From: a virus
Taxonomy: Duplodnaviria; Caudoviricetes
Direction: 5' to 3' (one strand)
DNA: 59,270 nt
IMG/VR virus record: IMGVR_UViG_3300005096_000097
Span: 1-59,270 of that record
Part shown: piece by piece, positions 1 to 59,270 of the stretch
Position numbering within the stretch: the stretch's first letter is position 1
Layout of the letters: each line of letters opens with the position of its first letter
Position numbers and translations under genes: made by a program
The notes under the pieces: model-generated
The model's input: the letters and a program-made list of their open reading frames with translations, nothing else
What the model was told of the DNA's origin: nothing
The model's database searches: none

Positions 1-72
1 GTCGAATAGGCGCGACAAATCAAGGCTGTTGGGCATGATTTGAGTTTCGCCACGTACTAGTGTGAGAGCCAT
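1..72 (-). CDS. 5' end of a gene truncated by the window edge, probably virion structural (MALTLVRGETQIMPNSLDLSRLFD...)
   Basis: ATG at 72 with purine-rich RBS (AAGGGGAA); open to the window edge; co-directional with the structural operon. Confidence 0.5.
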   Translation of the reverse strand, partial: MALTLVRGETQIMPNSLDLSRLFD

Positions 73-126
73 AAAGTTCCCCTTTTCAAAATAGATTAGT
101 CGTAGTTCACTACAACTCTGTTGTGT

Positions 127-1041
127 CTATGATTCGTATCGCACGGTGAGGAGGTCACCCACTCGGATATCGGAAGTGGGTTCAAAGGTGATAGTCACAC
201 CACTGATGGTATACTCGCGACCTGAGGTTGCCATCACCCCATTGACATATACAAGCTCGCTACCAAGCACTGGTGTATAGGTCAGAATAATTACTTTCCC
301 AGCAACAATGCCGGCATCCACATCAAAGACGTCCTGACGTTGGGTTGTTGAAGGTCCTCCGCCACCATCACTCGGGAGCTTTGGTCTATAAGGTAATAGG
401 ATACCTTCGGTTTCAGATATCGCGAAGAGTCGGGGGACACTCACATCCAGAGGGTCTGTTAAGGTGATGTCTCCAGATCCGTCCGTCTCCACATAGTAGA
501 CGCGACCTGGTAACAACCCGGGTGCTTGACAGAATGGACCGATAGGTTTGTAGCAGAAGTGGTCCATATCTTCAACGGACACAACTGAAGCTACTGAATC
601 ATCAACGAGGGTGGCTGAGGGGTCAAATGACTGGGTCCATTCTCCGGTATTAGAGTCCAAAGTGATCCAGTTACCCGCTGCTAAGCCATGGTTTATTTGA
701 GTGACACAACGCTGAGTCGAAGGTTGTTCGACACGTCCACCTGTGGTATCTACCTCAGTTGTAACAAGTAAAGTCGAGACGGCATCTCCGAAAGCTGCTC
801 TTAGTCGGTCACTCGTGTCGGCAAGAACAATAACACTGGTCGTTGTAAGATCCCAGTATCCGGGGGCTCGTTGGTCTAAAGTGATTGCAGATTCTGCACC
901 ACGGCCTAGGATTTGACATACCCTAGCCTCGTGTGTCAAGGAAATACCTGATTGGGCAATTCCTAGGGGGCAGGAGTCCGTGATTAGAGCACTACCCCGG
1001 CTGGACTGCCCGGCGGGGCAGCTAATCATTGTCCGGGACAT
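127..1041 (-). CDS. putative virion structural protein (beta-rich; C-terminal fibre/decoration-type domain)
   Basis: 304 aa ORF downstream of the capsid; C-terminal 'ELVYVNGV...EYTISG..ITF......GDLLTVRY' motif typical of phage virion beta-sandwich repeats. Confidence 0.55.
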   Translation of the reverse strand: MSRTMISCPAGQSSRGSALITDSCPLGIAQSGISLTHEARVCQILGRGAESAITLDQRAPGYWDLTTTSVIVLADTSDRLRAAFGDAVSTLLVTTEVDTTGGRVEQPSTQRCVTQINHGLAAGNWITLDSNTGEWTQSFDPSATLVDDSVASVVSVEDMDHFCYKPIGPFCQAPGLLPGRVYYVETDGSGDITLTDPLDVSVPRLFAISETEGILLPYRPKLPSDGGGGPSTTQRQDVFDVDAGIVAGKVIILTYTPVLGSELVYVNGVMATSGREYTISGVTITFEPTSDIRVGDLLTVRYES

Positions 1042-1068
1042 AAACTTACTTTCTAAACAGGAGCCTGG

Positions 1069-1335
1069 TTAATTACCACCACTTGCTTGAATGAACGCTC
1101 CGATTAGATTTCCGCTCAAATCTTTCACTGCTAGTGCAATTACTGCGGTTGCAAATATCCAGAACAAACGGGTCTGAAAGACACCTCGCTGTTCCAGGCG
1201 GTCAGTTCTGAGTACAAGACCTGGTTTCCCATTCCCTAGAAGACATGTTTTAATCTCGTCACATACCTTCTCAATGCTCTCAATCTTCACCCCCTGCGCA
1301 GACTGCTCTGCGATGATCTCGTTAAGCTCTGACAT
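1069..1335 (-). CDS. small coiled-coil plus single-TM membrane protein (holin/haemolysin XhlA-like)
   Basis: 88 aa from ATG 1335 with GGAG RBS; N-terminal coiled coil, 'LLGNGKPGL', C-terminal hydrophobic helix LFWIFATAVIALAV. Confidence 0.55.
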   Translation of the reverse strand: MSELNEIIAEQSAQGVKIESIEKVCDEIKTCLLGNGKPGLVLRTDRLEQRGVFQTRLFWIFATAVIALAVKDLSGNLIGAFIQASGGN

Positions 1336-1370
1336 AATGACTCCGTCCATTGTGGTTAGGAAAGAGCTGC

Positions 1371-1395
1371 ACCTCCCGCCCCTGTGGCGGGAGGT
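1371..1395 (-). terminator. GC-rich hairpin after the capsid gene (possible terminator/attenuator)
   Basis: ACCTCCCGCC-N5-GGCGGGAGGT perfect 10-bp stem 25 nt past the capsid stop; weak U-tract. Confidence 0.5.
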
Positions 1396-1420
1396 AAACA
1401 GCTTTGAAGGACAGAATCTC

Positions 1421-2830
1421 TTAGCCAAGCATGATGACGCCCAGGTCAGTATCAAGGACAGCCACACCTGCGAGCATGTCCAGTGTGATCACTGTACCCT
1501 GCTGTGCGAGGTTGTACTGCATCGAAACTCGCATGGAGATGTCGTTGTGGACACCAACTTGCGAACGAACGCCAAGGTCAGATGCTGGCAGAGCCAGAGG
1601 ACGATTGACCAAAGCCAAGGCATCCTTGTGGAAGCCCATGTTGAAGCTACCAGCCGGTCCAGGGAACGCTGGGTCGTTATCATTGATTGCCAATTCCAGA
1701 GGACGATCCGTGAGGATACTCTGAACGGTACCACTGATAATTTCGCTCTCGATGATGGTGTACACCCGGCGTGCAGCACCCGTTCCGAAAGCGATGAGCT
1801 GACCAACCTGTGGGGGCTTGCCAGTTGCAAAACCATCAACATTGATTGGCAGATTGACGCCTGCGGCATAACTGGCAGCCGCTGCACATGCAGAGTAGAT
1901 ATTGACAACAGCACCCGAGGCAGTGTCTGATTCCAGACCTGCATCCAGCGTGATATCACCAACATCACCTACGACATTCGTGAATGCCACGATGTGTCGA
2001 GGTTGGTCATCACCAGCAACCGTGACATACTCGCCACCAACAGCGTTGTAACCAATAACGGTGACGTCGATGAAGGTGTCACCGACACTGTCCGCACCAT
2101 CTGTCACGCCAGCAGAGACATCGCTATCCACAACTCGGGTGGAGGCAATGTTTTGGTCGAGCCAGAAATCAAAGCCCAGAAGGCGACCAAGGGATGCTTC
2201 TTCAAGAGCTGAACCATCATCACCACGTTCGTTAGCACGTAGGAAGAGGTCCGTCTTCAGGAGAGCAGTTTCACTCGAAGGCGAAACAATCATGTTACGC
2301 CGTTGGACGTGTGCCTTGTTCTCGTTCAACTTTTGACGAGCATCAAGGATGGTGTTTCGTGCGTTAGCACCACTGAGTGTTCCCAGACCACCAACTGCGT
2401 TTGCAAGGTAGGCATGTGCCTGACCAAGAACTACGCGGTCAATCGCGCGGGCGACATTCTGCATACCAGGAAGCAAGTGCAGGTCAACCAGGTCTTGGAA
2501 GGACTTCGACGCTTCGCCATCCTTGATGGTGAAGTTGGTGTAGAAGTGCTGGTTCAGCGGCACTTGGACGTTGACCGTGTTCGCATCTTGACCGAGTACA
2601 GGGTCATTGTCACCCTTACGTCGAATCTTGAATTGACCAGGTCGGCGAGTGTTGACAACATCGCCAAAATTGGCAACATCATTCGAGAAATCTCTGTGGA
2701 CCAAGGCCGCTGCGACCATGTTCTCTTCGAGGATTGCAAGACCCATGTTTGCCCAGATCTCCGGGATCATGGCGTCATTGTCATTGATGTACAAAGCCAC
2801 TACAGGCGTGGCAAGGTAAAGAAAGTTCAT
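1421..2830 (-). CDS. major capsid protein, P22 coat (gp5)-like HK97 fold with insertion domains
   Basis: 469 aa; 'IPEIWA', 'GDVVNTRRP', 'GRLLGFDFWLDQN', 'NMGFHKDALALVNRPL', 'ITLDMLAGVAVL' match the P22-coat-like pattern; follows the scaffold. Confidence 0.88.
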   Translation of the reverse strand: MNFLYLATPVVALYINDNDAMIPEIWANMGLAILEENMVAAALVHRDFSNDVANFGDVVNTRRPGQFKIRRKGDNDPVLGQDANTVNVQVPLNQHFYTNFTIKDGEASKSFQDLVDLHLLPGMQNVARAIDRVVLGQAHAYLANAVGGLGTLSGANARNTILDARQKLNENKAHVQRRNMIVSPSSETALLKTDLFLRANERGDDGSALEEASLGRLLGFDFWLDQNIASTRVVDSDVSAGVTDGADSVGDTFIDVTVIGYNAVGGEYVTVAGDDQPRHIVAFTNVVGDVGDITLDAGLESDTASGAVVNIYSACAAAASYAAGVNLPINVDGFATGKPPQVGQLIAFGTGAARRVYTIIESEIISGTVQSILTDRPLELAINDNDPAFPGPAGSFNMGFHKDALALVNRPLALPASDLGVRSQVGVHNDISMRVSMQYNLAQQGTVITLDMLAGVAVLDTDLGVIMLG

Positions 2831-2929
2831 TACTTGTTTCTCCGAGGGGAGTTGAATTTAAGGGATAATCACTCAACGATGAGTGGGGGCACTCAACATT
2901 GAGTGCGAAGATTGAAAGTCCCCGTTTGC

Positions 2930-3847
2930 TTATCGCTGCTTTCGGTCGCGAAGCCCTAACTTGGACGGGTCATCCTTGTAGAGCTTAAACCATTGATCAG
3001 TAGTTAGTTCCTTCTGGTCAATACGTCCGTCTGCACCCGGTTGGATACCACCGGTGGTTGAATTGCCTCCGACACCAGATACCACATTACTCTTGAACAG
3101 GTTGGGTTGCAATTCTTTCAACCGGTCAATGGCATCCATCGGGGTCCGTTGAGTGATGATAGCCTTCTGAGTGTCTGCATCAACATCAGGTAGATCCACC
3201 ATCGGGGTCAGTTCGCCAGTTTTCACGCCGTTCTCGTCAACAGCATCGACTAGCTTTGTCCATTCGCGGACAACTGACAGAATCTGGGCGGGCAGGAATG
3301 CGTCATTTGCATGTGCGGCGTCCATAAGTGATTTCTCAATCAGGAACTGCTTATACTTGTTTTCCCAAGTAATCGCAGCTTCTTTGTATCCGACCAGCTC
3401 ACTCTCATACTTCTCAGTGAGCTGGTTCTTCTCGTGCTTGGCTTGCTCTTCTTTTGAGCGGTGTTGCTTTCGCAAATCCTCCAAGCTTTGTTCCAGTTGG
3501 GTTCGGTCCTCGTCCGAGAGGGCTTTCGTCGCAAGTACATCTTGATAGGACTTTTCAAGTCCCTTGTACTTGTCGTCATGTTTCTTTCGGTCTTTCGCAA
3601 GTCGGTCTTGAACGATCTTGTTTACCGCATCTTGGTCAAAACGCGCCTCTGGATTTACATCAACCAGGGCGTTTGGGTCATCACCAACCATACCAAGACC
3701 ACCTGTACCAGGGGCTGGTGGGGTTGGGTCAATCGGGGTGACTACACCAACGGGGGCTCCATCTTCGCCATCATAGAGGGCGAGGACTGGGTTGGCCAGG
3801 TGTCGGGAATCGAGGAAACGAACATTAAGGGGGTTACGGAACGTCAT
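2930..3847 (-). CDS. capsid scaffolding protein
   Basis: ATG 3847 with GGAG RBS; Pro/Gly-rich N-terminus, 'FDQDAVNKIVQDRLAK' plus long coiled coil, 'PNLFKS...GVGG' tail; directly upstream of the capsid. Confidence 0.8.
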   Translation of the reverse strand: MTFRNPLNVRFLDSRHLANPVLALYDGEDGAPVGVVTPIDPTPPAPGTGGLGMVGDDPNALVDVNPEARFDQDAVNKIVQDRLAKDRKKHDDKYKGLEKSYQDVLATKALSDEDRTQLEQSLEDLRKQHRSKEEQAKHEKNQLTEKYESELVGYKEAAITWENKYKQFLIEKSLMDAAHANDAFLPAQILSVVREWTKLVDAVDENGVKTGELTPMVDLPDVDADTQKAIITQRTPMDAIDRLKELQPNLFKSNVVSGVGGNSTTGGIQPGADGRIDQKELTTDQWFKLYKDDPSKLGLRDRKQR

Positions 3848-3982
3848 TGCTTCTCCAAAGTACCTCACAAGGGTAGAATATGCTGCCCAGCCGTGAGTAT
3901 TCCGGGACAACCCTGCTCTGAGGTGGCGCCAAACAAGGTCACTACCCAGCAGTATTTGAGCAAACAAGCTCGAAAACGCAAT

Positions 3983-4540
3983 CTAACTGACACGTGTGAG
4001 GATAATTCTGTCCTCGTCGTACAGGAAGGGTTTCAACCATCGCCACGCTAATGCGTTGGGCACATAGTTGATGATGTGTTCAATTGGCACATGGCTCCGG
4101 CTGTACGCAACACGGACAGACGCATATCCTTGGCTAAGAACACCTAAGTTCTCCAACTCAATCTCGGGGTCTTTACCATCGAGAAGGGAATGGGAGATTT
4201 CATAACAGGCACAGATAACATCTTGGGGAGGTGCCGTGTCATGTCCTCGGGGGAACGCTAGGTTCTGAGACAGCGATGCCTCTTGAACCCCATGCTGGGT
4301 GACACACCCAGCGTCAATGGCTTGTTGAGCGTAGCATTGTGTGCAACCGTTCGTGTCCATCAAGGTCTGAATGGAAGATTTATTACCCTTCCAGTTCAGG
4401 GTGTCAATAATACGTGTGGCAGCTATCAAAGCCTTGGGACGGTCAGTGGGTTTTGCGCGAGTCCAGGCAAATTCGTGGAGTCGGTTGGCAAAGTAATCAG
4501 TGGCGTCCGCTACCGTACCATAATGGTCCGTGTAGTCCAT
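3983..4540 (-). CDS. head-tail adaptor/connector (DnaT-like family)
   Basis: 'YGTVADATDYF', 'ALIAATRIID', 'QNLAFPR' motifs; adjacent to the portal. Confidence 0.7.
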   Translation of the reverse strand: MDYTDHYGTVADATDYFANRLHEFAWTRAKPTDRPKALIAATRIIDTLNWKGNKSSIQTLMDTNGCTQCYAQQAIDAGCVTQHGVQEASLSQNLAFPRGHDTAPPQDVICACYEISHSLLDGKDPEIELENLGVLSQGYASVRVAYSRSHVPIEHIINYVPNALAWRWLKPFLYDEDRIILTRVS

Positions 4541-6408
4541 TAGGAGTCACCTTTCTTTACTCGCTTACCTTTACCGCGAACCTTAGGTTTTCGGTCAGGT
4601 TGTAAATCCTTATTCCGGGAGTCTGCCTTTTCGTCTTTCGCCTTAGTTGGGTCCACATCCGCAGTTGGGTTTCCCCTCGCTGCTTCCGTACCTGGCTCGG
4701 CAACCAGTCCTTGACCCTGTGATGTCTGGGCAGCTTGGATACGGATTAACCGTTTCATTGCATCCTCTTGGGCTGCCTTAATCTCAGTCTTATCAAACCC
4801 AAGGGCCAGAGATGCAGTGGATTCTCCGACCAGTCCTGCTTCCACAGCAGCAATAATGACGTCAGGATCACTTGTCGTGAATTTGGCTTCACTGATTTCC
4901 TTGTTGATTTCTTCAATCTTCTCAACACTAACACGACCACTGAGCAACACTGCGACCAGGTTCTTCCACATTTCTTGACGGGCAGTCTTGGACGGGGTGG
5001 TCTGGATGAGTGCTGAAAGCTCTTGTGCTTCCCGGACACGGTCCGCATCATCTTTGAGGCTGTACCGATCAGGGTATTTTACAATTGCTACAAGACGCTT
5101 CTTCTTATTGGCGTCTTCATATGATGCCCACAGGTCCGCAACTCGCCGCTCGGCACTCTCTAGAACAAGTCCAATAAAGGAGAGACCGGCTTCAAGACCC
5201 TGGTTATCCATTGATTTGGACTCTGCCGAGGCTCGGCTAGCCATAGTCTGGACTGCGAGGTTGACAAGCTTCCGAATACCCGCTTCTAGTCTGTCTTGGA
5301 GCTGCATGGAAGCCAAGAGGGGTTCCGAGGAGGGGTGTATAAACCCTGGTCGATCAGCTTTCATGTCATAGGCTCGACCTTGGGTCGGTCCGGTTGACAT
5401 ATCCCGTAAGTGGGTCTGTTGGCCTCCAGCTTCCGCAGTGCCATCCGCAGACATGCTCTGTTTGAGATGGTCCCCCACCCCACGCATGTCCCTCTGTTCG
5501 GTATAGAAGGGGAAGTTTGACTTGAAAGCATAACTGACGTCACTGGAACCTAAGTTCAACAACGCCGACTGGTGGTACGACACATCCGTTAGGATGGAAC
5601 CATCAATGTCCGGCATAATGAATGGGATGCGGTCCAGGTTCAGTTCAGTGGGACCCTCTGAGAAGCCTCCGTCACGGCTAATAGGGTGACCATCCTCATT
5701 GTAGAACTGCATATTGACTTTACCAGTTGTCTGGTCAATCCACAGTAATCGGTACCGTTCAAAACCATCCAAGGGGAGGAGGGTCTGAGGGTCATAATTC
5801 ATGCAGCTATCCCGCAAGAGCAATGACTGGAACTCACTGGGGTCCTCAGGTCGGGCACATCTCCAGGATAGGATGTCTTCAATTCGGTAGAGGTAGAGGT
5901 AAGGGTGTGTACCCTGGGCGTCTGCCAGGGACGGGGAAAGACCATCGGTGCGGGTGATGACTGGATTGTCAACAAAGATGCCCACACGTCCCATAACAAG
6001 GAGTTCCGTGAGGACATTCATCCCCATGAAGGCATTCATGGTGGAGCCCCGGAGATCAACACCTAAATCAAGACCTTGGATAGCCCGTGTGTAACTGTGA
6101 CTACCATCCCGACGAACAACATCACGGAGGCGTTGGAAGATACTATTCCGAATATCATTCACGGCTGCGGCGGCAAACGCTGGGACTGGGGTCATGTCCC
6201 GCCTGTTGTGGAAGTCCGCAGTATCTTCTTTCTGGTCGTACTTCTTCAAGTACTTCAGGACGTATTGACGACCACCTCGGTATGTCCGCCGCCACCTATC
6301 CCACTCCCCAGAATCGGCTAAGTAGCTTGGGTGCCGAGAACTTATGATATCAGACTTGCCAGTCTTACCCCACATATTATCGGTTCGTGGTTGTACAGTG
6401 GACGTCAT
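4540..6408 (-). CDS. portal protein
   Basis: 622 aa directly after TerL; 'HPSY...W...R..Y.GG..Y..KYL', 'GRVGIFVDNP', 'LDRIPF', 'SAESK' resemble DUF4055/SPP1-type portals. Confidence 0.8.
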   Translation of the reverse strand: MTSTVQPRTDNMWGKTGKSDIISSRHPSYLADSGEWDRWRRTYRGGRQYVLKYLKKYDQKEDTADFHNRRDMTPVPAFAAAAVNDIRNSIFQRLRDVVRRDGSHSYTRAIQGLDLGVDLRGSTMNAFMGMNVLTELLVMGRVGIFVDNPVITRTDGLSPSLADAQGTHPYLYLYRIEDILSWRCARPEDPSEFQSLLLRDSCMNYDPQTLLPLDGFERYRLLWIDQTTGKVNMQFYNEDGHPISRDGGFSEGPTELNLDRIPFIMPDIDGSILTDVSYHQSALLNLGSSDVSYAFKSNFPFYTEQRDMRGVGDHLKQSMSADGTAEAGGQQTHLRDMSTGPTQGRAYDMKADRPGFIHPSSEPLLASMQLQDRLEAGIRKLVNLAVQTMASRASAESKSMDNQGLEAGLSFIGLVLESAERRVADLWASYEDANKKKRLVAIVKYPDRYSLKDDADRVREAQELSALIQTTPSKTARQEMWKNLVAVLLSGRVSVEKIEEINKEISEAKFTTSDPDVIIAAVEAGLVGESTASLALGFDKTEIKAAQEDAMKRLIRIQAAQTSQGQGLVAEPGTEAARGNPTADVDPTKAKDEKADSRNKDLQPDRKPKVRGKGKRVKKGDS

Positions 6409-6421
6409 TACCTACTCCAGT

Positions 6422-8131
6422 TTACAGGAAGGAACTAATGTCCTGACCCTGAACGTATGATGCTGCTAGAGGCAGCGAAATTTCACAGTAACAGCGGGCA
6501 TGAGCATAGTGATCAGCACCCGTCTTCACATAGACGGCTCGTAAGTTGCCATTTTCATCTTTCTCGTATGTCCGAATCAGATTCTGCATATGGCTACGTG
6601 GTTCCAGCCCCATGTCACGGGGGAGTGCAATCCTGTCTTCAACATGGAACCGACCGAAGGAGCAATCAAGCCAGTTTGTTCGGTCCACCGTTGCAATTTG
6701 AATCTGATTTCCATCCTCAGATAGTTGGATGTCTTTCTGGGAGACACCTCGCCGATACCGGCATAAGGTGACATACCCGGGGAATCGTTGCGCAAATCGA
6801 CGGGCTTCAAGGGTGTTGGGGTCCGCGTCAATCACACAGTGCAGGATTTGCCACTCTCGCATGAGTGCATCTAAGCGGGTCCAGCCGTTCTCAGCTTTGC
6901 CGTTGAATTTCCCGTGCCAGACATTCTTTGCCTTGGCTATGACGTTGATGTCTCGACCATAGCTGTCAAAGAACCATTCATCAATCCAGACGTGGCACCA
7001 ATCACCTTGATCGACACCCATTGTAATGAATCGATTCTCGCCAACCTTTGGGCGAACATCGTCCATACCATGGTTCCGAATACATCGGTCAATCTTATCG
7101 TCCGTGACTTGGCCCCCTTCAGGGACGAAGGGTTGACCTAGTTTGGATTTGTAAAACTCGGACATTGCCCCTTCGTCACCCATACCTCGGTGGTATGCCA
7201 TGGCGATTTTCTTAGGGGACACTGTGAAGCTGTACAACTGGTTGATATTAAAACCACGTTGGTCTTTGTCGGCATTATGATCAGTGGGTAACCAGCCCCC
7301 TGACTTCAGATAGGTTGGTTTCTCTTTATGTTCCAACTTGTGCTGACACTCCATGCACTTTAGGTGGGACTTGGCACAATCCGGGTCATTGACAGTTTCA
7401 CCACGTAGCTCAAAGGACTCAGGCCACACCATCTCAATGCTTTTGCTACAGTGAGGACACTTGAAGTAAAAGTGCTCTTGGGTAGTCGCCTGGTATAGCT
7501 TGTGGATTCCATGATTTGGGACAGTCGGGGTCGAGATCGCCCAGATGTTCTGGGTTACTTGACCACTAAGACGCTCGAATGCTAACCAAATCTGCTCCTG
7601 TGCCATCTCATCGACTTCGTCCAAGATAAGCTCGGACACAGGGATGGATTTTAGGTTACTGTCACCCCGTGAACCACGGATGTACAAGGTGTTTGCACCA
7701 GCTTGCTTCAGGTTTACTGTATTCGTATCAGTAAACATGTTCTTGAGGTACGAGGAGTACTGCAAAGCTGGAGCGAAACGTGACCTGGAAAAGTCGGAGG
7801 CATTCAAAGATGTTGGGAGTACATATAACACATCACGATTGAGGATGTCTAAGATGAAGAAGGCCCGGTTAATCCCAATCTCCGTAAACCCCATCTGGGC
7901 AGCTTTCATGGAGACATTGAAACTCGCGATGGAGTCATGGGGTCCCCTTGCCCAAGGATGGTATTTGAAACCATAGTTTCCTGCAAAATCACCACCCATG
8001 ATTCTGCGTTCTTCTGCCCACCGCGAACATGTCGTGAGGGTCTTTGTTCGGATACCTGCGACAATAGCTTCTCTCAGGTCATCGACGAGTTCTTCACTGG
8101 CCATCCGGTATCCTTGTGTGTCTGAGACCAT
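6422..8131 (-). CDS. terL: terminase large subunit, lambda GpA-like
   Basis: Walker A variant 'KAAQMGFTE', Walker B 'LILDEVDEM', 'ISTPT', CPHC...CMEC zinc site, nuclease 'ITMGVDQG'. Confidence 0.92.
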   Translation of the reverse strand: MVSDTQGYRMASEELVDDLREAIVAGIRTKTLTTCSRWAEERRIMGGDFAGNYGFKYHPWARGPHDSIASFNVSMKAAQMGFTEIGINRAFFILDILNRDVLYVLPTSLNASDFSRSRFAPALQYSSYLKNMFTDTNTVNLKQAGANTLYIRGSRGDSNLKSIPVSELILDEVDEMAQEQIWLAFERLSGQVTQNIWAISTPTVPNHGIHKLYQATTQEHFYFKCPHCSKSIEMVWPESFELRGETVNDPDCAKSHLKCMECQHKLEHKEKPTYLKSGGWLPTDHNADKDQRGFNINQLYSFTVSPKKIAMAYHRGMGDEGAMSEFYKSKLGQPFVPEGGQVTDDKIDRCIRNHGMDDVRPKVGENRFITMGVDQGDWCHVWIDEWFFDSYGRDINVIAKAKNVWHGKFNGKAENGWTRLDALMREWQILHCVIDADPNTLEARRFAQRFPGYVTLCRYRRGVSQKDIQLSEDGNQIQIATVDRTNWLDCSFGRFHVEDRIALPRDMGLEPRSHMQNLIRTYEKDENGNLRAVYVKTGADHYAHARCYCEISLPLAASYVQGQDISSFL

Positions 8132-8233
8132 CCCAGTAGCGCGTGTTGATATTGAGCGGCCTGTTCGTTCTTGACGGTTGCGGCGGCTCGTTTTACGTCT
8201 GCTCTTTTAGACTGTTATGGTCTCATGGGGTTC

Positions 8234-8950
8234 TTAGCCGTCACGCCGTTCGATAGTGGCGTCCGCTGAATCATTGGGGCTGATATCCGAACATGGGACG
8301 TCATCACACATGTCCTGACAATGGGTATCACACTCTGATCGCGTACAATTACCTAAACCCTCACTGGCTCGCTGGTTGTTACACTCAGTCTTGCAATCTG
8401 CACCATCACATAAATCTGGTAGGATCAGGCAGCCATCTTCGCCCGTGACATGCTCGTCACTGAGTTCCACATCCCCGCATAATTTGACTGAAGGGGTTTC
8501 TTCGCCAGCGTCTTCGCCAGCGTCTTCGCCAGCGTCTTCGACAGCGTCTTCGCCAGCGTCTTCGACAGCGTCTTCGACAGCGTCTTCGACAATTGAGGTG
8601 GCTTCAATGACCAGTGGCTCAGGCTTGATGGTCTCGTCTTGGTAGATGTGTCCCCGACCAACTGGATTCCCTTGCGGGTCCACAGGGATGAGGTGGATTT
8701 CACATTCATCAAGAGGTCCGGGGAGTTTAACAATGGCTTCGATAGCACCTGGCTGTACACCACCTGTGCGGTTGAGTTCGCCTGCATGGTAAACTTCAAT
8801 CCGGGTTGCAAGTTGACTAGCCGGGATTGGAATTGTGATTCTCTGTGTCATGGGGTTCTTTGCTTTCGAGGGAAGTAATTTCCCGGCTGGCGGGGCACCC
8901 TTTACAATCGCGGGTGTGGGAGGATGTTTGTTTGTGCTGGCCTCGACCAT
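8234..8950 (-). CDS. hypothetical protein with acidic EDA(V/G) repeats and Cys-rich C-terminus
   Basis: 238 aa ORF in the operon; in-frame 12-bp tandem repeat at about 8500-8590. Confidence 0.6.
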   Translation of the reverse strand: MVEASTNKHPPTPAIVKGAPPAGKLLPSKAKNPMTQRITIPIPASQLATRIEVYHAGELNRTGGVQPGAIEAIVKLPGPLDECEIHLIPVDPQGNPVGRGHIYQDETIKPEPLVIEATSIVEDAVEDAVEDAGEDAVEDAGEDAGEDAGEETPSVKLCGDVELSDEHVTGEDGCLILPDLCDGADCKTECNNQRASEGLGNCTRSECDTHCQDMCDDVPCSDISPNDSADATIERRDG

Positions 8951-8970
8951 TATCTGGTGCGGGACCTCGC

Positions 8971-9297
8971 TCAGTTAGGGGGTTCTGTCGTACCATCCAA
9001 GTTTTCACCTTCTGGTTCATCAATGTCGGAGTCCCAGTGTCCCCATGGGCAGCACTCCGTGGGCCAGGCAAGTTTGTTGAGTGCATCTTTCGTGGCTGAC
9101 ACATTCTTGATGTGGCAACCACACTCATCACATTCGCCTGTCGTGTCCGTCTTGCGAATGTAGAGCTTGGAGGGGCAGCCTTCGCATATCTTAAACAGGT
9201 CAGCAATATAAGTGTCATCACGGAGTGGCTTCCCAGCTAGTGCCCACTTTGCATAGGCTCTGGCGAAATTGACGCCCTTCTTGATGAAACTTGCCAT
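8971..9297 (-). CDS. small Cys-rich (metal-binding) hypothetical protein
   Basis: CxxC...CxxCGC...CPWGHW pattern; GGAG RBS. Confidence 0.7.
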   Translation of the reverse strand: MASFIKKGVNFARAYAKWALAGKPLRDDTYIADLFKICEGCPSKLYIRKTDTTGECDECGCHIKNVSATKDALNKLAWPTECCPWGHWDSDIDEPEGENLDGTTEPPN

Positions 9298-9307
9298 TCC
9301 GAACTCC

Positions 9308-9661
9308 TTAAATCATGACCAACATGAGAAACATCTTCATAATGGGGATGATGTTTTCAATGACCCATGCCATGATGGCTTCCCAGTCGAGATTGTCAAA
9401 CATGCCACGGAGGGGTTTCTTGGTTTGCTTGGCATACAGACGGGCAACCTTACGCTTCCACTGCTTCCGGACTTGTACTGGTCGAACCCAACCCCCGGGG
9501 CCTTCGAGAGATAGGATTGCTGGGTAATCAATCAATTTGTCATAGATGCTAACATCTACCTGGGGGACGTGACCAGCTTTCTTTGCGGTCTCGTATGCTT
9601 GTTTCACAACAGCGTGGAACTGTTGTTCGTTGGCCCTGTCGCGTTTGGCAGAAATACTCAT
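9308..9661 (-). CDS. hypothetical protein with C-terminal amphipathic/hydrophobic helix
   Basis: 117 aa; 'LDWEAIMAWVIENIIPIMKMFLMLVMI'; coupled to the upstream gene by a TAATG overlap. Confidence 0.65.
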   Translation of the reverse strand: MSISAKRDRANEQQFHAVVKQAYETAKKAGHVPQVDVSIYDKLIDYPAILSLEGPGGWVRPVQVRKQWKRKVARLYAKQTKKPLRGMFDNLDWEAIMAWVIENIIPIMKMFLMLVMI

Positions 9662-10527
9662 TATATGGCTTTCGTAGTTTTAAGACCCTGTTGCTCACGA
9701 GTCTTGAGATGTTTGGCGATTTTAGCAGCCTTGGTAAAGCCTACAAATAGGATGGTGGGCTTCCCGGCATCCATCACAATAGTGGTGGGCGTGAATCGGA
9801 TATTAAATTGTTCCAGTACTTCAGGAGCTTGCTCAATATCGACATAGAAGACGATGTAACCATCTTTCCGGAGCTGTGCGATTTCCGCATACATCCTGAT
9901 ACAGGGAGCACATGACGGGGACCCAAAGATTACTGCGTAGTTGTGTCGACAATCTTTGGCGTCACAGACGTACGGGGGGCATAGGCAGTCCTTCCCACAG
10001 TCACATTTATGGTCGGCCTTAACCTTCGAGGTGATTATCTTCGTCCGTACGACAGGTGTCCTGTCAGGGTTGACTATTTCCGGCGTCGGGGTTTTGGGGT
10101 TTTCTTCGGAATCCGTGTCCGACGTTCCTTCTTTTCTGCCTTCTTCTGAGCCCTCTTTTGAGCCTTCTCCTTGGCTTTCTCCTTGGCTTTCTCCTTGGCT
10201 TTCTCCTTGGCTTTCTCCTTGGCTTTGTCCTTGGCTTTGTCCTTGGCTTTGTCCGAAGAGCTTGTCGTAGGGGCTGGGTCGGAGTCCGAGGTAGATTCGG
10301 AGTCGGGCACGGTTGCTCGTTCTTCGCGGACGGCTTGAACTAAATTGAGGACCTTCTTCAGTTCCTCGCCCCAGTTGATCTTCCGCTTGGTGCCAAAGCG
10401 AACGATAATCGAAATCAGTTGATTCCTGAACCGTCGCCAAATGCTGTACAGGTTGAGAATTCCCATTGTTGGTGTATCCTATTGTAATCAAGGCAAAGGC
10501 AACACTCATTAACAGAAACAAACGCAT
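9661..10527 (-). CDS. exported thioredoxin-fold protein
   Basis: N-terminal signal peptide; SQG(Q/E) linker repeats; Cys-rich segment; 'FGSPSCAPC' CxxC, 'YVDIEQ', 'FTPTTIV' cis-Pro motif. Confidence 0.8.
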   Translation of the reverse strand: MRLFLLMSVAFALITIGYTNNGNSQPVQHLATVQESTDFDYRSLWHQAEDQLGRGTEEGPQFSSSRPRRTSNRARLRIYLGLRPSPYDKLFGQSQGQSQGQSQGESQGESQGESQGESQGEGSKEGSEEGRKEGTSDTDSEENPKTPTPEIVNPDRTPVVRTKIITSKVKADHKCDCGKDCLCPPYVCDAKDCRHNYAVIFGSPSCAPCIRMYAEIAQLRKDGYIVFYVDIEQAPEVLEQFNIRFTPTTIVMDAGKPTILFVGFTKAAKIAKHLKTREQQGLKTTKAI

Positions 10528-10541
10528 AGTGGGGGGTGCCT

Positions 10542-12101
10542 TTAGTAAAGCTTGTAGTCAAGGTTCTGGCTAGGGTAGCCAAGGTAATTTGACAGGGCAT
10601 AACTGTCGTCCCATGCCAACATCTTCTCAAGGATTCGAGCGTCAACCCAGAAGGACCCCGGGGGCTGCCCCAATCGTGTTGGTCCACTGTTCCAGTCAGG
10701 TCCCCAGCTATTCAGTAGGAGTCCGCCAGATCGCTTCCCTGAGTCATCAATACCTGCCAGTAACATACAGTGATACCAGGTATCTTTGGCTTTTGCAAAG
10801 CCATCCCGGTCGCGGGTGTCTTTGAAGCCTTGGTCAGAGCAGATGACTACCGGGTAGCCATTATAGACCGAATCTCGTGCTTCTTCCCAGGTTCTGACTA
10901 GGGTTGTGGTCCTGACCGGGTGTCTCTTGGAGATTACCTCAAGGTCATCGGGTACTCCGCCACCCCAGGTTGTGCATTTCTCACAGTTGTGTGCCCAGTC
11001 ACGGGCTTTGGCACCACTGTAGTTGGTAAAGTCATACTTACCATCGAGGTAGGGTCGTCGGAGTAACACCCCACCTTCGCGACACCACTGGGCTGCCCAG
11101 CTACCTGTCGAACCATCTCCATTAACAACTCCTTTGCCAACTTCGACTCGGGAGCCCGCATAAATGACCTCAGTGGCACACTTGGCTTGCCACTCGCCAT
11201 TCCCTTGACTTGCTTGGACGGCGTCCAGGATATCAATTCCAAGACCCCACCCATGGGACACACAGTTGTGGACGGCAACCCCATTTGCGATAAAAGAGTG
11301 GTGTGCATCTGCTACCCCAATATCATAGACCTTGGAGGGGGCTTCAATACTCGTCACACCTTTCACAGGTCGGCAGTAAAAGGAGAGGAATAACCAGTCG
11401 GGGTCTTGGAACAGGTTCGGAACCTGGCTAAGGTCACTTTTAGGTGTCAACAGGTAATCGGTGTCTCGTAAGTCACCAGCTTGTATCCACTCAGGTTGGC
11501 GTGTTTCATAAACCTGGCAAACAGCCTGGTTACTGGATCCATTAACACATCGTTCGTAAAATGCTTTGTTGACTCGTTTTCCAGCAACCCAGCACGTCCT
11601 GTACACTAGGAACTGGTGATCCTCAGTGACTTCGATGGCTTCACCCCCCGTCACATCAACACGGACCATACCTGACCGAGGGGTCAGTTCCCGAGTACTA
11701 ACGACGTCGGTCAGTGTTCCTAACCCCGTAAAGACCTGGTCACCAACTTGGATGTCTTCAATGGGGACCACACTCATACTAGTTTGGACCATTGTGCCAG
11801 CCGCAAAGCAGTCACCAATGGCCTGGTCGTGAGGCGCAATGGGCGTGCCAGTGGCAGTCTCCATGAACTTCCACAGTGGGGCAACTTTACCCTCACCTGA
11901 ACCTGCCAATTGGCGTCCGGCTTGAGCAAAGTAGTGGACCTTGTTCTGTGACTTGAACTTAGCGGTTGCTCGTTTGTTTGGCTTCCAACCCGCATAGACA
12001 GGGCGACTACCAGCTAGGAGTTCTTTTGGAAGGAGGAGACCTGCGGCGAGTCCCGTGGCGAGTCCCGTGGTTGTTTTGAGGAAGTCTCGCCTAGAAACCA
12101 T
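10542..12101 (-). CDS. Tat-exported papain-like (C1) cysteine peptidase containing an intein
   Basis: Tat motif SRRDFLK plus hydrophobic core; spliced sequence Q-A-I-G-D-C-V-S-H-G (catalytic Cys), WYHCM (His), LLNSWG (Asn). Confidence 0.88.
   Translation of the reverse strand: MVSRRDFLKTTTGLATGLAAGLLLPKELLAGSRPVYAGWKPNKRATAKFKSQNKVHYFAQAGRQLAGSGEGKVAPLWKFMETATGTPIAPHDQAIGDCFAAGTMVQTSMSVVPIEDIQVGDQVFTGLGTLTDVVSTRELTPRSGMVRVDVTGGEAIEVTEDHQFLVYRTCWVAGKRVNKAFYERCVNGSSNQAVCQVYETRQPEWIQAGDLRDTDYLLTPKSDLSQVPNLFQDPDWLFLSFYCRPVKGVTSIEAPSKVYDIGVADAHHSFIANGVAVHNCVSHGWGLGIDILDAVQASQGNGEWQAKCATEVIYAGSRVEVGKGVVNGDGSTGSWAAQWCREGGVLLRRPYLDGKYDFTNYSGAKARDWAHNCEKCTTWGGGVPDDLEVISKRHPVRTTTLVRTWEEARDSVYNGYPVVICSDQGFKDTRDRDGFAKAKDTWYHCMLLAGIDDSGKRSGGLLLNSWGPDWNSGPTRLGQPPGSFWVDARILEKMLAWDDSYALSNYLGYPSQNLDYKLY
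11265..11810 (-). mobile_element. mini-intein (Hint domain, 182 aa, no intact homing endonuclease)
   Basis: Block A CFAAGTMV, block B VTEDHQF, block F VYDIGV, block G 'HSFIANGVAVHN' followed by Cys+1. Confidence 0.92.
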
Positions 12102-12141
12102 GTCTTATCCCTTCAAGTTGTGGGGTCCATTTATTCTGCGT

Positions 12142-12945
12142 TTATTCTGCGGTCCGGGCATAGTCCCGGAGGGCTTGTGCTACTTCTTTCCAAACGAAGG
12201 CATGGGATTTCACATCTGAGAGCTTCCCATCTTGAGCCATGGCTCGTAATTCTAACATGAGGGAGTCCAGAAGGGGTGCCCAGGCTTGAACCCGAGTCCC
12301 CAGTGCGTCTCGATTCGAGGTGGCTGTTGCTTGGATAATCTCGACGGGTGTGGTGAATGTGTCTTGGTCAATAATGATGGCAATTGAGGAGAAGGACTGT
12401 GCCAGCTTCATTGCGTCATCACGTTTGGAGGGGCTCTCCACATCTTCGATCCAATCCAGCACCTTTGCCTGGAGGTCCTCACCTGGCTTTGGTGGGGGTC
12501 CGTTGGCTTGACCACCAGTGACTCGGACTTTGTGGATAGCAATATCAGAATCGCCACCCAGAGCACACGAAACCATAAAGGTATAAGTCACATCTTTGGC
12601 ACCTGTACCACACACAATGATCCGTCCATCATCAAACGTACGGAGACCAGGGGGTTTGGGCTCCACCTCATAATCAAATCCACCACCAAGGCTGCCAGAT
12701 AGATCGAGGGTAATTAGGGTCCCAACCTTCACTTTGTCTGGTCCTTGGATAACTACCTCAGCTTTGTCTTCGCGAGGGGTTTGGTCATCTGCATCGCCAT
12801 AGACCTGCATTGAAGTGTCAGGGTGCCCATGGTGTGTTGGTGTTTCAGCGGCGAAACCCCAGTTTGTGATGGTACCATATCCAATAATTGTGGCAGAGAT
12901 GGTGAGGGCAACAACAAGCAGTTTGATTTTACTCAGGCGGGACAT
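12142..12945 (-). CDS. exported/membrane-anchored hypothetical protein
   Basis: N-terminal hydrophobic signal; Ig-like middle ('VIQGPDKVKVGTLITLD'); Pro linker; helical C-terminus. Confidence 0.7.
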   Translation of the reverse strand: MSRLSKIKLLVVALTISATIIGYGTITNWGFAAETPTHHGHPDTSMQVYGDADDQTPREDKAEVVIQGPDKVKVGTLITLDLSGSLGGGFDYEVEPKPPGLRTFDDGRIIVCGTGAKDVTYTFMVSCALGGDSDIAIHKVRVTGGQANGPPPKPGEDLQAKVLDWIEDVESPSKRDDAMKLAQSFSSIAIIIDQDTFTTPVEIIQATATSNRDALGTRVQAWAPLLDSLMLELRAMAQDGKLSDVKSHAFVWKEVAQALRDYARTAE

Positions 12946-13035
12946 ATGTTTTCCTTAGGGTGGGAGCAGAGCAACAAGGAATCGAACCCTGTCCTAGTGG
13001 ACCAAAACCACCCGTGCCACCAATACACCATTGCT

Positions 13036-13287
13036 CTAGGGTTTGACTTCTGGGGGCTCGGTGGGGTTGGGACGCTCTCCGAGTTTATTAAATGCTAGGA
13101 GTCGGGCTTTTGTTTCGATAGCCGCTGCTAGGCGATTCAGTTGTTCAGTTGATTGGGGTTGGTTAGCGAGTTTTCTCAGAATTCTCGTGCAGTCAACGAG
13201 TGCATCATACTGACCTTCCCAGTATTGCCGGGAGCCATATGGTAGGTTTACCAGAGAAGAAGCACTGCTTGGTTGTTTCCGTGCCAT
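13036..13287 (-). CDS. hypothetical protein
   Basis: 83 aa ORF co-directional with the operon. Confidence 0.45.
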   Translation of the reverse strand: MARKQPSSASSLVNLPYGSRQYWEGQYDALVDCTRILRKLANQPQSTEQLNRLAAAIETKARLLAFNKLGERPNPTEPPEVKP

Positions 13288-13679
13288 CGTTCAGTGTCTT
13301 CCGCAAAACAGTTCTCACAACGGTCATAATAAATAACGTGTGCTGGTTTGCCACAAGCACACTGACCCTCTATCCGTGGGGTCACCTCTGGCTTTGGTGT
13401 GGGTTTGGTTTTGGTAGGTGCGCGAAAAGAACGCTGGGGTGTAGCAGTGGGTTCTGGGATGTTATCGGTATATTGGGTGAACTGGGCTCCAAAGCACGCC
13501 TGGCGCCCGTGGCTACATTGGGTGCTACTCGGGGATCCCGAGGCAGTGGCTTGGGAGACGTGAATCGGGGGTGCAGATTTGCCATTGTCTTGTTTCCGAT
13601 TTTGAAGAAACCGCTGAAGCGGGGGTGTCCCCACTTCAGGGGTTGTGTTTGTTTGCTTTGACAGCTTACAGACTTTCAA
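13248..13679 (-). CDS. hypothetical protein with C-terminal CxCG...CxxC zinc finger
   Basis: CACGKP...RCENC; start uncertain (TTG). Confidence 0.45.
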   Translation of the reverse strand: MKVCKLSKQTNTTPEVGTPPLQRFLQNRKQDNGKSAPPIHVSQATASGSPSSTQCSHGRQACFGAQFTQYTDNIPEPTATPQRSFRAPTKTKPTPKPEVTPRIEGQCACGKPAHVIYYDRCENCFAEDTERWHGNNQAVLLLW

Positions 13680-13680
13680 C

Positions 13681-13956
13681 TTAGGGCTTTAATCGACCAG
13701 TATCACTCGTGGACCCTGGTGGAATTGGTTGTCCAGGGTGGCTATTGAACACATTTCGCTCAATAGTCCCTTCCGTAGGTTCCGCAGCATTCGGGGCATC
13801 CCTGTAGGTGTTACTGGATCCTAGGGGTGAACCATTACGGGCGTCAGCAATGCTTGCTTCCTGCCGGCTCTCTTCTCGGGCCTTCCCACTAGGGGAGGTA
13901 TCGGCAACATGTTTTGGCATGGTATTCCTTTGAGTGTGGATTGTGGCGAGTCCCAC
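13681..13956 (-). CDS. small disordered hypothetical protein (start possibly ATG 13920)
   Basis: ORF fills the operon gap; AAGGA RBS before the internal ATG. Confidence 0.5.
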   Translation of the reverse strand: MGLATIHTQRNTMPKHVADTSPSGKAREESRQEASIADARNGSPLGSSNTYRDAPNAAEPTEGTIERNVFNSHPGQPIPPGSTSDTGRLKP

Positions 13957-13992
13957 TAGAGGTTATTTCATTGTGGTGTGGGTCGCCAGGGA

Positions 13993-14277
13993 CTATTTGA
14001 TTGTGACAGCGGACTTGGTGACAAATCGGAGACCAATATTGAGGACACCGATGAGGGTCGCTGCCATGGTTGCCCATTCTGGGTTGTTTTGGATGAGGTC
14101 ACTACCACTCACGGTGGCCGCAAGTCCTGCGACGACTGTGAGAAGATTGACCCAGAAGGTCTTAGACTTAATGATGGGTTTGGTCATTGGGGGCTCCGGG
14201 GGTGTAATGATTGTGATATTTGGGATATTTGGGGTCTCTGGCTTAGGGACTAAGCCATCATATGGGGATTTGCTCAT
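13993..14277 (-). CDS. holin-like two-TM protein
   Basis: 'KSKTFWVNLL' + TM1, TM2 'ATLIGVLNIGLRFVT', a common phage holin-like pattern. Confidence 0.65.
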   Translation of the reverse strand: MSKSPYDGLVPKPETPNIPNITIITPPEPPMTKPIIKSKTFWVNLLTVVAGLAATVSGSDLIQNNPEWATMAATLIGVLNIGLRFVTKSAVTIK

Positions 14278-14816
14278 TTGAGGTCCTCAGTATTTTGGGT
14301 TTGGCAGATGATACCTGCAATAATGTCGCTCAACTTGATGAGGTCGTCCTCCCAGCCATCGTACTTGTCCTCAACCATCTCAGAAATAGCCTGAACGATG
14401 CGTTGACCCCATGTGATTAGGGCTGGCTTGGCCAGGAGGAGTCCAGAAGACATGGCAAGTCGATTTAGAGAGACAGTGACCTTCTCAGATTTCATCAGAA
14501 GTTCGGCGATGGGCGCCGAATGGACAAGAAGCGTAGCCTCATCAGTGATAAGCTGGGTGCGGGCCACCAACATCATGTTGAGCTGCATCAGGTTTTCCCG
14601 CAATAATGCAATTTCATCGCCATCCTTGCCCTCCAGGATGAGACGACGCTCAAACTGTTCGGTGAGGTAATTCTGTGTCTCTTGGAGGGTTTTCTTCCGA
14701 CCCCCGTGCCTGAGACAGTACTCGAACCCTTCAGCGGAAATATTCCAACACTGACCACCATCTGAACCAGACGCCCGGCATCTACGTTTGTCGTCGGCGT
14801 CCTTTACTCGTTCCAT
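14274..14816 (-). CDS. probable terminase small subunit
   Basis: First gene of the late operon; N-terminal C-x8-C...C-x2-HGG (HGGxSTG-like) motif followed by a helical region, a layout common in TerS. Confidence 0.5.
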   Translation of the reverse strand: MERVKDADDKRRCRASGSDGGQCWNISAEGFEYCLRHGGRKKTLQETQNYLTEQFERRLILEGKDGDEIALLRENLMQLNMMLVARTQLITDEATLLVHSAPIAELLMKSEKVTVSLNRLAMSSGLLLAKPALITWGQRIVQAISEMVEDKYDGWEDDLIKLSDIIAGIICQTQNTEDLK

Positions 14817-15015
14817 GATGTTCCTGCTGAAAAGTGTGTCCCCAATTTACTGTACACTATACTATAACGGTGAGATACACTTTCGACCCGGAATAATGGC
14901 ATAATCGGTAAAATAGTCAAAAGTATCCAAAGTATTTCGGTTTTAATGGTTAAACCCCTACCCTAGGGTGCCTCTATATACGCTAATCGAGGGGATTAAA
15001 GTCCAACACAACGGG

Positions 15016-15044
15016 TTGACATCCCACCTTGTGCAGGTTATCCT
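15016..15044 (+). promoter_or_regulatory. sigma70-like early promoter
   Basis: TTGACA-N17-TATCCT in the divergent intergenic region, 32 nt before the first plus-strand ORF. Confidence 0.75.
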
Positions 15045-15076
15045 AGAGGATATCCCTTAACTCTGGAGACACACAC

Positions 15077-15319
15077 ATGCGACAGTACCGAATTATTACG
15101 AAGACACCTACCGTCAAGCAGGTCATTCTACGCCCTGGGATGGATTCCAGTCAGTACAACATCCCCGAAGTCCGGGATGCAGTGGATTACTTAAAGTCCC
15201 AGCCCCACGTAGAAATGATTGGAATCCGAATTGGCGCTAAGTATTTCTCACTTGTGGTGGTCCACAACGATGAGTTACAACCCGATCATTTCCGCCTGGA
15301 CGAGCCCAGCAATGGTTAG
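15077..15319 (+). CDS. hypothetical protein
   Basis: GGAG RBS; first gene after the promoter. Confidence 0.65.
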   Translation: MRQYRIITKTPTVKQVILRPGMDSSQYNIPEVRDAVDYLKSQPHVEMIGIRIGAKYFSLVVVHNDELQPDHFRLDEPSNG

Positions 15320-15506
15320 TACTGACATCAGTGGCGAGCCGATCTTGAATTTTAGGGGTAAAAGACGTGGAAACTTGGTCCAAACCCTTGACGGGGACCC
15401 CAATGTAAACGATAATAGGATTGTAGGTCGATTGTTGTTCTTTCTGCACAGTCCTGAGTGTCAGGGGTGGCTCAAAGACCATTCTGACTATTTCCTGACC
15501 CAGTGA
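15312..15506 (+). CDS. hypothetical protein
   Basis: 64 aa; overlaps both neighbours in operon fashion. Confidence 0.5.
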   Translation: MVSTDISGEPILNFRGKRRGNLVQTLDGDPNVNDNRIVGRLLFFLHSPECQGWLKDHSDYFLTQ

Positions 15507-15907
15507 AAGAGTGTAAAATGCCAATCAATTTGGACAAGTTCTTCAAGACCCAGAAGGGTCAAACTGTTGACGAGGCTCTGATTAAGGAGCTGGCCGCCTG
15601 CCTCCCGGACTTATTGGCTTCCACCAATGAGGCCATTAACCAGAAGGGGCGTAAAATCGAAGGGCACTTAGAGAAGATTGTTGCCCTTACCGCCGAGTAC
15701 GAGACCCTGGAGAGGGTCTCGAACGACGTATGGCTGACCCCCGTGACAGACTTTGAAATCCATTATGGTGGCGGCAATGGTATGTCGATGGACAAGGCAT
15801 CCGGACCTCGGGTGAAACAAGTCGCGATGGATCTTCTGTCAGACTCACTCAAGACCAACCGTCTGGAGTACCTAACGTCCTCGAATGCTCTGTTGAAGCT
15901 AAAATAA
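15503..15907 (+). CDS. hypothetical coiled-coil protein
   Basis: 134 aa; TAATG coupling to the lipase gene. Confidence 0.6.
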   Translation: MKECKMPINLDKFFKTQKGQTVDEALIKELAACLPDLLASTNEAINQKGRKIEGHLEKIVALTAEYETLERVSNDVWLTPVTDFEIHYGGGNGMSMDKASGPRVKQVAMDLLSDSLKTNRLEYLTSSNALLKLK

Positions 15908-16596
15908 TGCCCAGTATCCACGACTATTCACTCTTAGCTGAGATGTGTAAATCCACCTACACCTGGTACCCCTGGAGGGATCGCGAAGGGGTCGAGGTGG
16001 TGGAAGTCGAAGAAGGTCCTATGGTCTTCTATCTCGTGAAGTGGCCTGGTAACCTTGCCTGTGTTATTCGGGGCACTGATGACATTAGGGATTGGATATA
16101 CAACTTCCGTGTGAGTAGTAAGAGCACTGGTGGTGTCCACCGGGGGTGGTTTCAGTTGTTCCAACGGATATACCCAAAGGTGACTGAGTTTTATCTGGAC
16201 CATTATTGCCCTGGTGAAGGTTGTTGTCTGAGCTTAGCAGGGCACAGCCTTGGGGGCGCAATCGCCACACTGATTCACCGGGAAGCCACCCATGTCCACA
16301 ATATCCAATTAAACAAAGTGTGCGTGTTTGGGTCACCTGCCCCTTATAGTCACCGGCGTGGCCTCCTGGAAGATAAGCTCCCCTGGTCAGATAATCTCGT
16401 CCGTTTTGTTAATGGTAACGATATTATACCCTCAGTGCTCAACTGGCGGCGAAACACCCATGTAGGGACAGAAGTACAAATCGGAAACCCCTCATGGTGG
16501 CGGTGGCGCCACATGGTGACCGACCATGATATGCCTCAGTATTTAACAAGTATGAATGCGGACCTGAACCGCTCAATCCAACTCCCGAGGTCCTAA
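15907..16596 (+). CDS. lipase class 3 (alpha/beta hydrolase)
   Basis: 'VIRGT' oxyanion, 'VHRGW', nucleophile elbow 'AGHSLGGAIA', 'FGSP', 'RFVNGNDIIP', 'DHDMPQY'. Confidence 0.9.
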   Translation: MPSIHDYSLLAEMCKSTYTWYPWRDREGVEVVEVEEGPMVFYLVKWPGNLACVIRGTDDIRDWIYNFRVSSKSTGGVHRGWFQLFQRIYPKVTEFYLDHYCPGEGCCLSLAGHSLGGAIATLIHREATHVHNIQLNKVCVFGSPAPYSHRRGLLEDKLPWSDNLVRFVNGNDIIPSVLNWRRNTHVGTEVQIGNPSWWRWRHMVTDHDMPQYLTSMNADLNRSIQLPRS

Positions 16597-16597
16597 G

Positions 16598-17248
16598 ATG
16601 AAGTATCTTTCAATGTCCCTAGTTTCCTTGGTGCTTGCCCTCCTAATGGTTACATTTAGTTTCGCGGGGAAGAAACCAGGCGAGCGGGAACATGCAGAAC
16701 GCATTGCCATAAAATACAATGCCAAAGTTGAGGTCAAACTCTGGGATCACACCCGGGTGGACCTGCTCAATGACACCCACGCCTACGAAGTAGATTGGGT
16801 TCGGAAGTACGCCGAGGGTGTCGGGCAGGCTCTATACTATGGTGTGGTGACAAACAAGAAACCCGCTCTAATCCTTCTGGTGCGTGACTTGGTTAAAGAA
16901 TCACGTTACATCTACCGTGCTCAGACTGTCTGCGCACGCGCGGGTGTCGAACTCCATTTGGAAGTGATCCCAGCCGACCCAGTACGCAACTCCCTAACCA
17001 CAGCCCCACCCATATATCCACCGTATACACCCCCACCAGTGAAGGTGTATATGGTGTACGACCCTGTTGGTAAGGATTGGTTTGGGAAGACACTATTCAA
17101 CTTGTCAAGTTGGGGTCCTCAAACAGCGGCTGAGGTCTGGACCTCCCGAAAAGCTTGCGAGAAAGGCTTCTCGATATACCTTGGTGAGCGGTCAAAGCGG
17201 TCGAAAATCAAAGCCTTTGTGATAATACCCGCGAAAGACAATAAATAA
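16598..17248 (+). CDS. signal-peptide protein with PD-(D/E)xK-like nuclease fold
   Basis: Signal peptide; 'RVDLL....AYEVDW..KYAEGVGQALYY' restriction-endonuclease-like motif. Confidence 0.55.
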   Translation: MKYLSMSLVSLVLALLMVTFSFAGKKPGEREHAERIAIKYNAKVEVKLWDHTRVDLLNDTHAYEVDWVRKYAEGVGQALYYGVVTNKKPALILLVRDLVKESRYIYRAQTVCARAGVELHLEVIPADPVRNSLTTAPPIYPPYTPPPVKVYMVYDPVGKDWFGKTLFNLSSWGPQTAAEVWTSRKACEKGFSIYLGERSKRSKIKAFVIIPAKDNK

Positions 17249-17598
17249 TGGCAAAGATATCCTTAACTGACCACTTCGGGCAGTCCATACCCCGTTTTGG
17301 GGCGGCTGGTGTCAAGAAGGCACTCATGGCAAAGTGGCATGACCCAGAGGTGGAGCCAATGGAATTTGCAATGGTGCATTGCGAACTATCGGAGTGCTTC
17401 ATTTTGCGGATAGGTGCTAACGTGCGAACCTGCACCTACCAATTGGTGTACTGGGACCACCCCGTTGGTGATGAAGTAAATGCGACAGAAGTCTGTATGG
17501 GTGCCATAACAGAGAACTTCACGCATAAAGAGCAGACTAAAGCAATCACCACTTTCTTGAAACTCTGTAAGAGAGACCCCTTGTATGAAGTTGCATGA
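17248..17598 (+). CDS. hypothetical protein
   Basis: Coupled ORF, 116 aa. Confidence 0.6.
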   Translation: MAKISLTDHFGQSIPRFGAAGVKKALMAKWHDPEVEPMEFAMVHCELSECFILRIGANVRTCTYQLVYWDHPVGDEVNATEVCMGAITENFTHKEQTKAITTFLKLCKRDPLYEVA

Positions 17599-17884
17599 GT
17601 CCAAGAGTTGCTACATGAAGATTGTCGAGGTGGATCACCCCTTTCTCCCTCAGGAAGCATACACTGGACCAGGTCGGGGCCAGTACACTATGGTGGGTGG
17701 GCATCCACAAATTCACAATGTGGTCCTAGAGTTGCTGAAACTCGACATTGTGTGGAGGGTGACCTGCGCCAAAGGGTACTTCCTGGTGATGGTCAGTGAG
17801 CCACACCGGTGGGGTGAAGTTGATGGTCCAATTCAACGAATCATTGGGCTGGCTATTGATACTGAATCAGGGGACGCCAAATGA
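17585..17884 (+). CDS. hypothetical protein
   Basis: Coupled ORF, 99 aa. Confidence 0.55.
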   Translation: MKLHESKSCYMKIVEVDHPFLPQEAYTGPGRGQYTMVGGHPQIHNVVLELLKLDIVWRVTCAKGYFLVMVSEPHRWGEVDGPIQRIIGLAIDTESGDAK

Positions 17885-18234
17885 GTGATACTCAAGAGAT
17901 AATCACACTTTTGAAAGCCCTTCTATCCGTTCAATCTGAGCAGAAGGCCCTGATGACTGCCACCGCGCTTCGTCAGAATGGCCAAGGTCGCCAGAACTCC
18001 CAGTGGAAGACCACAAACTCAGATCTGTCGAAACGATGTTTCCAAGCCCACAAGAAGGCAGGTGAACTGCTTACCCACCTCATCTCAGAAGTTGTCACCG
18101 AAATCGAAGACTTGGATAACTCGGATAGCTGGGATGTCAATTACTCCCTGTTCGAGATACTGGATAAGTATGGACACAAATTCCAACAATTCACGATGTT
18201 ACTTCAGACCCTCTCTCAGTTAGGAACCCCATGA
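17881..18234 (+). CDS. hypothetical helical protein
   Basis: ATGA overlaps at both ends. Confidence 0.65.
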   Translation: MSDTQEIITLLKALLSVQSEQKALMTATALRQNGQGRQNSQWKTTNSDLSKRCFQAHKKAGELLTHLISEVVTEIEDLDNSDSWDVNYSLFEILDKYGHKFQQFTMLLQTLSQLGTP

Positions 18235-19022
18235 AAGCAGTATTCTTCCTCCTCGCATTACTAGTCGTGACACCTGCCCTTGCCCAGCATGAGCCTAAGA
18301 TTCACCAATCTGTGGTTCGCATTTATATCCACACTGATGGGGACCGGTACCCAGATGCGTTTGGATCAGGGTTTATCGTTTCACCCACCCAGATTCTGAC
18401 GAATTGGCATGTGGTGGCCCGCCGTCGGCAGGACGAGATTGGCAATGACCGTTCCATCCAAGTGCGATTTGCGGATGGTTCCCGGAGCTTTGCGGCCGTT
18501 ATCCATCAAGACGAAATCTGGGACGTGGCTCTGCTCAAAATACACCCCACCAAGCTGAAACCCATTCCTTTTGGCAGCGACCCCCAGCCAACTCAGACAT
18601 ACACAACCCATGGGTTTGGTTTTGACTATGAGTACCGTGCCCGCGAGGGTATCATGACCAAGACCCGGTATGTACCCACCCAGGAGCAAGCTGGGGAATC
18701 TCCTGACTTATTTCTGTTAGAAGGACATGCTGCCTGGCGAGGGAGCAGTGGTGGACCTGTGACAGGTAAGGATGGTCGTATCGTGGGGATACTCCACCGC
18801 TCTAATGCCGTCCTCAATACCACCCTCGCGACCAACGTATCAAGGATTAAGATTGTTCTGGGTGATAAACTGAAGTTAGGAAGTAGTGATCCAAAATCAC
18901 CACCCTACATTCTCAGGAGCAAGCCCCCGCAAAGGGTGTCGAGCCCCATCCGTCCTAAGGGAGATACACTCCTTCGTTGGGTCCCTAAGATTCAGGGGTA
19001 TCCAAATGACTATCCTCTTTGA
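18231..19022 (+). CDS. exported trypsin-like (S1) serine protease
   Basis: Signal peptide ending ALA; 'GSGF', 'LTNWHVV' (His), 'DVALL' (Asp), 'GSSGGP' (Ser). Confidence 0.92.
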   Translation: MKAVFFLLALLVVTPALAQHEPKIHQSVVRIYIHTDGDRYPDAFGSGFIVSPTQILTNWHVVARRRQDEIGNDRSIQVRFADGSRSFAAVIHQDEIWDVALLKIHPTKLKPIPFGSDPQPTQTYTTHGFGFDYEYRAREGIMTKTRYVPTQEQAGESPDLFLLEGHAAWRGSSGGPVTGKDGRIVGILHRSNAVLNTTLATNVSRIKIVLGDKLKLGSSDPKSPPYILRSKPPQRVSSPIRPKGDTLLRWVPKIQGYPNDYPL

Positions 19023-19290
19023 AGTGACAATTCAAGTGCGAAACTTGGTGACCAAGCTTCTCTTTCCTCAGGAACCCTGTCTCGGGAGTATTTGCCGTGT
19101 TGTCGAACAGGTTTTTGCGGATAATGATAAAATTGCTGAGGGTATGGTTGCTCTCATCCTGAGTGTTGGCGACGGCGATGGTGGTAAATCCACAGTGCTA
19201 GAGGTTGGCGACGAGATTACCTTTTCGGACGACGTCGGGCAAATCGGTTTTCTGGATGTTCAGACAAGGACCCTCTTTGATGTCAGCTAA
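19006..19290 (+). CDS. hypothetical protein
   Basis: 94 aa ORF with GGGG RBS. Confidence 0.5.
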   Translation: MTILFEVTIQVRNLVTKLLFPQEPCLGSICRVVEQVFADNDKIAEGMVALILSVGDGDGGKSTVLEVGDEITFSDDVGQIGFLDVQTRTLFDVS

Positions 19291-19546
19291 ACAGCACTTA
19301 CCAACAATCACCTCCGCAACCCTCGACGGCATGCTAGCCTCCATGTCTAAGGATTTGCAGATACATGACTGGGTTGCCAAGTTGTGCCGGGAGAACCCAC
19401 AAATCGTCTATGTCTTGGACATGTTACCCTCCGAGTCTAAGTCGTCCCTGCTTGTGGCCTCCATGGTATACAAAATGCTGGATTCACAACTGGAAGCTGA
19501 CCAGATGAACAAAGACTTTGGACTAACTGGAGACACACATGAGTAA
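19280..19546 (+). CDS. hypothetical protein (paralogue of 19539-19808)
   Basis: Shared 'W....ENP.I......VYK.L..Q' motif. Confidence 0.65.
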   Translation: MSAKQHLPTITSATLDGMLASMSKDLQIHDWVAKLCRENPQIVYVLDMLPSESKSSLLVASMVYKMLDSQLEADQMNKDFGLTGDTHE

Positions 19547-19808
19547 ACCTGGTCACCCTCGACTCCCCGAGGAGGCATTTGATAGGCTCACCGCCGAATT
19601 AAATGGCGATCCTGATACGGTCCCCAGGTGGATTGAACAAATGGCCACAGAGAATCCTGGTATCCTTAGGGTCGTGATGGCCATCACCGGGGGTAACGCA
19701 AGCGTCCGATCTGCCCTCCTGGTTTACAAGCTACTTGAGGCACAACCTGATCCACAACCACCAGAGGACGATGAATTCTGGTGGGATATCAACCCAAGTC
19801 AGAATTAA
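19539..19808 (+). CDS. hypothetical protein (paralogue of 19280-19546)
   Basis: GGAG RBS; shared motif. Confidence 0.7.
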   Translation: MSKPGHPRLPEEAFDRLTAELNGDPDTVPRWIEQMATENPGILRVVMAITGGNASVRSALLVYKLLEAQPDPQPPEDDEFWWDINPSQN

Positions 19809-19810
19809 AC

Positions 19811-19839
19811 TTGACAGATGTCCTTTCCTCAGGTAGACT
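19811..19839 (+). promoter_or_regulatory. sigma70-like promoter
   Basis: TTGACA-N17-TAGACT, intergenic. Confidence 0.7.
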
Positions 19840-19927
19840 AGGGGTGTACGAGTTACTTTTCCCCTGGAACCCTTACTGAAGGACACTTCTATGAAATACT
19901 AATCAAACTGTGCCATGAGGAGGTAGT

Positions 19928-20170
19928 ATGATGTTCTTACTCCGCTGGCCAGGCATGCTTCTCATGTCTCTGGCATTTGCTTACGTCCTGTTTCGAGTAT
20001 TTATCTGGGCTCTAACCAGTTCCCGTATCTCGAACGCCATCAATCGGGTATCTGATCCGTTGATTGAATCATCCGAGACTCCTCCTGCGTCTCCACCTTT
20101 TGATAAGCGTAAAGCTTCCGAGAGTCTGATGCAGGAAATTAGACGATCACGACCCCATAACAAATCTTAA
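19928..20170 (+). CDS. single-TM membrane protein
   Basis: GGAGG RBS; hydrophobic N-terminus; precedes the SPFH gene. Confidence 0.65.
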   Translation: MMFLLRWPGMLLMSLAFAYVLFRVFIWALTSSRISNAINRVSDPLIESSETPPASPPFDKRKASESLMQEIRRSRPHNKS

Positions 20171-20183
20171 AGGAACAGCGACA

Positions 20184-21536
20184 ATGCGTACTTCAAGTAC
20201 AATCAAACTCTATGCGGCAGGTGGTGCCGTAATTATTGCATTACTACTCGGACTTGGCGTCTTCTTTGGAGCCGTCGGTTACAATGTTGATCAGAATTAC
20301 CAAGTTGTCCAAGGCGTCACCGGCTCTGTCCGTATCCAGGACAAACCAGGTTACTACTACAAAGGCTTTGCGACGATTACCAATTATCCTCGGACCCTCG
20401 AAGGCGCCTATTCGGCACACCCTCTCGAAGGGGACCCCACGGATACTTCGATTCGCGTTACATTCAATGATTCGGGCACCGCTCAGGTTTCGAGTTATGT
20501 GAAAGTCCAGATGCCATCAGACCCTGTGAAACGGCGTAAGTTGCATCAAGATTTCCAAGGTAACTTCGCGAGTATCAAGGTTGCAATTCGAGCCCACCTC
20601 GTCAATTGTATCAAAGCCAGTGGACCTGTGATGTCCGCGTCAGAGAATCAAGCCTCTCGTAAGGCCGAGTTCAACCACATTGTGGAAGCTCAGCTTGCCA
20701 ATGGTCTCTACAAGATGCGTAGAACGAAGATCACACTCGATGATTTGACTGAGATTGTTGACGCAGGTGTCGACAAAGACGGGAATCGGGTTACTAAAGA
20801 GAAGAAGGCTGTTGTGAATGCCACACAGATTGTCAACAACAAAGATGGACAGCCCATCGTTATCCAGACGTCGCCACTGAAATCCTACGGTATCACAATC
20901 ATGCAGTTCTCGATCACCGAGACCCAGTATGATGAAGCTACCCTTCGGCAGTTTGCCGCTAAGAAAGAGTCTTACCTCAATGCCGAGAAGTCAAAAGCTC
21001 AGCGACAAGAAGAAGTTCAATCCCGTCTGATGATCCAAGAGAAGGGTCGCCGCCAAGTCGCGGAGATTCAAGCTGAAGAGAATCAGAAGAAGGAACGTGC
21101 TTTGATTCAGGCTACCCAGGCTGAAGAAGTTGCCGAGATCGCCAAACGTCAGGCAGTTATTGCTGCGGAACAGCGAGTCGAGGTTGCCTTGCAACTGAAG
21201 ACTGAAAGTGAAACGCTTCGAGACATCGCGGGAATCAACGCTGAAACGGCTGAGCTTGATAAGAAAGCTGTTATCTCGTCTGCCGAGGCTCGACAGCAGG
21301 AGATCGAAATTGGCGGTGGTATCACTGAAGCCCAGCGTGTCCTTGCTGAGATTAAAGCAGACAGAGATGTCAAAGTCGCTATTGCACTCGCCAAAGTCAA
21401 GACACCTGGTGTCGTGATGGTTGGCGGCGGTGGTTCTGGTGGGAGCGGAAACGTCATGGAGAACCTCATCAACATGTGGTTGCTGAAATCCAATGGTATT
21501 CTGGAACCTGTTGTCGAAGACGCAGATGATGAATAA
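20184..21536 (+). CDS. SPFH/band-7 (flotillin-like) membrane protein
   Basis: N-terminal TM, SPFH-like core ('IRVTFND.GTA.V', 'YGITIMQFSI'), long AE-rich coiled coil, Gly-rich tail. Confidence 0.8.
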   Translation: MRTSSTIKLYAAGGAVIIALLLGLGVFFGAVGYNVDQNYQVVQGVTGSVRIQDKPGYYYKGFATITNYPRTLEGAYSAHPLEGDPTDTSIRVTFNDSGTAQVSSYVKVQMPSDPVKRRKLHQDFQGNFASIKVAIRAHLVNCIKASGPVMSASENQASRKAEFNHIVEAQLANGLYKMRRTKITLDDLTEIVDAGVDKDGNRVTKEKKAVVNATQIVNNKDGQPIVIQTSPLKSYGITIMQFSITETQYDEATLRQFAAKKESYLNAEKSKAQRQEEVQSRLMIQEKGRRQVAEIQAEENQKKERALIQATQAEEVAEIAKRQAVIAAEQRVEVALQLKTESETLRDIAGINAETAELDKKAVISSAEARQQEIEIGGGITEAQRVLAEIKADRDVKVAIALAKVKTPGVVMVGGGGSGGSGNVMENLINMWLLKSNGILEPVVEDADDE

Positions 21537-21586
21537 GTTGACTTGAGAAGAGTTGTTATCGGTTTGACTTACGCCGATAAATAGTT

Positions 21587-21623
21587 GCGGGGTGGTGTGG
21601 CAGGCTTCACCACCCCGCTTTTT
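21587..21623 (+). terminator. Rho-independent terminator
   Basis: GCGGGGTGGTG-N10-CACCACCCCGC followed by TTTTT. Confidence 0.85.
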
Positions 21624-21645
21624 ATTACCCTATTATGGAATTCAG

Positions 21646-22468
21646 ATGGCAACCGCATACACAATGCTGGATGATAAGCTCATCCGTGACCCCGCCGTAG
21701 ATACAACTCTGGACACCACCCGCTACACGACACTTGAAGACACCCAGAGGTATTGGGTAGGGTTCCGCGCAGGGACGCAGGCAGTCTACCTAATCGCCTT
21801 TGGCTACTTCGAGGATAGACGGGACTACATTGTTTGCAACTCCCCGGGTGAGTTGCTCCAAGCCTTGAAACTTGTCAGGACGGCATTCCCCGCGAAGAAC
21901 TCCAGAACGAAGTCCCCCAGAAAGAAGAAATGACATGTCTACCTACCAGATGACGGAGAATGGTGGATTGATACCCATGCCCGAGGATACCACCGACTCT
22001 TCCCCATACCATACAATCCTGGACGAGGACCCTGTCTGGGGTTTGCAGAAGGAATCGGATCCAAATATGTTCCGCGTGTCCTTTGAATTAACTGGGGTGG
22101 GTGGACCTACGCACCATACCATTTCCTGTAGGGGCCCCGGACGTTATGTCCAAGCTCTTGCGCTTGTAAAATCTGCTCTCACACCAGGGAATTAAATGCC
22201 TTCTTACACACTCGACCATCAGAGTACCCTTCAAGCTACGGAATGTGACCGCACCCCCACCCAAGAAGATCGGGAACGTCGGTACTATACAATTCACCAG
22301 GAACCTGGTCTATGGGTTAGTCAGCGAAAGGGCATATCACAGCAGTTTCTAGTGACTGTGAGTTTCCCTGAGGTCCCCGAGGCTGAGTCCCACACTGTTT
22401 TCTGTGAGGGGTTCGGCAAATGCCTCCAAGCCATATCCACTGTTAGGTCTGCGTTCCCCTCCAGATAG
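21646..22468 (+). CDS. three tandem paralogous small genes (21646-21933, 21935-22195, 22196-22468)
   Basis: Each shares 'Y.T......W......F.V.F.....H...C...G...QA...V.SAF'. Confidence 0.7.
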
Positions 22469-22515
22469 AGACCCAGGTTTCGTTATCTCGGAAATTATAC
22501 CTCAGGAGAAGTAAA

Positions 22516-23085
22516 TTGGAAGTCCTCAACTACCCACACCCATCTCTACGATTCAAGACTCATCAGCTCCTACGAGTTGATGACCACATCCGCAACGTCG
22601 CTGCCAAAATGGCGGAAACGATGGTTTCCGAACAAGGTGCCGGCTTGTCTGCCAACCAGGTTGGATTACCCTTCAGTATGGTCGTCGTTAAGATCGACAA
22701 AGACAACGAGGCCGCGTTCATTAACCCGGTGATTAAACCCTTTGGAAAGATTGAGTCGAAGCTCGAAGGCTGTCTCTCACTCCTTGACTGTGAGCCTATC
22801 CGGGTGAAGAGACATACGAAAGTTCGGTTGACTGCTTGGGATTTGTATGGCAACAACCTAGATGAAGTGTTCACTGGTCCAATGGCTCGTGTGCTCCAGC
22901 ATGAGTGTGATCATCTAAACGCAATCTTAATCAGTGATAAGGCCGATGCCACTCAGGCAAGGCAAATTGCTCCTTACCTTCGAGAATGTGAAGCTGCTTG
23001 GAACAAGTATCCTCAGCTCATCCACGCCGAGGAATTTAATTCGCTCCTGGAGGCATATTGTGGTGTGAAGGTGCCAGTGGCATAA
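22516..23085 (+). CDS. def: peptide deformylase
   Basis: Motifs 'GAGLSANQVG', 'EGCLS', 'QHECDHL'; TTG start with AGGAG RBS. Confidence 0.95.
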   Translation: MEVLNYPHPSLRFKTHQLLRVDDHIRNVAAKMAETMVSEQGAGLSANQVGLPFSMVVVKIDKDNEAAFINPVIKPFGKIESKLEGCLSLLDCEPIRVKRHTKVRLTAWDLYGNNLDEVFTGPMARVLQHECDHLNAILISDKADATQARQIAPYLRECEAAWNKYPQLIHAEEFNSLLEAYCGVKVPVA

Positions 23086-23185
23086 TGACTTGGGTCATGC
23101 TGAGGTGCATATCCCTGACAGTAGTCCTATTCCTCACCCATTTCTCGCACTTGTGATTCTGGGGTACTATAATGGGCAGAGACTC

Positions 23186-23213
23186 TTGACAAACTCCGAA
23201 TCTAGCGTATACT
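23186..23213 (+). promoter_or_regulatory. sigma70-like promoter
   Basis: TTGACA-N16-TATACT upstream of the prs-containing unit. Confidence 0.55.
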
Positions 23214-23310
23214 TATGGTGTGAAGAGACAGATTGCCCGTACCTCCAAGTCCCTGGTACGGTGTGGTGTAAGAAACATGGACTGCGAAACCCCTGTAAGG
23301 ATTTAGACAC

Positions 23311-23556
23311 ATGATACCTCTGAGCGTGGTCATCCTTCTAATGTTGGCAACTGTCGCGTGTACCACAGCCTATCTGGAGTATGCGGATAAGCAACTCCTC
23401 GCGACCGCCATGAAATCGAAAACAACCGGGAGATGCGAGGAATTGAAGTGTCCATACCCTCGGCTACCTGGGAAACCCTGGTGTGAGGGTCACGAACTAC
23501 GTAAACGTTTTCAAATCCCTGAGGTTCCCGTACAGGATAAGGATTTAGACATATGA
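23311..23556 (+). CDS. small membrane-anchored protein with C-x4-C...C-x2-H motif
   Basis: N-terminal TM; 'CEELKCPYPRLPGKPWCEGH'; the same motif is duplicated just upstream (about 23216-23314). Confidence 0.6.
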   Translation: MIPLSVVILLMLATVACTTAYLEYADKQLLATAMKSKTTGRCEELKCPYPRLPGKPWCEGHELRKRFQIPEVPVQDKDLDI

Positions 23557-24407
23557 GACTGATTTATTTGCATGGTCAACAGGAAGACGACCGAGTCGAC
23601 CACATCACATTCCCAACCGGTGAACAGCACATCCGTATCCGTGGCTTGGAAGCCGGTGAGGATGTAACCATCGTTTACAACGAACCCTCGGGTCGCGACC
23701 TCATAAAGCTAGGTCTTGCGGTCAATATCTGTCGCCGGGCTCGGGTTGGCTCCATGACGCTCGTGATGCCCTTCATCCCGTATGCCCGACAGGACACTTG
23801 TTTCGTCGAGTCCGATCCACTGTCCATCGATGTGTTCGCTCGGTTGTTGAACACCTTTGAGTTTGACCGGGTCCTTGTTGCGGACCCACATTCTCTGGTG
23901 AGCCCAGCTCTTATCAGGAATGTTGAGGTCATTCACCAGCATGAGATTGCCGCAGCAGCAGTAATGGATTTGGTAGAGAACCTTAGTGATCCCATCGCTC
24001 TGGTTGCTCCGGACTTAGGGGCAGCAAAGAAGATCAAGAAGCTTCAGCAGTATCTCGCTGATACAGAAGACATCCTGTTACCAGTAATCCAGTGTGACAA
24101 GACCCGGGACCCAGTGACGGGTAAAATCACTGGGTTCAAGATACTGGATGGGGACCCGGACGACCCAGTTGCCCATCATTGCATTATGATCGATGATTTG
24201 GCCGACGCAGGAGGTACATTTCTGGGACTTGCGGACGTTATCCAACAAGCAGGAGCCTCCGGTCAGTCGCTTTACGTCACCCATGGCATATTCTCGAAGG
24301 GGACAGATCACATTGTCGAGAAGTTCTCCCATGTATACGCAACTGGGTCATTCAAGGCCCAACCAGGTGTGATTCTGGTTAAAATCCGCTCGGAGTATTA
24401 TGTCTAA
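23553..24407 (+). CDS. prs: ribose-phosphate pyrophosphokinase homologue (candidate Adps of NARP1)
   Basis: 'FPTGEQHIRI', 'PFIPYARQD', 'DPHS', 'APDLGAAKK', 'MIDDLADAGGTF', 'VTHGIFS'. Confidence 0.93.
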   Translation: MRLIYLHGQQEDDRVDHITFPTGEQHIRIRGLEAGEDVTIVYNEPSGRDLIKLGLAVNICRRARVGSMTLVMPFIPYARQDTCFVESDPLSIDVFARLLNTFEFDRVLVADPHSLVSPALIRNVEVIHQHEIAAAAVMDLVENLSDPIALVAPDLGAAKKIKKLQQYLADTEDILLPVIQCDKTRDPVTGKITGFKILDGDPDDPVAHHCIMIDDLADAGGTFLGLADVIQQAGASGQSLYVTHGIFSKGTDHIVEKFSHVYATGSFKAQPGVILVKIRSEYYV

Positions 24408-25802
24408 AGAAACCATCACCATCTCGCGAAAAGCGTACAAAGAACTGCAATACTACCAGAATCTGGTAGAATCTCTGCGCAATCTTGGTGTTTCTCAGTG
24501 GGAACTTTACGAACTAGCCGTTAGTATGGCAGGCGAGTGTGGACGTCCCCAGGATGTAGAGACGGCTGAATCTCTCACGGAGAAGGCTCGCCGTCTCCAA
24601 GCTGAGGGGCGGCGGCGTGAGGCAGGACATTCGGATGAAGTTCCAACACTGGTGACAAACGAATCCCTTGTCAGTCCAGAGCAGGCGGCTCTGTGGGAAG
24701 CGAAGAGAAGCTCAAAGAACTCAACGAGAGAAAACCATCCGATGATTCCAAATGACCAAAACAACCCAGGACCCGCCCGCGCGCCCCATGATGTGCGGGA
24801 CAATCAGGCGACAGGCTATTGTGAGTCCCACCCAGTTCATAACCAGGGGCGGACCTTAGAGGTTCAGGACACCAATGATCCCCTCAGAATGGTGGAAGTG
24901 AACAAAGGACTCCTTGACAAACTCGTGGAGGATAGTAAGCTTCTAGCAGCAATGCGTCGGCATGGCGTCCACCACTGGGACGGCTATGCTTACGCGGTCG
25001 AGTACGTGTATTTCAAAGATGGTAAGAAAGATGCCAGATAAGATAATATCTGAGGAGTCTTACAAAGTTCTCTGCTTTAATCATCACCTTCTGGAGAGCT
25101 TGTATACCTATGGTGTGCAAACCTGGGAGGGCTACAATGACGCCTTCAATAAGGCACGCGAGAACTACCATGCCCCAGGCGGTGATCAGATTCCAGGCAT
25201 ACCACCCAAGGAGGTGGTATGAAAACAGTAACGATACTGAAGGCAGACTACAAAGGCTACCTCTTTGCGACCCGAATCTTGAACAGTTTGTATCATAATG
25301 GCGTACGCGATTGGGAAGGGTACGATGAAGCCTTTAACACTGCATGTGAACAGCACGAAGCCGCAGATGACGACCAGATTCCAGGCATAACATCCAAGGA
25401 GGTGGGATGAACACAGTAACGATACCCGAGACGGAGTACATGGTACTCCAAGAGGCTGCTCACTACCTGTTCGCACTCGAAGATCATGGGGTGGTTACTT
25501 GGGGCGGACACAATGAGGCAGCCAATCAGGCATCAATTAACATTGCCTCAGGTATCCCTCTAAAGGAGTTGTATTCTAGGAAGATGGGAATGGACCCCAC
25601 TCAGGAGATTGGGGATTGTACCTACCAGTACATCGTGGCTTCCGAAGCGACGCCAGCTATGGTTTCAATTCCGGAACTACAGTACAAACGTTTCCAGTCT
25701 GACCGGGCACTGATGGAGGAGATGTTCAAACAAGGGCTGGATGAGTGGTACGGCTACTCGGCTGCAATTGTTGCCTTAACAGACCGAGGCGTTGAATTAT
25801 GA
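24400..25802 (+). CDS. four tandem paralogous genes (24400-25041, 25031-25222, 25219-25410, 25407-25802) with an 'L...GV..W.GY..A' domain
   Basis: Motif seen six times (GVSQWELY, GVHHWDGY, GVQTWEGY, GVRDWEGY, GVVTWGGH, GLDEWYGY). Confidence 0.75.
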
Positions 25803-27431
25803 GTGGCTACAGTGACTTCAAACACAGTACTGTCCAGGTGGTGGAGATTCATTACAAGAATCTCAAAGCGGCGGGTTTGTATTTGGACGGTGAGCTGAGG
25901 GTTAACGGTGAATTCGCCTACGAAGTCTGCCAGTGCATAAATCAGAAGTGGATGGAATGCCTAACCGAATTTGGGTGGGATGGCGATTATGGGCGGCGCG
26001 TACTTAAAGGGTACTACGCCAAGAGGTTCTTTACTGGTAGTCAGTGGGTCCTCCCTGATCACTTCTCGAAGTTCCCTTGGCATCAGAGTACAACAACCTG
26101 GCATGGACCTACAGTTGAGCGAGTGGCAGCAAATAATCGCGAGAAGGAACGGTTATATGCACAATCTTGATGCAATCAAAGTCGTTTATGTTGTAATTGA
26201 CGACGATACCCGGCAGGCATATGTCCTCTATGTTGATGGTGAGCTAGAAGCCACGGGCTTCAACAGCATCCAGAAAGCCATGTCTGCGTCCCTTGAATCG
26301 GGGTGGTCTGGTCGCTACGAACGCATCAACATGAATGGACTAAGTGCCTACTTGACCTATACAGAATATGCACATATGCCTGACAGTCTTGAGAATTTGT
26401 TAGAACATCGGCGTGTCGAGCATGTGGCTTGTGTATTTTCGGGAGAGCTTGACTGATGAATCTTGATTACGTTAAAGTCGTTTATGTTGTAATTGACGAT
26501 GATACCCGGCAGCGGCGTGGGCTCTACATCGATGATAAGCTAGAAGCTGTTGGTATTGAGGGCTGTCGGTTGGCGATGGCTGCGTCTTATGAATCGGGGT
26601 GGTCTGGGCTCTACGAGCGAATGTACATGAACGGATTAGGGGCTTATCTTCTCTGCGAAGAGTACATGATCATGCCTGTCACCCTTGAGGAATTGTTAGA
26701 TGGTGGCTGTCTCGAATCTGGGGCTTGCATATTCCCTGAGGAGCTTGACTGAAATGAATCTTAATAAAATCGAAGTGGTCTACGTTGTAATTGACGATGA
26801 TACCCGGCAGCGGCGTGGGCTGTATGTGGGTGGTGAGCTAGAAGCTGTTGGTAAGGATGCTGCCCGACAGAGTATGACTTTGTTATGGGAGTTGGGGTGG
26901 ACCGGTCCCTATGAGCAGGTGTTTCTGACTGGTATTTACTCGTATGAGTTTTGTGAAGATTATGCTGACATGCCTGACACTTTGGATGAAGTTCTTTTAT
27001 GTGGTGGTGTCGAGAATGGTTTTCGTCAATTCCCTGCGGAGCTTGATTAAACAATGGCTGACATCAAAGACATACGAATCACGTTGGTTGTGGTCAATCC
27101 CGAGGAGTGCCACCCGCTGATTGGACTCTATGTGAACCATCACCTGACTGACGGCGGGCATTGGGATCCGAACGACACAATCAAGCGGATTGACGCCTGG
27201 CTATCCGTGCTACAGTCCTCCGGGTGGGGTGGGAAGTACACCTGTATGGAGTACAACCAAGTCAATAAAGACGTCTACTTCATGAATGGACTTCCAGTGT
27301 GGGACGACGAATTACGATCTGCCCCACCAAATCGCTATGCAAAGTGTGTACGCTCATTTGGGGATACGAATACGATTCGTGAATCGGCGTGGGACATCGA
27401 ATACAATCCTCCTTTAGTACCTTTTGATTAG
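25799..27431 (+). CDS. five tandem paralogous genes (25799-26170, 26157-26456, 26456-26752, 26754-27050, 27054-27431)
   Basis: Shared 'I.V.YV.ID......GLY.DGEL...G.......GW.G.Y'; the middle three are near-identical at DNA level. Confidence 0.75.
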
Positions 27432-27440
27432 GGAGTAGTT

Positions 27441-28091
27441 GTGGGAAGAGGCGAGACTTACAAGTATGATTACAGCCCCGGGACGAAGTACGGGAAGCTC
27501 ACGATTGTGAAGTGGGAGAGGCCCTATGTCATTTGCGACTGTGATTGTGGAAACAAGGGGAGTACGCACCACTCACGAGACGTTAGTAACGGGAATACCA
27601 AATCATGTGGTTGCTTAGCAAGTGGAGCTGGTGCAAGTAACTTCAACCATCGACATGGGCAGTGTCGGACACGGGTGTATCGTATCTGGTGTGCCATGAA
27701 GTCCCGGTGCTATAATGAGAAGGTGCCACACTACAAACATTATGGTGGTCGCGGGATCACAATTTGTGAGGAGTGGCTGGGTCCCAAGTGTTTTGAAGTG
27801 TTCCAATCATGGGCTCTCGCCAATGGGTACAAGAAGCATTTGTCAATTGACAGAATTGACAATGACAAAGGGTATAGTCCAGCAAATTGCCGGTGGGCTA
27901 CCCAGAAAGAACAGACAAACAACCAACGCCCAATGCGGAGCACAAACACCAGCGGGTTCAAAGGTGTGTATGCTACCAAGTCGAGTACAAGCCCATGGAA
28001 CTCCCGGTACAAGGGTAAGTACATTGGCTGCTACAAAACAGCAGAAGACGCAAACGAAGCCTATCTCCTTTATTTAGAAAGTCTTGAATAA
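27441..28091 (+). CDS. HNH homing endonuclease (with AP2-like C-terminus)
   Basis: 'CDCG', 'KSCGC', 'YGGRGITICEEW', 'SIDRIDNDKGYSPANCRWAT', 'NTSGFKGV'. Confidence 0.9.
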   Translation: MGRGETYKYDYSPGTKYGKLTIVKWERPYVICDCDCGNKGSTHHSRDVSNGNTKSCGCLASGAGASNFNHRHGQCRTRVYRIWCAMKSRCYNEKVPHYKHYGGRGITICEEWLGPKCFEVFQSWALANGYKKHLSIDRIDNDKGYSPANCRWATQKEQTNNQRPMRSTNTSGFKGVYATKSSTSPWNSRYKGKYIGCYKTAEDANEAYLLYLESLE

Positions 28092-29560
28092 TGCCTAACT
28101 TACTTGTAAGCACTGACGACTATAAAGTTCAGCATAAAGAAATGATGGTTCCGGGGACCAACAAGTCCTACTCATATTTGGAATGTCGAGGGTCCCGCAC
28201 AGATGGTTTAGATTACTCTGTGTTCTTTGGGCTTCAATACTACCTGAAAGAGTACTTTAGTCGGGCAGTCACCCACTCAGATGTGGACCATTTAGAACGA
28301 ATCCTTAACCATGTCAATGGTCCTGGATCTGTGAATATGCAGAAGTTCCGCGACTTAGCTGACCTCGGCTATCTGCCCTTGAGAATTAAGGCAGTCCCTG
28401 AAGGGACCGTCATGCCTCTTAAACATGTTATGCTCACTTTAACAAACACTGATCCTGACTTTGGCTGGTTCGTCCAGTATGTTGAGTCACTCCTCCTTAA
28501 AGTGTGGTTACCTATTACAGTCGCCGCAAACTCCTACAGATTCTTTAGAATGTTCTCAGGACTTGCTCAAAAGTCAGCCGGACACACGGACTTTGTCCCG
28601 TTCCAGATGCACGACTTTGGGTATCGAGGTACAGACAGCGATGAAGCGGCCCGGATTGCTGGTGCTGCCCACTTGCTATCCTTTACGGGCACCGACAATC
28701 TCCCCGCTGTCGATTTTCTCATGCAGCATTATGATGCAGGGAATTGTGACCGACCCATTGGACTCTCGGTCCCGGCGAGTGAACACTCGGTCATGTGTAC
28801 ACACAGCACAGACAACGACGATAAATCTGCTATCAAACATCTCCTGGACAATTTCCCGTCAGGTATAATATCCGTAGTCAGCGACACCTATGATTTATTT
28901 AAGGCAGTTGGTCAATACTACAACATTGATTTCCACGACCGAATCATGGAACGTGATGGCAAGTGGGTCGTTCGACCGGACAGTGGTGACCCGCCAAACA
29001 TTATCTGTGGTGATCCTGCTGGCGAGACAATTGAAGAGCAAATGGGTGTTGTTCGCCTCCTTGAGAAGGGATTTGGCTCCACAACCAACGAACTTGGCTA
29101 CAAAACCCTCGATCCTCATGTCGGTTGCCTCTATGGGGACGCTATCTTCTACGAACGCGCCCAGCAGATTCTCAGCCGCTTGATGGGTATGGGCTACAGC
29201 ACCGAGAACATCCTGTTCGGAAGCGGAGGCTTACTACTTAACAACTGGTCCCGCGACACACTGGGCATGGCACTCAAAGCCACGTACTGTGAAGTCAACG
29301 GTGAACCAAGACCCGTCGAGAAGAAGCCGAAGACGGACACGACTAAGACGTCCAAGAAGGGTCTACTCAGATTGGAACGATACCAAACCGAACTGGGGAC
29401 TCAATACAAGACCCTCCAGAATGTCACCCCAGAACAGGAACAGGGCGGCATCTTGGAGACTGTCTTCGAGGACGGTAAGATTCTACGATTCCAGAACCTC
29501 GATCAGGTTCGAGACACACTTGAGTCTAACGAGAACAAGCCAGCGGGGTTACTAGTCTAA
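28091..29560 (+). CDS. nadV: nicotinamide phosphoribosyltransferase homologue (candidate Namat of NARP1)
   Basis: 'TDDYK', 'FFGLQY', 'HDFGYRG', 'PASEHSVM', 'SVVSDTYD', 'RPDSGDP', 'FGSGG', 'SKKG'. Confidence 0.93.
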   Translation: MPNLLVSTDDYKVQHKEMMVPGTNKSYSYLECRGSRTDGLDYSVFFGLQYYLKEYFSRAVTHSDVDHLERILNHVNGPGSVNMQKFRDLADLGYLPLRIKAVPEGTVMPLKHVMLTLTNTDPDFGWFVQYVESLLLKVWLPITVAANSYRFFRMFSGLAQKSAGHTDFVPFQMHDFGYRGTDSDEAARIAGAAHLLSFTGTDNLPAVDFLMQHYDAGNCDRPIGLSVPASEHSVMCTHSTDNDDKSAIKHLLDNFPSGIISVVSDTYDLFKAVGQYYNIDFHDRIMERDGKWVVRPDSGDPPNIICGDPAGETIEEQMGVVRLLEKGFGSTTNELGYKTLDPHVGCLYGDAIFYERAQQILSRLMGMGYSTENILFGSGGLLLNNWSRDTLGMALKATYCEVNGEPRPVEKKPKTDTTKTSKKGLLRLERYQTELGTQYKTLQNVTPEQEQGGILETVFEDGKILRFQNLDQVRDTLESNENKPAGLLV

Positions 29561-29561
29561 G

Positions 29562-29888
29562 ATGATAAATCTTGATTCAATCGAAGTTACTTGGGTACTG
29601 ATTGACCCCTACAATCAATCACGGGAGGCTTTCTACATCAATGGGGAGCTGGTATTGACCGACCATGTGGACTACCAGGCTGAGGGGTACATGTGCGGGT
29701 GGTTAGACTGCCTGTATTACCAGGGTTGGACTGGGGAGTATACGGTCCGAACCCTTGAGAAACCACCTGAGAGCAAGTATGCGCATGGCAACTGGGACTT
29801 CCCCGAGAAATTAGACGACTTGCGTCTCCCCGGCGTGGATTTCACGAATATGCTATATGATAGAGACATAAACGGACCCACTCGATAA
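29562..29888 (+). CDS. sixth member of the 'FYINGEL...GWTGEY' paralogue family
   Basis: 'NLDSIEVTWVLID......AFYINGEL' matches the 25799-27431 family. Confidence 0.7.
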   Translation: MINLDSIEVTWVLIDPYNQSREAFYINGELVLTDHVDYQAEGYMCGWLDCLYYQGWTGEYTVRTLEKPPESKYAHGNWDFPEKLDDLRLPGVDFTNMLYDRDINGPTR

Positions 29889-29908
29889 CACTCATTAAGG
29901 AAGATGAC

Positions 29909-30373
29909 ATGATTAAACCACAACTACGAATTGTCGGACCTCGGAGCTTTCTACTGGAACAGGGCTACTCTCAAGGAGACTGGTTTCTTCAGTACCCGGC
30001 TGATGAATGGGAAGTCTTGGATGGTCGGGGTCTGGATATCTTTGTCAATAGTGTCCGAATGAAAGCAGTTGATTGGGACTCGGAACGACGAATCCCGGTC
30101 TACAAGGACCAAGACATGCCTGCTTACAATGACATTAGGAACCGGGCAGACAAGGATGATACATGTCAGTGGGGACCTGAGTTTACCCTGACCCTAGCAA
30201 ACGGGGTCCAAGCTACATTGTGGCTCGGGAATCCATCCAGCAGGGTGTTGATGTCCTCAATCCGTGTCCACGGGGACTATGTGTTGATTCCTCAGGTGCG
30301 AAATCATAACGAGCACACTTGGTACGTGCCAATTGTCATAGAAACCGTTGTTTTTGATGAGATTGTTCAATGA
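29909..30373 (+). CDS. hypothetical protein
   Basis: 154 aa, AAGGA RBS. Confidence 0.65.
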   Translation: MIKPQLRIVGPRSFLLEQGYSQGDWFLQYPADEWEVLDGRGLDIFVNSVRMKAVDWDSERRIPVYKDQDMPAYNDIRNRADKDDTCQWGPEFTLTLANGVQATLWLGNPSSRVLMSSIRVHGDYVLIPQVRNHNEHTWYVPIVIETVVFDEIVQ

Positions 30374-30936
30374 AAATCTTCCTTGACATGGATGGCGTGC
30401 TGACCAACTGTCACTTATCAGCTCTTAGTTACTACGGACTCCACATTGACGAGTATCCCCTAAACATGCGGGTGAAGGACATCCTGGCCGGGAATGGTAT
30501 TGCCGTCCCGGCTGATCATGACGTGTTCTGGGAAAGCTTCACTGAGGACTTCTGGGATGCTCTGACAAAGACAGACATCTGCGATATCCTCTTGAAGACC
30601 TCCGTCAGTATTGCAGGTCAAGAGAATGTCTTCCTGGCGACCCGTCCGACGCTCAATCCACAATCCTACTCAGGTAAAGCTATCTGGGTGCGCGAGAACC
30701 TCCCGGAATGGATATGGGGTCAGGTCATTATGACTGGGAACAAAGAGTTTCTGGCATCCCCTGATGCTCTGTTGGTGGACGACCACCCTGTCAATTGCGA
30801 GAAGTTCGAGGCAGCAGGTGGAACAGCTCTACTGGTCCCCCGCCCGTGGAATGGCAACGAAGATATCTCGAAACACGAGATGTTAAGCCTGCTGTTCGGT
30901 GCAGCCGGATCTATTAAAGTGGACATCGGAGAATAA
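30370..30936 (+). CDS. HAD-superfamily 5'(3')-deoxyribonucleotidase-like phosphatase
   Basis: 'IFLDMDGVL', 'GK..W', 'LLVDD'. Confidence 0.88.
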   Translation: MKIFLDMDGVLTNCHLSALSYYGLHIDEYPLNMRVKDILAGNGIAVPADHDVFWESFTEDFWDALTKTDICDILLKTSVSIAGQENVFLATRPTLNPQSYSGKAIWVRENLPEWIWGQVIMTGNKEFLASPDALLVDDHPVNCEKFEAAGGTALLVPRPWNGNEDISKHEMLSLLFGAAGSIKVDIGE

Positions 30937-30950
30937 TCCGAGAAATTGGC

Positions 30951-30978
30951 TTGCGTTTCTCAGATTATGGTGTAGACT
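30951..30978 (+). promoter_or_regulatory. sigma70-like promoter
   Basis: TTGCGT-N16-TAGACT followed by TAGGGT; same layout as 32085. Confidence 0.55.
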
Positions 30979-31020
30979 TAGGGTGTGAGCAGTTACTATT
31001 CTTATTTCGGAGACCACAAG

Positions 31021-32076
31021 ATGCCCAAAACCACCACAAAGAGTAAGACCACAAAGAGTAAGACCACAAAGAGTAAGACCACAAAGAGTAAGAAGACCAC
31101 GGCAAAGAAGGTCAGTACAGTCATGGCAACAAGGCGACCCACGAAAACTGGAAAAGTGGTGTCCTCGCCAAAACCTCCAAGTGTTGCTCACTTACCCCCA
31201 CTCGTGATACCACCTCAGCGGAAAACGTTCCCACACCCCTTTAAGGGTTGCGAGGACATCATCACTCGTGTCGAGGTCATGACACCAAAGCGGGCAACAG
31301 TTCTTATGTCACGAAATGTGTGCAACCGGAAATTCACAAAGTCTCGCGTAACAAATTATACCCGGTATATGGGCCAAGGTGAGTGGGTGTATTCCAACGA
31401 TGCCATCTGGCTCGATAAAGACGGCACAGTGGTCAATGGTCAGCATCGGTTAACAGCCTGCATTGCTTCAGGGATCGATTTTGCTTGCCAAGTGGTTTAT
31501 AATGTTGACCGGAAGTGGTCAACAGGTCTAGACCAGGTCGGGAACCGAACCGCCTCTCAGAAGTTATGGGAAGCAGGGCATGGTGATAAGTCGGCCGCCT
31601 CCAAACTGGTGCGGGCTCTCGCTCGTCCATCCCTGGAGAAACAAGGTACCGGGATAAAGTTATCACCGGCGGAGACAGTAGACTTGTTTGAATTATATGA
31701 GGACGGGATTAACTTTGTTCTCGAACACGTCTCCGGGCAACCTCGTTGTGGTAGGGCAACCTACCGGGCGGCCTTGGTCAGGGCATACTACTATGTGGCT
31801 GAGGATGTCTTAATTCGATTTATGAACATCGTGAGTGGTGAAGAGGAGGGGCTATCCTCGAAGTTGGATAATGGGGCTGTGCTTTTTCGGTCCTTCCTAC
31901 ACAACTCCTATGGGGTTAAGGCTGGGGGTAATGGTGACAAGCATGTTCATGGGAAAACAGAGCGGGCTCTTATCGCCTTTGTTAACCGTGAGCCAATTGA
32001 ACGTTTAGTCGCCTTTAAGGATGAACAATTCCCTCTAGTGGACTGCGATATGGCGGTTATTCCCAAGGGAACCTAG
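31021..32076 (+). CDS. ParB-N-like domain protein with Lys-rich N-terminal tail
   Basis: 'NRKF...V..Y...M..GEW', 'VVNGQHRLTA'; (KSKTT)n repeat encoded by a 15-bp VNTR; GGAG RBS. Confidence 0.75.
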   Translation: MPKTTTKSKTTKSKTTKSKTTKSKKTTAKKVSTVMATRRPTKTGKVVSSPKPPSVAHLPPLVIPPQRKTFPHPFKGCEDIITRVEVMTPKRATVLMSRNVCNRKFTKSRVTNYTRYMGQGEWVYSNDAIWLDKDGTVVNGQHRLTACIASGIDFACQVVYNVDRKWSTGLDQVGNRTASQKLWEAGHGDKSAASKLVRALARPSLEKQGTGIKLSPAETVDLFELYEDGINFVLEHVSGQPRCGRATYRAALVRAYYYVAEDVLIRFMNIVSGEEEGLSSKLDNGAVLFRSFLHNSYGVKAGGNGDKHVHGKTERALIAFVNREPIERLVAFKDEQFPLVDCDMAVIPKGT

Positions 32077-32084
32077 ATTTCCAC

Positions 32085-32112
32085 TTGCATCCCTGAGAAT
32101 CGGATGTATACT
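32085..32112 (+). promoter_or_regulatory. sigma70-like promoter
   Basis: TTGCAT-N16-TATACT followed by TAGGGT. Confidence 0.6.
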
Positions 32113-32128
32113 TAGGGTAGTTAACTTA

Positions 32129-32317
32129 ATGGAGAACACAATGTCCGAGACCTACGAAGTTGTTGACGATGCCTTTTGGCGAAACCACATGGACAAGAGA
32201 CTCAAGCGATTCCGACGCCCCTTGTACAGTGGTAACGAGTACGTGATTTTGTCGATGCCTGCATTCCTTGGACTCATTGCGATTTTGAACTTCCTACCCG
32301 ACTGGGTAGGGTCTTAA
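32129..32317 (+). CDS. small membrane protein
   Basis: C-terminal TM; start probably ATG 32141 (GGAG RBS). Confidence 0.55.
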   Translation: MENTMSETYEVVDDAFWRNHMDKRLKRFRRPLYSGNEYVILSMPAFLGLIAILNFLPDWVGS

Positions 32318-32320
32318 AGT

Positions 32321-32359
32321 CTTGGGCACCACACCTGAAGACAGGTTGGGGTGCCCAAG
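32321..32359 (+). terminator. long hairpin upstream of tatA (terminator or leader structure)
   Basis: CTTGGGCACC..ACCTG-AAGA-CAGGT..GGTGCCCAAG followed by a T-rich tract. Confidence 0.6.
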
Positions 32360-32395
32360 CATTTTACTTTCCACTTTCTATTTGAGGAGACACAG

Positions 32396-32686
32396 ATGAG
32401 TAACTTATTTGCTTTCATGATGCCAGGCGCTCCAGAGTTGTTGATTATTGGCATTATCGCCGTCCTACTCTTTGGCAGCAGGCTTCCTAAGCTTGCATAC
32501 TCCATGGGTAATAGCTACACTCAGTTCAAACAGGGTTTGTCAGAGACGACTTCCGAAATCTCATCCTGTAAGGATAAGATTAACGCGGGACGTGATGCCG
32601 TCCAGGCGTCAATTGAAAAGGACATCCAGAAGGTTAAGGCCTCGGTTGACAAGGGCGTCCAGTCCGTCAAGGACTCGGTCAAATAA
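32396..32686 (+). CDS. tatA: twin-arginine translocase TatA/E subunit
   Basis: 'PGAPELLIIGIIAVLLFGSRLPKLAYSMGNSYTQFKQGL' = TM helix, FG hinge and amphipathic helix of TatA; GAGGAG RBS. Confidence 0.9.
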   Translation: MSNLFAFMMPGAPELLIIGIIAVLLFGSRLPKLAYSMGNSYTQFKQGLSETTSEISSCKDKINAGRDAVQASIEKDIQKVKASVDKGVQSVKDSVK

Positions 32687-33419
32687 TGGCACTTGACAAG
32701 CCAACCGAGGGTGAGTACGATTTGGTTTTGTACCACCCTCGGGAAAACGAGTCGGGAGCTATTCATCGGGTAACAAACTACCCAATCAAATGCCAGGGTA
32801 ATTGTAACTGGCGGAAGCGGCGGTGGCCTTATCGGGCTGGGTGGCATAACGTTTGTATTGATTGCGGAGCATTTGCGAGATGAGCCTGGCTGATGAACTT
32901 AATATGTTGGTGTTGGCTTCCAAGGATACCCCCACCAAACGCCGACCTATTGATCATGCCTATGCAATTACAGTCCAGAGCATGCAGGAAGCTGCCAGAC
33001 GGGGCTTACCATGGTGCTGCCTTCCGGAGGGGTTATTTGAATTGAACCCCACTCAACTGGATCGCCTATTGATAATCCTGATAGCAGAGGGTATCAATGT
33101 CACCAAGTACACGTGTGCCTATGACACTGACCTTCATTACACCAACTTGGAGTGGTAGATGCTTTTCGCACGAGAGCTGATTGACATTACGCGGCGGAAG
33201 TTGTTAGAGACTGAGGCTGTGGCGACCACCTACAAGAAGATTAAAGGGGTGCTCCGGGAGTGTGCCGACCAGGGGCTTAGCTCCCGTGATTTCCCGCTGA
33301 CGGGACTTCTCAAGCATAACGACGACGCGATATTTTACCTACTTCGGACTGATGGGCTCTCGGTAACTGCCGCATACAAGAATCCGATAGGTGAATTTTG
33401 GATCATTCGGTGGAGATAA
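32686..33419 (+). CDS. three small hypothetical genes (32686-32883, 32880-33158, 33159-33419; the last two are paralogues)
   Basis: Coupled ORFs; the last two share 'A.EL...A..GL......L..L...G..V......W'. Confidence 0.6.
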
Positions 33420-33426
33420 TTGTAAC

Positions 33427-33947
33427 ATGACAGTTGTATGGACATTCTTGGTAATGGACACGTATTTTGCGTGGATATTATCTCTCTTGTACTTCGGCAT
33501 CCAAGCCAGCGACCGAACGGTGTCGGCTTGGTACTCAAATTATCGTAAATCGGCAATCTGTCTCCAGATTATACGGTCATGGGGCTCATGGATGCTATAT
33601 TTCACCCTTGGATTGGTACTATTTTCGATAGGGGTTCTAAAATGATTGCTTTGTGTTTAGGGATAATTTGGTGCCTGCTGGCCACACTGACTATGGTACT
33701 CTGGGTTGTTACGCGCATTGAGATACACGTCGTTAGGGAGCGGGAACGGGCAGGTCAGAGTACCACAGGGGACTGGGCTGATGTCCGGGGTGCTGGTGGT
33801 GGCGCCCTCCTCTTCACTGGGCTGTTAGTGGCAGTTGCTATTACATGGGTACCCTACGCGGGTTTGCCCGTTGTGTTAACCCTTACCCACCTGGGACTCC
33901 TGGGTGGTGTTTTATTCACATATAATTTAATGAGTCAGGATGGTTAG
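33427..33947 (+). CDS. two small membrane proteins (33427-33645, 33642-33947)
   Basis: 2-3 hydrophobic helices each; ATGA overlap. Confidence 0.6.
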
Positions 33948-33952
33948 ATCAG

Positions 33953-35798
33953 ATGGATGCTGAACCCACACACACGATCACAGTTCACGAAGATGGTCTG
34001 AAGTATGGTCAAATTGATGGTCACTACTTCAGCCCACAGCGGGACGCCAAATTCACTGTCAAGGATTTACAGAACATCATCCGGTTGATGGAAAACCATC
34101 AGACCTCAGACACCCCTGTATGGGAGTATGTCTCCATCCAGAAACAGAAGGACGACTTTGGCCGCCTGATATTAGTGGTCCATCCTGGTGTGTATACCAC
34201 CCGTCCCGATATTGGGTCTGCCATTACTGTGGATGGGAACCCGTACACCTTGGATGCCATCTGCAAGGGTGTTCGAGGGAGTGATAACCTCCATTTTGCT
34301 GTCACACCCGTTGTTGAGAATCTGGAAGAAGCATTTAAGAGATTTGGACCAATGGGACAAGTGCCGTCTAGTCTCAACCAGGTCGTCCAGATGGAATCTC
34401 GGCAGGAGCGAATCCCATCGACGCAACACTTCACGAGTGTGTGCAACACAAAACATGGCGATGGCTGGACTCATGTGGTCCAGTTCCCTCTTGGGAGCGA
34501 GCGTCCATCAGCCGGTAAACATGTCCTCATTGATGGGGGTGCCTACAAGGTGCTCGACGTTAAGGATGCAATGCAACCTGCTCGCCTGGCTCTGACGGTC
34601 ATCCCAGTACTCGTACCTCAGAGGTCAGAGAAACAGTATGTGTGACGCAGAAGCTCAGAGGCTCAAAGAAATCCATGCGAGGATGCACGCCGTCATGGCC
34701 GGGGGAGCCCTGGCGAGGGCTCAGAGGCACCTCAATAAGTCGGATTCGTTACCACCTCCTGAGACAACCATCACTATACCCCGCGATGACTATAACGCCC
34801 TGGTGTCCGCCAAGACTCCCACCATTACTACACCCCTTGACGGTAGAGACACCCCACCCTCGATGGTTCCTCGAAGAAATGCAATGCCAGTCATGGCATT
34901 ACGCTTAGAATCCACGGTGGAACACTACAGTCCTGATGATACCAAGCGGGGGCTTCGCAGATTCGACGTTGTCCCTCGCCCGGATTACACCCCAGAGTTA
35001 GGCGGCATCGTTTATATTGATGGGGAGGAGTTCTGTGTCCAGGGTTACTATATCTATGATGGTGATGTGGGATGGGAAATGCTAGTCTCCGAGGTCATTA
35101 AAACCCCATCAGAAATACCCTGCCACGAAATGATTGCGGGGTCCTTCAAATCCCTCGCTCAGACCTCCGTCGGGTTTACTGAGAAGGAAGGGGCCTCAAC
35201 CTTCATTCTGAGTACTGCGTCCCATGACCGACCCATGCCTAAGAAAGGCTCCGCCATTCTCATTGATGGTTCCCCATACCAAGTGTGGCACTGGGGACCT
35301 GGGAAAGACAAGGTGCTTGTCCAGGGTACAGCTCAGACAGCTCGGGTTGTTGAAAGGTCTATGACTATTGACCCTGCGAGTGAAGTGGAAGGTCAGGAAG
35401 ACCTGGTTATTGTTGGGCGGTTCACTGCGGAGATGTACGGCCACGATGGGCATGGGGGCTTTATGGCCCTCATTAAGATACCAGTGTTCTACACCTATGA
35501 TCTGAAGCCCGAGGACACAATAACACTCGATGGGCTCCTATTTGAGGTGGAGGGTGTGGAGGGTGTGCCTGATGAGAACCTGTACTGGTGGATCTCATGC
35601 AAACCGGTCTTTCTGCCGCCAACACTAACCCCCTGCCCGGGTGTCAGACGGTCTGCCCAGGTGGACATACAAATCCGACCTCGGGAGTGGCCCGATGGTA
35701 TGCACACCTACCTAACTGGTAGTCAAGACACCCAATGGCAGCCGACTTCGCCCCAGGGCTCAGACAGGTCTAACCGCTTATTCGGACTAGGATCATAA
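33953..35798 (+). CDS. two multidomain members of the 'G..V.IDG..Y.V' beta-domain family (33953-34645, 34638-35798)
   Basis: 2 and 3 copies of the motif respectively. Confidence 0.7.
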
Positions 35799-35801
35799 TC
35801 C

Positions 35802-36367
35802 ATGAGTAACCCAATTCTAAACCTTGTGTGGTGCATCCTAACCTTCTCGTTCTGTGTCGGGGGTATTGTGGGTATGGTGCTGCTAACTGTGCCCACGCGG
35901 TACCCCAACCATGAACCAGGCGAGCCTGACACAACCCACTGTTACAAGTATGCAATGTGGACCTTGACATTCTCAGGGGTATTGGCCTGTGGGGCTATTT
36001 TCCTTGATCCTATTGCCCTAATTGAGGTTGTGGCACTAACCGGGTTTGGTATTGTAACACTTTGTACCTCAAAATGGCGAAACCGGGAGACTCCCACATG
36101 ATATTCTTCCTTTGCTTCCTGATTGCGTCCTTTATGGTCTGTGGTTTGTGTGGGCTATGCCAGTTGTACTCAGCCGCCCGTACATTTCCTGGTAAACGGC
36201 AGCGAGAATACCAAGGGTCAGGCTTGACAATGTTTGGCGTTGGACTTACACTTGCAGTATTGTCAGTAGCAATTCACTGGTCCGCCCTGATCCCCCTCGG
36301 CGTGATGCTGGGATTGATATTCAACCAACTTATACTCCGCCGACCAAATCCCGAGGACTTCAGATGA
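35802..36367 (+). CDS. two small 3-TM membrane proteins (35802-36101, 36098-36367)
   Basis: Hydrophobic helices; overlapping start/stop. Confidence 0.65.
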
Positions 36368-39300
36368 TAGACCCAACTGTCAATTACAATTTCAATGGCG
36401 ACCAAATACTAAGCCAGAACCCAAGTGGGCAGGGTACTGAGTTCTTCGTACTTGGGGATATGCAGTTCCAGCCTCAGTGGGGTGAGACTGCCTTTATTGA
36501 CGGTGTGTATTACACAGTCCTGGAGTCCCATGAAGTACATAATGCGGTTTCATTGACTTGTGAGAAGAGATCTGACCAGACCCCCCTACGTGCTCGGAAC
36601 CTGGATCACCTACCCTGGCGACTTACTCTGGAAAAGGAGGGGTTTCTGACTTATGTCTTCAATGAGGAAGACCGGGTGACCTTGGAAATGGGGATCTACG
36701 TGGTTATTGGGGGTTCTATTCACTACCTTAAGGGGCAATGGGTTCAGGATGAGGAATGGTACCTTAGGACTTTGCCAACTCCTGACGTGCTGCCAGGACC
36801 CTGGGACCCCGCCTACAGTTTCAGATCTGCCAACGAATATGCCCTCAACTCCGACAAGACTGGGTTCAACATTTGGGTACCCAAGTGCCCTGACTTTGTA
36901 CATCCAAAACCAGGAGACCTGGTTCAGATTGATCACGCCTATTACCTAGTGGAGCACTATGACCCTCTACAGCAGGGTATGGGTATGTCAAAACTTACTG
37001 GATGCCGGTGGCGGTTACCCCTACCAACTGATCACCCAGCACACGACACAACCATTTATGGACTTGACGTACTACGAATCATGGATAAGGACCCCGTGTC
37101 CTTTGGTGAGACAGTCTTTACGCTGCATGCAGATGGTCCATCACTGGGTACCTTTAACAAACTACGCCACAATGGCGACGTCTACCAAATCCTAGGACAG
37201 TCTGGTACTAAAGACTGGTTAAGGGTCTGGTGCCGGCTTATAGAAGAACCAGATATCATTCCAGGGGACCCTCAGGTCTCCGTAGGCGTCCAACACATGG
37301 TCTCATAGAGCCCAGAGGGGTTTGTTGGCGTTCCGAGGCACATATTTACGACCAGGGCTCTGAAAGCCCCTTGTTGGAGCTAAGAATTGATATGACTGAC
37401 CCATTATTCGTAGTCAGACTGGTTAAAGGGGGTTCCGAACGTGAAGTCCACTACAATGGGGTTTACGTGGGACGTATTCATGGTGGGGACTTTAGGTCCT
37501 GTGGGACTCGTTGGTACACACCCAAATTGCTGGCTCTCATCCTGGAATACATTGCCGAGCACCCAGCCGGGAGCATCCCGGAGCAATGGAGCTTCGAGTC
37601 CATTGATGATGTGATACACATTCACGATGGGGAATTTATGGCTATCTTTGAATTCCCGGAGGAGGCGTCCCAGCGACCTTGGCGGGACTGCATAGTGTTG
37701 ATGGATGGTACACCAACAAAACTCGCCCACATCCTGGAACTAAAAGATGACACCCGGGTAGTTGCCCGTTGTAAATACGTGGAGATGACCAATGACTAAT
37801 ACTGTAACGTTTGCGCAGACGAACAATGGCTATCGGACTGCAACATGGGTTGGCTGTACTCTGGGCACTCTCGTTGGGCAGGATTTCCACCCAAATGAGG
37901 GTGTATGTGTCCCAAAGGACCAATTAGCGGAGATTATCCGGGAATTGAACCGCGACCCACAGGAAACAGTGCCCGAACGATGGAGGTTCAAGTCCGAGGG
38001 TTTGAGTCTCGACAGCCCAAGAGGGTGTCAGGTTATTGCCAGAATAGATCTTGCTGGGTCCTATGTGCAGGGACTTGTTCCAAATACTGGGTCCTACATT
38101 ATAGTTGATGACATTGTGTTGGAAGTCACTCGAATGTACCGATTACATGACACCCACTTCTACATTGTGGTGGGAAATCGGATTCCGGCACCTCGTGGGA
38201 CACATATGCACTTCAAAGACACCCCCTCTAGGTAGGACCTAAGATGTACTGGGTCAATAGTTATGGACACTGAGTATGATGAAGTACGTGGCTTTGAAGC
38301 CCGAGGTTATGGGCCACGGATAGTTGATGGTCAGGTAACATATGACCTAATCGAAGTCCACATGTGTTGGGATGCGATCCGCGAACTGGAGCCAGGGGAT
38401 ATTGTCCGGGTGGAATATATTGATTACACCCTCTATGACTTTTCGTATGGGAGTGCTGGACCAACATATTACTTACGGGTGCTGCCCGTTGATGATGCAG
38501 ACGACATAGAGACTTAATAATGACAACTGATACACCCGGATTTGAAAATACACACAAGCGCCCTGGGATTCTTGAGAAGAGCCTCCTCCATGACGGGTCG
38601 GGGTTGAGGCTGAATATCCCCCAACCATACATGAACAATGCGACCATTGGTCAGTTCGTGCAACTGGGGTCCAGCACCTACCAACTCACCTGGGTAGAAA
38701 GGTTGGAGAATTGCAGTCACTTCAAATGTACATGGGATCCCAAATATGGGGGTATTGGGATCGACGCGATACCCTCGCTGGACATCCGTCGTTGCCGCCC
38801 CGTCACGGATTGTCAATGTGATGACTATGCGGTGAAATGTGACTCCTTTGAGGGGTTTCCCACCCCAGATAGTCTAATTTGGACACCAAATGGGGTGGAT
38901 ATCCTTCGACAGGTACTGATTCGCAACCGTGAGTACTTCCATGTGAGTCTCCAACCCCTAGCAGCAGCCTATGCGAGCAACTACGGGGGGTACGTCCATC
39001 GTTTTGATGTTCCAGACGCCGAAGATTATGAACGAATGTGGTCCATGGAGGGTGAAACACTCCTCCGCATCCCGGCTGTGGGCCCTGCAAGCGTACCCAC
39101 TCCTGGAGAGTTGTTGAATTGGTTTGGCACCATATACGTGGTTTTGAAGAGTCGATATGTCCCGGAACGTCCAAGTAAGGATGCAGGGTGGGATTTACAT
39201 TGTTTACGAATTGAACGGAACACCGATGGTTGAACACCCAATTACAATACATGCTGACCCGAGATACATCTGGGCGCCCGAGGGACTTGCTGGGTACACT

Positions 39301-42300
39301 CTGGAAGCGACAGCGGACGAGCTACTAACCCTAACCCCCACCACGTCAGTCCTGATTAACGGGGAGACTCTGGCAACGTGTGTTGCATGCGAGCGACTGG
39401 ATGATGGGCAGTACCGCCTGTGGGTGCGTCAGGATGTCCATCCTAATCACTTGATATCTTTCAGCGAGATGACCTGTGCGAAGTTACCCCAGGTCAACAT
39501 CTGGTTAGTTGTGGTACCCCTCCGGAAAGCGAACCTGATTCGGAGGTGCAAGCCCGGGGATGTGGTGATGGTCAATGACTTCAAGGTTGAGATACTGGTA
39601 ATTGACGCTATTGACGCCAAAGATACCCTGGATCGTGTCCCAAAGTTCATTATGTCAGTTAAGAGTGAGGACACTCTTGATCCAACCGGTATCGGACACG
39701 ATAATTTGGGCTTCGACGAGGATGATTATGACCCTGGGAACGATCCCCGGAGTATTTTGGATTAACCAAGCTGGGAGAAACACATGACTGCAATACCAAC
39801 CGTAATGTACCGGAACACCGTGAACTTGTACGGACATAATTACTTCGTCTACAAAGTGACGGGGGACCCTAAAGTTGATTGGCTCGGGGAGTTCCTGGAG
39901 GGGCAAGCGATTGATTTGGACGGGGAGACGTTCCGCTACTGTACTCACAACCATGTTGGTTACGATGGTGAAGTGAATGAGTACGAAGTGTTCGTCGATC
40001 ATATTGGCGACCCAGTCCCCACTCAGGATGAGGTTCCAGAATTTGAGGGTCAGTTCCAGCACCGGATAGAACTGCAAGGTGTTATGTATAGGGTGTACAA
40101 CCTTCTTGGTACTGAGGCTGGGGGTCCCCTACCTGGGACCTACATTAACGCCATGGTGTGCATACTTGGGGAGAACCAGATACTGGCAGACATAGTGTAT
40201 ACCCACATGGAGTCTGGAGCCCGCCAGCTTGTTGCTTACTGTACCAACGTTCCGAGGGCAAGATGAAAGAATGTGATGGTGAACAAGTCGATGATATTTG
40301 GCTGGAAGATATTCGATCCCAGGTGTACAAGGTTATCCTTCCATGTTTGAGGGCGTAATCATGTAAATCGTGGCGACACTATCTGCATAAATGGTTAAAC
40401 AACTGCCTACCACGCCCAGATTCCAATAGATGTTGTCGATGGGGACGGAGGGTCTATTTCCTTGTTAATTCATAAAGGTAACACAAGATGTACAAGCTAA
40501 TTGGTGAACAAACGAGGGACATTCATCTGGGGGTCCATGACTACCAGGTGTTTACCGTAGATTGTCAGGACATGGACGGGGGCGACCTCGACTCTATGCT
40601 CCACCCGGATGGTCTACTTCACACCTCTATGAATGGACTACCTTTCGATTTGCTGGACCTACGTCCCAAGGAAGGTAACCGCTATACCGCAACTGGGTTG
40701 GTTCGGAAAGAGGCCGTCATTCGACCAATGCCCACGTTTGAAGCTGACGAGCGTGAGCAAATAGACCTCCATGGGCACATGTACCAAACGTTCCATGTGT
40801 ACATTGACCCGTCGGACTATGGGACCTCGGACTTCACACCGGGGAAGGTAATTGGCGTGAACAACCAGTTTTATGTTCTGCACGCGAAATTGCGAATACC
40901 TTATCGGAATTCACCAAAGGCAAATATGCACATACTCATTATGGAGGGACCATGTTAAGATTCATTGGTACTCAGTGCCCAGCCATTCGGCTAAAGAACA
41001 AATGCTACCCCGTGTTCTGGGTGGACGTGAAAAACAACACGAAGCCTATTGAACAGAACACAGTGGTTCAGATCAACGGTCGTAAATACACCTACCTGGA
41101 CTGTGTCGTGGATAAAGGTCCAAACTCTTACTACTTTTTCATTGTGGAGGAGTTATGCTCAGAATAGAATTAGATGGATTGCCCGACTTTGTGCTGGACG
41201 GTAGGGCGTACCCTACATTCAAGATTTTCACGGAGGGTGAGAGGGCCAGGGATGCAGACCCGAACTCTGAAGCTGTTGAGGCACTCAGTGGTGGCCAGAC
41301 AATCCAAATCAATGGAGGGCTCTACGAGTTCCTGTTGTACGAACACTGGATAACAACCATCAGTCCTTATGAGCGATGGTACCGTGTGTTTACGCGGAGA
41401 CTAAATGTCAATTCTGGTGAACTCCCTGCGTTCGTTGGCGACTCCACGGTTGGGATACGCATCCAAGAGGTGAACTACCCCGTGTTCAAGATCCGTCCGA
41501 ACTCAATTAGTGATGAACCCCTGGCACCTGGGTCGCTGATTAAAATCAATGGCGTTCCCTATGTTTACGTGGATTGCATTGTTCCGGATCAGGAACTGGA
41601 TCGGTACCAATTCATCGTGGAGGAACTATGATCAGGATCCAAGCGTACCCAAGGGCTCCCCTGATATTAGCGGGTCAAACCTACCACGTCTTTGATTACA
41701 AACACTCGGGGATAGCACCCTACTCAGGTGTTGTATTCCCGGAAGTCCTTATAAACGGGGATCCCTATCGGATCCTCGACCAGCGTCACAAGGAAACACT
41801 GGCTGGGACACCCAAAGTTCGCGCGGAAAAGGGGTTGCAGTGGGTCCATACCTTGATTACAATACCCATAGACAGAGAGATTGTACCTGCCCACTCATTT
41901 GAGGCAGAACTCTACGATGAGGTTACCCTGAATGGTCTGGAGTACCAGGTATTTGAGGTAATGACAGACGATGATACCCTCGATGACATTGGTCGTCGGG
42001 ACCTAGTTCGGTTCCCCGGCTGGGGAGATTACTACCTCCACTTGTACTTACCCGTAGGAACATTTGATGGGGGGCACGAACACCCGTCTCTATTACTTGT
42101 TTGTAGCAGACCAGTCAGCAGGAAGTTAGACACCATGAAAGAATTCAACGGACACTATAGTCAGCGTGTGGACATCACGGACTCCGTGCATATCGTCGGA
42201 CTTTTGGTGACAGCCACACTAGAGGAACTCGGCAGTGTTGAGACCGGTGACCAGATTAAGTTTGCTGACAAGTATTGGATTTACCTGGACCAACTCCCCG

Positions 42301-42380
42301 TGGACTTTGGTCCCGGACAGGCACTAGTGGTCTATTTCATTGTGCAACCTGCTCCGGAGACACAAACTAATGGGTATTGA
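36364..42380 (+). CDS. array of about 11 genes of the beta-domain paralogue family (36364-37308, 37392-37799, 37792-38235, 38263-38517, 38520-39233, 39226-39765, 39784-40266, 40488-40958, 40952-41167, 41155-41631, 41628-42380)
   Basis: Tightly coupled ORFs carrying 1-4 copies of 'PG..(V/I).I(N/D)G..Y'. Confidence 0.7.
40263..40475 (+). pseudogene. frameshifted/stop-interrupted member of the beta-domain family
   Basis: One frame reads MKECDGEQVDDIWLEDIRSQVYKVI...stop; another frame continues RGDTICING*; 'RRVYFLV' at the end. Confidence 0.55.
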
Positions 42381-42613
42381 AGACATGTGGACCGTCCTGA
42401 GTCCACTCATCCTGCTTGCGTGTTTCATTACACTGTTCAAGATTATCGACAAGATTGACGATTGGTAAAGACTCATGGAATTACATATTACGCCAGCCCT
42501 TGGGCTGATGTTCGGCATGGCCTTATTGTGCTGTATCCTCATAGGAATTCGCCTCTTGGATTGGTACTTTGGAGACCACCGGTGAGTAACTCAAACCTTT
42601 GGAAGGGATTGTG

Positions 42614-43673
42614 ATGGCAAACTTCAATAGCCGAGGGGGCGGTATGCAGGTTGGCAATAACCGCGTGTTCCATATCCCTATTAAGTATGTGGAACACAAC
42701 CTCTTGAGGCTAGAGGCAGGGGATGATGTTACGGTAGACTTCGCGGCCTACCAGGTTATGCACCCCCTCCCCAGAGCAAGAGTCTCAGGTCGTGGGTTGA
42801 GCACTATTGTCTGTCAGGGTATGGACCCACCCCCGGCACACGCAGAAGTTATATGTGTGATGCTGGGCTTTGGGTTAGTATGGGCGCTCTATCTCAGTAA
42901 CGTCCTACCGGTGTATGCCCTTGGGGTTGCTGGTGTGGTGGTTGCCAGATGGTGTGTGTGGTACCTAACTCGCCATAGCATTATAGATCAATTACCAATG
43001 GACGCAGATTTCCTTTATTTGAGTGTGAGGCCGCATAATGCCACTTGACCCGAACCATGAACACATCGACCTAATCATGGGGCTCGTCACCGATGATTAT
43101 GATGACGCCAGGGCTCGTGGTGATATGCTCCGTGCGCACTACCTCATGGAGAATGCCCGACGTGATGGCTTCCTAATTGACTATGTCCCTGGTGGAAAGA
43201 CGACTTGGTCCCACACAAGCGGGAAGACAGCCGGTGACCCCCATGACTGGGATTCAAATTTCCAGGGTGATGAGGAGTTTGTAACGAAGCAGTTCCGTAT
43301 CTTCCGTGTGAAGACCCATCGGAAAATGAAACGCATTATGGACCTAAAGGAAGGTTCCCGTGTACGGGTTAACTTTGAGCAAGTGAAGGTAGGTAATCCC
43401 CTCCCCTCTATGTTGCTGAGTAACGAGGACGTGCGATGGTATGCCCAAGCCGTTCAGGACCGAACAAACATAATCCTCCGTGTGTACATCCCTACGTTCA
43501 CGATAGCTCTAGTTTGGTGGTTAGCGTTTGGCAGTTGGTTCACCTACGTTGTAATGGGTACAAGTGCCTTGTGGATATTTATGACCACCAAAGGCTGGGG
43601 GATGAGTAAGCCTCCAAACGTTAGGCTACCTGGTGATACTGAGTACGTTTACTTTGTAACGGAGAATGACTGA
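42614..43673 (+). CDS. two paralogous beta-domain proteins with an inserted TM hairpin (42614-43048, 43038-43673)
   Basis: Shared 'NF.......F.I.......L..G..V.V.F....V..PLP', two TMs, then 'D..(F/Y).Y'. Confidence 0.65.
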
Positions 43674-43725
43674 TGGATGGACATTATCCTGTCCGAACTG
43701 AAGTCTACCACACCCATACCAACCA

Positions 43726-44079
43726 ATGTGGCGAAGAATGAACATTGAATTACGGACTATCCAGCTACGCCTCACAATCCAGAACCAATTGGATAAGAGG
43801 GAGGTGGCAAAAGCTGACAAGGACTTTGAAACAGCGGACGCCATCCGCGAGACACTTGTGAGTCAGGGGGTTACAATCAACGACACACCCTATGGTCCGA
43901 CGTGGACCTATGGGCGAGTGACCTATGGATCCATCAACTGCTTAGAGGACCTGAAGGTGGTCACTGAGAATGAGATTAAGCTTCGAGTCTTCCGGGACGA
44001 GATTGCAGTGGACCGGGCAGCGTTCGTCAAGAAACATGATCGCCCGTCCACCCCTCCGGATTACGAGGGAGGCAAATGA
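43726..44079 (+). CDS. protein with stand-alone CysRS C-terminal (anticodon-binding)-like domain
   Basis: 'LDKREVAKADKDFETADAIRETLVSQGVTINDTPYGPTW' matches the CysS C-terminal consensus R..A+..KDF..AD.IR..L...G+.+.D...GT.W. Confidence 0.75.
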   Translation: MWRRMNIELRTIQLRLTIQNQLDKREVAKADKDFETADAIRETLVSQGVTINDTPYGPTWTYGRVTYGSINCLEDLKVVTENEIKLRVFRDEIAVDRAAFVKKHDRPSTPPDYEGGK

Positions 44080-44111
44080 TGGTAGGGACGGATACAATTT
44101 AGTCACTTGGT

Positions 44112-47085
44112 TTGGGAGTTAACGAAATGATGCTTATGTTGAATGTGGCGAGTGCCTTGGCAGTACTGTCAATCCTCGGGAGCCTACTTTACCGTTTCAC
44201 CCGTGAGTGCTTTGAGGTTGATGAACTCCAATTCCTTGGACCCGTCGCGATTATCCTCTGGCTACTGGGAGGCTTCCTCCTAGGTGTCCTGATGACACAG
44301 CATGGGGCATTCGGATCCATTTTCGCCTGGGTGGGTTTCGTCCCGTGGTTGGGGTGCCCCATTTACCTGATTACCAAAACTAGGGAGACCCCTAATGTCT
44401 AGTATGATACCTGCCCTCACGGTTCTGCTCATCTTTAGCTTCTGGCGGAACATTGTCTGGGAGATTCGGGCGGGTCGTGATGACCCTACTCTCTGTGGCG
44501 CCTCAGCTTCTGATAAGCATGCTTATGCGTGGCAGAAGGTAGCATTTATTGGCTTTTACATTACTACATTCATCTGTTTCTTAGAGGCATGGAAATGATT
44601 TGGTTCTTCGCGACACTCCTCAGTCTGCTGATGGTGCCTTTTATTGTGGGTGCTGGCTGGTTTGCTTACCAAGCCCTGGACTGCGAACGCTGGAAAGACG
44701 CAAGACTTCACGTTGGGGGTGTCGGCATTTGCGCAAGTGGCGTCTTCTTCTTCAGTGTCATGCTCTTACTTATAGGATACCTCCAATGTTAACTCCATGT
44801 CTTTGGGTGTGGTTCTCCGCAAGCATCCTCATTTGGGCAGGTTGTATGTACCGCTGGCGATGCCTGAACGACTCTAGTGACTTCAATGTGCTCATGCCGG
44901 TATTGGGCTGCATTTCCTCCTTAGTTTGCTTATCCACCATGGTGTACCATGTAGACAGCATGGCAACTGGGGTGATTGGCTTTGTAGCGACTATAGCATG
45001 GCTTGCTTGTGCCGGTACCTTATTCCTAGGAGACCCCGAATGATTGCTTGTACAATTCTGTGGTTCTTAACTTCCGTACTCGTCTGTGTCTGCCTGGATA
45101 AGAAGATGAGAGCACTACAGCACCCCCTGCGAGACGATTATGTGTGCTACCGGGCACTAACCTGGGTGACGTCCCTGGTCGCCCTATCACTGCTCTTCGT
45201 ACAAACCGAAGGGACTTACTTCACGGGGGTTGTCTCAGCCACGGCTGGGTTGTGGGTTGCCGGCTCAGTGTGGATCTTTTACTTTAATCAAGAGGTGGAG
45301 TGATGATTGCTTGTTTGGTTTTCGGCTATGTAGTTAGTCTGGTTATTTGTGCCCTAGCACATCAGAAGCTTAAGCAGATTCAAGGCCAACGTGGACATAT
45401 GGATCACCGCGAGCGGGAGATAGCTGAGTACATGCAAGGTTGGCGTGCCTTTGGATGGGTTTCCTCCATTGCACTAACCTTCCTTGGTCTAGCCCTCGCA
45501 AGTGGGTGGGGTTTCCTGCTTATGGCCCCTGTCGCCGGTATCTGGATTGCTGCCACAGTGTGGATGTTCTTCATTGACACAGTGGAGAACAATCGATGAT
45601 AGGCTGCCTGGTTTTCGGATTTATTGTCTGTGTGGTTCTGTGTGGTTGCTGCCACCAAAAGTTGCTCCACTTAAAAACACTACCCGCCCCACTAAACGAG
45701 ATATACAACCCTGCGTGTTACCCAACCCCTGACCCAAACCAATACCGGGACAGTGCGATTATGTGCATGGAGATATTTCGAGGGGTAACTTGGGGCCTCA
45801 CGGTTGCTCTATTCCTTATCGCTTTTACCCATGCCAACACCTGGCAGACTATAGTTTTGGCTCCGGTCATGGCGGTCTGGTTGGCAGGGACAGTTTGGAT
45901 GTTCTTTATCAATGGGAGTTCGACGTAATGCTTGTACTGTTTCTGTGGTTGACAACCACCTTCATGTTGTGTACCGGTTTCCATTTCAGAGCGGGTAGCC
46001 ATGAGAACAAAGATGTGGCGGAGGGGTTCATGATTGCACGTGGGGCGGCTTGGGTGGCAACACTTGGGTTGGTTTCATTTATGTGTGCAGTTAAACCAGA
46101 GACCAATGTATCCGTAGTACCCGTATTGGTGGCATTACCCATCGCGATGTTGTGGTTCGGGTGGTCAGTGTGGATGTTTTTCCTTGACAAGAGGGTGCAG
46201 AGATGGGATACTTGATAGTGTTGCTGTTTTTGGCAATGTGTGGGACACTAGCGGCGATCATTGTGATCGTTATATCTGAGTACCAGTCCCGCCGGGGTTA
46301 CCTCTCTGAGTGGGCGGTAGCCCTAATCGTAGCACTGACAGTTGTGTCCCTATTACTAGCTGGGCAGATAGGCGTCCTGAGTGCAACAACTGCGACTGTG
46401 CGTGGGATGTTGCAACCAGGTGTTGAGTTTTATGAGGGTGGTAACCCTCTTGAAGAAACACAGATTACTGGAGTTAAACAATGATTTATGAGCTAATGAT
46501 GTTGCTGGCGTTTCTGACTGGTTGTTTCTGCCTGTACAAGTTTACCAGGTGGACTGACGCCTGGGTTATCTGGTTGGTAGCAGCGGGAGTTTCATGGGGT
46601 GTTGGATTGACGACCTTTGCTTTCTGGATGCTTGAGGGTATCAATGCGTTGATTTAATGAATGTGTTACTGTTCTGGGCGTTTGTGATGTGCTTCGTGAC
46701 AAGCTTGGCTTTGGATTTCTATGGTCTCCGCTGCCATTTTGGCACCGAGACAGGGCGTCGACTTGACAAAGTGTCAGCAACGCTAAAACTAGTCGGTCTT
46801 GCCTGTATCATCGCAAAATTTATCACCACATAGGGGGTATCGATGAATCTTCTGATTGGAATTTGCCTGATGTTCTGGTGTATCCTAAACGTGTATGGCG
46901 TGAAGATGGTCGTGTATGAGTTCACGGACATCCTGTCTGACAGAGCGGGTAGTTACCTCACCACACGTATTCGGGTTTTAGGCGTCATTTTCGGATCATT
47001 CACTTTAGCGATTTCAGTTGCCGTCTTTGGATTTTCTATTGCAGCTTTCCGCGATGGGGTCTGCCCTATGGAGTACCTGAGATGA
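44112..47085 (+). CDS. array of small membrane proteins (44112-44402, 44395-44598, 44595-44792, 44786-45043, 45040-45303, 45300-45599, 45596-45928, 45928-46215, 46203-46484, 46843-47085)
   Basis: All 65-110 aa with 2-3 TM helices and coupled starts/stops; the five central genes share 'M..(C/L)......C.....R...W.......W...(T/S)VW.FF'. Confidence 0.7.
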
Positions 47086-47603
47086 AATTCCACACAATTG
47101 TTACTGTGACGCCCAAGTCAGACAAAACCGCGAACCCATTTGGGGACGACGCAACTGTTTATCAGTTTGTGACGGACGACCCACTCACCCTGGAGCTGGC
47201 AACACACTTTCTGAGGGCTAAGGGGGCGCCACTGCGAAACCGGACTGTAACTGTCAACGGGGTCCCGCCTCCCCAGGAGGTAGCCGTACATGCTCAATCT
47301 GCGGTCTTATGCAACCGTGACACTGGGACGCTGTACCTTGCCCGGTACGTGAATGGTGTGGTTGATTTCGTCACCCCAGTCGACTGGGTGTGGGCAGGGA
47401 GTACACCTCTCAGGGATATTCTGAAACAAATCCTGGCTGACTACGAAGGTGGCGTTGCAAACCAGATGTACTCGGACCTCGACCCTGATGTCCTGGAAAC
47501 TGTTGCCCTCTATGACGAGGACCAGGGTCTCCGGGACATGCGGCGGAACACAGGGGTCCAAGAAATGTGGTCGATGGAATCCCGAAGGTCAGCACCATGT
47601 TGA
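47082..47603 (+). CDS. hypothetical soluble protein
   Basis: 173 aa; GGAG RBS; ATGA overlap. Confidence 0.65.
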   Translation: MKFHTIVTVTPKSDKTANPFGDDATVYQFVTDDPLTLELATHFLRAKGAPLRNRTVTVNGVPPPQEVAVHAQSAVLCNRDTGTLYLARYVNGVVDFVTPVDWVWAGSTPLRDILKQILADYEGGVANQMYSDLDPDVLETVALYDEDQGLRDMRRNTGVQEMWSMESRRSAPC

Positions 47604-48169
47604 TATTTATATTCATCCTTTGCATTGCATCAATACTGTGCTTACTTGCACCCCTGTGGGCTTGGTTATTCAGTCGAGCGGAATCATGGACACAGGATGC
47701 TGAGAATGTGAAAAGTAATGTCATTATGTCTCAGATGGCAGGTAGTCTTTTGCTTATTTTCATATTTCTATTCGTTGGGATGTGGCTTCAATGACCCTCG
47801 TACATTTACTCGCTGTGGCAGCATTCATTATCGCGGGCTGCATTACGTCAGCTCGATTGGATTGGACGCCCTACCACACTAAGATGGCGGACCAGGGGAA
47901 ATGCTGGATTGTTGGCCTCACAGCTTACTTGACCATTCTCGCTTTAGGATCCCTCTACCATGCCCTCTGATGTACATGTTGTGTTTCAGGTCATTTACCT
48001 GATTGCCGGGATGATTGCCCTACATGCTGGGGCTGTGGCATTAGTGTGCAAGGTATTTGAGCCACGCTGGTTCATGGGCTGTGCAAGGGTGTGCATAGCT
48101 GCTGTGGCAGTGATGGCTTTGAACGGGCTGGTCGCTGGCGTGTCTACACTGGTGAGGTACGGGTTATGA
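47597..48169 (+). CDS. three small 2-TM proteins (47597-47794, 47791-47970, 47960-48169)
   Basis: Hydrophobic helix pairs; coupled. Confidence 0.6.
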
Positions 48170-48411
48170 GTAAAGACGAATTCACTGGCTTGGTCCATCT
48201 GAAGAACATGCGTGACATTGGCAAGTTCGCGGATACTCAGTGGCAGGTGTTTCGAGGATTGATTGCTGCCCATGACTGGGTGGACATCGAGCTACGGCGT
48301 AACATCCAAATTAACAAACATGTGTACAATGTGAAAGATATTCTGACGACCCCCTTCACATTGGGTAAAGCGGCCATGGGATTTGTGATAGTTGGGGATC
48401 CGGTCTACTAA
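48166..48411 (+). CDS. beta-domain family member ('L.NM.DIGKFADT...FRG' subfamily)
   Basis: Paralogous to 49774-50435. Confidence 0.65.
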   Translation: MSKDEFTGLVHLKNMRDIGKFADTQWQVFRGLIAAHDWVDIELRRNIQINKHVYNVKDILTTPFTLGKAAMGFVIVGDPVY

Positions 48412-48595
48412 TTTCAGTTCAGCGGATGGCTAAACGTGGGTATCAAAGAAGTGGTAAACAGGTCTTGAGAACCTGTTACAGACTTGCTTAGGACAAGAGA
48501 TATTATTGGTATTCGTGCTTAAATGGGGCGTTTTATGCTCGGAATAATCTTTGGCTTACTGTTATTCTTCCTTTTACTGATGACGGGACCCTATC

Positions 48596-49652
48596 GTGAT
48601 TGAACTAACGGGCGTAACCATCACTGGCTACACACTCGCAATGTCCTGCACGTTGCTGATGACTATTGGTTGTTTGGCTGCTGGGTTCTGGGTGTATAAC
48701 GTGGCAGTGATACTCAGTGGCTATGACGCGGATGCCTACGCAAAATACTGGAGCCACGCCGTGGTTCTGTTCCAATCGGCAGGTATCTGGGGTGGGTGTG
48801 CCCTGACAATTTGGGTACTGTCCTGGTTTACTGGCAGTCACTGAACGTCACAAATAGGCCACCCACCACTTAATGTGGAAAACCAGAGGCGAAATAGCAA
48901 AGATGTATGGACGTCTCGGCAAGCCATATTAGGATGGATACATGATGAACACTTTATTACAAGACAAACCCGTGGCGTTTTGTGTTGTTAAGTGGGTGTG
49001 ACAATGTCACGGGACTCTTTAAGTTGGCGGTGTCGCTGATTATTCCGGTGGTTTTTGCAGTAAGGTGTGTATATGGACTCAGCACTCGTAGTAATGAATC
49101 TGTTATTTGGTGGGGCCTTAGCTGCCCTGACCATTGGCTGGGTTTGGCTGATAGTCGCGTATTTTCGTGACGCTGAAACAGAAGCAGACCTCATCATCGA
49201 ATGGAAGAAGGATGCCTCACATATGTTTACGCTGGCAATGGTCCTTCTGCTCGGATCTTTGATAGCGAGGTGTTTATCATGACTTTATTACTCGTATGGT
49301 CAGCCCCCTCAGTGGGTTGTTATTTGGTGGGGTGGTGTTACTTCATAGCAGCCCTGCGTGACCCTTGCCAGAGTGACCAACTCTGTGGGACTGCCCTGAA
49401 GTGGTTTGTGGCCACTTGGATACTGCTCATACCCAGATGGTTAGGGTGGATTGCATGATAATGAATCTATTACTGATGTTCCTCCCGGTCTTTGGTTGCG
49501 TCATTGCCGGGTGGGTGTGGCTCATTGCAGCAATACTTCGTAGGCATATCCCAGAACTCCGCGAGGAGTATTGCGACAACGCTGGGAATCTGTTCAAGTT
49601 GGCATTTGTGTTGAATGTCTCAGTATGGTTGGTGCAATTACTATATTGGTAG
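48596..49652 (+). CDS. four small 2-TM paralogues (48596-48844, 49067-49282, 49279-49458, 49455-49652)
   Basis: Shared 'GC...GW.W.I.A..R.........A...F..A' pattern. Confidence 0.6.
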
Positions 49653-49773
49653 TTTGCTTAGGGGGCCAGATCCACTGGTCTCTGAGTATCCTGACCTCAG
49701 GTCATGCAGGAGTCAGGAGCTGATGACTCACCGGTTTAACATTTCTCAGTTTCTTTGTAGTGGAGTACAGGGT

Positions 49774-50435
49774 ATGATTGATTTGGGAGATATGGAAGAC
49801 CTTGGCAAATTCGCCGACACAGACTTGGACATGTACCGTGGTGTCCTGTCCCAGACTGAAATGCGCAACTTGATACCCGGTAACACACTTGTCACAGTCA
49901 ATGGGAAACGAGGTGTGCTTGTCGAACTGATTCCCTTGGAACAAAGTGGTTTGTATGACGGAATTGTGTTCGTCAAATCTCGGGAGGTGATCGATGGTTG
50001 AACTCGAAAGTATGGAGTTGGTTCAGACGTTTCGGAATCAAACGGGATGTGCAGTGTTCCGGGGCATGGTACCACAAGGAGCTGTACTGGGTCTGTCACA
50101 TGACGTGATCTGTAAAATAAACGGCGTGAAATGGACTCTCGTCGAGGTCATACCCCTGGCTCACGAGGACACCTTTGAATCGCTTGTAATTGTCAAACCC
50201 CGGGAGGTGATCGATGGTTGATCTTGCTGAGTTGGATTACATTGGTGACTTCGGAAACTACGAGGGGTGGTCCACGTTTCGAGGACAGATCTGGCAGGCG
50301 GACGCGAAGGATTTGAAACCGAGCTGCCTTGTTAAAATCAATGGGAAGGAACAAGTCCTTGTCGCGTTGATTCCCCTGGGTGGTGGTCCGGTGTTTGAGG
50401 CAATTGTGGTGACCCGATTCGGGTGGTGTTACTAG
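49774..50435 (+). CDS. three tandem paralogues (49774-50001, 49994-50221, 50214-50435)
   Basis: 'M..L..M.....F......FRG......L.....KINGK...LV..IPL'; duplicated junction CGGGAGGTGATCGATGGTTGA. Confidence 0.75.
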
Positions 50436-50517
50436 AAAAAGGACAAAAGATTATGATGTGTACGCTACTGGTTGCTATGGAAGTCATTTACAATCCGATT
50501 GGGGTAAAGTCTGACTG

Positions 50518-52014
50518 ATGACATTTCTACTAAACATGCAGAGCCCACTTCATAACGAGCAGGTTACAATTGGGACGTACGCATATGCACTCATGTGGTT
50601 TACGTTCGGACCCGAGGAACGCCCAGGGGCTCTAACCTCACTGGGAGTCCATAAAAAGGTATGGGAGGTCCTCCACATGGACCCACTCCCACAGGGCACC
50701 CAGCCTGGTCAGAGATACACCTTGAGTTGTGTACTCCGCCGCCCCCTGGATATTGAGTACCCGAACCTAACGGCAACTGTCCTCTGGAGAGAGGGTCGGG
50801 TTGTGTCACTTCAGGTTAACGTCTTGAGGGGGCAGGAGACCGCTTTGTTTTATGCGGGAGATAAATTCCGTATCAACGACGAGCCAACGATTTACCATAT
50901 CAAGGTTGCGGGTGATAGTAGGCAGGGTGGTTGGCTTATTATGGCTGAGGAAATTGCCGGCTGAGATGTGGTGTAACAAACATGCAAAAATAGAAAGATT
51001 GAAACGATGACAATTCTTTATAACGTTCAAGCAAGCTCCCTGAGATTAGCATCCATCGGAACATACACGTACGGAATGTACGAGGTCAAGCTCCGGCCCG
51101 AAGAAGTTCCCGACGATTTGCAGTATATCATCATCGACGGAGGTCATATGTCCGTCTGTTACCTGGAGCCATTCCCAGAGGATGCCGTCCCCGGGCAAGT
51201 GTACAAATTGCTCGCCACTCTAAGGTGCAAGGCATCCTCGTATCCTGAAATAGAGGCCGAGCAACTCTGGAAGGATGGAAGCACTGTTGCTTTGGCAGCA
51301 GACCTACTTGATGATGATATTTATGGTATCTATAACGCAGGGTATCGATTCCTGCTTAAAGGTAGCCCACAAATCTACCGGTTACAGAATGGTGACGCAT
51401 TGGACAAGTTCCAGACTATGCTCCGGGACGGTCGAAAATACTTCTTAGCGGTTGAGATTTCCAGTAGCTGAGATTTGATCCTGATTTGGTGTGGTATTCT
51501 TCGGGGTACCATCTGTTCAACGATGATTTAACGTGAGGACAACTTGATGGAATTCAAGAGTAAATTGATGTGTGGGCCAACGGTAATTGGACGGTGGAAG
51601 TACGAGACCCATGAACTTGAGGGCCCGAGCAACCACCTATATGCAAGTACCCACGTAATCACCCTGAATGGGGTGGATGTGGAGGTGGTGGCCTGGCCCC
51701 ACGACCAATCCTCCAGTGACCCACCCAGACGTGCATACGTCACGGTAAAAACACCCATCCAATTATTCCCGGTACTTATTACCGAGGACTTCCCGTCTCA
51801 CCACACGGGGGCTGATGGTACGGCCGTGGTTGTCATTGAGGCTCGGACAACGTACGGGGGCATCAAGGGGATTATAGAAGCCACTGATAAAGGTCTGGTC
51901 TGCGTAAATGATTCGCCGAAGACATTCCGAATACACACATGGACGCAGGTTGGTCCCCCAACTGAGGAACATGAGCTGCCACTGTATAGTCTACTCCTGG
52001 AGGAAGTGAAGTGA
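50518..52014 (+). CDS. three two-domain paralogues (50518-50964, 51007-51471, 51544-52014)
   Basis: Shared 'IG.(Y/W).Y', 'V....P.P', 'AG..F.(I/L)...P.IY'; also related to 54270-54707. Confidence 0.7.
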
Positions 52015-52149
52015 GGGCTGAGGAGATCGGCTGAGATTTGATAATGGTTGAGATTTGGAAGGTGGTTCCTTATGAATACTGATGATTTGGTATTATGGCT
52101 GCTGGTGTTGTGCCTCTGGTGGCTACTAATTTGATTGAAAGGTTTTGAG

Positions 52150-52611
52150 ATGCTTGAGACTAAAGGTTCAGTGAACATCACGACGGAATTCGTTAGCGAC
52201 GGGTACCGCTATTTTGTGGGTACAATCACGCAGTGTTTGGGGTGTCTGGATGTGCCAAAATACATCTCGGTTGAGAAACAGATAGGGTCCCGGGGTGCCA
52301 GTGCCGAAATCATATTTGTGGACGAATGCCCTAATGACACACCCTCGGACAAGTTGGTCGAACTCCAGATAGTGGCGAAGCGCCTTGATTACCCGTCACC
52401 TGTGTTGCCAATCGACGGTCGGTTCTTCGGGGATGGTGATATCCTACTTGTTGAGGCTCTGGAGACCGTTGCGCCAGGGATGAAATTCTGCCTGGAGGGT
52501 AAAAGTGGTGAGTATGTGTGCCAGAGCTGTACTCGGAGAACCATACATGGTGGTGACCCGGATGATGAGCTAGTGTTCCTGGTGGTTGCCACTGAGGTGG
52601 GGACAGCCTAG
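52150..52611 (+). CDS. two-domain hypothetical protein (paralogue of 53737-54204)
   Basis: 'ETK.SVNIT.EFV.DG.RYFVGTIT...GMKFCLEGK' shared. Confidence 0.75.
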   Translation: MLETKGSVNITTEFVSDGYRYFVGTITQCLGCLDVPKYISVEKQIGSRGASAEIIFVDECPNDTPSDKLVELQIVAKRLDYPSPVLPIDGRFFGDGDILLVEALETVAPGMKFCLEGKSGEYVCQSCTRRTIHGGDPDDELVFLVVATEVGTA

Positions 52612-52615
52612 TGAC

Positions 52616-52644
52616 TTGACTTCCTCGATTTGGTGTGGTACACT
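52616..52644 (+). promoter_or_regulatory. sigma70-like promoter
   Basis: TTGACT-N17-TACACT with extended -10 TG; similar sequences at about 51476 and 54209. Confidence 0.6.
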
Positions 52645-52689
52645 TCAGGTGTACAATTTATTCTGGAGACACACTGGGGGACTGGTCTG

Positions 52690-53700
52690 ATGGTGGAAGA
52701 AGAATCTTGGAGAGATGTGGTTGGGTTTGAGAAACTGTACCATGTCTCAGACTGGGGACGGGTAAGGTCACCCGATCGTCAGATTCGGGCGACGTGTGGT
52801 AGCCAACGATTTTGTGCTGGTCGGATACTTACCCCTCACAGGACGGGCAAGTCCCGGATAAATGTGGTCCGCCTGTCTCGGGAGGGGAAGCTGTACATCC
52901 TCGACACCGAGGACCTGGTGCTGGAAGCTTTCGTAGGGCCTCGCCCGCCGGCTTGTATTGCTCACCACATCTCGGACGACCCGTATGATGTGCGGTTTGC
53001 CAACCTCGAATGGATGGTTGACCCCAACTATGCAGCGATACGATTGGCTCAGTTAGAGAAGGAGAGCCGGAAAGCCAAACGTGAGGCAACCCGACGTGAA
53101 GCAGCCCAACGGGACGCTGTCCGACTATCCGCAGCCCGACAAATTGCAACACTGCTTGGAGCCACTTCGTTCTCTGAGTCTAGATACCGGGAAGCCTGGG
53201 GTTGGGGAGCCTGTCAGGTTTTTAATTGGGGTACCCTACTTGCTGAATTGGAATATGGGGAGGTCCGGGAGCCCAAGAAGGATGCAGCCACGAAGTTGGT
53301 GAAGCCCAAGAAGCCCATAGCCACAAAGTTGGTGAAACCCAAGCAGGTCAAGCAGGTCAAGCAGGTCAAGCAGGTCAAGCAGGTCAAGCAGGTCAAGCAG
53401 GTCAAGCAGGTCAAGCAGGTCGCGCCGACCCCAGAACTGATAGCCAAACGGAAACGAATGGCTGTTGAGTACACACGGGAGTGGCGTGCCAACAAGAAGA
53501 AGGCAGCCGAACTACTCGCATCCGAACACTGGAGTGCTAAACTGGACGCAAAGTACACAGTGATGCGGGATGACGGGATCGAGTTTGATAATTACGCGGA
53601 GGCTGGTCGGGTTGCAGGCGCGACGCCGGCGGAGATCAGTGATGCGTGTGAAACTGGAGAGCTTCTTCTAGGGCACCAGTGGGCTCAGATAAGTGTGTAG
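52690..53700 (+). CDS. NUMOD4-HNH endonuclease-like protein, degenerate, with (KQV)9 repeat
   Basis: 'WRDVVGFEKLYHVSDWGRVRS' NUMOD4; 'LVLEAFVGPRP...HH..D.....FANLEW'. Confidence 0.75.
   Translation: MVEEESWRDVVGFEKLYHVSDWGRVRSPDRQIRATCGSQRFCAGRILTPHRTGKSRINVVRLSREGKLYILDTEDLVLEAFVGPRPPACIAHHISDDPYDVRFANLEWMVDPNYAAIRLAQLEKESRKAKREATRREAAQRDAVRLSAARQIATLLGATSFSESRYREAWGWGACQVFNWGTLLAELEYGEVREPKKDAATKLVKPKKPIATKLVKPKQVKQVKQVKQVKQVKQVKQVKQVKQVAPTPELIAKRKRMAVEYTREWRANKKKAAELLASEHWSAKLDAKYTVMRDDGIEFDNYAEAGRVAGATPAEISDACETGELLLGHQWAQISV
53341..53421 (+). repeat. 9-bp tandem repeat (AAGCAGGTC)x9, in-frame
   Basis: Perfect copies read directly. Confidence 0.95.
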
Positions 53701-53736
53701 ATACAGGAAATCGAAGATAATTGTGGAGGATGCCTG

Positions 53737-54204
53737 ATGAGTGAGACTAAAGCTTCAGTGAACATCACGTCGGAGTTCGTCATCGACGGGTTTCGATATT
53801 TCGTAGGTACAATCACGCACTGCCGGCGGTGGTGTACTGGGGGTCCCAAATACATCCAGTTGAGCCCTCAGGAGGATCGTGCCCAAGTTCAGTTTATGGA
53901 AGACTTCCCTAAGGATGTGACCCTGGACCAGTTAGTCGAACTCCAGATAGTTGCGAGGACATTTGATTACCCGAACCCTGTGGTGGCGACCTACGACGAA
54001 TTGCTTGTTGACGACCACATATTGGTTATTGAGACCCTGGAGGGCATCACGATAGGGATGAAGTTCTGCCTGGAGGGTAAAATTGACGTGTACCTGTGTG
54101 AGAGCTGCCGGCGGATCACCAAACATGATGATCCTGCTAACAACAAGGACCAGAAAGAAGTGTACCTGGTGGTTGCCACCCGCGTACCGTTTGGGACAAG
54201 CTGA
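53737..54204 (+). CDS. two-domain hypothetical protein (paralogue of 52150-52611)
   Basis: GGAGG RBS; high similarity to 52150-52611. Confidence 0.75.
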   Translation: MSETKASVNITSEFVIDGFRYFVGTITHCRRWCTGGPKYIQLSPQEDRAQVQFMEDFPKDVTLDQLVELQIVARTFDYPNPVVATYDELLVDDHILVIETLEGITIGMKFCLEGKIDVYLCESCRRITKHDDPANNKDQKEVYLVVATRVPFGTS

Positions 54205-54269
54205 GATTTTGACTTCCCTGATTCGGTGGGGTACCACTGAGGGCTGTAAATTCGACGAAAGGTAGACGT

Positions 54270-54707
54270 ATGTCAACTGAAATCCTGAAGAATCCACTCT
54301 GTTCCAAATTGACTTCTGAGATAATTGGGAACTACAAATACATCACGGCCATATTTGAAATGGATCCAGCGAGATACCCGGAGGGTGTCGAGTGGATGGA
54401 AGTCAGCGGGTACACATTTGAGGTACTGCATCTTGACCCGTACCCCCAGGGTGCCACACGGAGCCCGACAGTTCCCATCCATGGAGTGGTTCGGCGATTC
54501 CTGAATGGTATCATTCCGACTATTTCGGGAACAATCCTCTGGGTTGAAGGTGAAATGGTGGTACTCAAGGTATCGTTGGCACCTGATGATATCCAACGCA
54601 TTAACGAGGCGGGTGGGTACCTTGAGGTTGAGAGTTCAACCTACCGGCTGCGCACCAAGACACGGACGGACACTGGATACATTATTGTTGCGACGGAGGA
54701 ACACTGA
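54270..54707 (+). CDS. paralogue of the 50518-52014 family
   Basis: 'IGNYKY...FEVLHLDPYPQG...LW.EG..V.L.V'. Confidence 0.7.
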   Translation: MSTEILKNPLCSKLTSEIIGNYKYITAIFEMDPARYPEGVEWMEVSGYTFEVLHLDPYPQGATRSPTVPIHGVVRRFLNGIIPTISGTILWVEGEMVVLKVSLAPDDIQRINEAGGYLEVESSTYRLRTKTRTDTGYIIVATEEH

Positions 54708-54946
54708 TGGAATGGCTCAACAGAGTGGATGGTATGTGGTGGGGGTTTGGTATGGCCCTGATGTTCTGGGGTATCAACTCCGCCAGGCATTCAGTAGCAT
54801 GTATCATCAATACACGGAAGGGTTTACGGACCGAGGCTGACTTCAGTCTGGACCGCGCGGAGATATCCCTTTGCTATCTGATCGTGGGTGTTTTGATATC
54901 TCTTATCGTGTTTCAGCTTGTTGGGGGTACATTATTGCGTGGTTGA
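54707..54946 (+). CDS. small 2-TM membrane protein
   Basis: Two hydrophobic helices; GGAGG RBS. Confidence 0.6.
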   Translation: MEWLNRVDGMWWGFGMALMFWGINSARHSVACIINTRKGLRTEADFSLDRAEISLCYLIVGVLISLIVFQLVGGTLLRG

Positions 54947-55655
54947 AATCTGGAAGGACATCAAGGGTCACGAGGGTGCCTATCAGGTCAGTGATATGGG
55001 CCGCGTTCGTTCGCTGGCGCGGAGGGTGACTCGTAGTAATGGTTACCCCTATACGGTCAGGGCAAAGGTACTGAAGCCCTGCCCATCTTCAAGTGGCTAC
55101 TTAGCCGTTTGCCTACACAATGAGGGTGAAGACACAACGCAACCGGTAGCCTCCCTCGTGCTTACGGCATTTGTAGGCCCTCAACCATATGCAAAACATG
55201 CGTGTCACAAGTCATTAGGGAGACTGAACAACAGCCTGGGCAATCTATACTGGGGCGCCAGGGTGTCGACCGCATTAGGCAAACGGATCCACCCCGGGAA
55301 AGTTTATCTCCGACCGGTAGTGCGGAGTGATGGGGTTGAGTATGCCAGTGTTAGGCTGGCCGCCCAAGCAATGAAAGGGTCTGAGTCTGCCATTGGCAAC
55401 TGCTGTGCAGGTACGAGTAAGACCTCATATGGGTTTGGTTGGGAATATGCGGACGTAAAGGTCCTGCCCAAGAGGGGTACCAAGGGTCTCCGACCAGTTA
55501 TCCGGAGTGATGGGGTTCAATTTGAGAGTGTGGCCAGTGCCGGGCGGGCAGTTGGAGTGACTCCCGGCTGTATTGGCAGGGCCTGTACGAAACCTGAGAA
55601 CACCTCTGGTGGCTTCGGATGGAAATACGTGGACGCGGACGACTCAGAGAATTGA
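54939..55655 (+). CDS. NUMOD4-HNH homing endonuclease with two NUMOD1-like DNA-binding repeats
   Basis: 'EIWKDIKGHEGAYQVSDMGRVRS', 'LVLTAFVGP...CH......NN.L.NL.W', 2x 'RSDGV...S...A'. Confidence 0.85.
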   Translation: MVEIWKDIKGHEGAYQVSDMGRVRSLARRVTRSNGYPYTVRAKVLKPCPSSSGYLAVCLHNEGEDTTQPVASLVLTAFVGPQPYAKHACHKSLGRLNNSLGNLYWGARVSTALGKRIHPGKVYLRPVVRSDGVEYASVRLAAQAMKGSESAIGNCCAGTSKTSYGFGWEYADVKVLPKRGTKGLRPVIRSDGVQFESVASAGRAVGVTPGCIGRACTKPENTSGGFGWKYVDADDSEN

Positions 55656-55879
55656 CACCACGCCGAGTCGTGGGCGTCCTCGGATTCCTCACCACGCTGA
55701 TGCACGGCTTCCCCGATAAACTGCTTCCTCGGAATCTACCACGCCGAGACCTCTGAATCTACCCCACCCCCTGTTGGAGGGGTACTCTCTTTCTGAAAAT
55801 CGCTACGTAATTTTCGGCATATGCGATCGTCGAACATGCGTTATTTGGTCAGAGGTCGGAATTTGATCCCACCCTCCCT

Positions 55880-56312
55880 AGGTTCGAGCCTTGGTTCGAG
55901 CCTTGGTTTGAGCCTTGGTTCGGTGTGGTTCGATGGTCCACTGATTCGGTGTGGTCCACTGATTCGGTGTGGTCCACTGATCCGGTGTGGTTCGAGCCAT
56001 AGCCGGCCTCGGATTTATCTCCGGATATCTTTGTCCGATTTAACTATTTAATCCCAGAAAATCCCAATTCCAAGTCACTAAAGGGCTAGGAGACGTTATA
56101 ACCCCCATACCCCGCTTCACCCTCACAATCAGACCCACCCGATTCATTGATACAACCAGCACAATACATACCACCCCTACCCCTCTCTACTACTAGTACC
56201 AACATACTGTACACATGGACACGTACTCAATCCACACCCTTCATTACAACCACACTCTCCACTACAACCACACTCTCCACTACAACCACACTCTCCACTA
56301 CAACCACGCCGA
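55880..56312. repeat. short tandem repeats: GGTTCGAGCCTT x3, GGTCCACTGATTCGGTGT x3, ACTACAACCACACTCTCC x3
   Basis: Read directly in the non-coding region. Confidence 0.85.
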
Positions 56313-56818
56313 CACATGATACCACACTACAGAACCCCAGCCAGGCCCCAATATAACTAACCTCAGACTCCCACCCTATAGGGCGCGCCCTACCCGCCAT
56401 TGTGACCACGGCGACACAACGGCACAATGATACCCCACTCCAGGGGACCCACGAACCCCCATGCCTAGCGATCGACCAGCGCCCACCCTATCCCACCTTT
56501 ACAACGTGGAATTTAATGAACAATGAGAGACCCCTCTCCAGGGGACCATACCACCCCTCGTCTCGTTGGTTCCTTGAATACTAGCCATTCAGGGTATGTC
56601 CCGCCCCTCCGAAGTGGTAGTTGACATATCCTCCCCCCTAGGCTCTAGGCCCCTGCCCCCATCCGATGGGTAGGAGTTATGCCGGCACCACCCGTCGAAT
56701 TATGAAGGAGGTAGATAGTATCACCACTCGGTGGGGTTCCGATTGTATCGTCTTCATTATGTTGGGGTGTGATACTTACCCCTATAGCGTACCCCTCCCT
56801 GGCAGGGGTGTCGGCGTG

Positions 56819-57345
56819 TCGGCGTGGTATGCCACCCCTATCAGGGGCATAGCCACCCCTATCAGGGGTCTCGGCGTGGTATACTACCTCAGAGGGGTAG
56901 GGCATAGCCACCCCTATCAGGGGGTAGGGCATAGCCACCCCTATCAGGGGGTAGGGCATAGCCACCCCTATCAGGGGTCTTGGCGTGGTATACTACCTCA
57001 GAGGGGTAGGGCATAGCCACCCCTATCAGGGGGTAGGGCATAGCCACCCCTATCAGGGGGTAGGGCATAGCCGCCCTATCAGGGGTCTCGGCGTGGTATA
57101 CTACCTCAGAGGGGTAGGGCATAGCCGCCCCTATCAGGGGGTAGGGCATAGCCGCCCCTATCAGGGGGTAGGGCATAGCCGCCCCTATCAGGGGTCTCGG
57201 CGTATCGGCGTGGTATACCCCCATCAGGGGGTAGGGCGGGCTCATGTCGCAATATGCCACCTATAGGGGGTGTATACCACGCCGATGCACCTATCAGGGT
57301 ACCCACCACGCCGATACCCCTATCAGGGGGTGTATACCACGCTGA
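56819..57345. repeat. hierarchical repeat: 27-bp unit GGGCATAGCC(A/G)CCCCTATCAGGGGGTA x3 nested in a ~109-bp unit x3
   Basis: 109-bp units start at about 56869, 56978 and 57086; the CCCCTATCAGGGG core recurs about 13 times. Confidence 0.9.
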
Positions 57346-57351
57346 TACGTT

Positions 57352-57470
57352 GTGCTGGTTGCGCTGGTTGCTCTGGTTCTATGAGTCGGCGTGGTTGCTC
57401 TGGTTGCGATGGTTGCGCTGGTTCTATGAGTCGGCGTGGTTGCTCTGGTTGCTCTGGTTGCTCTGGTTGT
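57352..57470. repeat. 9-bp (TGGTTGCTC-like) degenerate tandem repeat
   Basis: Read directly. Confidence 0.8.
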
Positions 57471-58110
57471 GAGGGGCACCCCCTATAGGTGGCATATATA
57501 CATACCCCCCTAGGAGTGGGGTAGATTGTGCTAGGCAATGTGGGGGGTATTAGGGGGGCTGATGCGGGATCCATGTGTCGGGGTGGTAACGGTAGTAGGG
57601 ATTCTAGCCTCAGAAAGTGGAAATTGTAGGCGCTAGCGCCGCACATGTACTATCGAAATGACCAAAAACGGACAATCGACCCGCGTCCTAAGTCGTTGAT
57701 ATCAAAGGACTTAGAGAAACGAAGACCGATAAAAGGGTTGATTATATATTATACTGGTTAGAGAGAGAGAGTCAGTTAAACAAATAGTAATAGTTATATA
57801 GGGTGTAAGGGGGTTTTTCTATTCTGCCCAAATAGGGGCGTATGTGAGCGTAACCCGTTGGTATATAAGACTTTACGTCAATTGACATCGACCCTTGTTG
57901 TCGTTCCACCCCCTCTAGAGGGTGGTTTTCCAAAAGAATCCCAATCCAGAAGGGGGGTATATGAGAAGCCTGCCATATTGGCAGTTTTATTCGACTGTAT
58001 AGGGGTTTTCGGCGGTTTTGGCGTTACAAAAGGTAAACCAAGCCGATTCAAGTACCCATAAATCGGATATGCCGAGAATCGGGGTGGTGATTGCCAGAAT
58101 AACCGGAATT

Positions 58111-58215
58111 GCCGCCGCATGGGGTTTGCCGCCGCATGGGGTTTGCCGCCGCATGGGGTTTGCCGCCGCATGGGGTTTGCCGCCGCATGGGGTTTTTTGC
58201 CGCCGCATGGGGTTT
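58111..58215. repeat. 17-bp tandem repeat (GCCGCCGCATGGGGTTT)x6
   Basis: Six copies, one with 3 extra T. Confidence 0.95.
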
Positions 58216-58222
58216 GGAGTTA

Positions 58223-59068
58223 CTATGATCCGGTGTGGCTCGCGAATCGGAAACCGTAGCCAGCAGTTTGTCGGGTTGCCCCTCGGCAAACAGACTCGAC
58301 AAAATGGGGCCGCCGCTTAATAGCCAAACCAGCATCAAACAAGGAGGAAAATCGTTTCCCGTCTGATCGGATAACCGGAATTGGCGGATCCTCTGGTTTC
58401 CCTACTTTTGGGGTCTTAATAAGTACCTCTAGTGGGGTCCAAGGTTCACCCCCGCATTTATTGGCATACTTAAAGCCGAAACCCTTTATATTCGCGCGTT
58501 TGCCCTTGCAAACGCTCGCTATGGTGGTTGCCCGTGAATCTACGGAATCGGCGGCCTTAGAGAGGCTAGGGAACAAAACGCCATCTGATCGGTATATCGG
58601 AAACGACGTACAGGGTATGGAACCAATGTCCCATGCCTCCCCATTGCAAGACTCGGCAAACTTGAAGCCGAAACCTCGTAAACTATGCTTTTTACCGGTA
58701 CAAATCCGATATACCTCATTTTCATAACCCCCTGTAAGCCGGGCAGCCTGTCTTACACTGGGGAACCGAACGCCATCCGATCGATAGACGGTGTGGCCCT
58801 CGCCAGTGTCGCCCGGTTTATTTAATGTGGGAATGTCCCAACGGAGGTTAACAAGCCGATTATCTGTATTCACGCCGTTGCAATGCTGGCAAGCGTAGTC
58901 AGTTGGGCAGGGCCCTCTGAATGTTTCGAGCACTAGGTGATCGATTCGGCACCCATCGACGAATAAGAATTGATTATCCCCAAAATAGGGGGCAAGCATA
59001 GCCACCCCAATGCGAACACGCCCGAGGTCAGATACTTGGCGGCCCTCTATGTCTTCCCATGTTTCCAT
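58223..59068 (-). CDS. HNH homing endonuclease with three NUMOD1-like repeats
   Basis: 'QVSDLGRVR', 'HLVLETFRGP......QHCNGVNTDNRLVNLRW', 3x 'RSDG..F.S...A'. Confidence 0.85.
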   Translation of the reverse strand: METWEDIEGRQVSDLGRVRIGVAMLAPYFGDNQFLFVDGCRIDHLVLETFRGPCPTDYACQHCNGVNTDNRLVNLRWDIPTLNKPGDTGEGHTVYRSDGVRFPSVRQAARLTGGYENEVYRICTGKKHSLRGFGFKFAESCNGEAWDIGSIPCTSFPIYRSDGVLFPSLSKAADSVDSRATTIASVCKGKRANIKGFGFKYANKCGGEPWTPLEVLIKTPKVGKPEDPPIPVIRSDGKRFSSLFDAGLAIKRRPHFVESVCRGATRQTAGYGFRFASHTGS

Positions 59069-59172
59069 AGTTTCTAGTCTAGTTGGGCGGCCCCCGGTCG
59101 TCAAGCATACCCGAATCGAGTACCCTAGAATCGGCATATTGGAGAATCGGCGGGTGGTTGCCAGAATAAATC

Positions 59173-59270
59173 GGACCGGCTCGACCTTCGGACCGGCTCG
59201 ACCTTCGGACCGGCTCGACCTTCGGACCGGCTCGACCTTCGGACCGGCTCAGAGGTTGGACCGGCTCAGA
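59173..59270. repeat. 17-bp tandem repeat (GGACCGGCTCGACCTTC)n, running off the window
   Basis: Four perfect copies plus variant copies. Confidence 0.9.

Follow-up and report, generated by a model that had tools for sequence, protein, structure and literature searches.

To our knowledge, the textbook account of head maturation in tailed phages comprises a few protease families and a single case in which a host protease is used, that of phage 80alpha. In phage T4, internal proteins carry an N-terminal capsid-targeting sequence that is removed by the prohead protease. According to passages of PMC5744158, the capsid protein (CP) and the scaffolding protein (SP) of 80alpha have a common leader that is cut between F and A, assembly depends on the SP leader but not on its cleavage, and in an 80alpha-related phage the leader motif is found on the major tail protein. 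The motif, MLxx(D/N)LQ(F/L)F'A(S/H)KK in PMC9405229, copies an extension of the host ribosomal protein L27, and the enzyme is the host protease Prp.

Here, a leader common to coat and scaffold was analyzed in a stretch of DNA of 59,270 nucleotides (the window, meaning this whole stretch) from an uncultured Planctomycetes phage, covering about 56% of a genome. The head genes of the window and the two leaders are as follows.

1421..2830, minus strand: major capsid (coat) gene, P22-like coat fold, 469 aa (ORF and translation)
2789..2830, minus strand: coat leader, residues 1–14, MNFLYLATPVVALY, proposed boundary after Y14
2930..3847, minus strand: gene for the scaffolding protein, start codon ATG at 3847, 305 aa (phrog_206, E 1.3e-6)
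3773..3847, minus strand: scaffold leader, residues 1–25, proposed boundary after Y25
3983..4540, minus strand: Ad1-like head-tail adaptor gene, 185 aa (phrog_477, E 2.6e-12; PF20557, 31.7 bits)
4540..6408, minus strand: portal protein gene (phrog_145, E 9.2e-34)
6422..8131, minus strand: large terminase gene (phrog_675, E 1.7e-84; GpA_ATPase and GpA_nuclease)

The coat is a member of the P22_CoatProtein family (PF11651, residues 22–263, E 2.3e-21; score 76.5 bits, cut-off 24) and also matches phrog_283 (E 9.3e-50). When 8000 candidates were scored, 1448 coat homologues were found at E<=1e-5, and with the threshold at E<=0.001 the family comprises 4,272 relatives in a set clustered at 50% identity; scaffold homologues numbered 91. 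In its AF2 model the scaffold consists of a coiled coil (residues 72–180), a small alpha/beta domain (186–246) and C-terminal helices (283–297). The slot taken by the 185-aa adaptor gene, between portal and scaffold, is a frequent position of head proteases. A terminal duplication of the window, for which a 304-aa ORF at each end was considered, was rejected on the absence of a long direct repeat.

The N-terminus of the coat reads MNFLYLATPVVALYINDNDAMIPEIW and that of the scaffold MTFRNPLNVRFLDSRHLANPVLALYDGEDG. An earlier note on this DNA had reported a LAxPVxALY peptide on both proteins, and both peptides were found at exactly the coordinates it gave: LATPVVALY, coat residues 6–14 (2789–2815), and LANPVLALY, scaffold residues 17–25 (3773–3799), with 7/9 residues identical. 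Start codons of both genes are preceded by a GGAGAA Shine-Dalgarno-like box, and past Y25 the scaffold continues into an acidic, Pro-rich linker. The location claimed for the coat motif, just ahead of where P22-like coats normally start, was borne out as well: the PF11651 match begins at coat residue 22, which corresponds to profile position 8, the alignments of distant cultured relatives start at residue 16, and alignments to the PDB relatives 8zdh, 9jwb and 8e16 begin at residues 18–23.

Since the motif is short and the coat gene has an internal ATG (Met21), a coincidental match or a misassigned start was considered, and it can be practically dismissed. When the two 30-residue N-termini were shuffled 20,000 times with their composition preserved, a 7/9 match never arose (6/9 in 33 shuffles), and only four of the 4,278 ORF pairs within the window reach at least 7, the coat-scaffold pair included. 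Met21 is replaced by L or F in many homologues, which identifies the upstream ATG as the start, loci such as L062 have their sole start codon upstream of the leader, and the homologue data described below already contradict this explanation. At the DNA level, one codon is identical among the seven shared residues and most synonymous sites differ between the two motifs, so that the likeness is one of protein.

Conservation in relatives, on which the proposal of the earlier note hinged, was found for the leader as such, in 107/120 coats and 85/91 scaffolds, the latter searched with a pattern requiring [LC][YF] at the leader end followed by [DE]G[DE]. Its position and aromatic end are kept, but the letters are not: they vary, being phage-specific and co-varying. 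Leaders are 8–25 residues long and hydrophobic. P1 is Y or F in 105/107 coats, and in 85/85 scaffolds by construction of the search pattern; ends other than Y or F (G, H or W) occur in L114, L132 and L037. Around the site, L or C is found at P2, S or A at P3, N or G at P2' and D or E at P3'; at P1', coats have A or V and scaffolds D or E. The final aromatic and its acidic or Asn-rich context are kept across the 4,272 proteins found at E<=0.001. The 13 coats without a leader are mostly gene calls that start within the conserved N-arm. Twelve representatives begin M-[AGSPV]-N exactly at P1', and in L036 and L127 an in-frame stop lies directly upstream of M-A-N. At the level of sequence, these comparisons demonstrate that the leader is translated and that it ends exactly at the start of leaderless versions, where an initiator Met is followed by Ala.

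A lipoprotein box or signal peptide, considered for leaders ending in ..ACF or ..SCY, was rejected by inspection, the peptides being too short and devoid of a basic n-region, and in the clade of the window Leu stands in place of the Cys. The leader has a pLDDT below 50 in the AF2 models of both coat and scaffold, so docking is neither supported nor opposed by them, and a complex prediction with coat residues 15–469 and scaffold residues 1–60 scored 0.01, which is evidence neither way on binding.

Leaders vary widely among phages of one host phylum, and three related prophages in a single host chromosome (G003) each carry a different one. Within a phage, the two copies match. Own coat-scaffold pairs shared 5.81/10 identities versus 3.54 in shuffled pairs (37 pairs; 0/10,000 shuffles as high), the match persisted inside each of two clades, P2=L (24 pairs) and P2=C (12 pairs), and in a second set, independent and broader (33 distinct pairs), the values were 4.24/10 versus 1.77, again with 0/10,000 shuffles as high. 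Peptides such as PFRLVY, PEITVY, WIPVF and TVGF are found on both proteins of one phage, and a few pairs match poorly (L006, 3/10; L013, 1/10; L119, 0/10). Identical codons at shared residues amounted to 29/80 in own pairs versus 255/614 in cross pairs, and codon use gives no sign of recent gene conversion between the two genes. Taken together, the pairs establish that the leader is kept alike at the protein level within a phage while drifting between phages. An unbiased 7-mer test was weak: in only 12/51 loci did the coat leader have its unique best match at the scaffold start, and the rest gave mostly ties or chance matches; this test brought a third carrier to light.

The third carrier is encoded two genes upstream of the tape measure gene (phrog_23013, E 1.7e-33). 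It bears the coat leader of its own phage in about 19/49 distinct N-termini and starts with M-A in 25. No match to it was obtained in Pfam, PHROGs or PDB, and comparison with the tail gene of phage SSP002 gave an hhalign probability of 0.1. Its language-model look-alikes are Phi812_tail_tube (0.96) and Phage_tail_2, Phage_tail_3 and TTP (0.87–0.93), and it is putatively the major tail protein. Coat and tail genes have almost the same leader-coding DNA in L008 (38/45 nt) and L038 (31/33 nt), and 45/81 codons are identical between the leaders of these two genes across loci, which indicates that copying at the DNA level occurs. A copied expression cassette was rejected, as the upstream DNA is not common to the genes: the 45 nt upstream of the coat and tail starts, with the ribosome site, match at only 13–17 positions.

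The leader has also been lost repeatedly. Among 128 labelled representatives 12 are leaderless, requiring 12 changes on a FastTree tree versus a mean of 11.6 for shuffled labels; losses are as scattered as shuffled labels, and the leader is evolutionarily dispensable. L036 and L127 lack the leader on coat and scaffold alike (2/2), and so do SSP002 and PBR31, two distant phages in culture, whose coats start at the boundary. Among the loci read, none had a leader on only the coat or only the scaffold, four scaffolds having been dropped by the site rule, and no cultured relative closer than about 26–30% identity was found. Phage-specific co-variation, the third virion carrier and repeated loss are points that the earlier note did not contain.

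The absence of a prohead protease gene from the head module, claimed in that note, was confirmed by profile scans, which found no protease family there. Prp, S78, S49 and ClpP were each sought either in G000, G006 and three host genomes or in five phage records. No match to S78, S49 or ClpP was found in G000 or in the complete relative G006, the window being about 56% of a genome; S77 and S78_2 gave 0/5 and Prok-JAB 0/6 phage records, and for C39_2 the phage records yielded a single sub-threshold match, in an exported 519-aa TAT-signal protein of the window. No peptidase was found in PHROGs scans of 20 neighbours or in Pfam scans of 10/20 core families of three complete relatives. The 185-aa gene was examined as a hidden protease and rejected: it matches Ad1 adaptors, lacks an invariant Cys or Ser, has no PDB relative and is present in all loci. 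It occurs in the leaderless L036 and L127 too, and is therefore not leader-specific.

With regard to the explanation advanced in the earlier note, a real and conserved leader on coat and scaffold stands, and host mimicry of the Prp/L27 type does not. Such mimicry, in which the extension of a host protein is copied and cut by the host enzyme of that protein, would fit the 80alpha-like layout (coat, scaffold and sometimes tail), the aromatic P1 and the Ala at P1'. Prp (PF04327) is missing, however, from 5/5 Planctomycetota host genomes, from the window and from five related phage records at E<=10, although the search detected it in the control genomes of Bacillus, Thermotoga and Lactococcus, and host L27 starts MAHKKGQGSS, with no N-terminal extension, in 5/5 genomes; as the hosts are metagenome-assembled genomes, these absences are not proof. 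Nor did leader profiles match any host protein in four host genomes. With a general profile the only matches in three of them were prophage proteins, and with a phage-specific profile a 9.2-Mb host assembly returned only three phage proteins (33–35 bits; next match 16 bits); in G000, G006, G001, G003, G005 and G007 matches were restricted to phage leader proteins. These profile searches establish that the leader is evidently not a copy of any host protein and, with leaders so diverse within one host phylum, host mimicry is extremely unlikely. It is also very unlikely that the peptide has no role and that the 5' end of a highly expressed coat gene was simply copied onto late genes. The near-identical coat and tail leader DNA of L008 and L038 and the codon identity between these leaders speak for such a by-product, but the copied piece runs from the ATG to the boundary only, with the poor upstream match noted above, coat and scaffold leader residues were kept through saturated synonymous change, and the final aromatic with its acidic or Asn-rich context persists over the whole family at E<=0.001.

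What remains is a leader that varies between phages yet matches within each, and so looks like a removable assembly tag. In our estimation there is about an even chance that it serves as a propeptide or assembly tag, can be removed and is recognised by one common factor. Cleavage itself we infer from the position of the boundary and by analogy. As observations on this point, an appended module would stop at the old N-terminus whether removed or kept, and a host enzyme of fixed specificity leaves the co-variation at P3–P10 unexplained. A leader that stays on and acts as a recognition tag is possible, though on the unlikely side. The leaders would then bind each other, e.g. by in-register strand pairing, possibly co-translational as the genes are on one mRNA, or bind one phage-specific chaperone, so that own coat, scaffold and tail subunits find each other, which would be useful with several related prophages per cell. 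Identity-type co-variation within phages and free divergence between them is what self-pairing or a phage-encoded partner predicts, no protease was found in our searches, the three G003 prophages with different leaders share one chromosome and, in the passages of PMC5744158 cited above, it is the SP leader and not its cleavage that assembly requires. An uncleaved tag is nevertheless ill-suited to coat-scaffold pairing when the same tag sits on a tail protein, the near-invariant final aromatic and the exact swap for an initiator Met look more like a processing site, and repeated loss implies assembly independent of the leader. A combination of both is tentative and doubtful: leaders would be phage-specific barcodes on coat, scaffold and often tail, recognised mutually or by a fast-evolving partner and then clipped by a peptidase class new to virus assembly. 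Recognition of such barcodes would perhaps take place still on the ribosome, and related phages in one cell would avoid mixed particles.

In the reading of a removable tag, one portable N-terminal leader module would have been copied onto the self-assembling virion proteins present in greatest number, with coat and scaffold always tagged jointly and the putative major tail protein tagged as well in part of the family. All copies within one phage would be read by one common partner. The leader would be a transient propeptide, functionally like the 80alpha CP/SP leader and clipped after its terminal Y or F, leaving the N-termini A/I-N-D-N-D-A... on the coat, D-G-E-D... on the scaffold and A-x-I-D-L-K... 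on the tail protein. As the enzyme would be neither Prp nor of a known prohead protease family, the candidates are a host endopeptidase needing little beyond an aromatic P1 or an undescribed phage protein.

These results reveal a very large uncultured family with an 80alpha-like layout, one leader being placed on coat, scaffold and often a tail subunit, and this layout exists without Prp, a host model protein or a known head protease, and with copies of the leader that agree inside each phage. Should the leader be cut, a peptidase is still to be discovered; if it is not, it would represent a new kind of self-recognition tag in virus assembly. The layout may also explain why 80alpha needs its scaffold leader despite dispensable cleavage.

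The literature found on such leaders consisted only of 80alpha/Prp papers; the text of the phage A4 structure paper does not mention N-terminal processing of the coat, and its supplements could hold such data. With P22 the phage shares a PF11651 coat and a scaffold encoded in a separate gene and helical at its C-terminal end, but within the P22-like family the cultured relatives SSP002 and PBR31 differ in having no leader on either protein. Maturation of the HK97, lambda and T4 types (S78, S49/ClpP and S77) likewise involves N-terminal removal from head proteins during assembly, but those protease families are absent from the window and from three complete relatives. The capsid-targeting sequence of T4 resembles the leader as a short N-terminal peptide on several unrelated virion proteins of one phage, in T4 removed after use; it differs in loading minor proteins into the head core and in being cut by a known phage protease, whereas the carriers here are the major coat, the scaffold and a tail subunit, and no protease was found. 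The closest described system, as far as the consulted parts of the 80alpha papers go, is the CP/SP leader of that phage. Both have a short leader on coat and scaffold (80alpha loses 13–14 residues; the leaders here have 14 and 25) that ends in an aromatic, with Ala next in the coat; both lack a phage prohead protease, and in both cases a tail protein is tagged in related phages. They differ in that cleavage here is putative, the coat is P22-like, the hosts have neither Prp nor an extended L27, and the leader, rather than having a host counterpart, is specific to each phage and co-varies among its own proteins.

The window constitutes one linear virus record of IMG/VR, with a completeness estimate of 56%. 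Its head module lies at the left end, on the minus strand:

6422-8131, minus strand, large terminase
4540-6408, minus strand, portal
3983-4540, minus strand, Ad1-like adaptor of 185 aa
2930-3847, minus strand, scaffold, read from the ATG at 3847
1421-2830, minus strand, P22-like coat

The coat begins MNFLYLATPVVALYINDNDAMIPEIW and the scaffold, from ATG 3847, MTFRNPLNVRFLDSRHLANPVLALYDGEDG; a GGAGAA box precedes both start codons. A leader motif common to the two proteins, LATPVVALY in the coat and LANPVLALY in the scaffold, had been placed in the earlier note at 2789-2815 and 3773-3799, respectively, and both positions proved exact. The two copies match at 7 of 9 residues, a level that none of 20,000 composition shuffles reached and at which only 4 of 4,278 ORF pairs in the window scored as high; this match is not due to chance. 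Since the same codon is used at only 1 of the 7 common residues, the likeness lies at the protein level. Two further pairs of ORFs, 52150-52611/53737-54204 (plus strand) and 45303-45599/45596-45928, whose first 30 residues agree at 8/9 or 7/9, are probably paralogues.

Comparison of homologue N-termini bore out the proposed conservation of the motif. Among the top 120 coat homologues (identity of 52% or higher), 107 start with a leader of 10-33 residues, mostly 13-14, with the form M-N-x-L-Y ... [P/A]-V-[VLI]-[S/A]-[L/C]-[Y/F] followed by [A/V]-N-D-N-D-A. Most of the 13 leaderless coats are gene calls starting at an internal Met within the conserved N-arm; Met21 of the window coat is Leu or Phe in many homologues, which excludes it as a general start. 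A leader is present in 85 of 91 scaffold homologues, spanning 11-34 residues and terminating in [L/C]-[Y/F]; next come [D/E]-G-[D/E] and a linker of low complexity that is acidic and rich in Pro or Ala. Alignments to the Pfam coat profile, to three solved relatives and to the cultured Vibrio phages all start no earlier than coat residue 16-23. The leader is thus translated and conserved.

Searching 1.84 billion cluster representatives with a profile retrieved 4,272 coat relatives at E<=0.001. In a rough automatic sort of 151 proteins (149 new best hits, P0055 and the window coat), 115 had a leader with an aromatic end (Y 52, F 51, H 6, W 6), 16 were flagged leaderless, 8 had another extension and 12 were unusable calls. 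Twelve coat proteins start M-[AGSPV]-N, precisely at the residue that follows the Y/F of leader-bearing coats. In loci L036 and L127 an in-frame stop lies directly upstream of the coat M-A-N, and both scaffolds are leaderless as well. The leader is also absent from coat and scaffold of the distant cultured phages SSP002 and PBR31, no cultured phage closer than about 26-30% identity being found. Wherever both N-termini of a locus were readable, coat and scaffold either both had a leader or both lacked it. In a FastTree phylogeny of the coat body, leader columns excluded, 12 leaderless representatives required 12 state changes, a scatter equal to that of shuffled labels (mean 11.6), and the module seems, from these sequences, to have undergone many losses or gains. 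In some clades of the relatives L114/L115, L132, L041 and L037/L038 the leader ends W-Y-G, W-V-G or L-G ahead of the mature Ala; in others the last position is His in coat and tail protein, and Phe or Tyr in the scaffold.

Leaders were then compared within and between phages. In 37 coat and scaffold pairs (22 assigned to one contig by its length, and 15 from loci L001-L019 and the window), proteins of one phage agreed at 5.81 of the last 10 leader positions versus 3.54 with shuffled partners, and 0 of 10,000 shuffles scored as high, in pair-shuffle tests that are inflated by relatedness and whose counts are not probabilities. Counting residues back from the proposed boundary, own pairs scored 6.17 versus 5.04 in the clade with Leu at P2 (n=24) and 5.5 versus 3.51 in that with Cys at P2 (n=12), and matching persisted when P1 and P2 were left out. 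A second, independent and far more diverse set was drawn from IMG/VR loci found with distant coats; 13 of 57 loci were dropped (8 without a complete upstream ORF, and 4 with the scaffold site and 1 with the coat site missed by the site rule), leaving 44 loci and 33 distinct pairs. Here, with some sites visibly mis-set, own pairs agreed at 4.24 of 10 positions versus 1.77 when shuffled, again with 0 of 10,000 shuffles as high. To the eye the agreement is striking: PFRLVY, PEITVY, WIPVF, TVGF, LLAY and RSWYG are each common to the two proteins of one phage and absent from others. Poorly matching pairs were L006 (3/10), L013 (1/10) and L119 (0/10). Codons at shared coat and scaffold residues were identical in 29/80 cases within own pairs versus 255/614 in cross pairs, so gene conversion fails as an explanation of the matching. 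A Thermoguttaceae MAG chromosome (G003) harbors three related prophages, L006, L016 and a site near 2.69 Mb, all of this family and each having a coat and scaffold leader pair that differs from the others.

An unbiased scan for the best match to the last seven residues of each coat leader, weak overall, placed the unique best match at the start of the scaffold in 12 of 51 loci; for seven others the top match was at the start of a different gene, 2.3-4.2 kb downstream. The family of this third carrier has the N-terminus A-[RQKA]-I-[DE]-L-[KR]. Among 49 distinct N-termini, 25 begin M-A, with no alternative start codon upstream, and about 19 have a leader matching the coat leader of the same phage, at 10/10 residues in L038 and with whole leaders one to four residues apart in L008, L071 and L073. 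DNA copying is visible between these genes: the same codon is used at 45 of 81 shared residues, and leader-coding nucleotides are identical at 38/45 (L008) and 31/33 (L038) positions, whereas only 13-17 positions match in the 45 nt upstream, indicating that what moves from gene to gene is precisely the stretch encoding the peptide. The complete relative G006 has its genes in the order coat, 426 aa, 168 aa, third carrier, 175 aa and tape measure (phrog_23013, E 1.7e-33), which places the third carrier in the customary slot of the major tail protein. Two language-model look-ups pointed to tail tube families, and no match was found in Pfam, PHROGs, PDB or by hhalign; the third carrier is probably the major tail protein. 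The window, which ends before this gene, gave no meaningful tblastn match, and the gene of its closest complete relative is leaderless. Several phages (L047, L064, L050, L042, L049, L069) have two tandem paralogues of the putative tail protein gene; in L069 only the first copy carries a leader.

The hosts are Planctomycetota (Thermoguttaceae, Pirellulales, Planctomycetaceae), as judged from 21 prophage loci, of which a few lie in bins that bear other names. In Staphylococcus phage 80alpha, the leader copies the extension of host L27 and is cut by the host protease Prp. Mimicry of L27 on this pattern, raised in the earlier note, did not hold: Prp was absent from five of five host genomes, the window and five phage records, and L27 begins MAHKKGQGSS in all five hosts. 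With a leader profile of 14 columns, the window, G006 and three host genomes (one with three such prophages) yielded coat and scaffold only, and with a profile built from the L008 leaders a 9.2-Mb host MAG yielded just the three L008 proteins that bear them (33-35 bits; next match 16 bits); the proposed search for leader-like host proteins thus returned phage proteins only. Combined, these comparisons show one portable peptide module that is kept alike among the major virion proteins of a phage by selection on the peptide, and that is free to diverge between phages, optional and without host counterpart.

The view that the head module has no prohead protease gene stood for the known families sought, S78, S49 and ClpP being absent from the window and from G006; host matches to them lay far from prophages. 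S77 and S78_2 were absent from five phage records, and Prok-JAB and C39_2 gave, in six records, a sole sub-threshold C39_2 match. PHROGs on 20 neighboring proteins and Pfam on 10 of the 20 families common to three complete relatives returned only replication and structural functions, without a protease, and no gene family within 3.5 kb separates leader-bearing from leaderless loci. The Ad1-like gene in the protease slot was rejected as a protease, as it lacks any invariant Cys or Ser and leaderless phages retain it. The weak C39_2 match falls in a 519-aa protein (10542-12101, minus strand) with a TAT signal and Hint/intein-like matches (PF14890, PF13403); because its G006 homologue has just 335 aa, it may be an exported, possibly lytic enzyme interrupted by an intein-like insert.

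Other features were observed. Directly after the coat, an 88-aa ORF (1069-1335, minus strand) without family match has a hydrophobic C-terminal stretch resembling a membrane helix; its conserved counterpart in L001 is 47% identical, and 13 of 52 loci have a member of its ~95-aa family. A 238-aa protein immediately upstream of the terminase (8234-8950, minus strand), also without family match, has a EDAVEDAGEDAG-like acidic repeat and a Cys-rich C-terminal end. Three direct repeats of ~100 nt, spaced 296-298 nt (26160-26853, plus strand), mark where three small paralogous genes in tandem begin, with a common VVYVVIDDDTRQ-like N-terminus. An array at 56830-57230, of eight 130-nt units whose register shifts by 27 nt, forms a 27-nt periodic repeat within overlapping ORFs on both strands. 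A core gene of G006 (L031:17683-18228), with homologues in G009 and G010, encodes a dATP/dGTP diphosphohydrolase N-terminal domain (PF18909, E 1e-26); enzymes of this type are linked to phage genomes with modified bases.

One partner would read all leader copies of a phage. We favor, at about an even chance, a transient propeptide clipped after the aromatic residue, because the last leader residue is the best conserved, because the boundary falls where leaderless coats and tail proteins have their Met-Ala start, so that either route would yield the same mature Ala N-terminus, and because 80alpha, the only described parallel, has a cleaved leader on the same protein set (PMC5744158). The main rival, an uncleaved recognition tag, is possible but rather doubtful; it draws on the same paper, in which the 80alpha scaffold leader is required for assembly, its cleavage is dispensable and a common chaperone is suggested (PMC5744158). 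The co-variation of leaders goes beyond what a fixed host enzyme could explain by itself; hence either the upstream part of the leader would do something further, such as pairing or binding a chaperone, or the partner would be a fast-evolving phage protein outside known families.

Literature searches on such leaders returned the 80alpha/Prp work only. The likeness to 80alpha is a leader on the same set of proteins, coat, scaffold and tail protein, with cleavage a proposal in the present phages. Unlike that of 80alpha, the present leader does without Prp or L27, is phage-specific and co-varies.

Follow-up and report, generated by a model that had tools for sequence, protein, structure and literature searches.

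Introduction

Uncharacterised host-takeover and counter-defence functions of large phages reside mainly in their accessory regions, whose genes typically look like unrelated ORFans. Hyperplastic or host-takeover blocks of this kind include the T4-type hyperplastic regions, polymorphic internal-protein loci and the SPO1 host-takeover module. Among small barrel domains, PilZ binds c-di-GMP through the motifs RxxxR and (D/N)xSxxG. Stoppers of the phage neck have in common a barrel of anti-parallel beta-strands, to which an N-terminal extension may or may not be added, as described in the R4C paper (PMC10276861).

The window analysed here, a 59,270-nt stretch of DNA, belongs to an uncultured tailed phage for which a close cultured relative is absent. 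Positions 33,953–54,707 form a single co-directional train of plus-strand genes that holds 27 soluble ORFans and one homing endonuclease, interspersed with about 25–30 small membrane ORFs. This array is a lineage-specific accessory block, and the expanded barrel families and small membrane proteins make up about one third of the visible genome. Judged from sequences and structural models, the chances seem evenly balanced that it represents a hyperplastic accessory region in which putative non-enzymatic binding modules, specific to this lineage, expanded in tandem. Such an array was not found described in our literature searches, and the part of the EVADES preprint (10.1101/2025.06.06.658234) that was accessible contains nothing relevant to it.

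Results

A hairpin motif concentrated in the array

The original prediction, made from the letters of the window, had pointed to a core hairpin motif concentrated in this region. All eight of its example peptides were found in the sequence, and the concentration was confirmed. The loose form of the motif, [VILFMA]x[VILFM][DN][GHNDKA]xx[YFW]x[VILFYTM], gave 17 matches in the three plus frames of the window, all 17 within 33,953–54,707, in coding frames and spread over 10 of the 27 candidate proteins; the three minus frames gave 3. With a leading G, 10 of 10 matches fell within the region and none on the minus strand. Background elsewhere was low, with 5 matches in the 104-kb closest relative and 15 in 399 kb of related-phage loci (one of these loci lies within another, so some of this DNA is counted twice); motif density in the array is about 20-fold that of related phages. 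An HMM of the hairpin core, with its cut-off set at the score reached by about one decoy per proteome-equivalent, found 27 sites (17 of its own seeds and 10 new ones) in 17 of the 27 proteins.

Gene families of the array

All features below lie on the plus strand. Units of the F and E+C families are about 70–85 aa long and occur in one to three copies per gene. Decoy-controlled HMM iteration assigned ten units in five genes to the F family. In g33953 (33953..34645, 230 aa) an N-terminal domain common to g37392 (BLAST E 0.002) precedes two F-type barrel units (nt 34103–34321 and 34403–34630; F HMM iteration and six-frame profile matches); no Pfam or PHROG family was found in this protein. The product of g34638 (34638..35798, 386 aa) consists of an N-terminal tail of about 85 aa, three F units (34896–35132, 35130–35387 and 35394–35645; F HMM and six-frame profile) and a C-terminal tail. 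It matched only itself in a search of 5.8 billion proteins and had no relatives in IMG/VR. Three more units (36364–36597, 36799–37050 and 37039–37275, by the same two methods) are found in g36364 (36364..37308, 314 aa), where the segment aa 79–145 has no assignment. The short g37392 (37392..37799, 135 aa), pulled in by the F HMM at iteration 2, carries the N-terminal domain and one unit (37569–37796). Next to it lies g37792 (37792..38235, 147 aa), a paralog of the g37392 N-terminal domain (BLAST E 0.002) with an unplaced C-terminal part and no family in Pfam or PHROG. The remaining F gene, g42614 (42614..43048, 144 aa), encodes an F-type barrel (42620–42847, F HMM) and a C-terminal hydrophobic hairpin revealed by hydrophobicity analysis, and its paralog g43038 (43038..43673, 211 aa; BLAST E 6e-4) a beta-rich part with C-terminal membrane segments. 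Each of these two proteins appears to be a barrel fused to a predicted membrane anchor.

The E+C family comprises 12 units in eight genes by the same decoy-controlled iteration. Two E units each are present in g39784 (39784..40266, 160 aa) and g40488 (40488..40958, 156 aa), both by alignment A1 and HMM, and in g41155 (41155..41631, 158 aa; HMM, BLAST E 6e-12 to g40952). The 71-aa g40952 (40952..41167) is a lone E unit, the barrel of which was modelled with AF2, and g41628 (41628..42380, 250 aa) has one full and one partial unit (aa 89–129) and an unplaced C-terminal part. A tandem trio of C genes (49723–50001, 49994–50221 and 50214–50435, about 73–93 aa each; BLAST E 1e-10 to 8e-12 among members) is joined to E by HMM iteration. 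A further C-like lone unit, g48166 (48166..48411, 81 aa), was recognized by BLAST to g49720 (E 9e-7) and by a motif match.

The B family consists of four genes. Three of them, g50518, g51007 and the more distant g51547 (50518..52014; 148, 154 and 155 aa), are related at BLAST E 3e-18, and g54270 (54270..54707, 145 aa) matches g50518 at E 2e-15; all four enter alignment A3. The two genes of the A family (52150..52611, 153 aa, with four conserved Cys, and 53737..54204, 155 aa, found by alignment and as a DNA repeat) are 50% identical (E 3e-46), with dN/dS of about 0.46. The gene between them (52630..53700) contains NUMOD4 (E 2.2e-9, 37.9 bits, above the Pfam cut-off of 23.4) and HNH_3 (E 1.2e-4, 22 bits, slightly below the cut-off of 24.8), and by these domains qualifies as a predicted HNH/NUMOD4 homing endonuclease.

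Five of the 27 array genes fit no family. The ORFans g38263 (84 aa), g38520 (237 aa) and g39226 (179 aa), at 38263..39765, have no Pfam or PHROG family, and only g39226 has a hairpin-core match above threshold. Small membrane ORFs were predicted by Kyte-Doolittle analysis between barrel genes at 35802..36367 (two, of 99 and about 89–101 aa), at 47567..48169 (three) and at 48596..49652 (about five). About 11 more predicted membrane ORFs (58–150 aa, mostly with two hydrophobic segments) occupy 44112..47085, with a paralog set at 44926–46215 that coincides with DNA repeat families D7 and D9.

Relations between the families and their age

More than 20 genes had been proposed to be built from one unit. 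This is shown for fourteen genes (13 by HMM and g48166 by BLAST) and plausible for eight (the B and A families, g37792 and g43038), which leaves five unassigned. The stronger claim of a single family does not hold at the level of sequence. Sequence comparison separates at least four families (F, E+C, B and A), which have only an 18-column hairpin in common. HMM iteration joined only E with C and never F with E/C, the F versus E/C cross-matches having E of about 0.1 against 0.3–0.8 for decoys. In hhalign the E–C comparison reached 51%, E–F 22–25% across the 18 columns only and BN–F 16%; pairs involving B, A, H or G stayed at or below 16%, and all besides E–C, E–F and BN–F at or below 10%. None of the values between sub-families was significant.

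This raises the alternative that there is no single repertoire, and that unrelated beta-rich ORFan families with unrelated functions, each with a generic D/N-G beta-hairpin, happen to fill a hyperplastic region. The separation of F, E/C, B, A, H and G in both HMM iteration and hhalign is what such a collection would give, and strict motif matches in only 10 of the 27 proteins, together with the five genes that have no family, agree with it. Matches of the E profile outside the window, in the two proteins inspected, turned out to be generic hairpin repeats, so the motif alone is not family-specific. Against this stand the density of the motif relative to related phages and its absence elsewhere in this phage, the fact that real sequences outranked decoys in all cross-family HMM searches, the strand order, hairpin position and best PDB matches shared by the E and F models, and the modelled C-terminal part of B, likewise a small barrel whose structural neighbours are the same. 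We regard this alternative as unlikely, while taking it seriously.

The original prediction is supported in that small beta-barrel domains, expanded in number and far diverged from one another, occur outside the morphogenesis module. Conserved columns are fold determinants only: alternating hydrophobics, the D/N-G turn and a P/G before the hairpin. One column is invariant in alignment A1, and two are nearly so in A2. Since conservation is limited to fold-determining positions, a scaffold with varied surfaces fits the data. No catalytic-type conserved residues were seen, and none of the 27 proteins has a Pfam or PHROG family at threshold. All family-HMM matches in the six-frame translation of the window fall in plus-strand coding frames of the array region; the capsid gene gave none, so the proposed likeness to the capsid insertion domain finds no support.

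Synonymous sites are saturated in four of the five paralog pairs, the A pair being the youngest, and a DNA repeat scan revealed only the A pair among these. The families arose in situ by old tandem duplication, under constraint. Diversification by a DGR-like mechanism or other recent hypervariation was rejected on the same two observations.

Predicted fold and likeness to virion barrels

AF2 predicted six strands for the E unit g40952 (residues 2–4, 6–14, 17–25, 38–41, 44–54 and 60–67; pLDDT 88.7, pTM 0.74). For the F unit of g36364 (aa 146–229) it predicted, with moderate confidence (pLDDT 69.8), strands at 6–8, 12–15, 23–28, 41–44, 47–50, 53–55 and 63–71. In these models F and E units are barrels of about 75–85 aa with six to seven strands, a common strand order and a common position of the D/N-G hairpin. 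Although built from alignments that do not overlap, the two models have 29 of their 50 top VIA entries in common. The Atlas ESM model of g50518 (pLDDT 0.68), which covers only the C-terminal part (aa 54–148), shows a small barrel, with PilZ, Phage_HCP and Phage_attach as nearest clusters (TM 0.58–0.69).

The predicted E/F fold is nearest to barrels of the phage neck (stopper/gpFII/gp16) and of the tail hub. By entry titles counted by hand, phage or phage-tail-like virion parts account for 25 of the 50 top VIA entries for E and 32 of 50 for F. In Foldseek, siphophage stoppers rank first or second for both models and a 114-residue lambda neck chain is among the top entries, with E of at least 0.06 throughout. 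Barrels that are unrelated come within 1–2 Z units. Of the likeness to gpFII and gp16 advanced in the original prediction, what survives is a weak signal that recurs in sub-threshold PF05354 matches, Foldseek ranks and the Atlas; no comparison is significant, and tail-hub barrels score as well or better.

These signals bear on a reading in which the units are exapted virion parts, that is, homologs of stoppers (gpFII/gp16) or tail-tube-like proteins that were copied from the morphogenesis module and then diversified. As decoys they would titrate defence sensors that detect structural proteins, or else would block the heads and tails of rival phages and satellites by capping or jamming them. 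PF05354 matched two independent proteins, g34638 (E 0.012, 16.7 bits) and g36364 (16.1 bits), and was seen in the genome scan (15.2 bits, E 0.0014 per genome); both protein scores are about 10 bits below the gathering cut-off of 26, and the other 25 proteins gave no match at E up to 1. Gene position and copy number likewise differ from gpFII, which is present once per genome in the head-tail joining part of the morphogenesis module and forms a hexameric ring beneath the adaptor in the virion, and the units are not counted as members of that family. For PF05521 (Phage_HCP, the SPP1 gp16/HK97 gp10-type head completion proteins) there was no match at E up to 10. Head-tail adaptor and joining proteins appear among BFVD matches, and Atlas leads to Phage_attach and Phage_HCP were obtained for F and B proteins; searches of PDB sequences with profiles A1 and A2 retrieved no stopper (six weak unrelated matches and none, respectively), and family HMMs did not match the morphogenesis genes of relatives. 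The structural lists, at least half virion-type in their top 50, contain hub-domain and cellular barrels that score equally, and no stopper resembles the multi-unit strings or the membrane fusions. Exaptation of this kind is, in our view, distinctly unlikely. Its most specific form, a neck/tail-type barrel expanded into about 25–30 free, tandem or membrane-anchored mimics that serve as immune-sensor decoys or as a poison of competitor head-tail joining, is more doubtful still; if true, it would mean counter-defence or inter-virus warfare through a diversified repertoire of structural mimics.

Distribution and genome setting

In searches of 1.8–5.8 billion proteins the families proved to be essentially without relatives. 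Profile A1 had 11 matches among 1.84 billion representatives, five of them window proteins and six long or repetitive proteins (cell-wall-binding-like and other repeat proteins; the two of the six that were inspected contain generic hairpin repeats). A2 found only its own protein, g37392, and A3 found two outside proteins, relatives of B on contigs of 566 and 674 nt. All three profiles matched the window's own record and none of five related records. No relatives were found for g50518 in JGI metagenome contigs, or for g52150 and a 363-aa upstream gene in IMG/VR.

No near-identical DNA was found among cultured phages, no cultured phage has a TerL more than 27% identical, and the capsid protein had no match in GTDB contigs. 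The closest complete relative is a 104-kb phage with a TerL 77% identical; it lacks the array families, and the window does not match it beyond 30.9 kb. A terminal repeat was considered and rejected, since the 304-aa ORFs at the two window ends are unrelated and no 40-mer repeat is present.

The head genes lie on the minus strand at 1–8 kb and all array copies on the plus strand at 34–55 kb. The start of the first array gene is separated by about 21 kb from the closest minus-strand gene on the morphogenesis side (12142–12945) and by about 31 kb from the capsid gene. Neighbours on the same strand include a T7 gp5.9-like RecBCD inhibitor, NAMPT, a Prs-like gene and homing endonucleases; the counter-defence-like genes are 4–10 kb upstream of the array, which makes an argument from neighbourhood weak. 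Position alone suggests that the array is early. Promoter and terminator scans showed no enrichment over shuffles and so say nothing about transcription units.

This arrangement tells against a role as virion cargo or decoration, in which the barrels would be packaged or displayed like the polymorphic internal proteins of T4-type phages or Ig-like decoration strings and would work on the surface of the particle, at injection or after it. Beads-on-a-string of two to three barrels, a fold class otherwise from virions and strong lineage specificity would suit such a role. The opposite strand, the distance from the head genes and the interspersed membrane ORFs would not, nor would the alignments, in which there is no common N-terminal targeting peptide (signal peptides were not noted), and we consider it very improbable. 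That the barrels are PilZ-like sponges sequestering cyclic-nucleotide immune signals can hardly be credited: PilZ (PF07238) is a six-stranded barrel of similar size and the nearest Atlas cluster to the C-terminal part of B, but the pair RxxxR then [DN]xSxxG occurs in 0 of 27 proteins, PilZ has no Pfam match at E up to 1 and conserved polar pocket residues are absent.

Discussion

On the reading we prefer, that of expanded binding modules, the barrel proteins would be expressed from a long non-structural plus-strand gene train and would bind proteins of the host (or of competing phages) stoichiometrically, some of them on the inner side of the membrane. Each paralog would present a different surface on a common scaffold, and the role could be host takeover, counter-defence or superinfection exclusion. 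At present the array is a well-documented curiosity from a single metagenomic contig. It would provide a natural set of proteins that vary in surface but share one small foldable scaffold, and because that scaffold models confidently at 71 aa, it is unusually tractable for studies of ORFan binding partners. Should the likeness to neck and tail barrels reflect descent, virion folds would have been recruited for non-structural roles.

Compared with the stoppers (lambda gpFII, SPP1 gp16 and those of R4C, T1 and GTA), the array units are likewise predicted to be small antiparallel beta-barrels of similar size, with a C-terminal G-x-x-h-x-h-(D/N)-G-x-x-aromatic-x-h hairpin and, after it, a final hydrophobic strand. 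Unlike stoppers, they lie outside the head-tail module, number dozens, occur in strings of two to three or fused to membrane anchors, and have no evident N-terminal adaptor-binding extension. Barrel domains of hub or baseplate-hub proteins (JBD30, Chi, Sf11, the lambda gpJ region, Mu gp44, T4 gp27, pyocin and diffocin) gave the best VIA scores (Z 6.4 and 6.6 for the two models, both on the JBD30 baseplate chain at about 240–395), and many hub entries are common to the two lists. These matches have rmsd of 4–6 Å and identity of 6–14%, and hub barrels are parts of large trimeric tail proteins, whereas the array barrels are free-standing small proteins encoded in a non-structural block. Like hyperplastic regions, the array is made of co-directional small lineage-specific ORFs with membrane proteins and homing endonucleases, and is missing from close relatives. 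Those regions consist of unrelated acquired ORFs; in contrast, much of the array arose through in-situ expansion of a few families on one or a few barrel scaffolds.

Genomic context of the array

The window covers an entire IMG/VR virus record, linear and 59,270 nt in length, with a CheckV completeness estimate of 56%. It has no close cultured relative: megablast gave no hit, and its TerL is at most 27% identical to that of any cultured phage; the closest complete uncultured relative, hereafter referred to as G001, is a 104-kb genome with a TerL that is 77% identical. Head genes, including those for scaffold, major capsid (1421–2830), portal (4540–6408) and TerL (6422–8131), occupy 1–13 kb on the minus strand. 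A single tRNA-Gln gene (anticodon TTG; 12966–13037, minus strand) lies at the end of this structural block. From ~15 kb to 56 kb nearly all genes are on the plus strand. In its upstream part, this train carries genes for a lipase, a trypsin-like peptidase, an SPFH protein, a peptide deformylase and a 5′-nucleotidase, as well as for a Prs-like phosphoribosyl-pyrophosphate synthetase (23553–24407), a protein with two T7 gp5.9-like RecBCD-inhibitor domains (amino acids 4–46 and 166–208; 24400–25041) and NAMPT (28091–29560). The proximity of the NAMPT and Prs-like genes to the double gp5.9-like protein may mark a neighbourhood for NAD salvage and counter-defence. Dense tandem repeats with periods of 12, 18, 27/109, 29 and 9/45 nt, including a palindromic unit in ~11 copies, were found where the plus- and minus-strand gene blocks meet (55800–57500); this stretch is a candidate for an origin, iterons or a packaging site.

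Between 33,953 and 54,707, 27 soluble ORFs were called. The array genes, designated below by their start coordinates, abut or overlap, and sequence scans revealed no enrichment of promoter-like or terminator-like sites.

A recurring hairpin motif

The region had been predicted to contain a recurring core motif, and the example peptides quoted in support are all present in array ORFs. We searched with a loose form of that core, [VILFMA]x[VILFM][DN][GHNDKA]xx[YFW]x[VILFYTM]. All 17 matches in the three plus frames of the whole window fell within the region and within called ORFs (10 of the 27), compared to three matches in the three minus frames; with a leading glycine added, the numbers were ten and none. 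Six-frame translation of G001 yielded five matches and 399 kb of related loci yielded 15 (some of this DNA being counted twice), so that motif density in the array is ~20 times this background. The 17 sites also served as seeds for a hairpin-core HMM. With the threshold set at the score reached by about one decoy per proteome-equivalent, it found 27 sites, ten of them new, and at least one site in 17 of 27 proteins. The excess over background and the sites scoring above decoys together demonstrate that the motif is real and not due to chance.

Paralogous families and their age

Clear groups of paralogs emerged when the array proteins were compared all against all by BLASTP: A (52150 and 53737, 50% identity), B (50518, 51007 and 54270, with 51547 more distant in the alignment), C (49723, 49994 and 50214, with 48166), E (39784, 40488, 40952, 41155 and 41628), F (33953, 34638 and 36364), a membrane-anchored pair (42614 and 43038) and a further pair (37392 and 37792). 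Decoy-controlled HMM iteration joined E and C into 12 units in eight genes (best decoys at E 0.35–0.89), and extended F to ten units in five genes by gaining the C-terminus of g37392 and the N-terminus of g42614. F was never merged with E/C, cross matches at E ~0.1 being barely above decoys. Comparison with hhalign gave 51% for E and C, 22–25% for E and F across 18 columns covering the hairpin only, and at most 16% for every pair with B, A, H or G. On sequence grounds the array contains at least four families. The original prediction, that a single unit makes up over 20 genes, is shown for 14 genes and plausible for eight more, although by sequence the units are not a single family. Five of the 27 genes (38263, 38520, 39226, 43726 and 47082) are outside all families. 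The 117-residue product of one of these (43726–44079), unrelated to the barrel families, matches the CysS_C anticodon-binding domain below threshold (E 7e-4, 20.1 bits at a cut-off of 23), as well as two functionally unassigned PHROGs.

Four of five paralog pairs had saturated synonymous sites; for the A pair, dS was 0.71 and dN 0.33, and no other gene pair was detected in a DNA repeat scan. We conclude that most duplications are old and were kept under constraint. The same two results rule out a hypermutation system. Family A (52150–52611 and 53737–54204), the sole young duplication in the array, conserves four cysteines, arranged as two CxxC-like pairs that may form a zinc site.

Predicted fold and family assignment

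AlphaFold2 with an eight-row paralog alignment produced a confident six-stranded all-beta model of the 71-residue E protein g40952 (pLDDT 88.7, pTM 0.74), while an F unit (g36364, residues 146–229) with a ten-row alignment gave a moderate all-beta model (pLDDT 69.8, pTM 0.59). The two are alike, with three N-terminal strands, a long loop ending in P-x-x-G, a D/N-G hairpin (residues ~38–54 in E, 41–55 in F) and a last strand. A D/N-G pair favours a particular turn type, and one alternative is that unrelated families have a generic hairpin in common. The failure of F to merge with E/C is what such a history would produce; the likeness of the E and F models extends beyond the hairpin, and we consider this alternative unlikely.

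Foldseek searches of the PDB with the E and F models returned nothing at E 0.001 or better. The top entries were the R4C stopper, a head-completion protein (E 0.062, TMq 0.51), the T1 stopper and a 114-residue lambda portal-vertex chain for the E model, and the T1 stopper (E 0.21), T4 neck proteins and the FCWL1 head-to-tail interface for the F model. Among the 50 top VIA entries listed for each model, 29 were common to both, and phage or phage-tail-like virion parts accounted for 25 (E) and 32 (F), as counted by hand from the listed titles. A BFVD search gave E of 0.03–0.2; many of the matches were small phage proteins without a name, and several were head-tail adaptor or joining proteins. 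The ESM Atlas model of the B protein g50518 (from residue 54 onward, pLDDT 0.68) was nearest to PilZ (TM 0.69), Phage_attach (0.64) and Phage_HCP (0.61) structure clusters. The Atlas model of g36364 was poor (pLDDT 0.55); its feature matches (0.79–0.82), which include Phage_attach and Phage_HCP clusters, are at lead level only. The models thus suggest for E and F a common small barrel fold of a kind frequent in phage necks and tail hubs, and B probably has a small barrel fold too.

The core motif resembles that of gpFII, and a likeness to gpFII and SPP1 gp16 had been proposed. It finds weak but recurrent support in the stoppers topping the Foldseek lists, in the Atlas leads and in sub-threshold PF05354 (gpFII) matches in two of 27 proteins (16.7 and 16.1 bits at a cut-off of 26; 15.2 bits in a genome scan), but nothing matched at the cut-off and PF05521 (SPP1 gp16 type) had no match at E up to 10. 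The 27 proteins had no further Pfam or PHROG match above threshold. Since, in addition, the array genes lie outside the head-tail module and their units are strung two to three per protein or fused to membrane anchors, we did not file the proteins as gpFII family. Descent of the array barrels from gpFII is possible; that they are true stopper-derived mimics or decoys, as the fold matches would allow, seems improbable. Virion cargo or decoration, to which the many virion parts among the matches could also point, is less probable still given genes placed off the head-tail module, and PilZ-like nucleotide sponges, suggested by the nearest cluster of g50518, can be largely discounted, the PilZ motif pair being absent from all 27 proteins.

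Membrane proteins and homing endonucleases

A hydropathy scan of 32–56 kb identified 30 plus-strand ORFs with hydrophobic segments, some mutually overlapping. The list includes three array genes, g42614 and g43038 with C-terminal anchors and the C-family g50214. About 25 are small predicted membrane genes (58–150 residues, mostly with two hydrophobic segments) interleaved with barrel genes on the plus strand (35802–36367, 44112–47085, 47567–48169, 48596–49652 and 54707–54946). Members of one membrane paralog set (44926–46215) have at their end a conserved VWMFF stretch, which can be recognized even in the DNA, as a repeat. The paralogs g42614 (42614–43048) and g43038 (43038–43673) consist of a barrel followed by a C-terminal hydrophobic hairpin. 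From the lack of a signal peptide and the basic residues after the second segment we infer that their barrel faces the cytoplasm. Such fusions suggest a site of action for some barrels on the cytoplasmic side of the membrane.

Genes for HNH/NUMOD4-type homing endonucleases lie between the two A copies (52630–53700, plus strand), after the array (54918–55655, plus strand) and at 58223–59137 (minus strand). Within the first of these genes, a 9-nt unit is perfectly repeated in tandem (53322–53439) and encodes (KQV)n.

Distribution

When all window ORFs were compared to G001 by tblastn, homologs were found for most genes up to 30.9 kb and for none from there to the window end; no comparable array was found in G001. 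It does contain tandem paralog sets of its own (~49.9–56.9 kb and 28.8–32.1 kb, minus strand; three to four genes of ~300–380 residues each), so tandem expansion may be a habit of the lineage. Profiles of the E, F and B families matched none of five related records (two complete), while on the window's own record the E and F profiles gave eight and ten matches. In searches of large protein libraries g34638 found only itself, the F profile only g37392, the E profile five own window proteins and six long or repetitive proteins, and the B profile two proteins on contigs of 566 and 674 nt. Scans of IMG/VR and JGI metagenomes with four window proteins gave no match. Judged by these searches, the array families, known from one metagenomic contig, are essentially private to one phage lineage.

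Possible function and comparison with known phage regions

Where models were obtained (E, F and the C-terminal part of B), the array proteins are small all-beta domains. Their conserved columns are fold determinants only, no enzyme family was detected among the array proteins, and the block is accessory and lineage-specific. In the reading that we favour, at about even confidence, they would be stoichiometric binders made from a non-structural gene train, with paralogs presenting different surfaces and some acting at the membrane; they may serve to take over the host, to counter its defences or to exclude other phages. What doubt is left concerns mostly their function, less so their anatomy.

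No published description of such an array was found in the literature searched for it. Phage regions in which small, lineage-specific ORFs form long runs and homing endonucleases occur are already known, as exemplified by T4-type hyperplastic regions and the SPO1 takeover module, and the block described here likewise combines such ORFs with homing endonucleases. In contrast to those regions, much of it arose as a few barrel scaffolds expanded in situ, with arrays of small membrane proteins alongside. Such a construction is unusual for a phage accessory region, and so is the likeness of the barrels, which is closest to virion parts.
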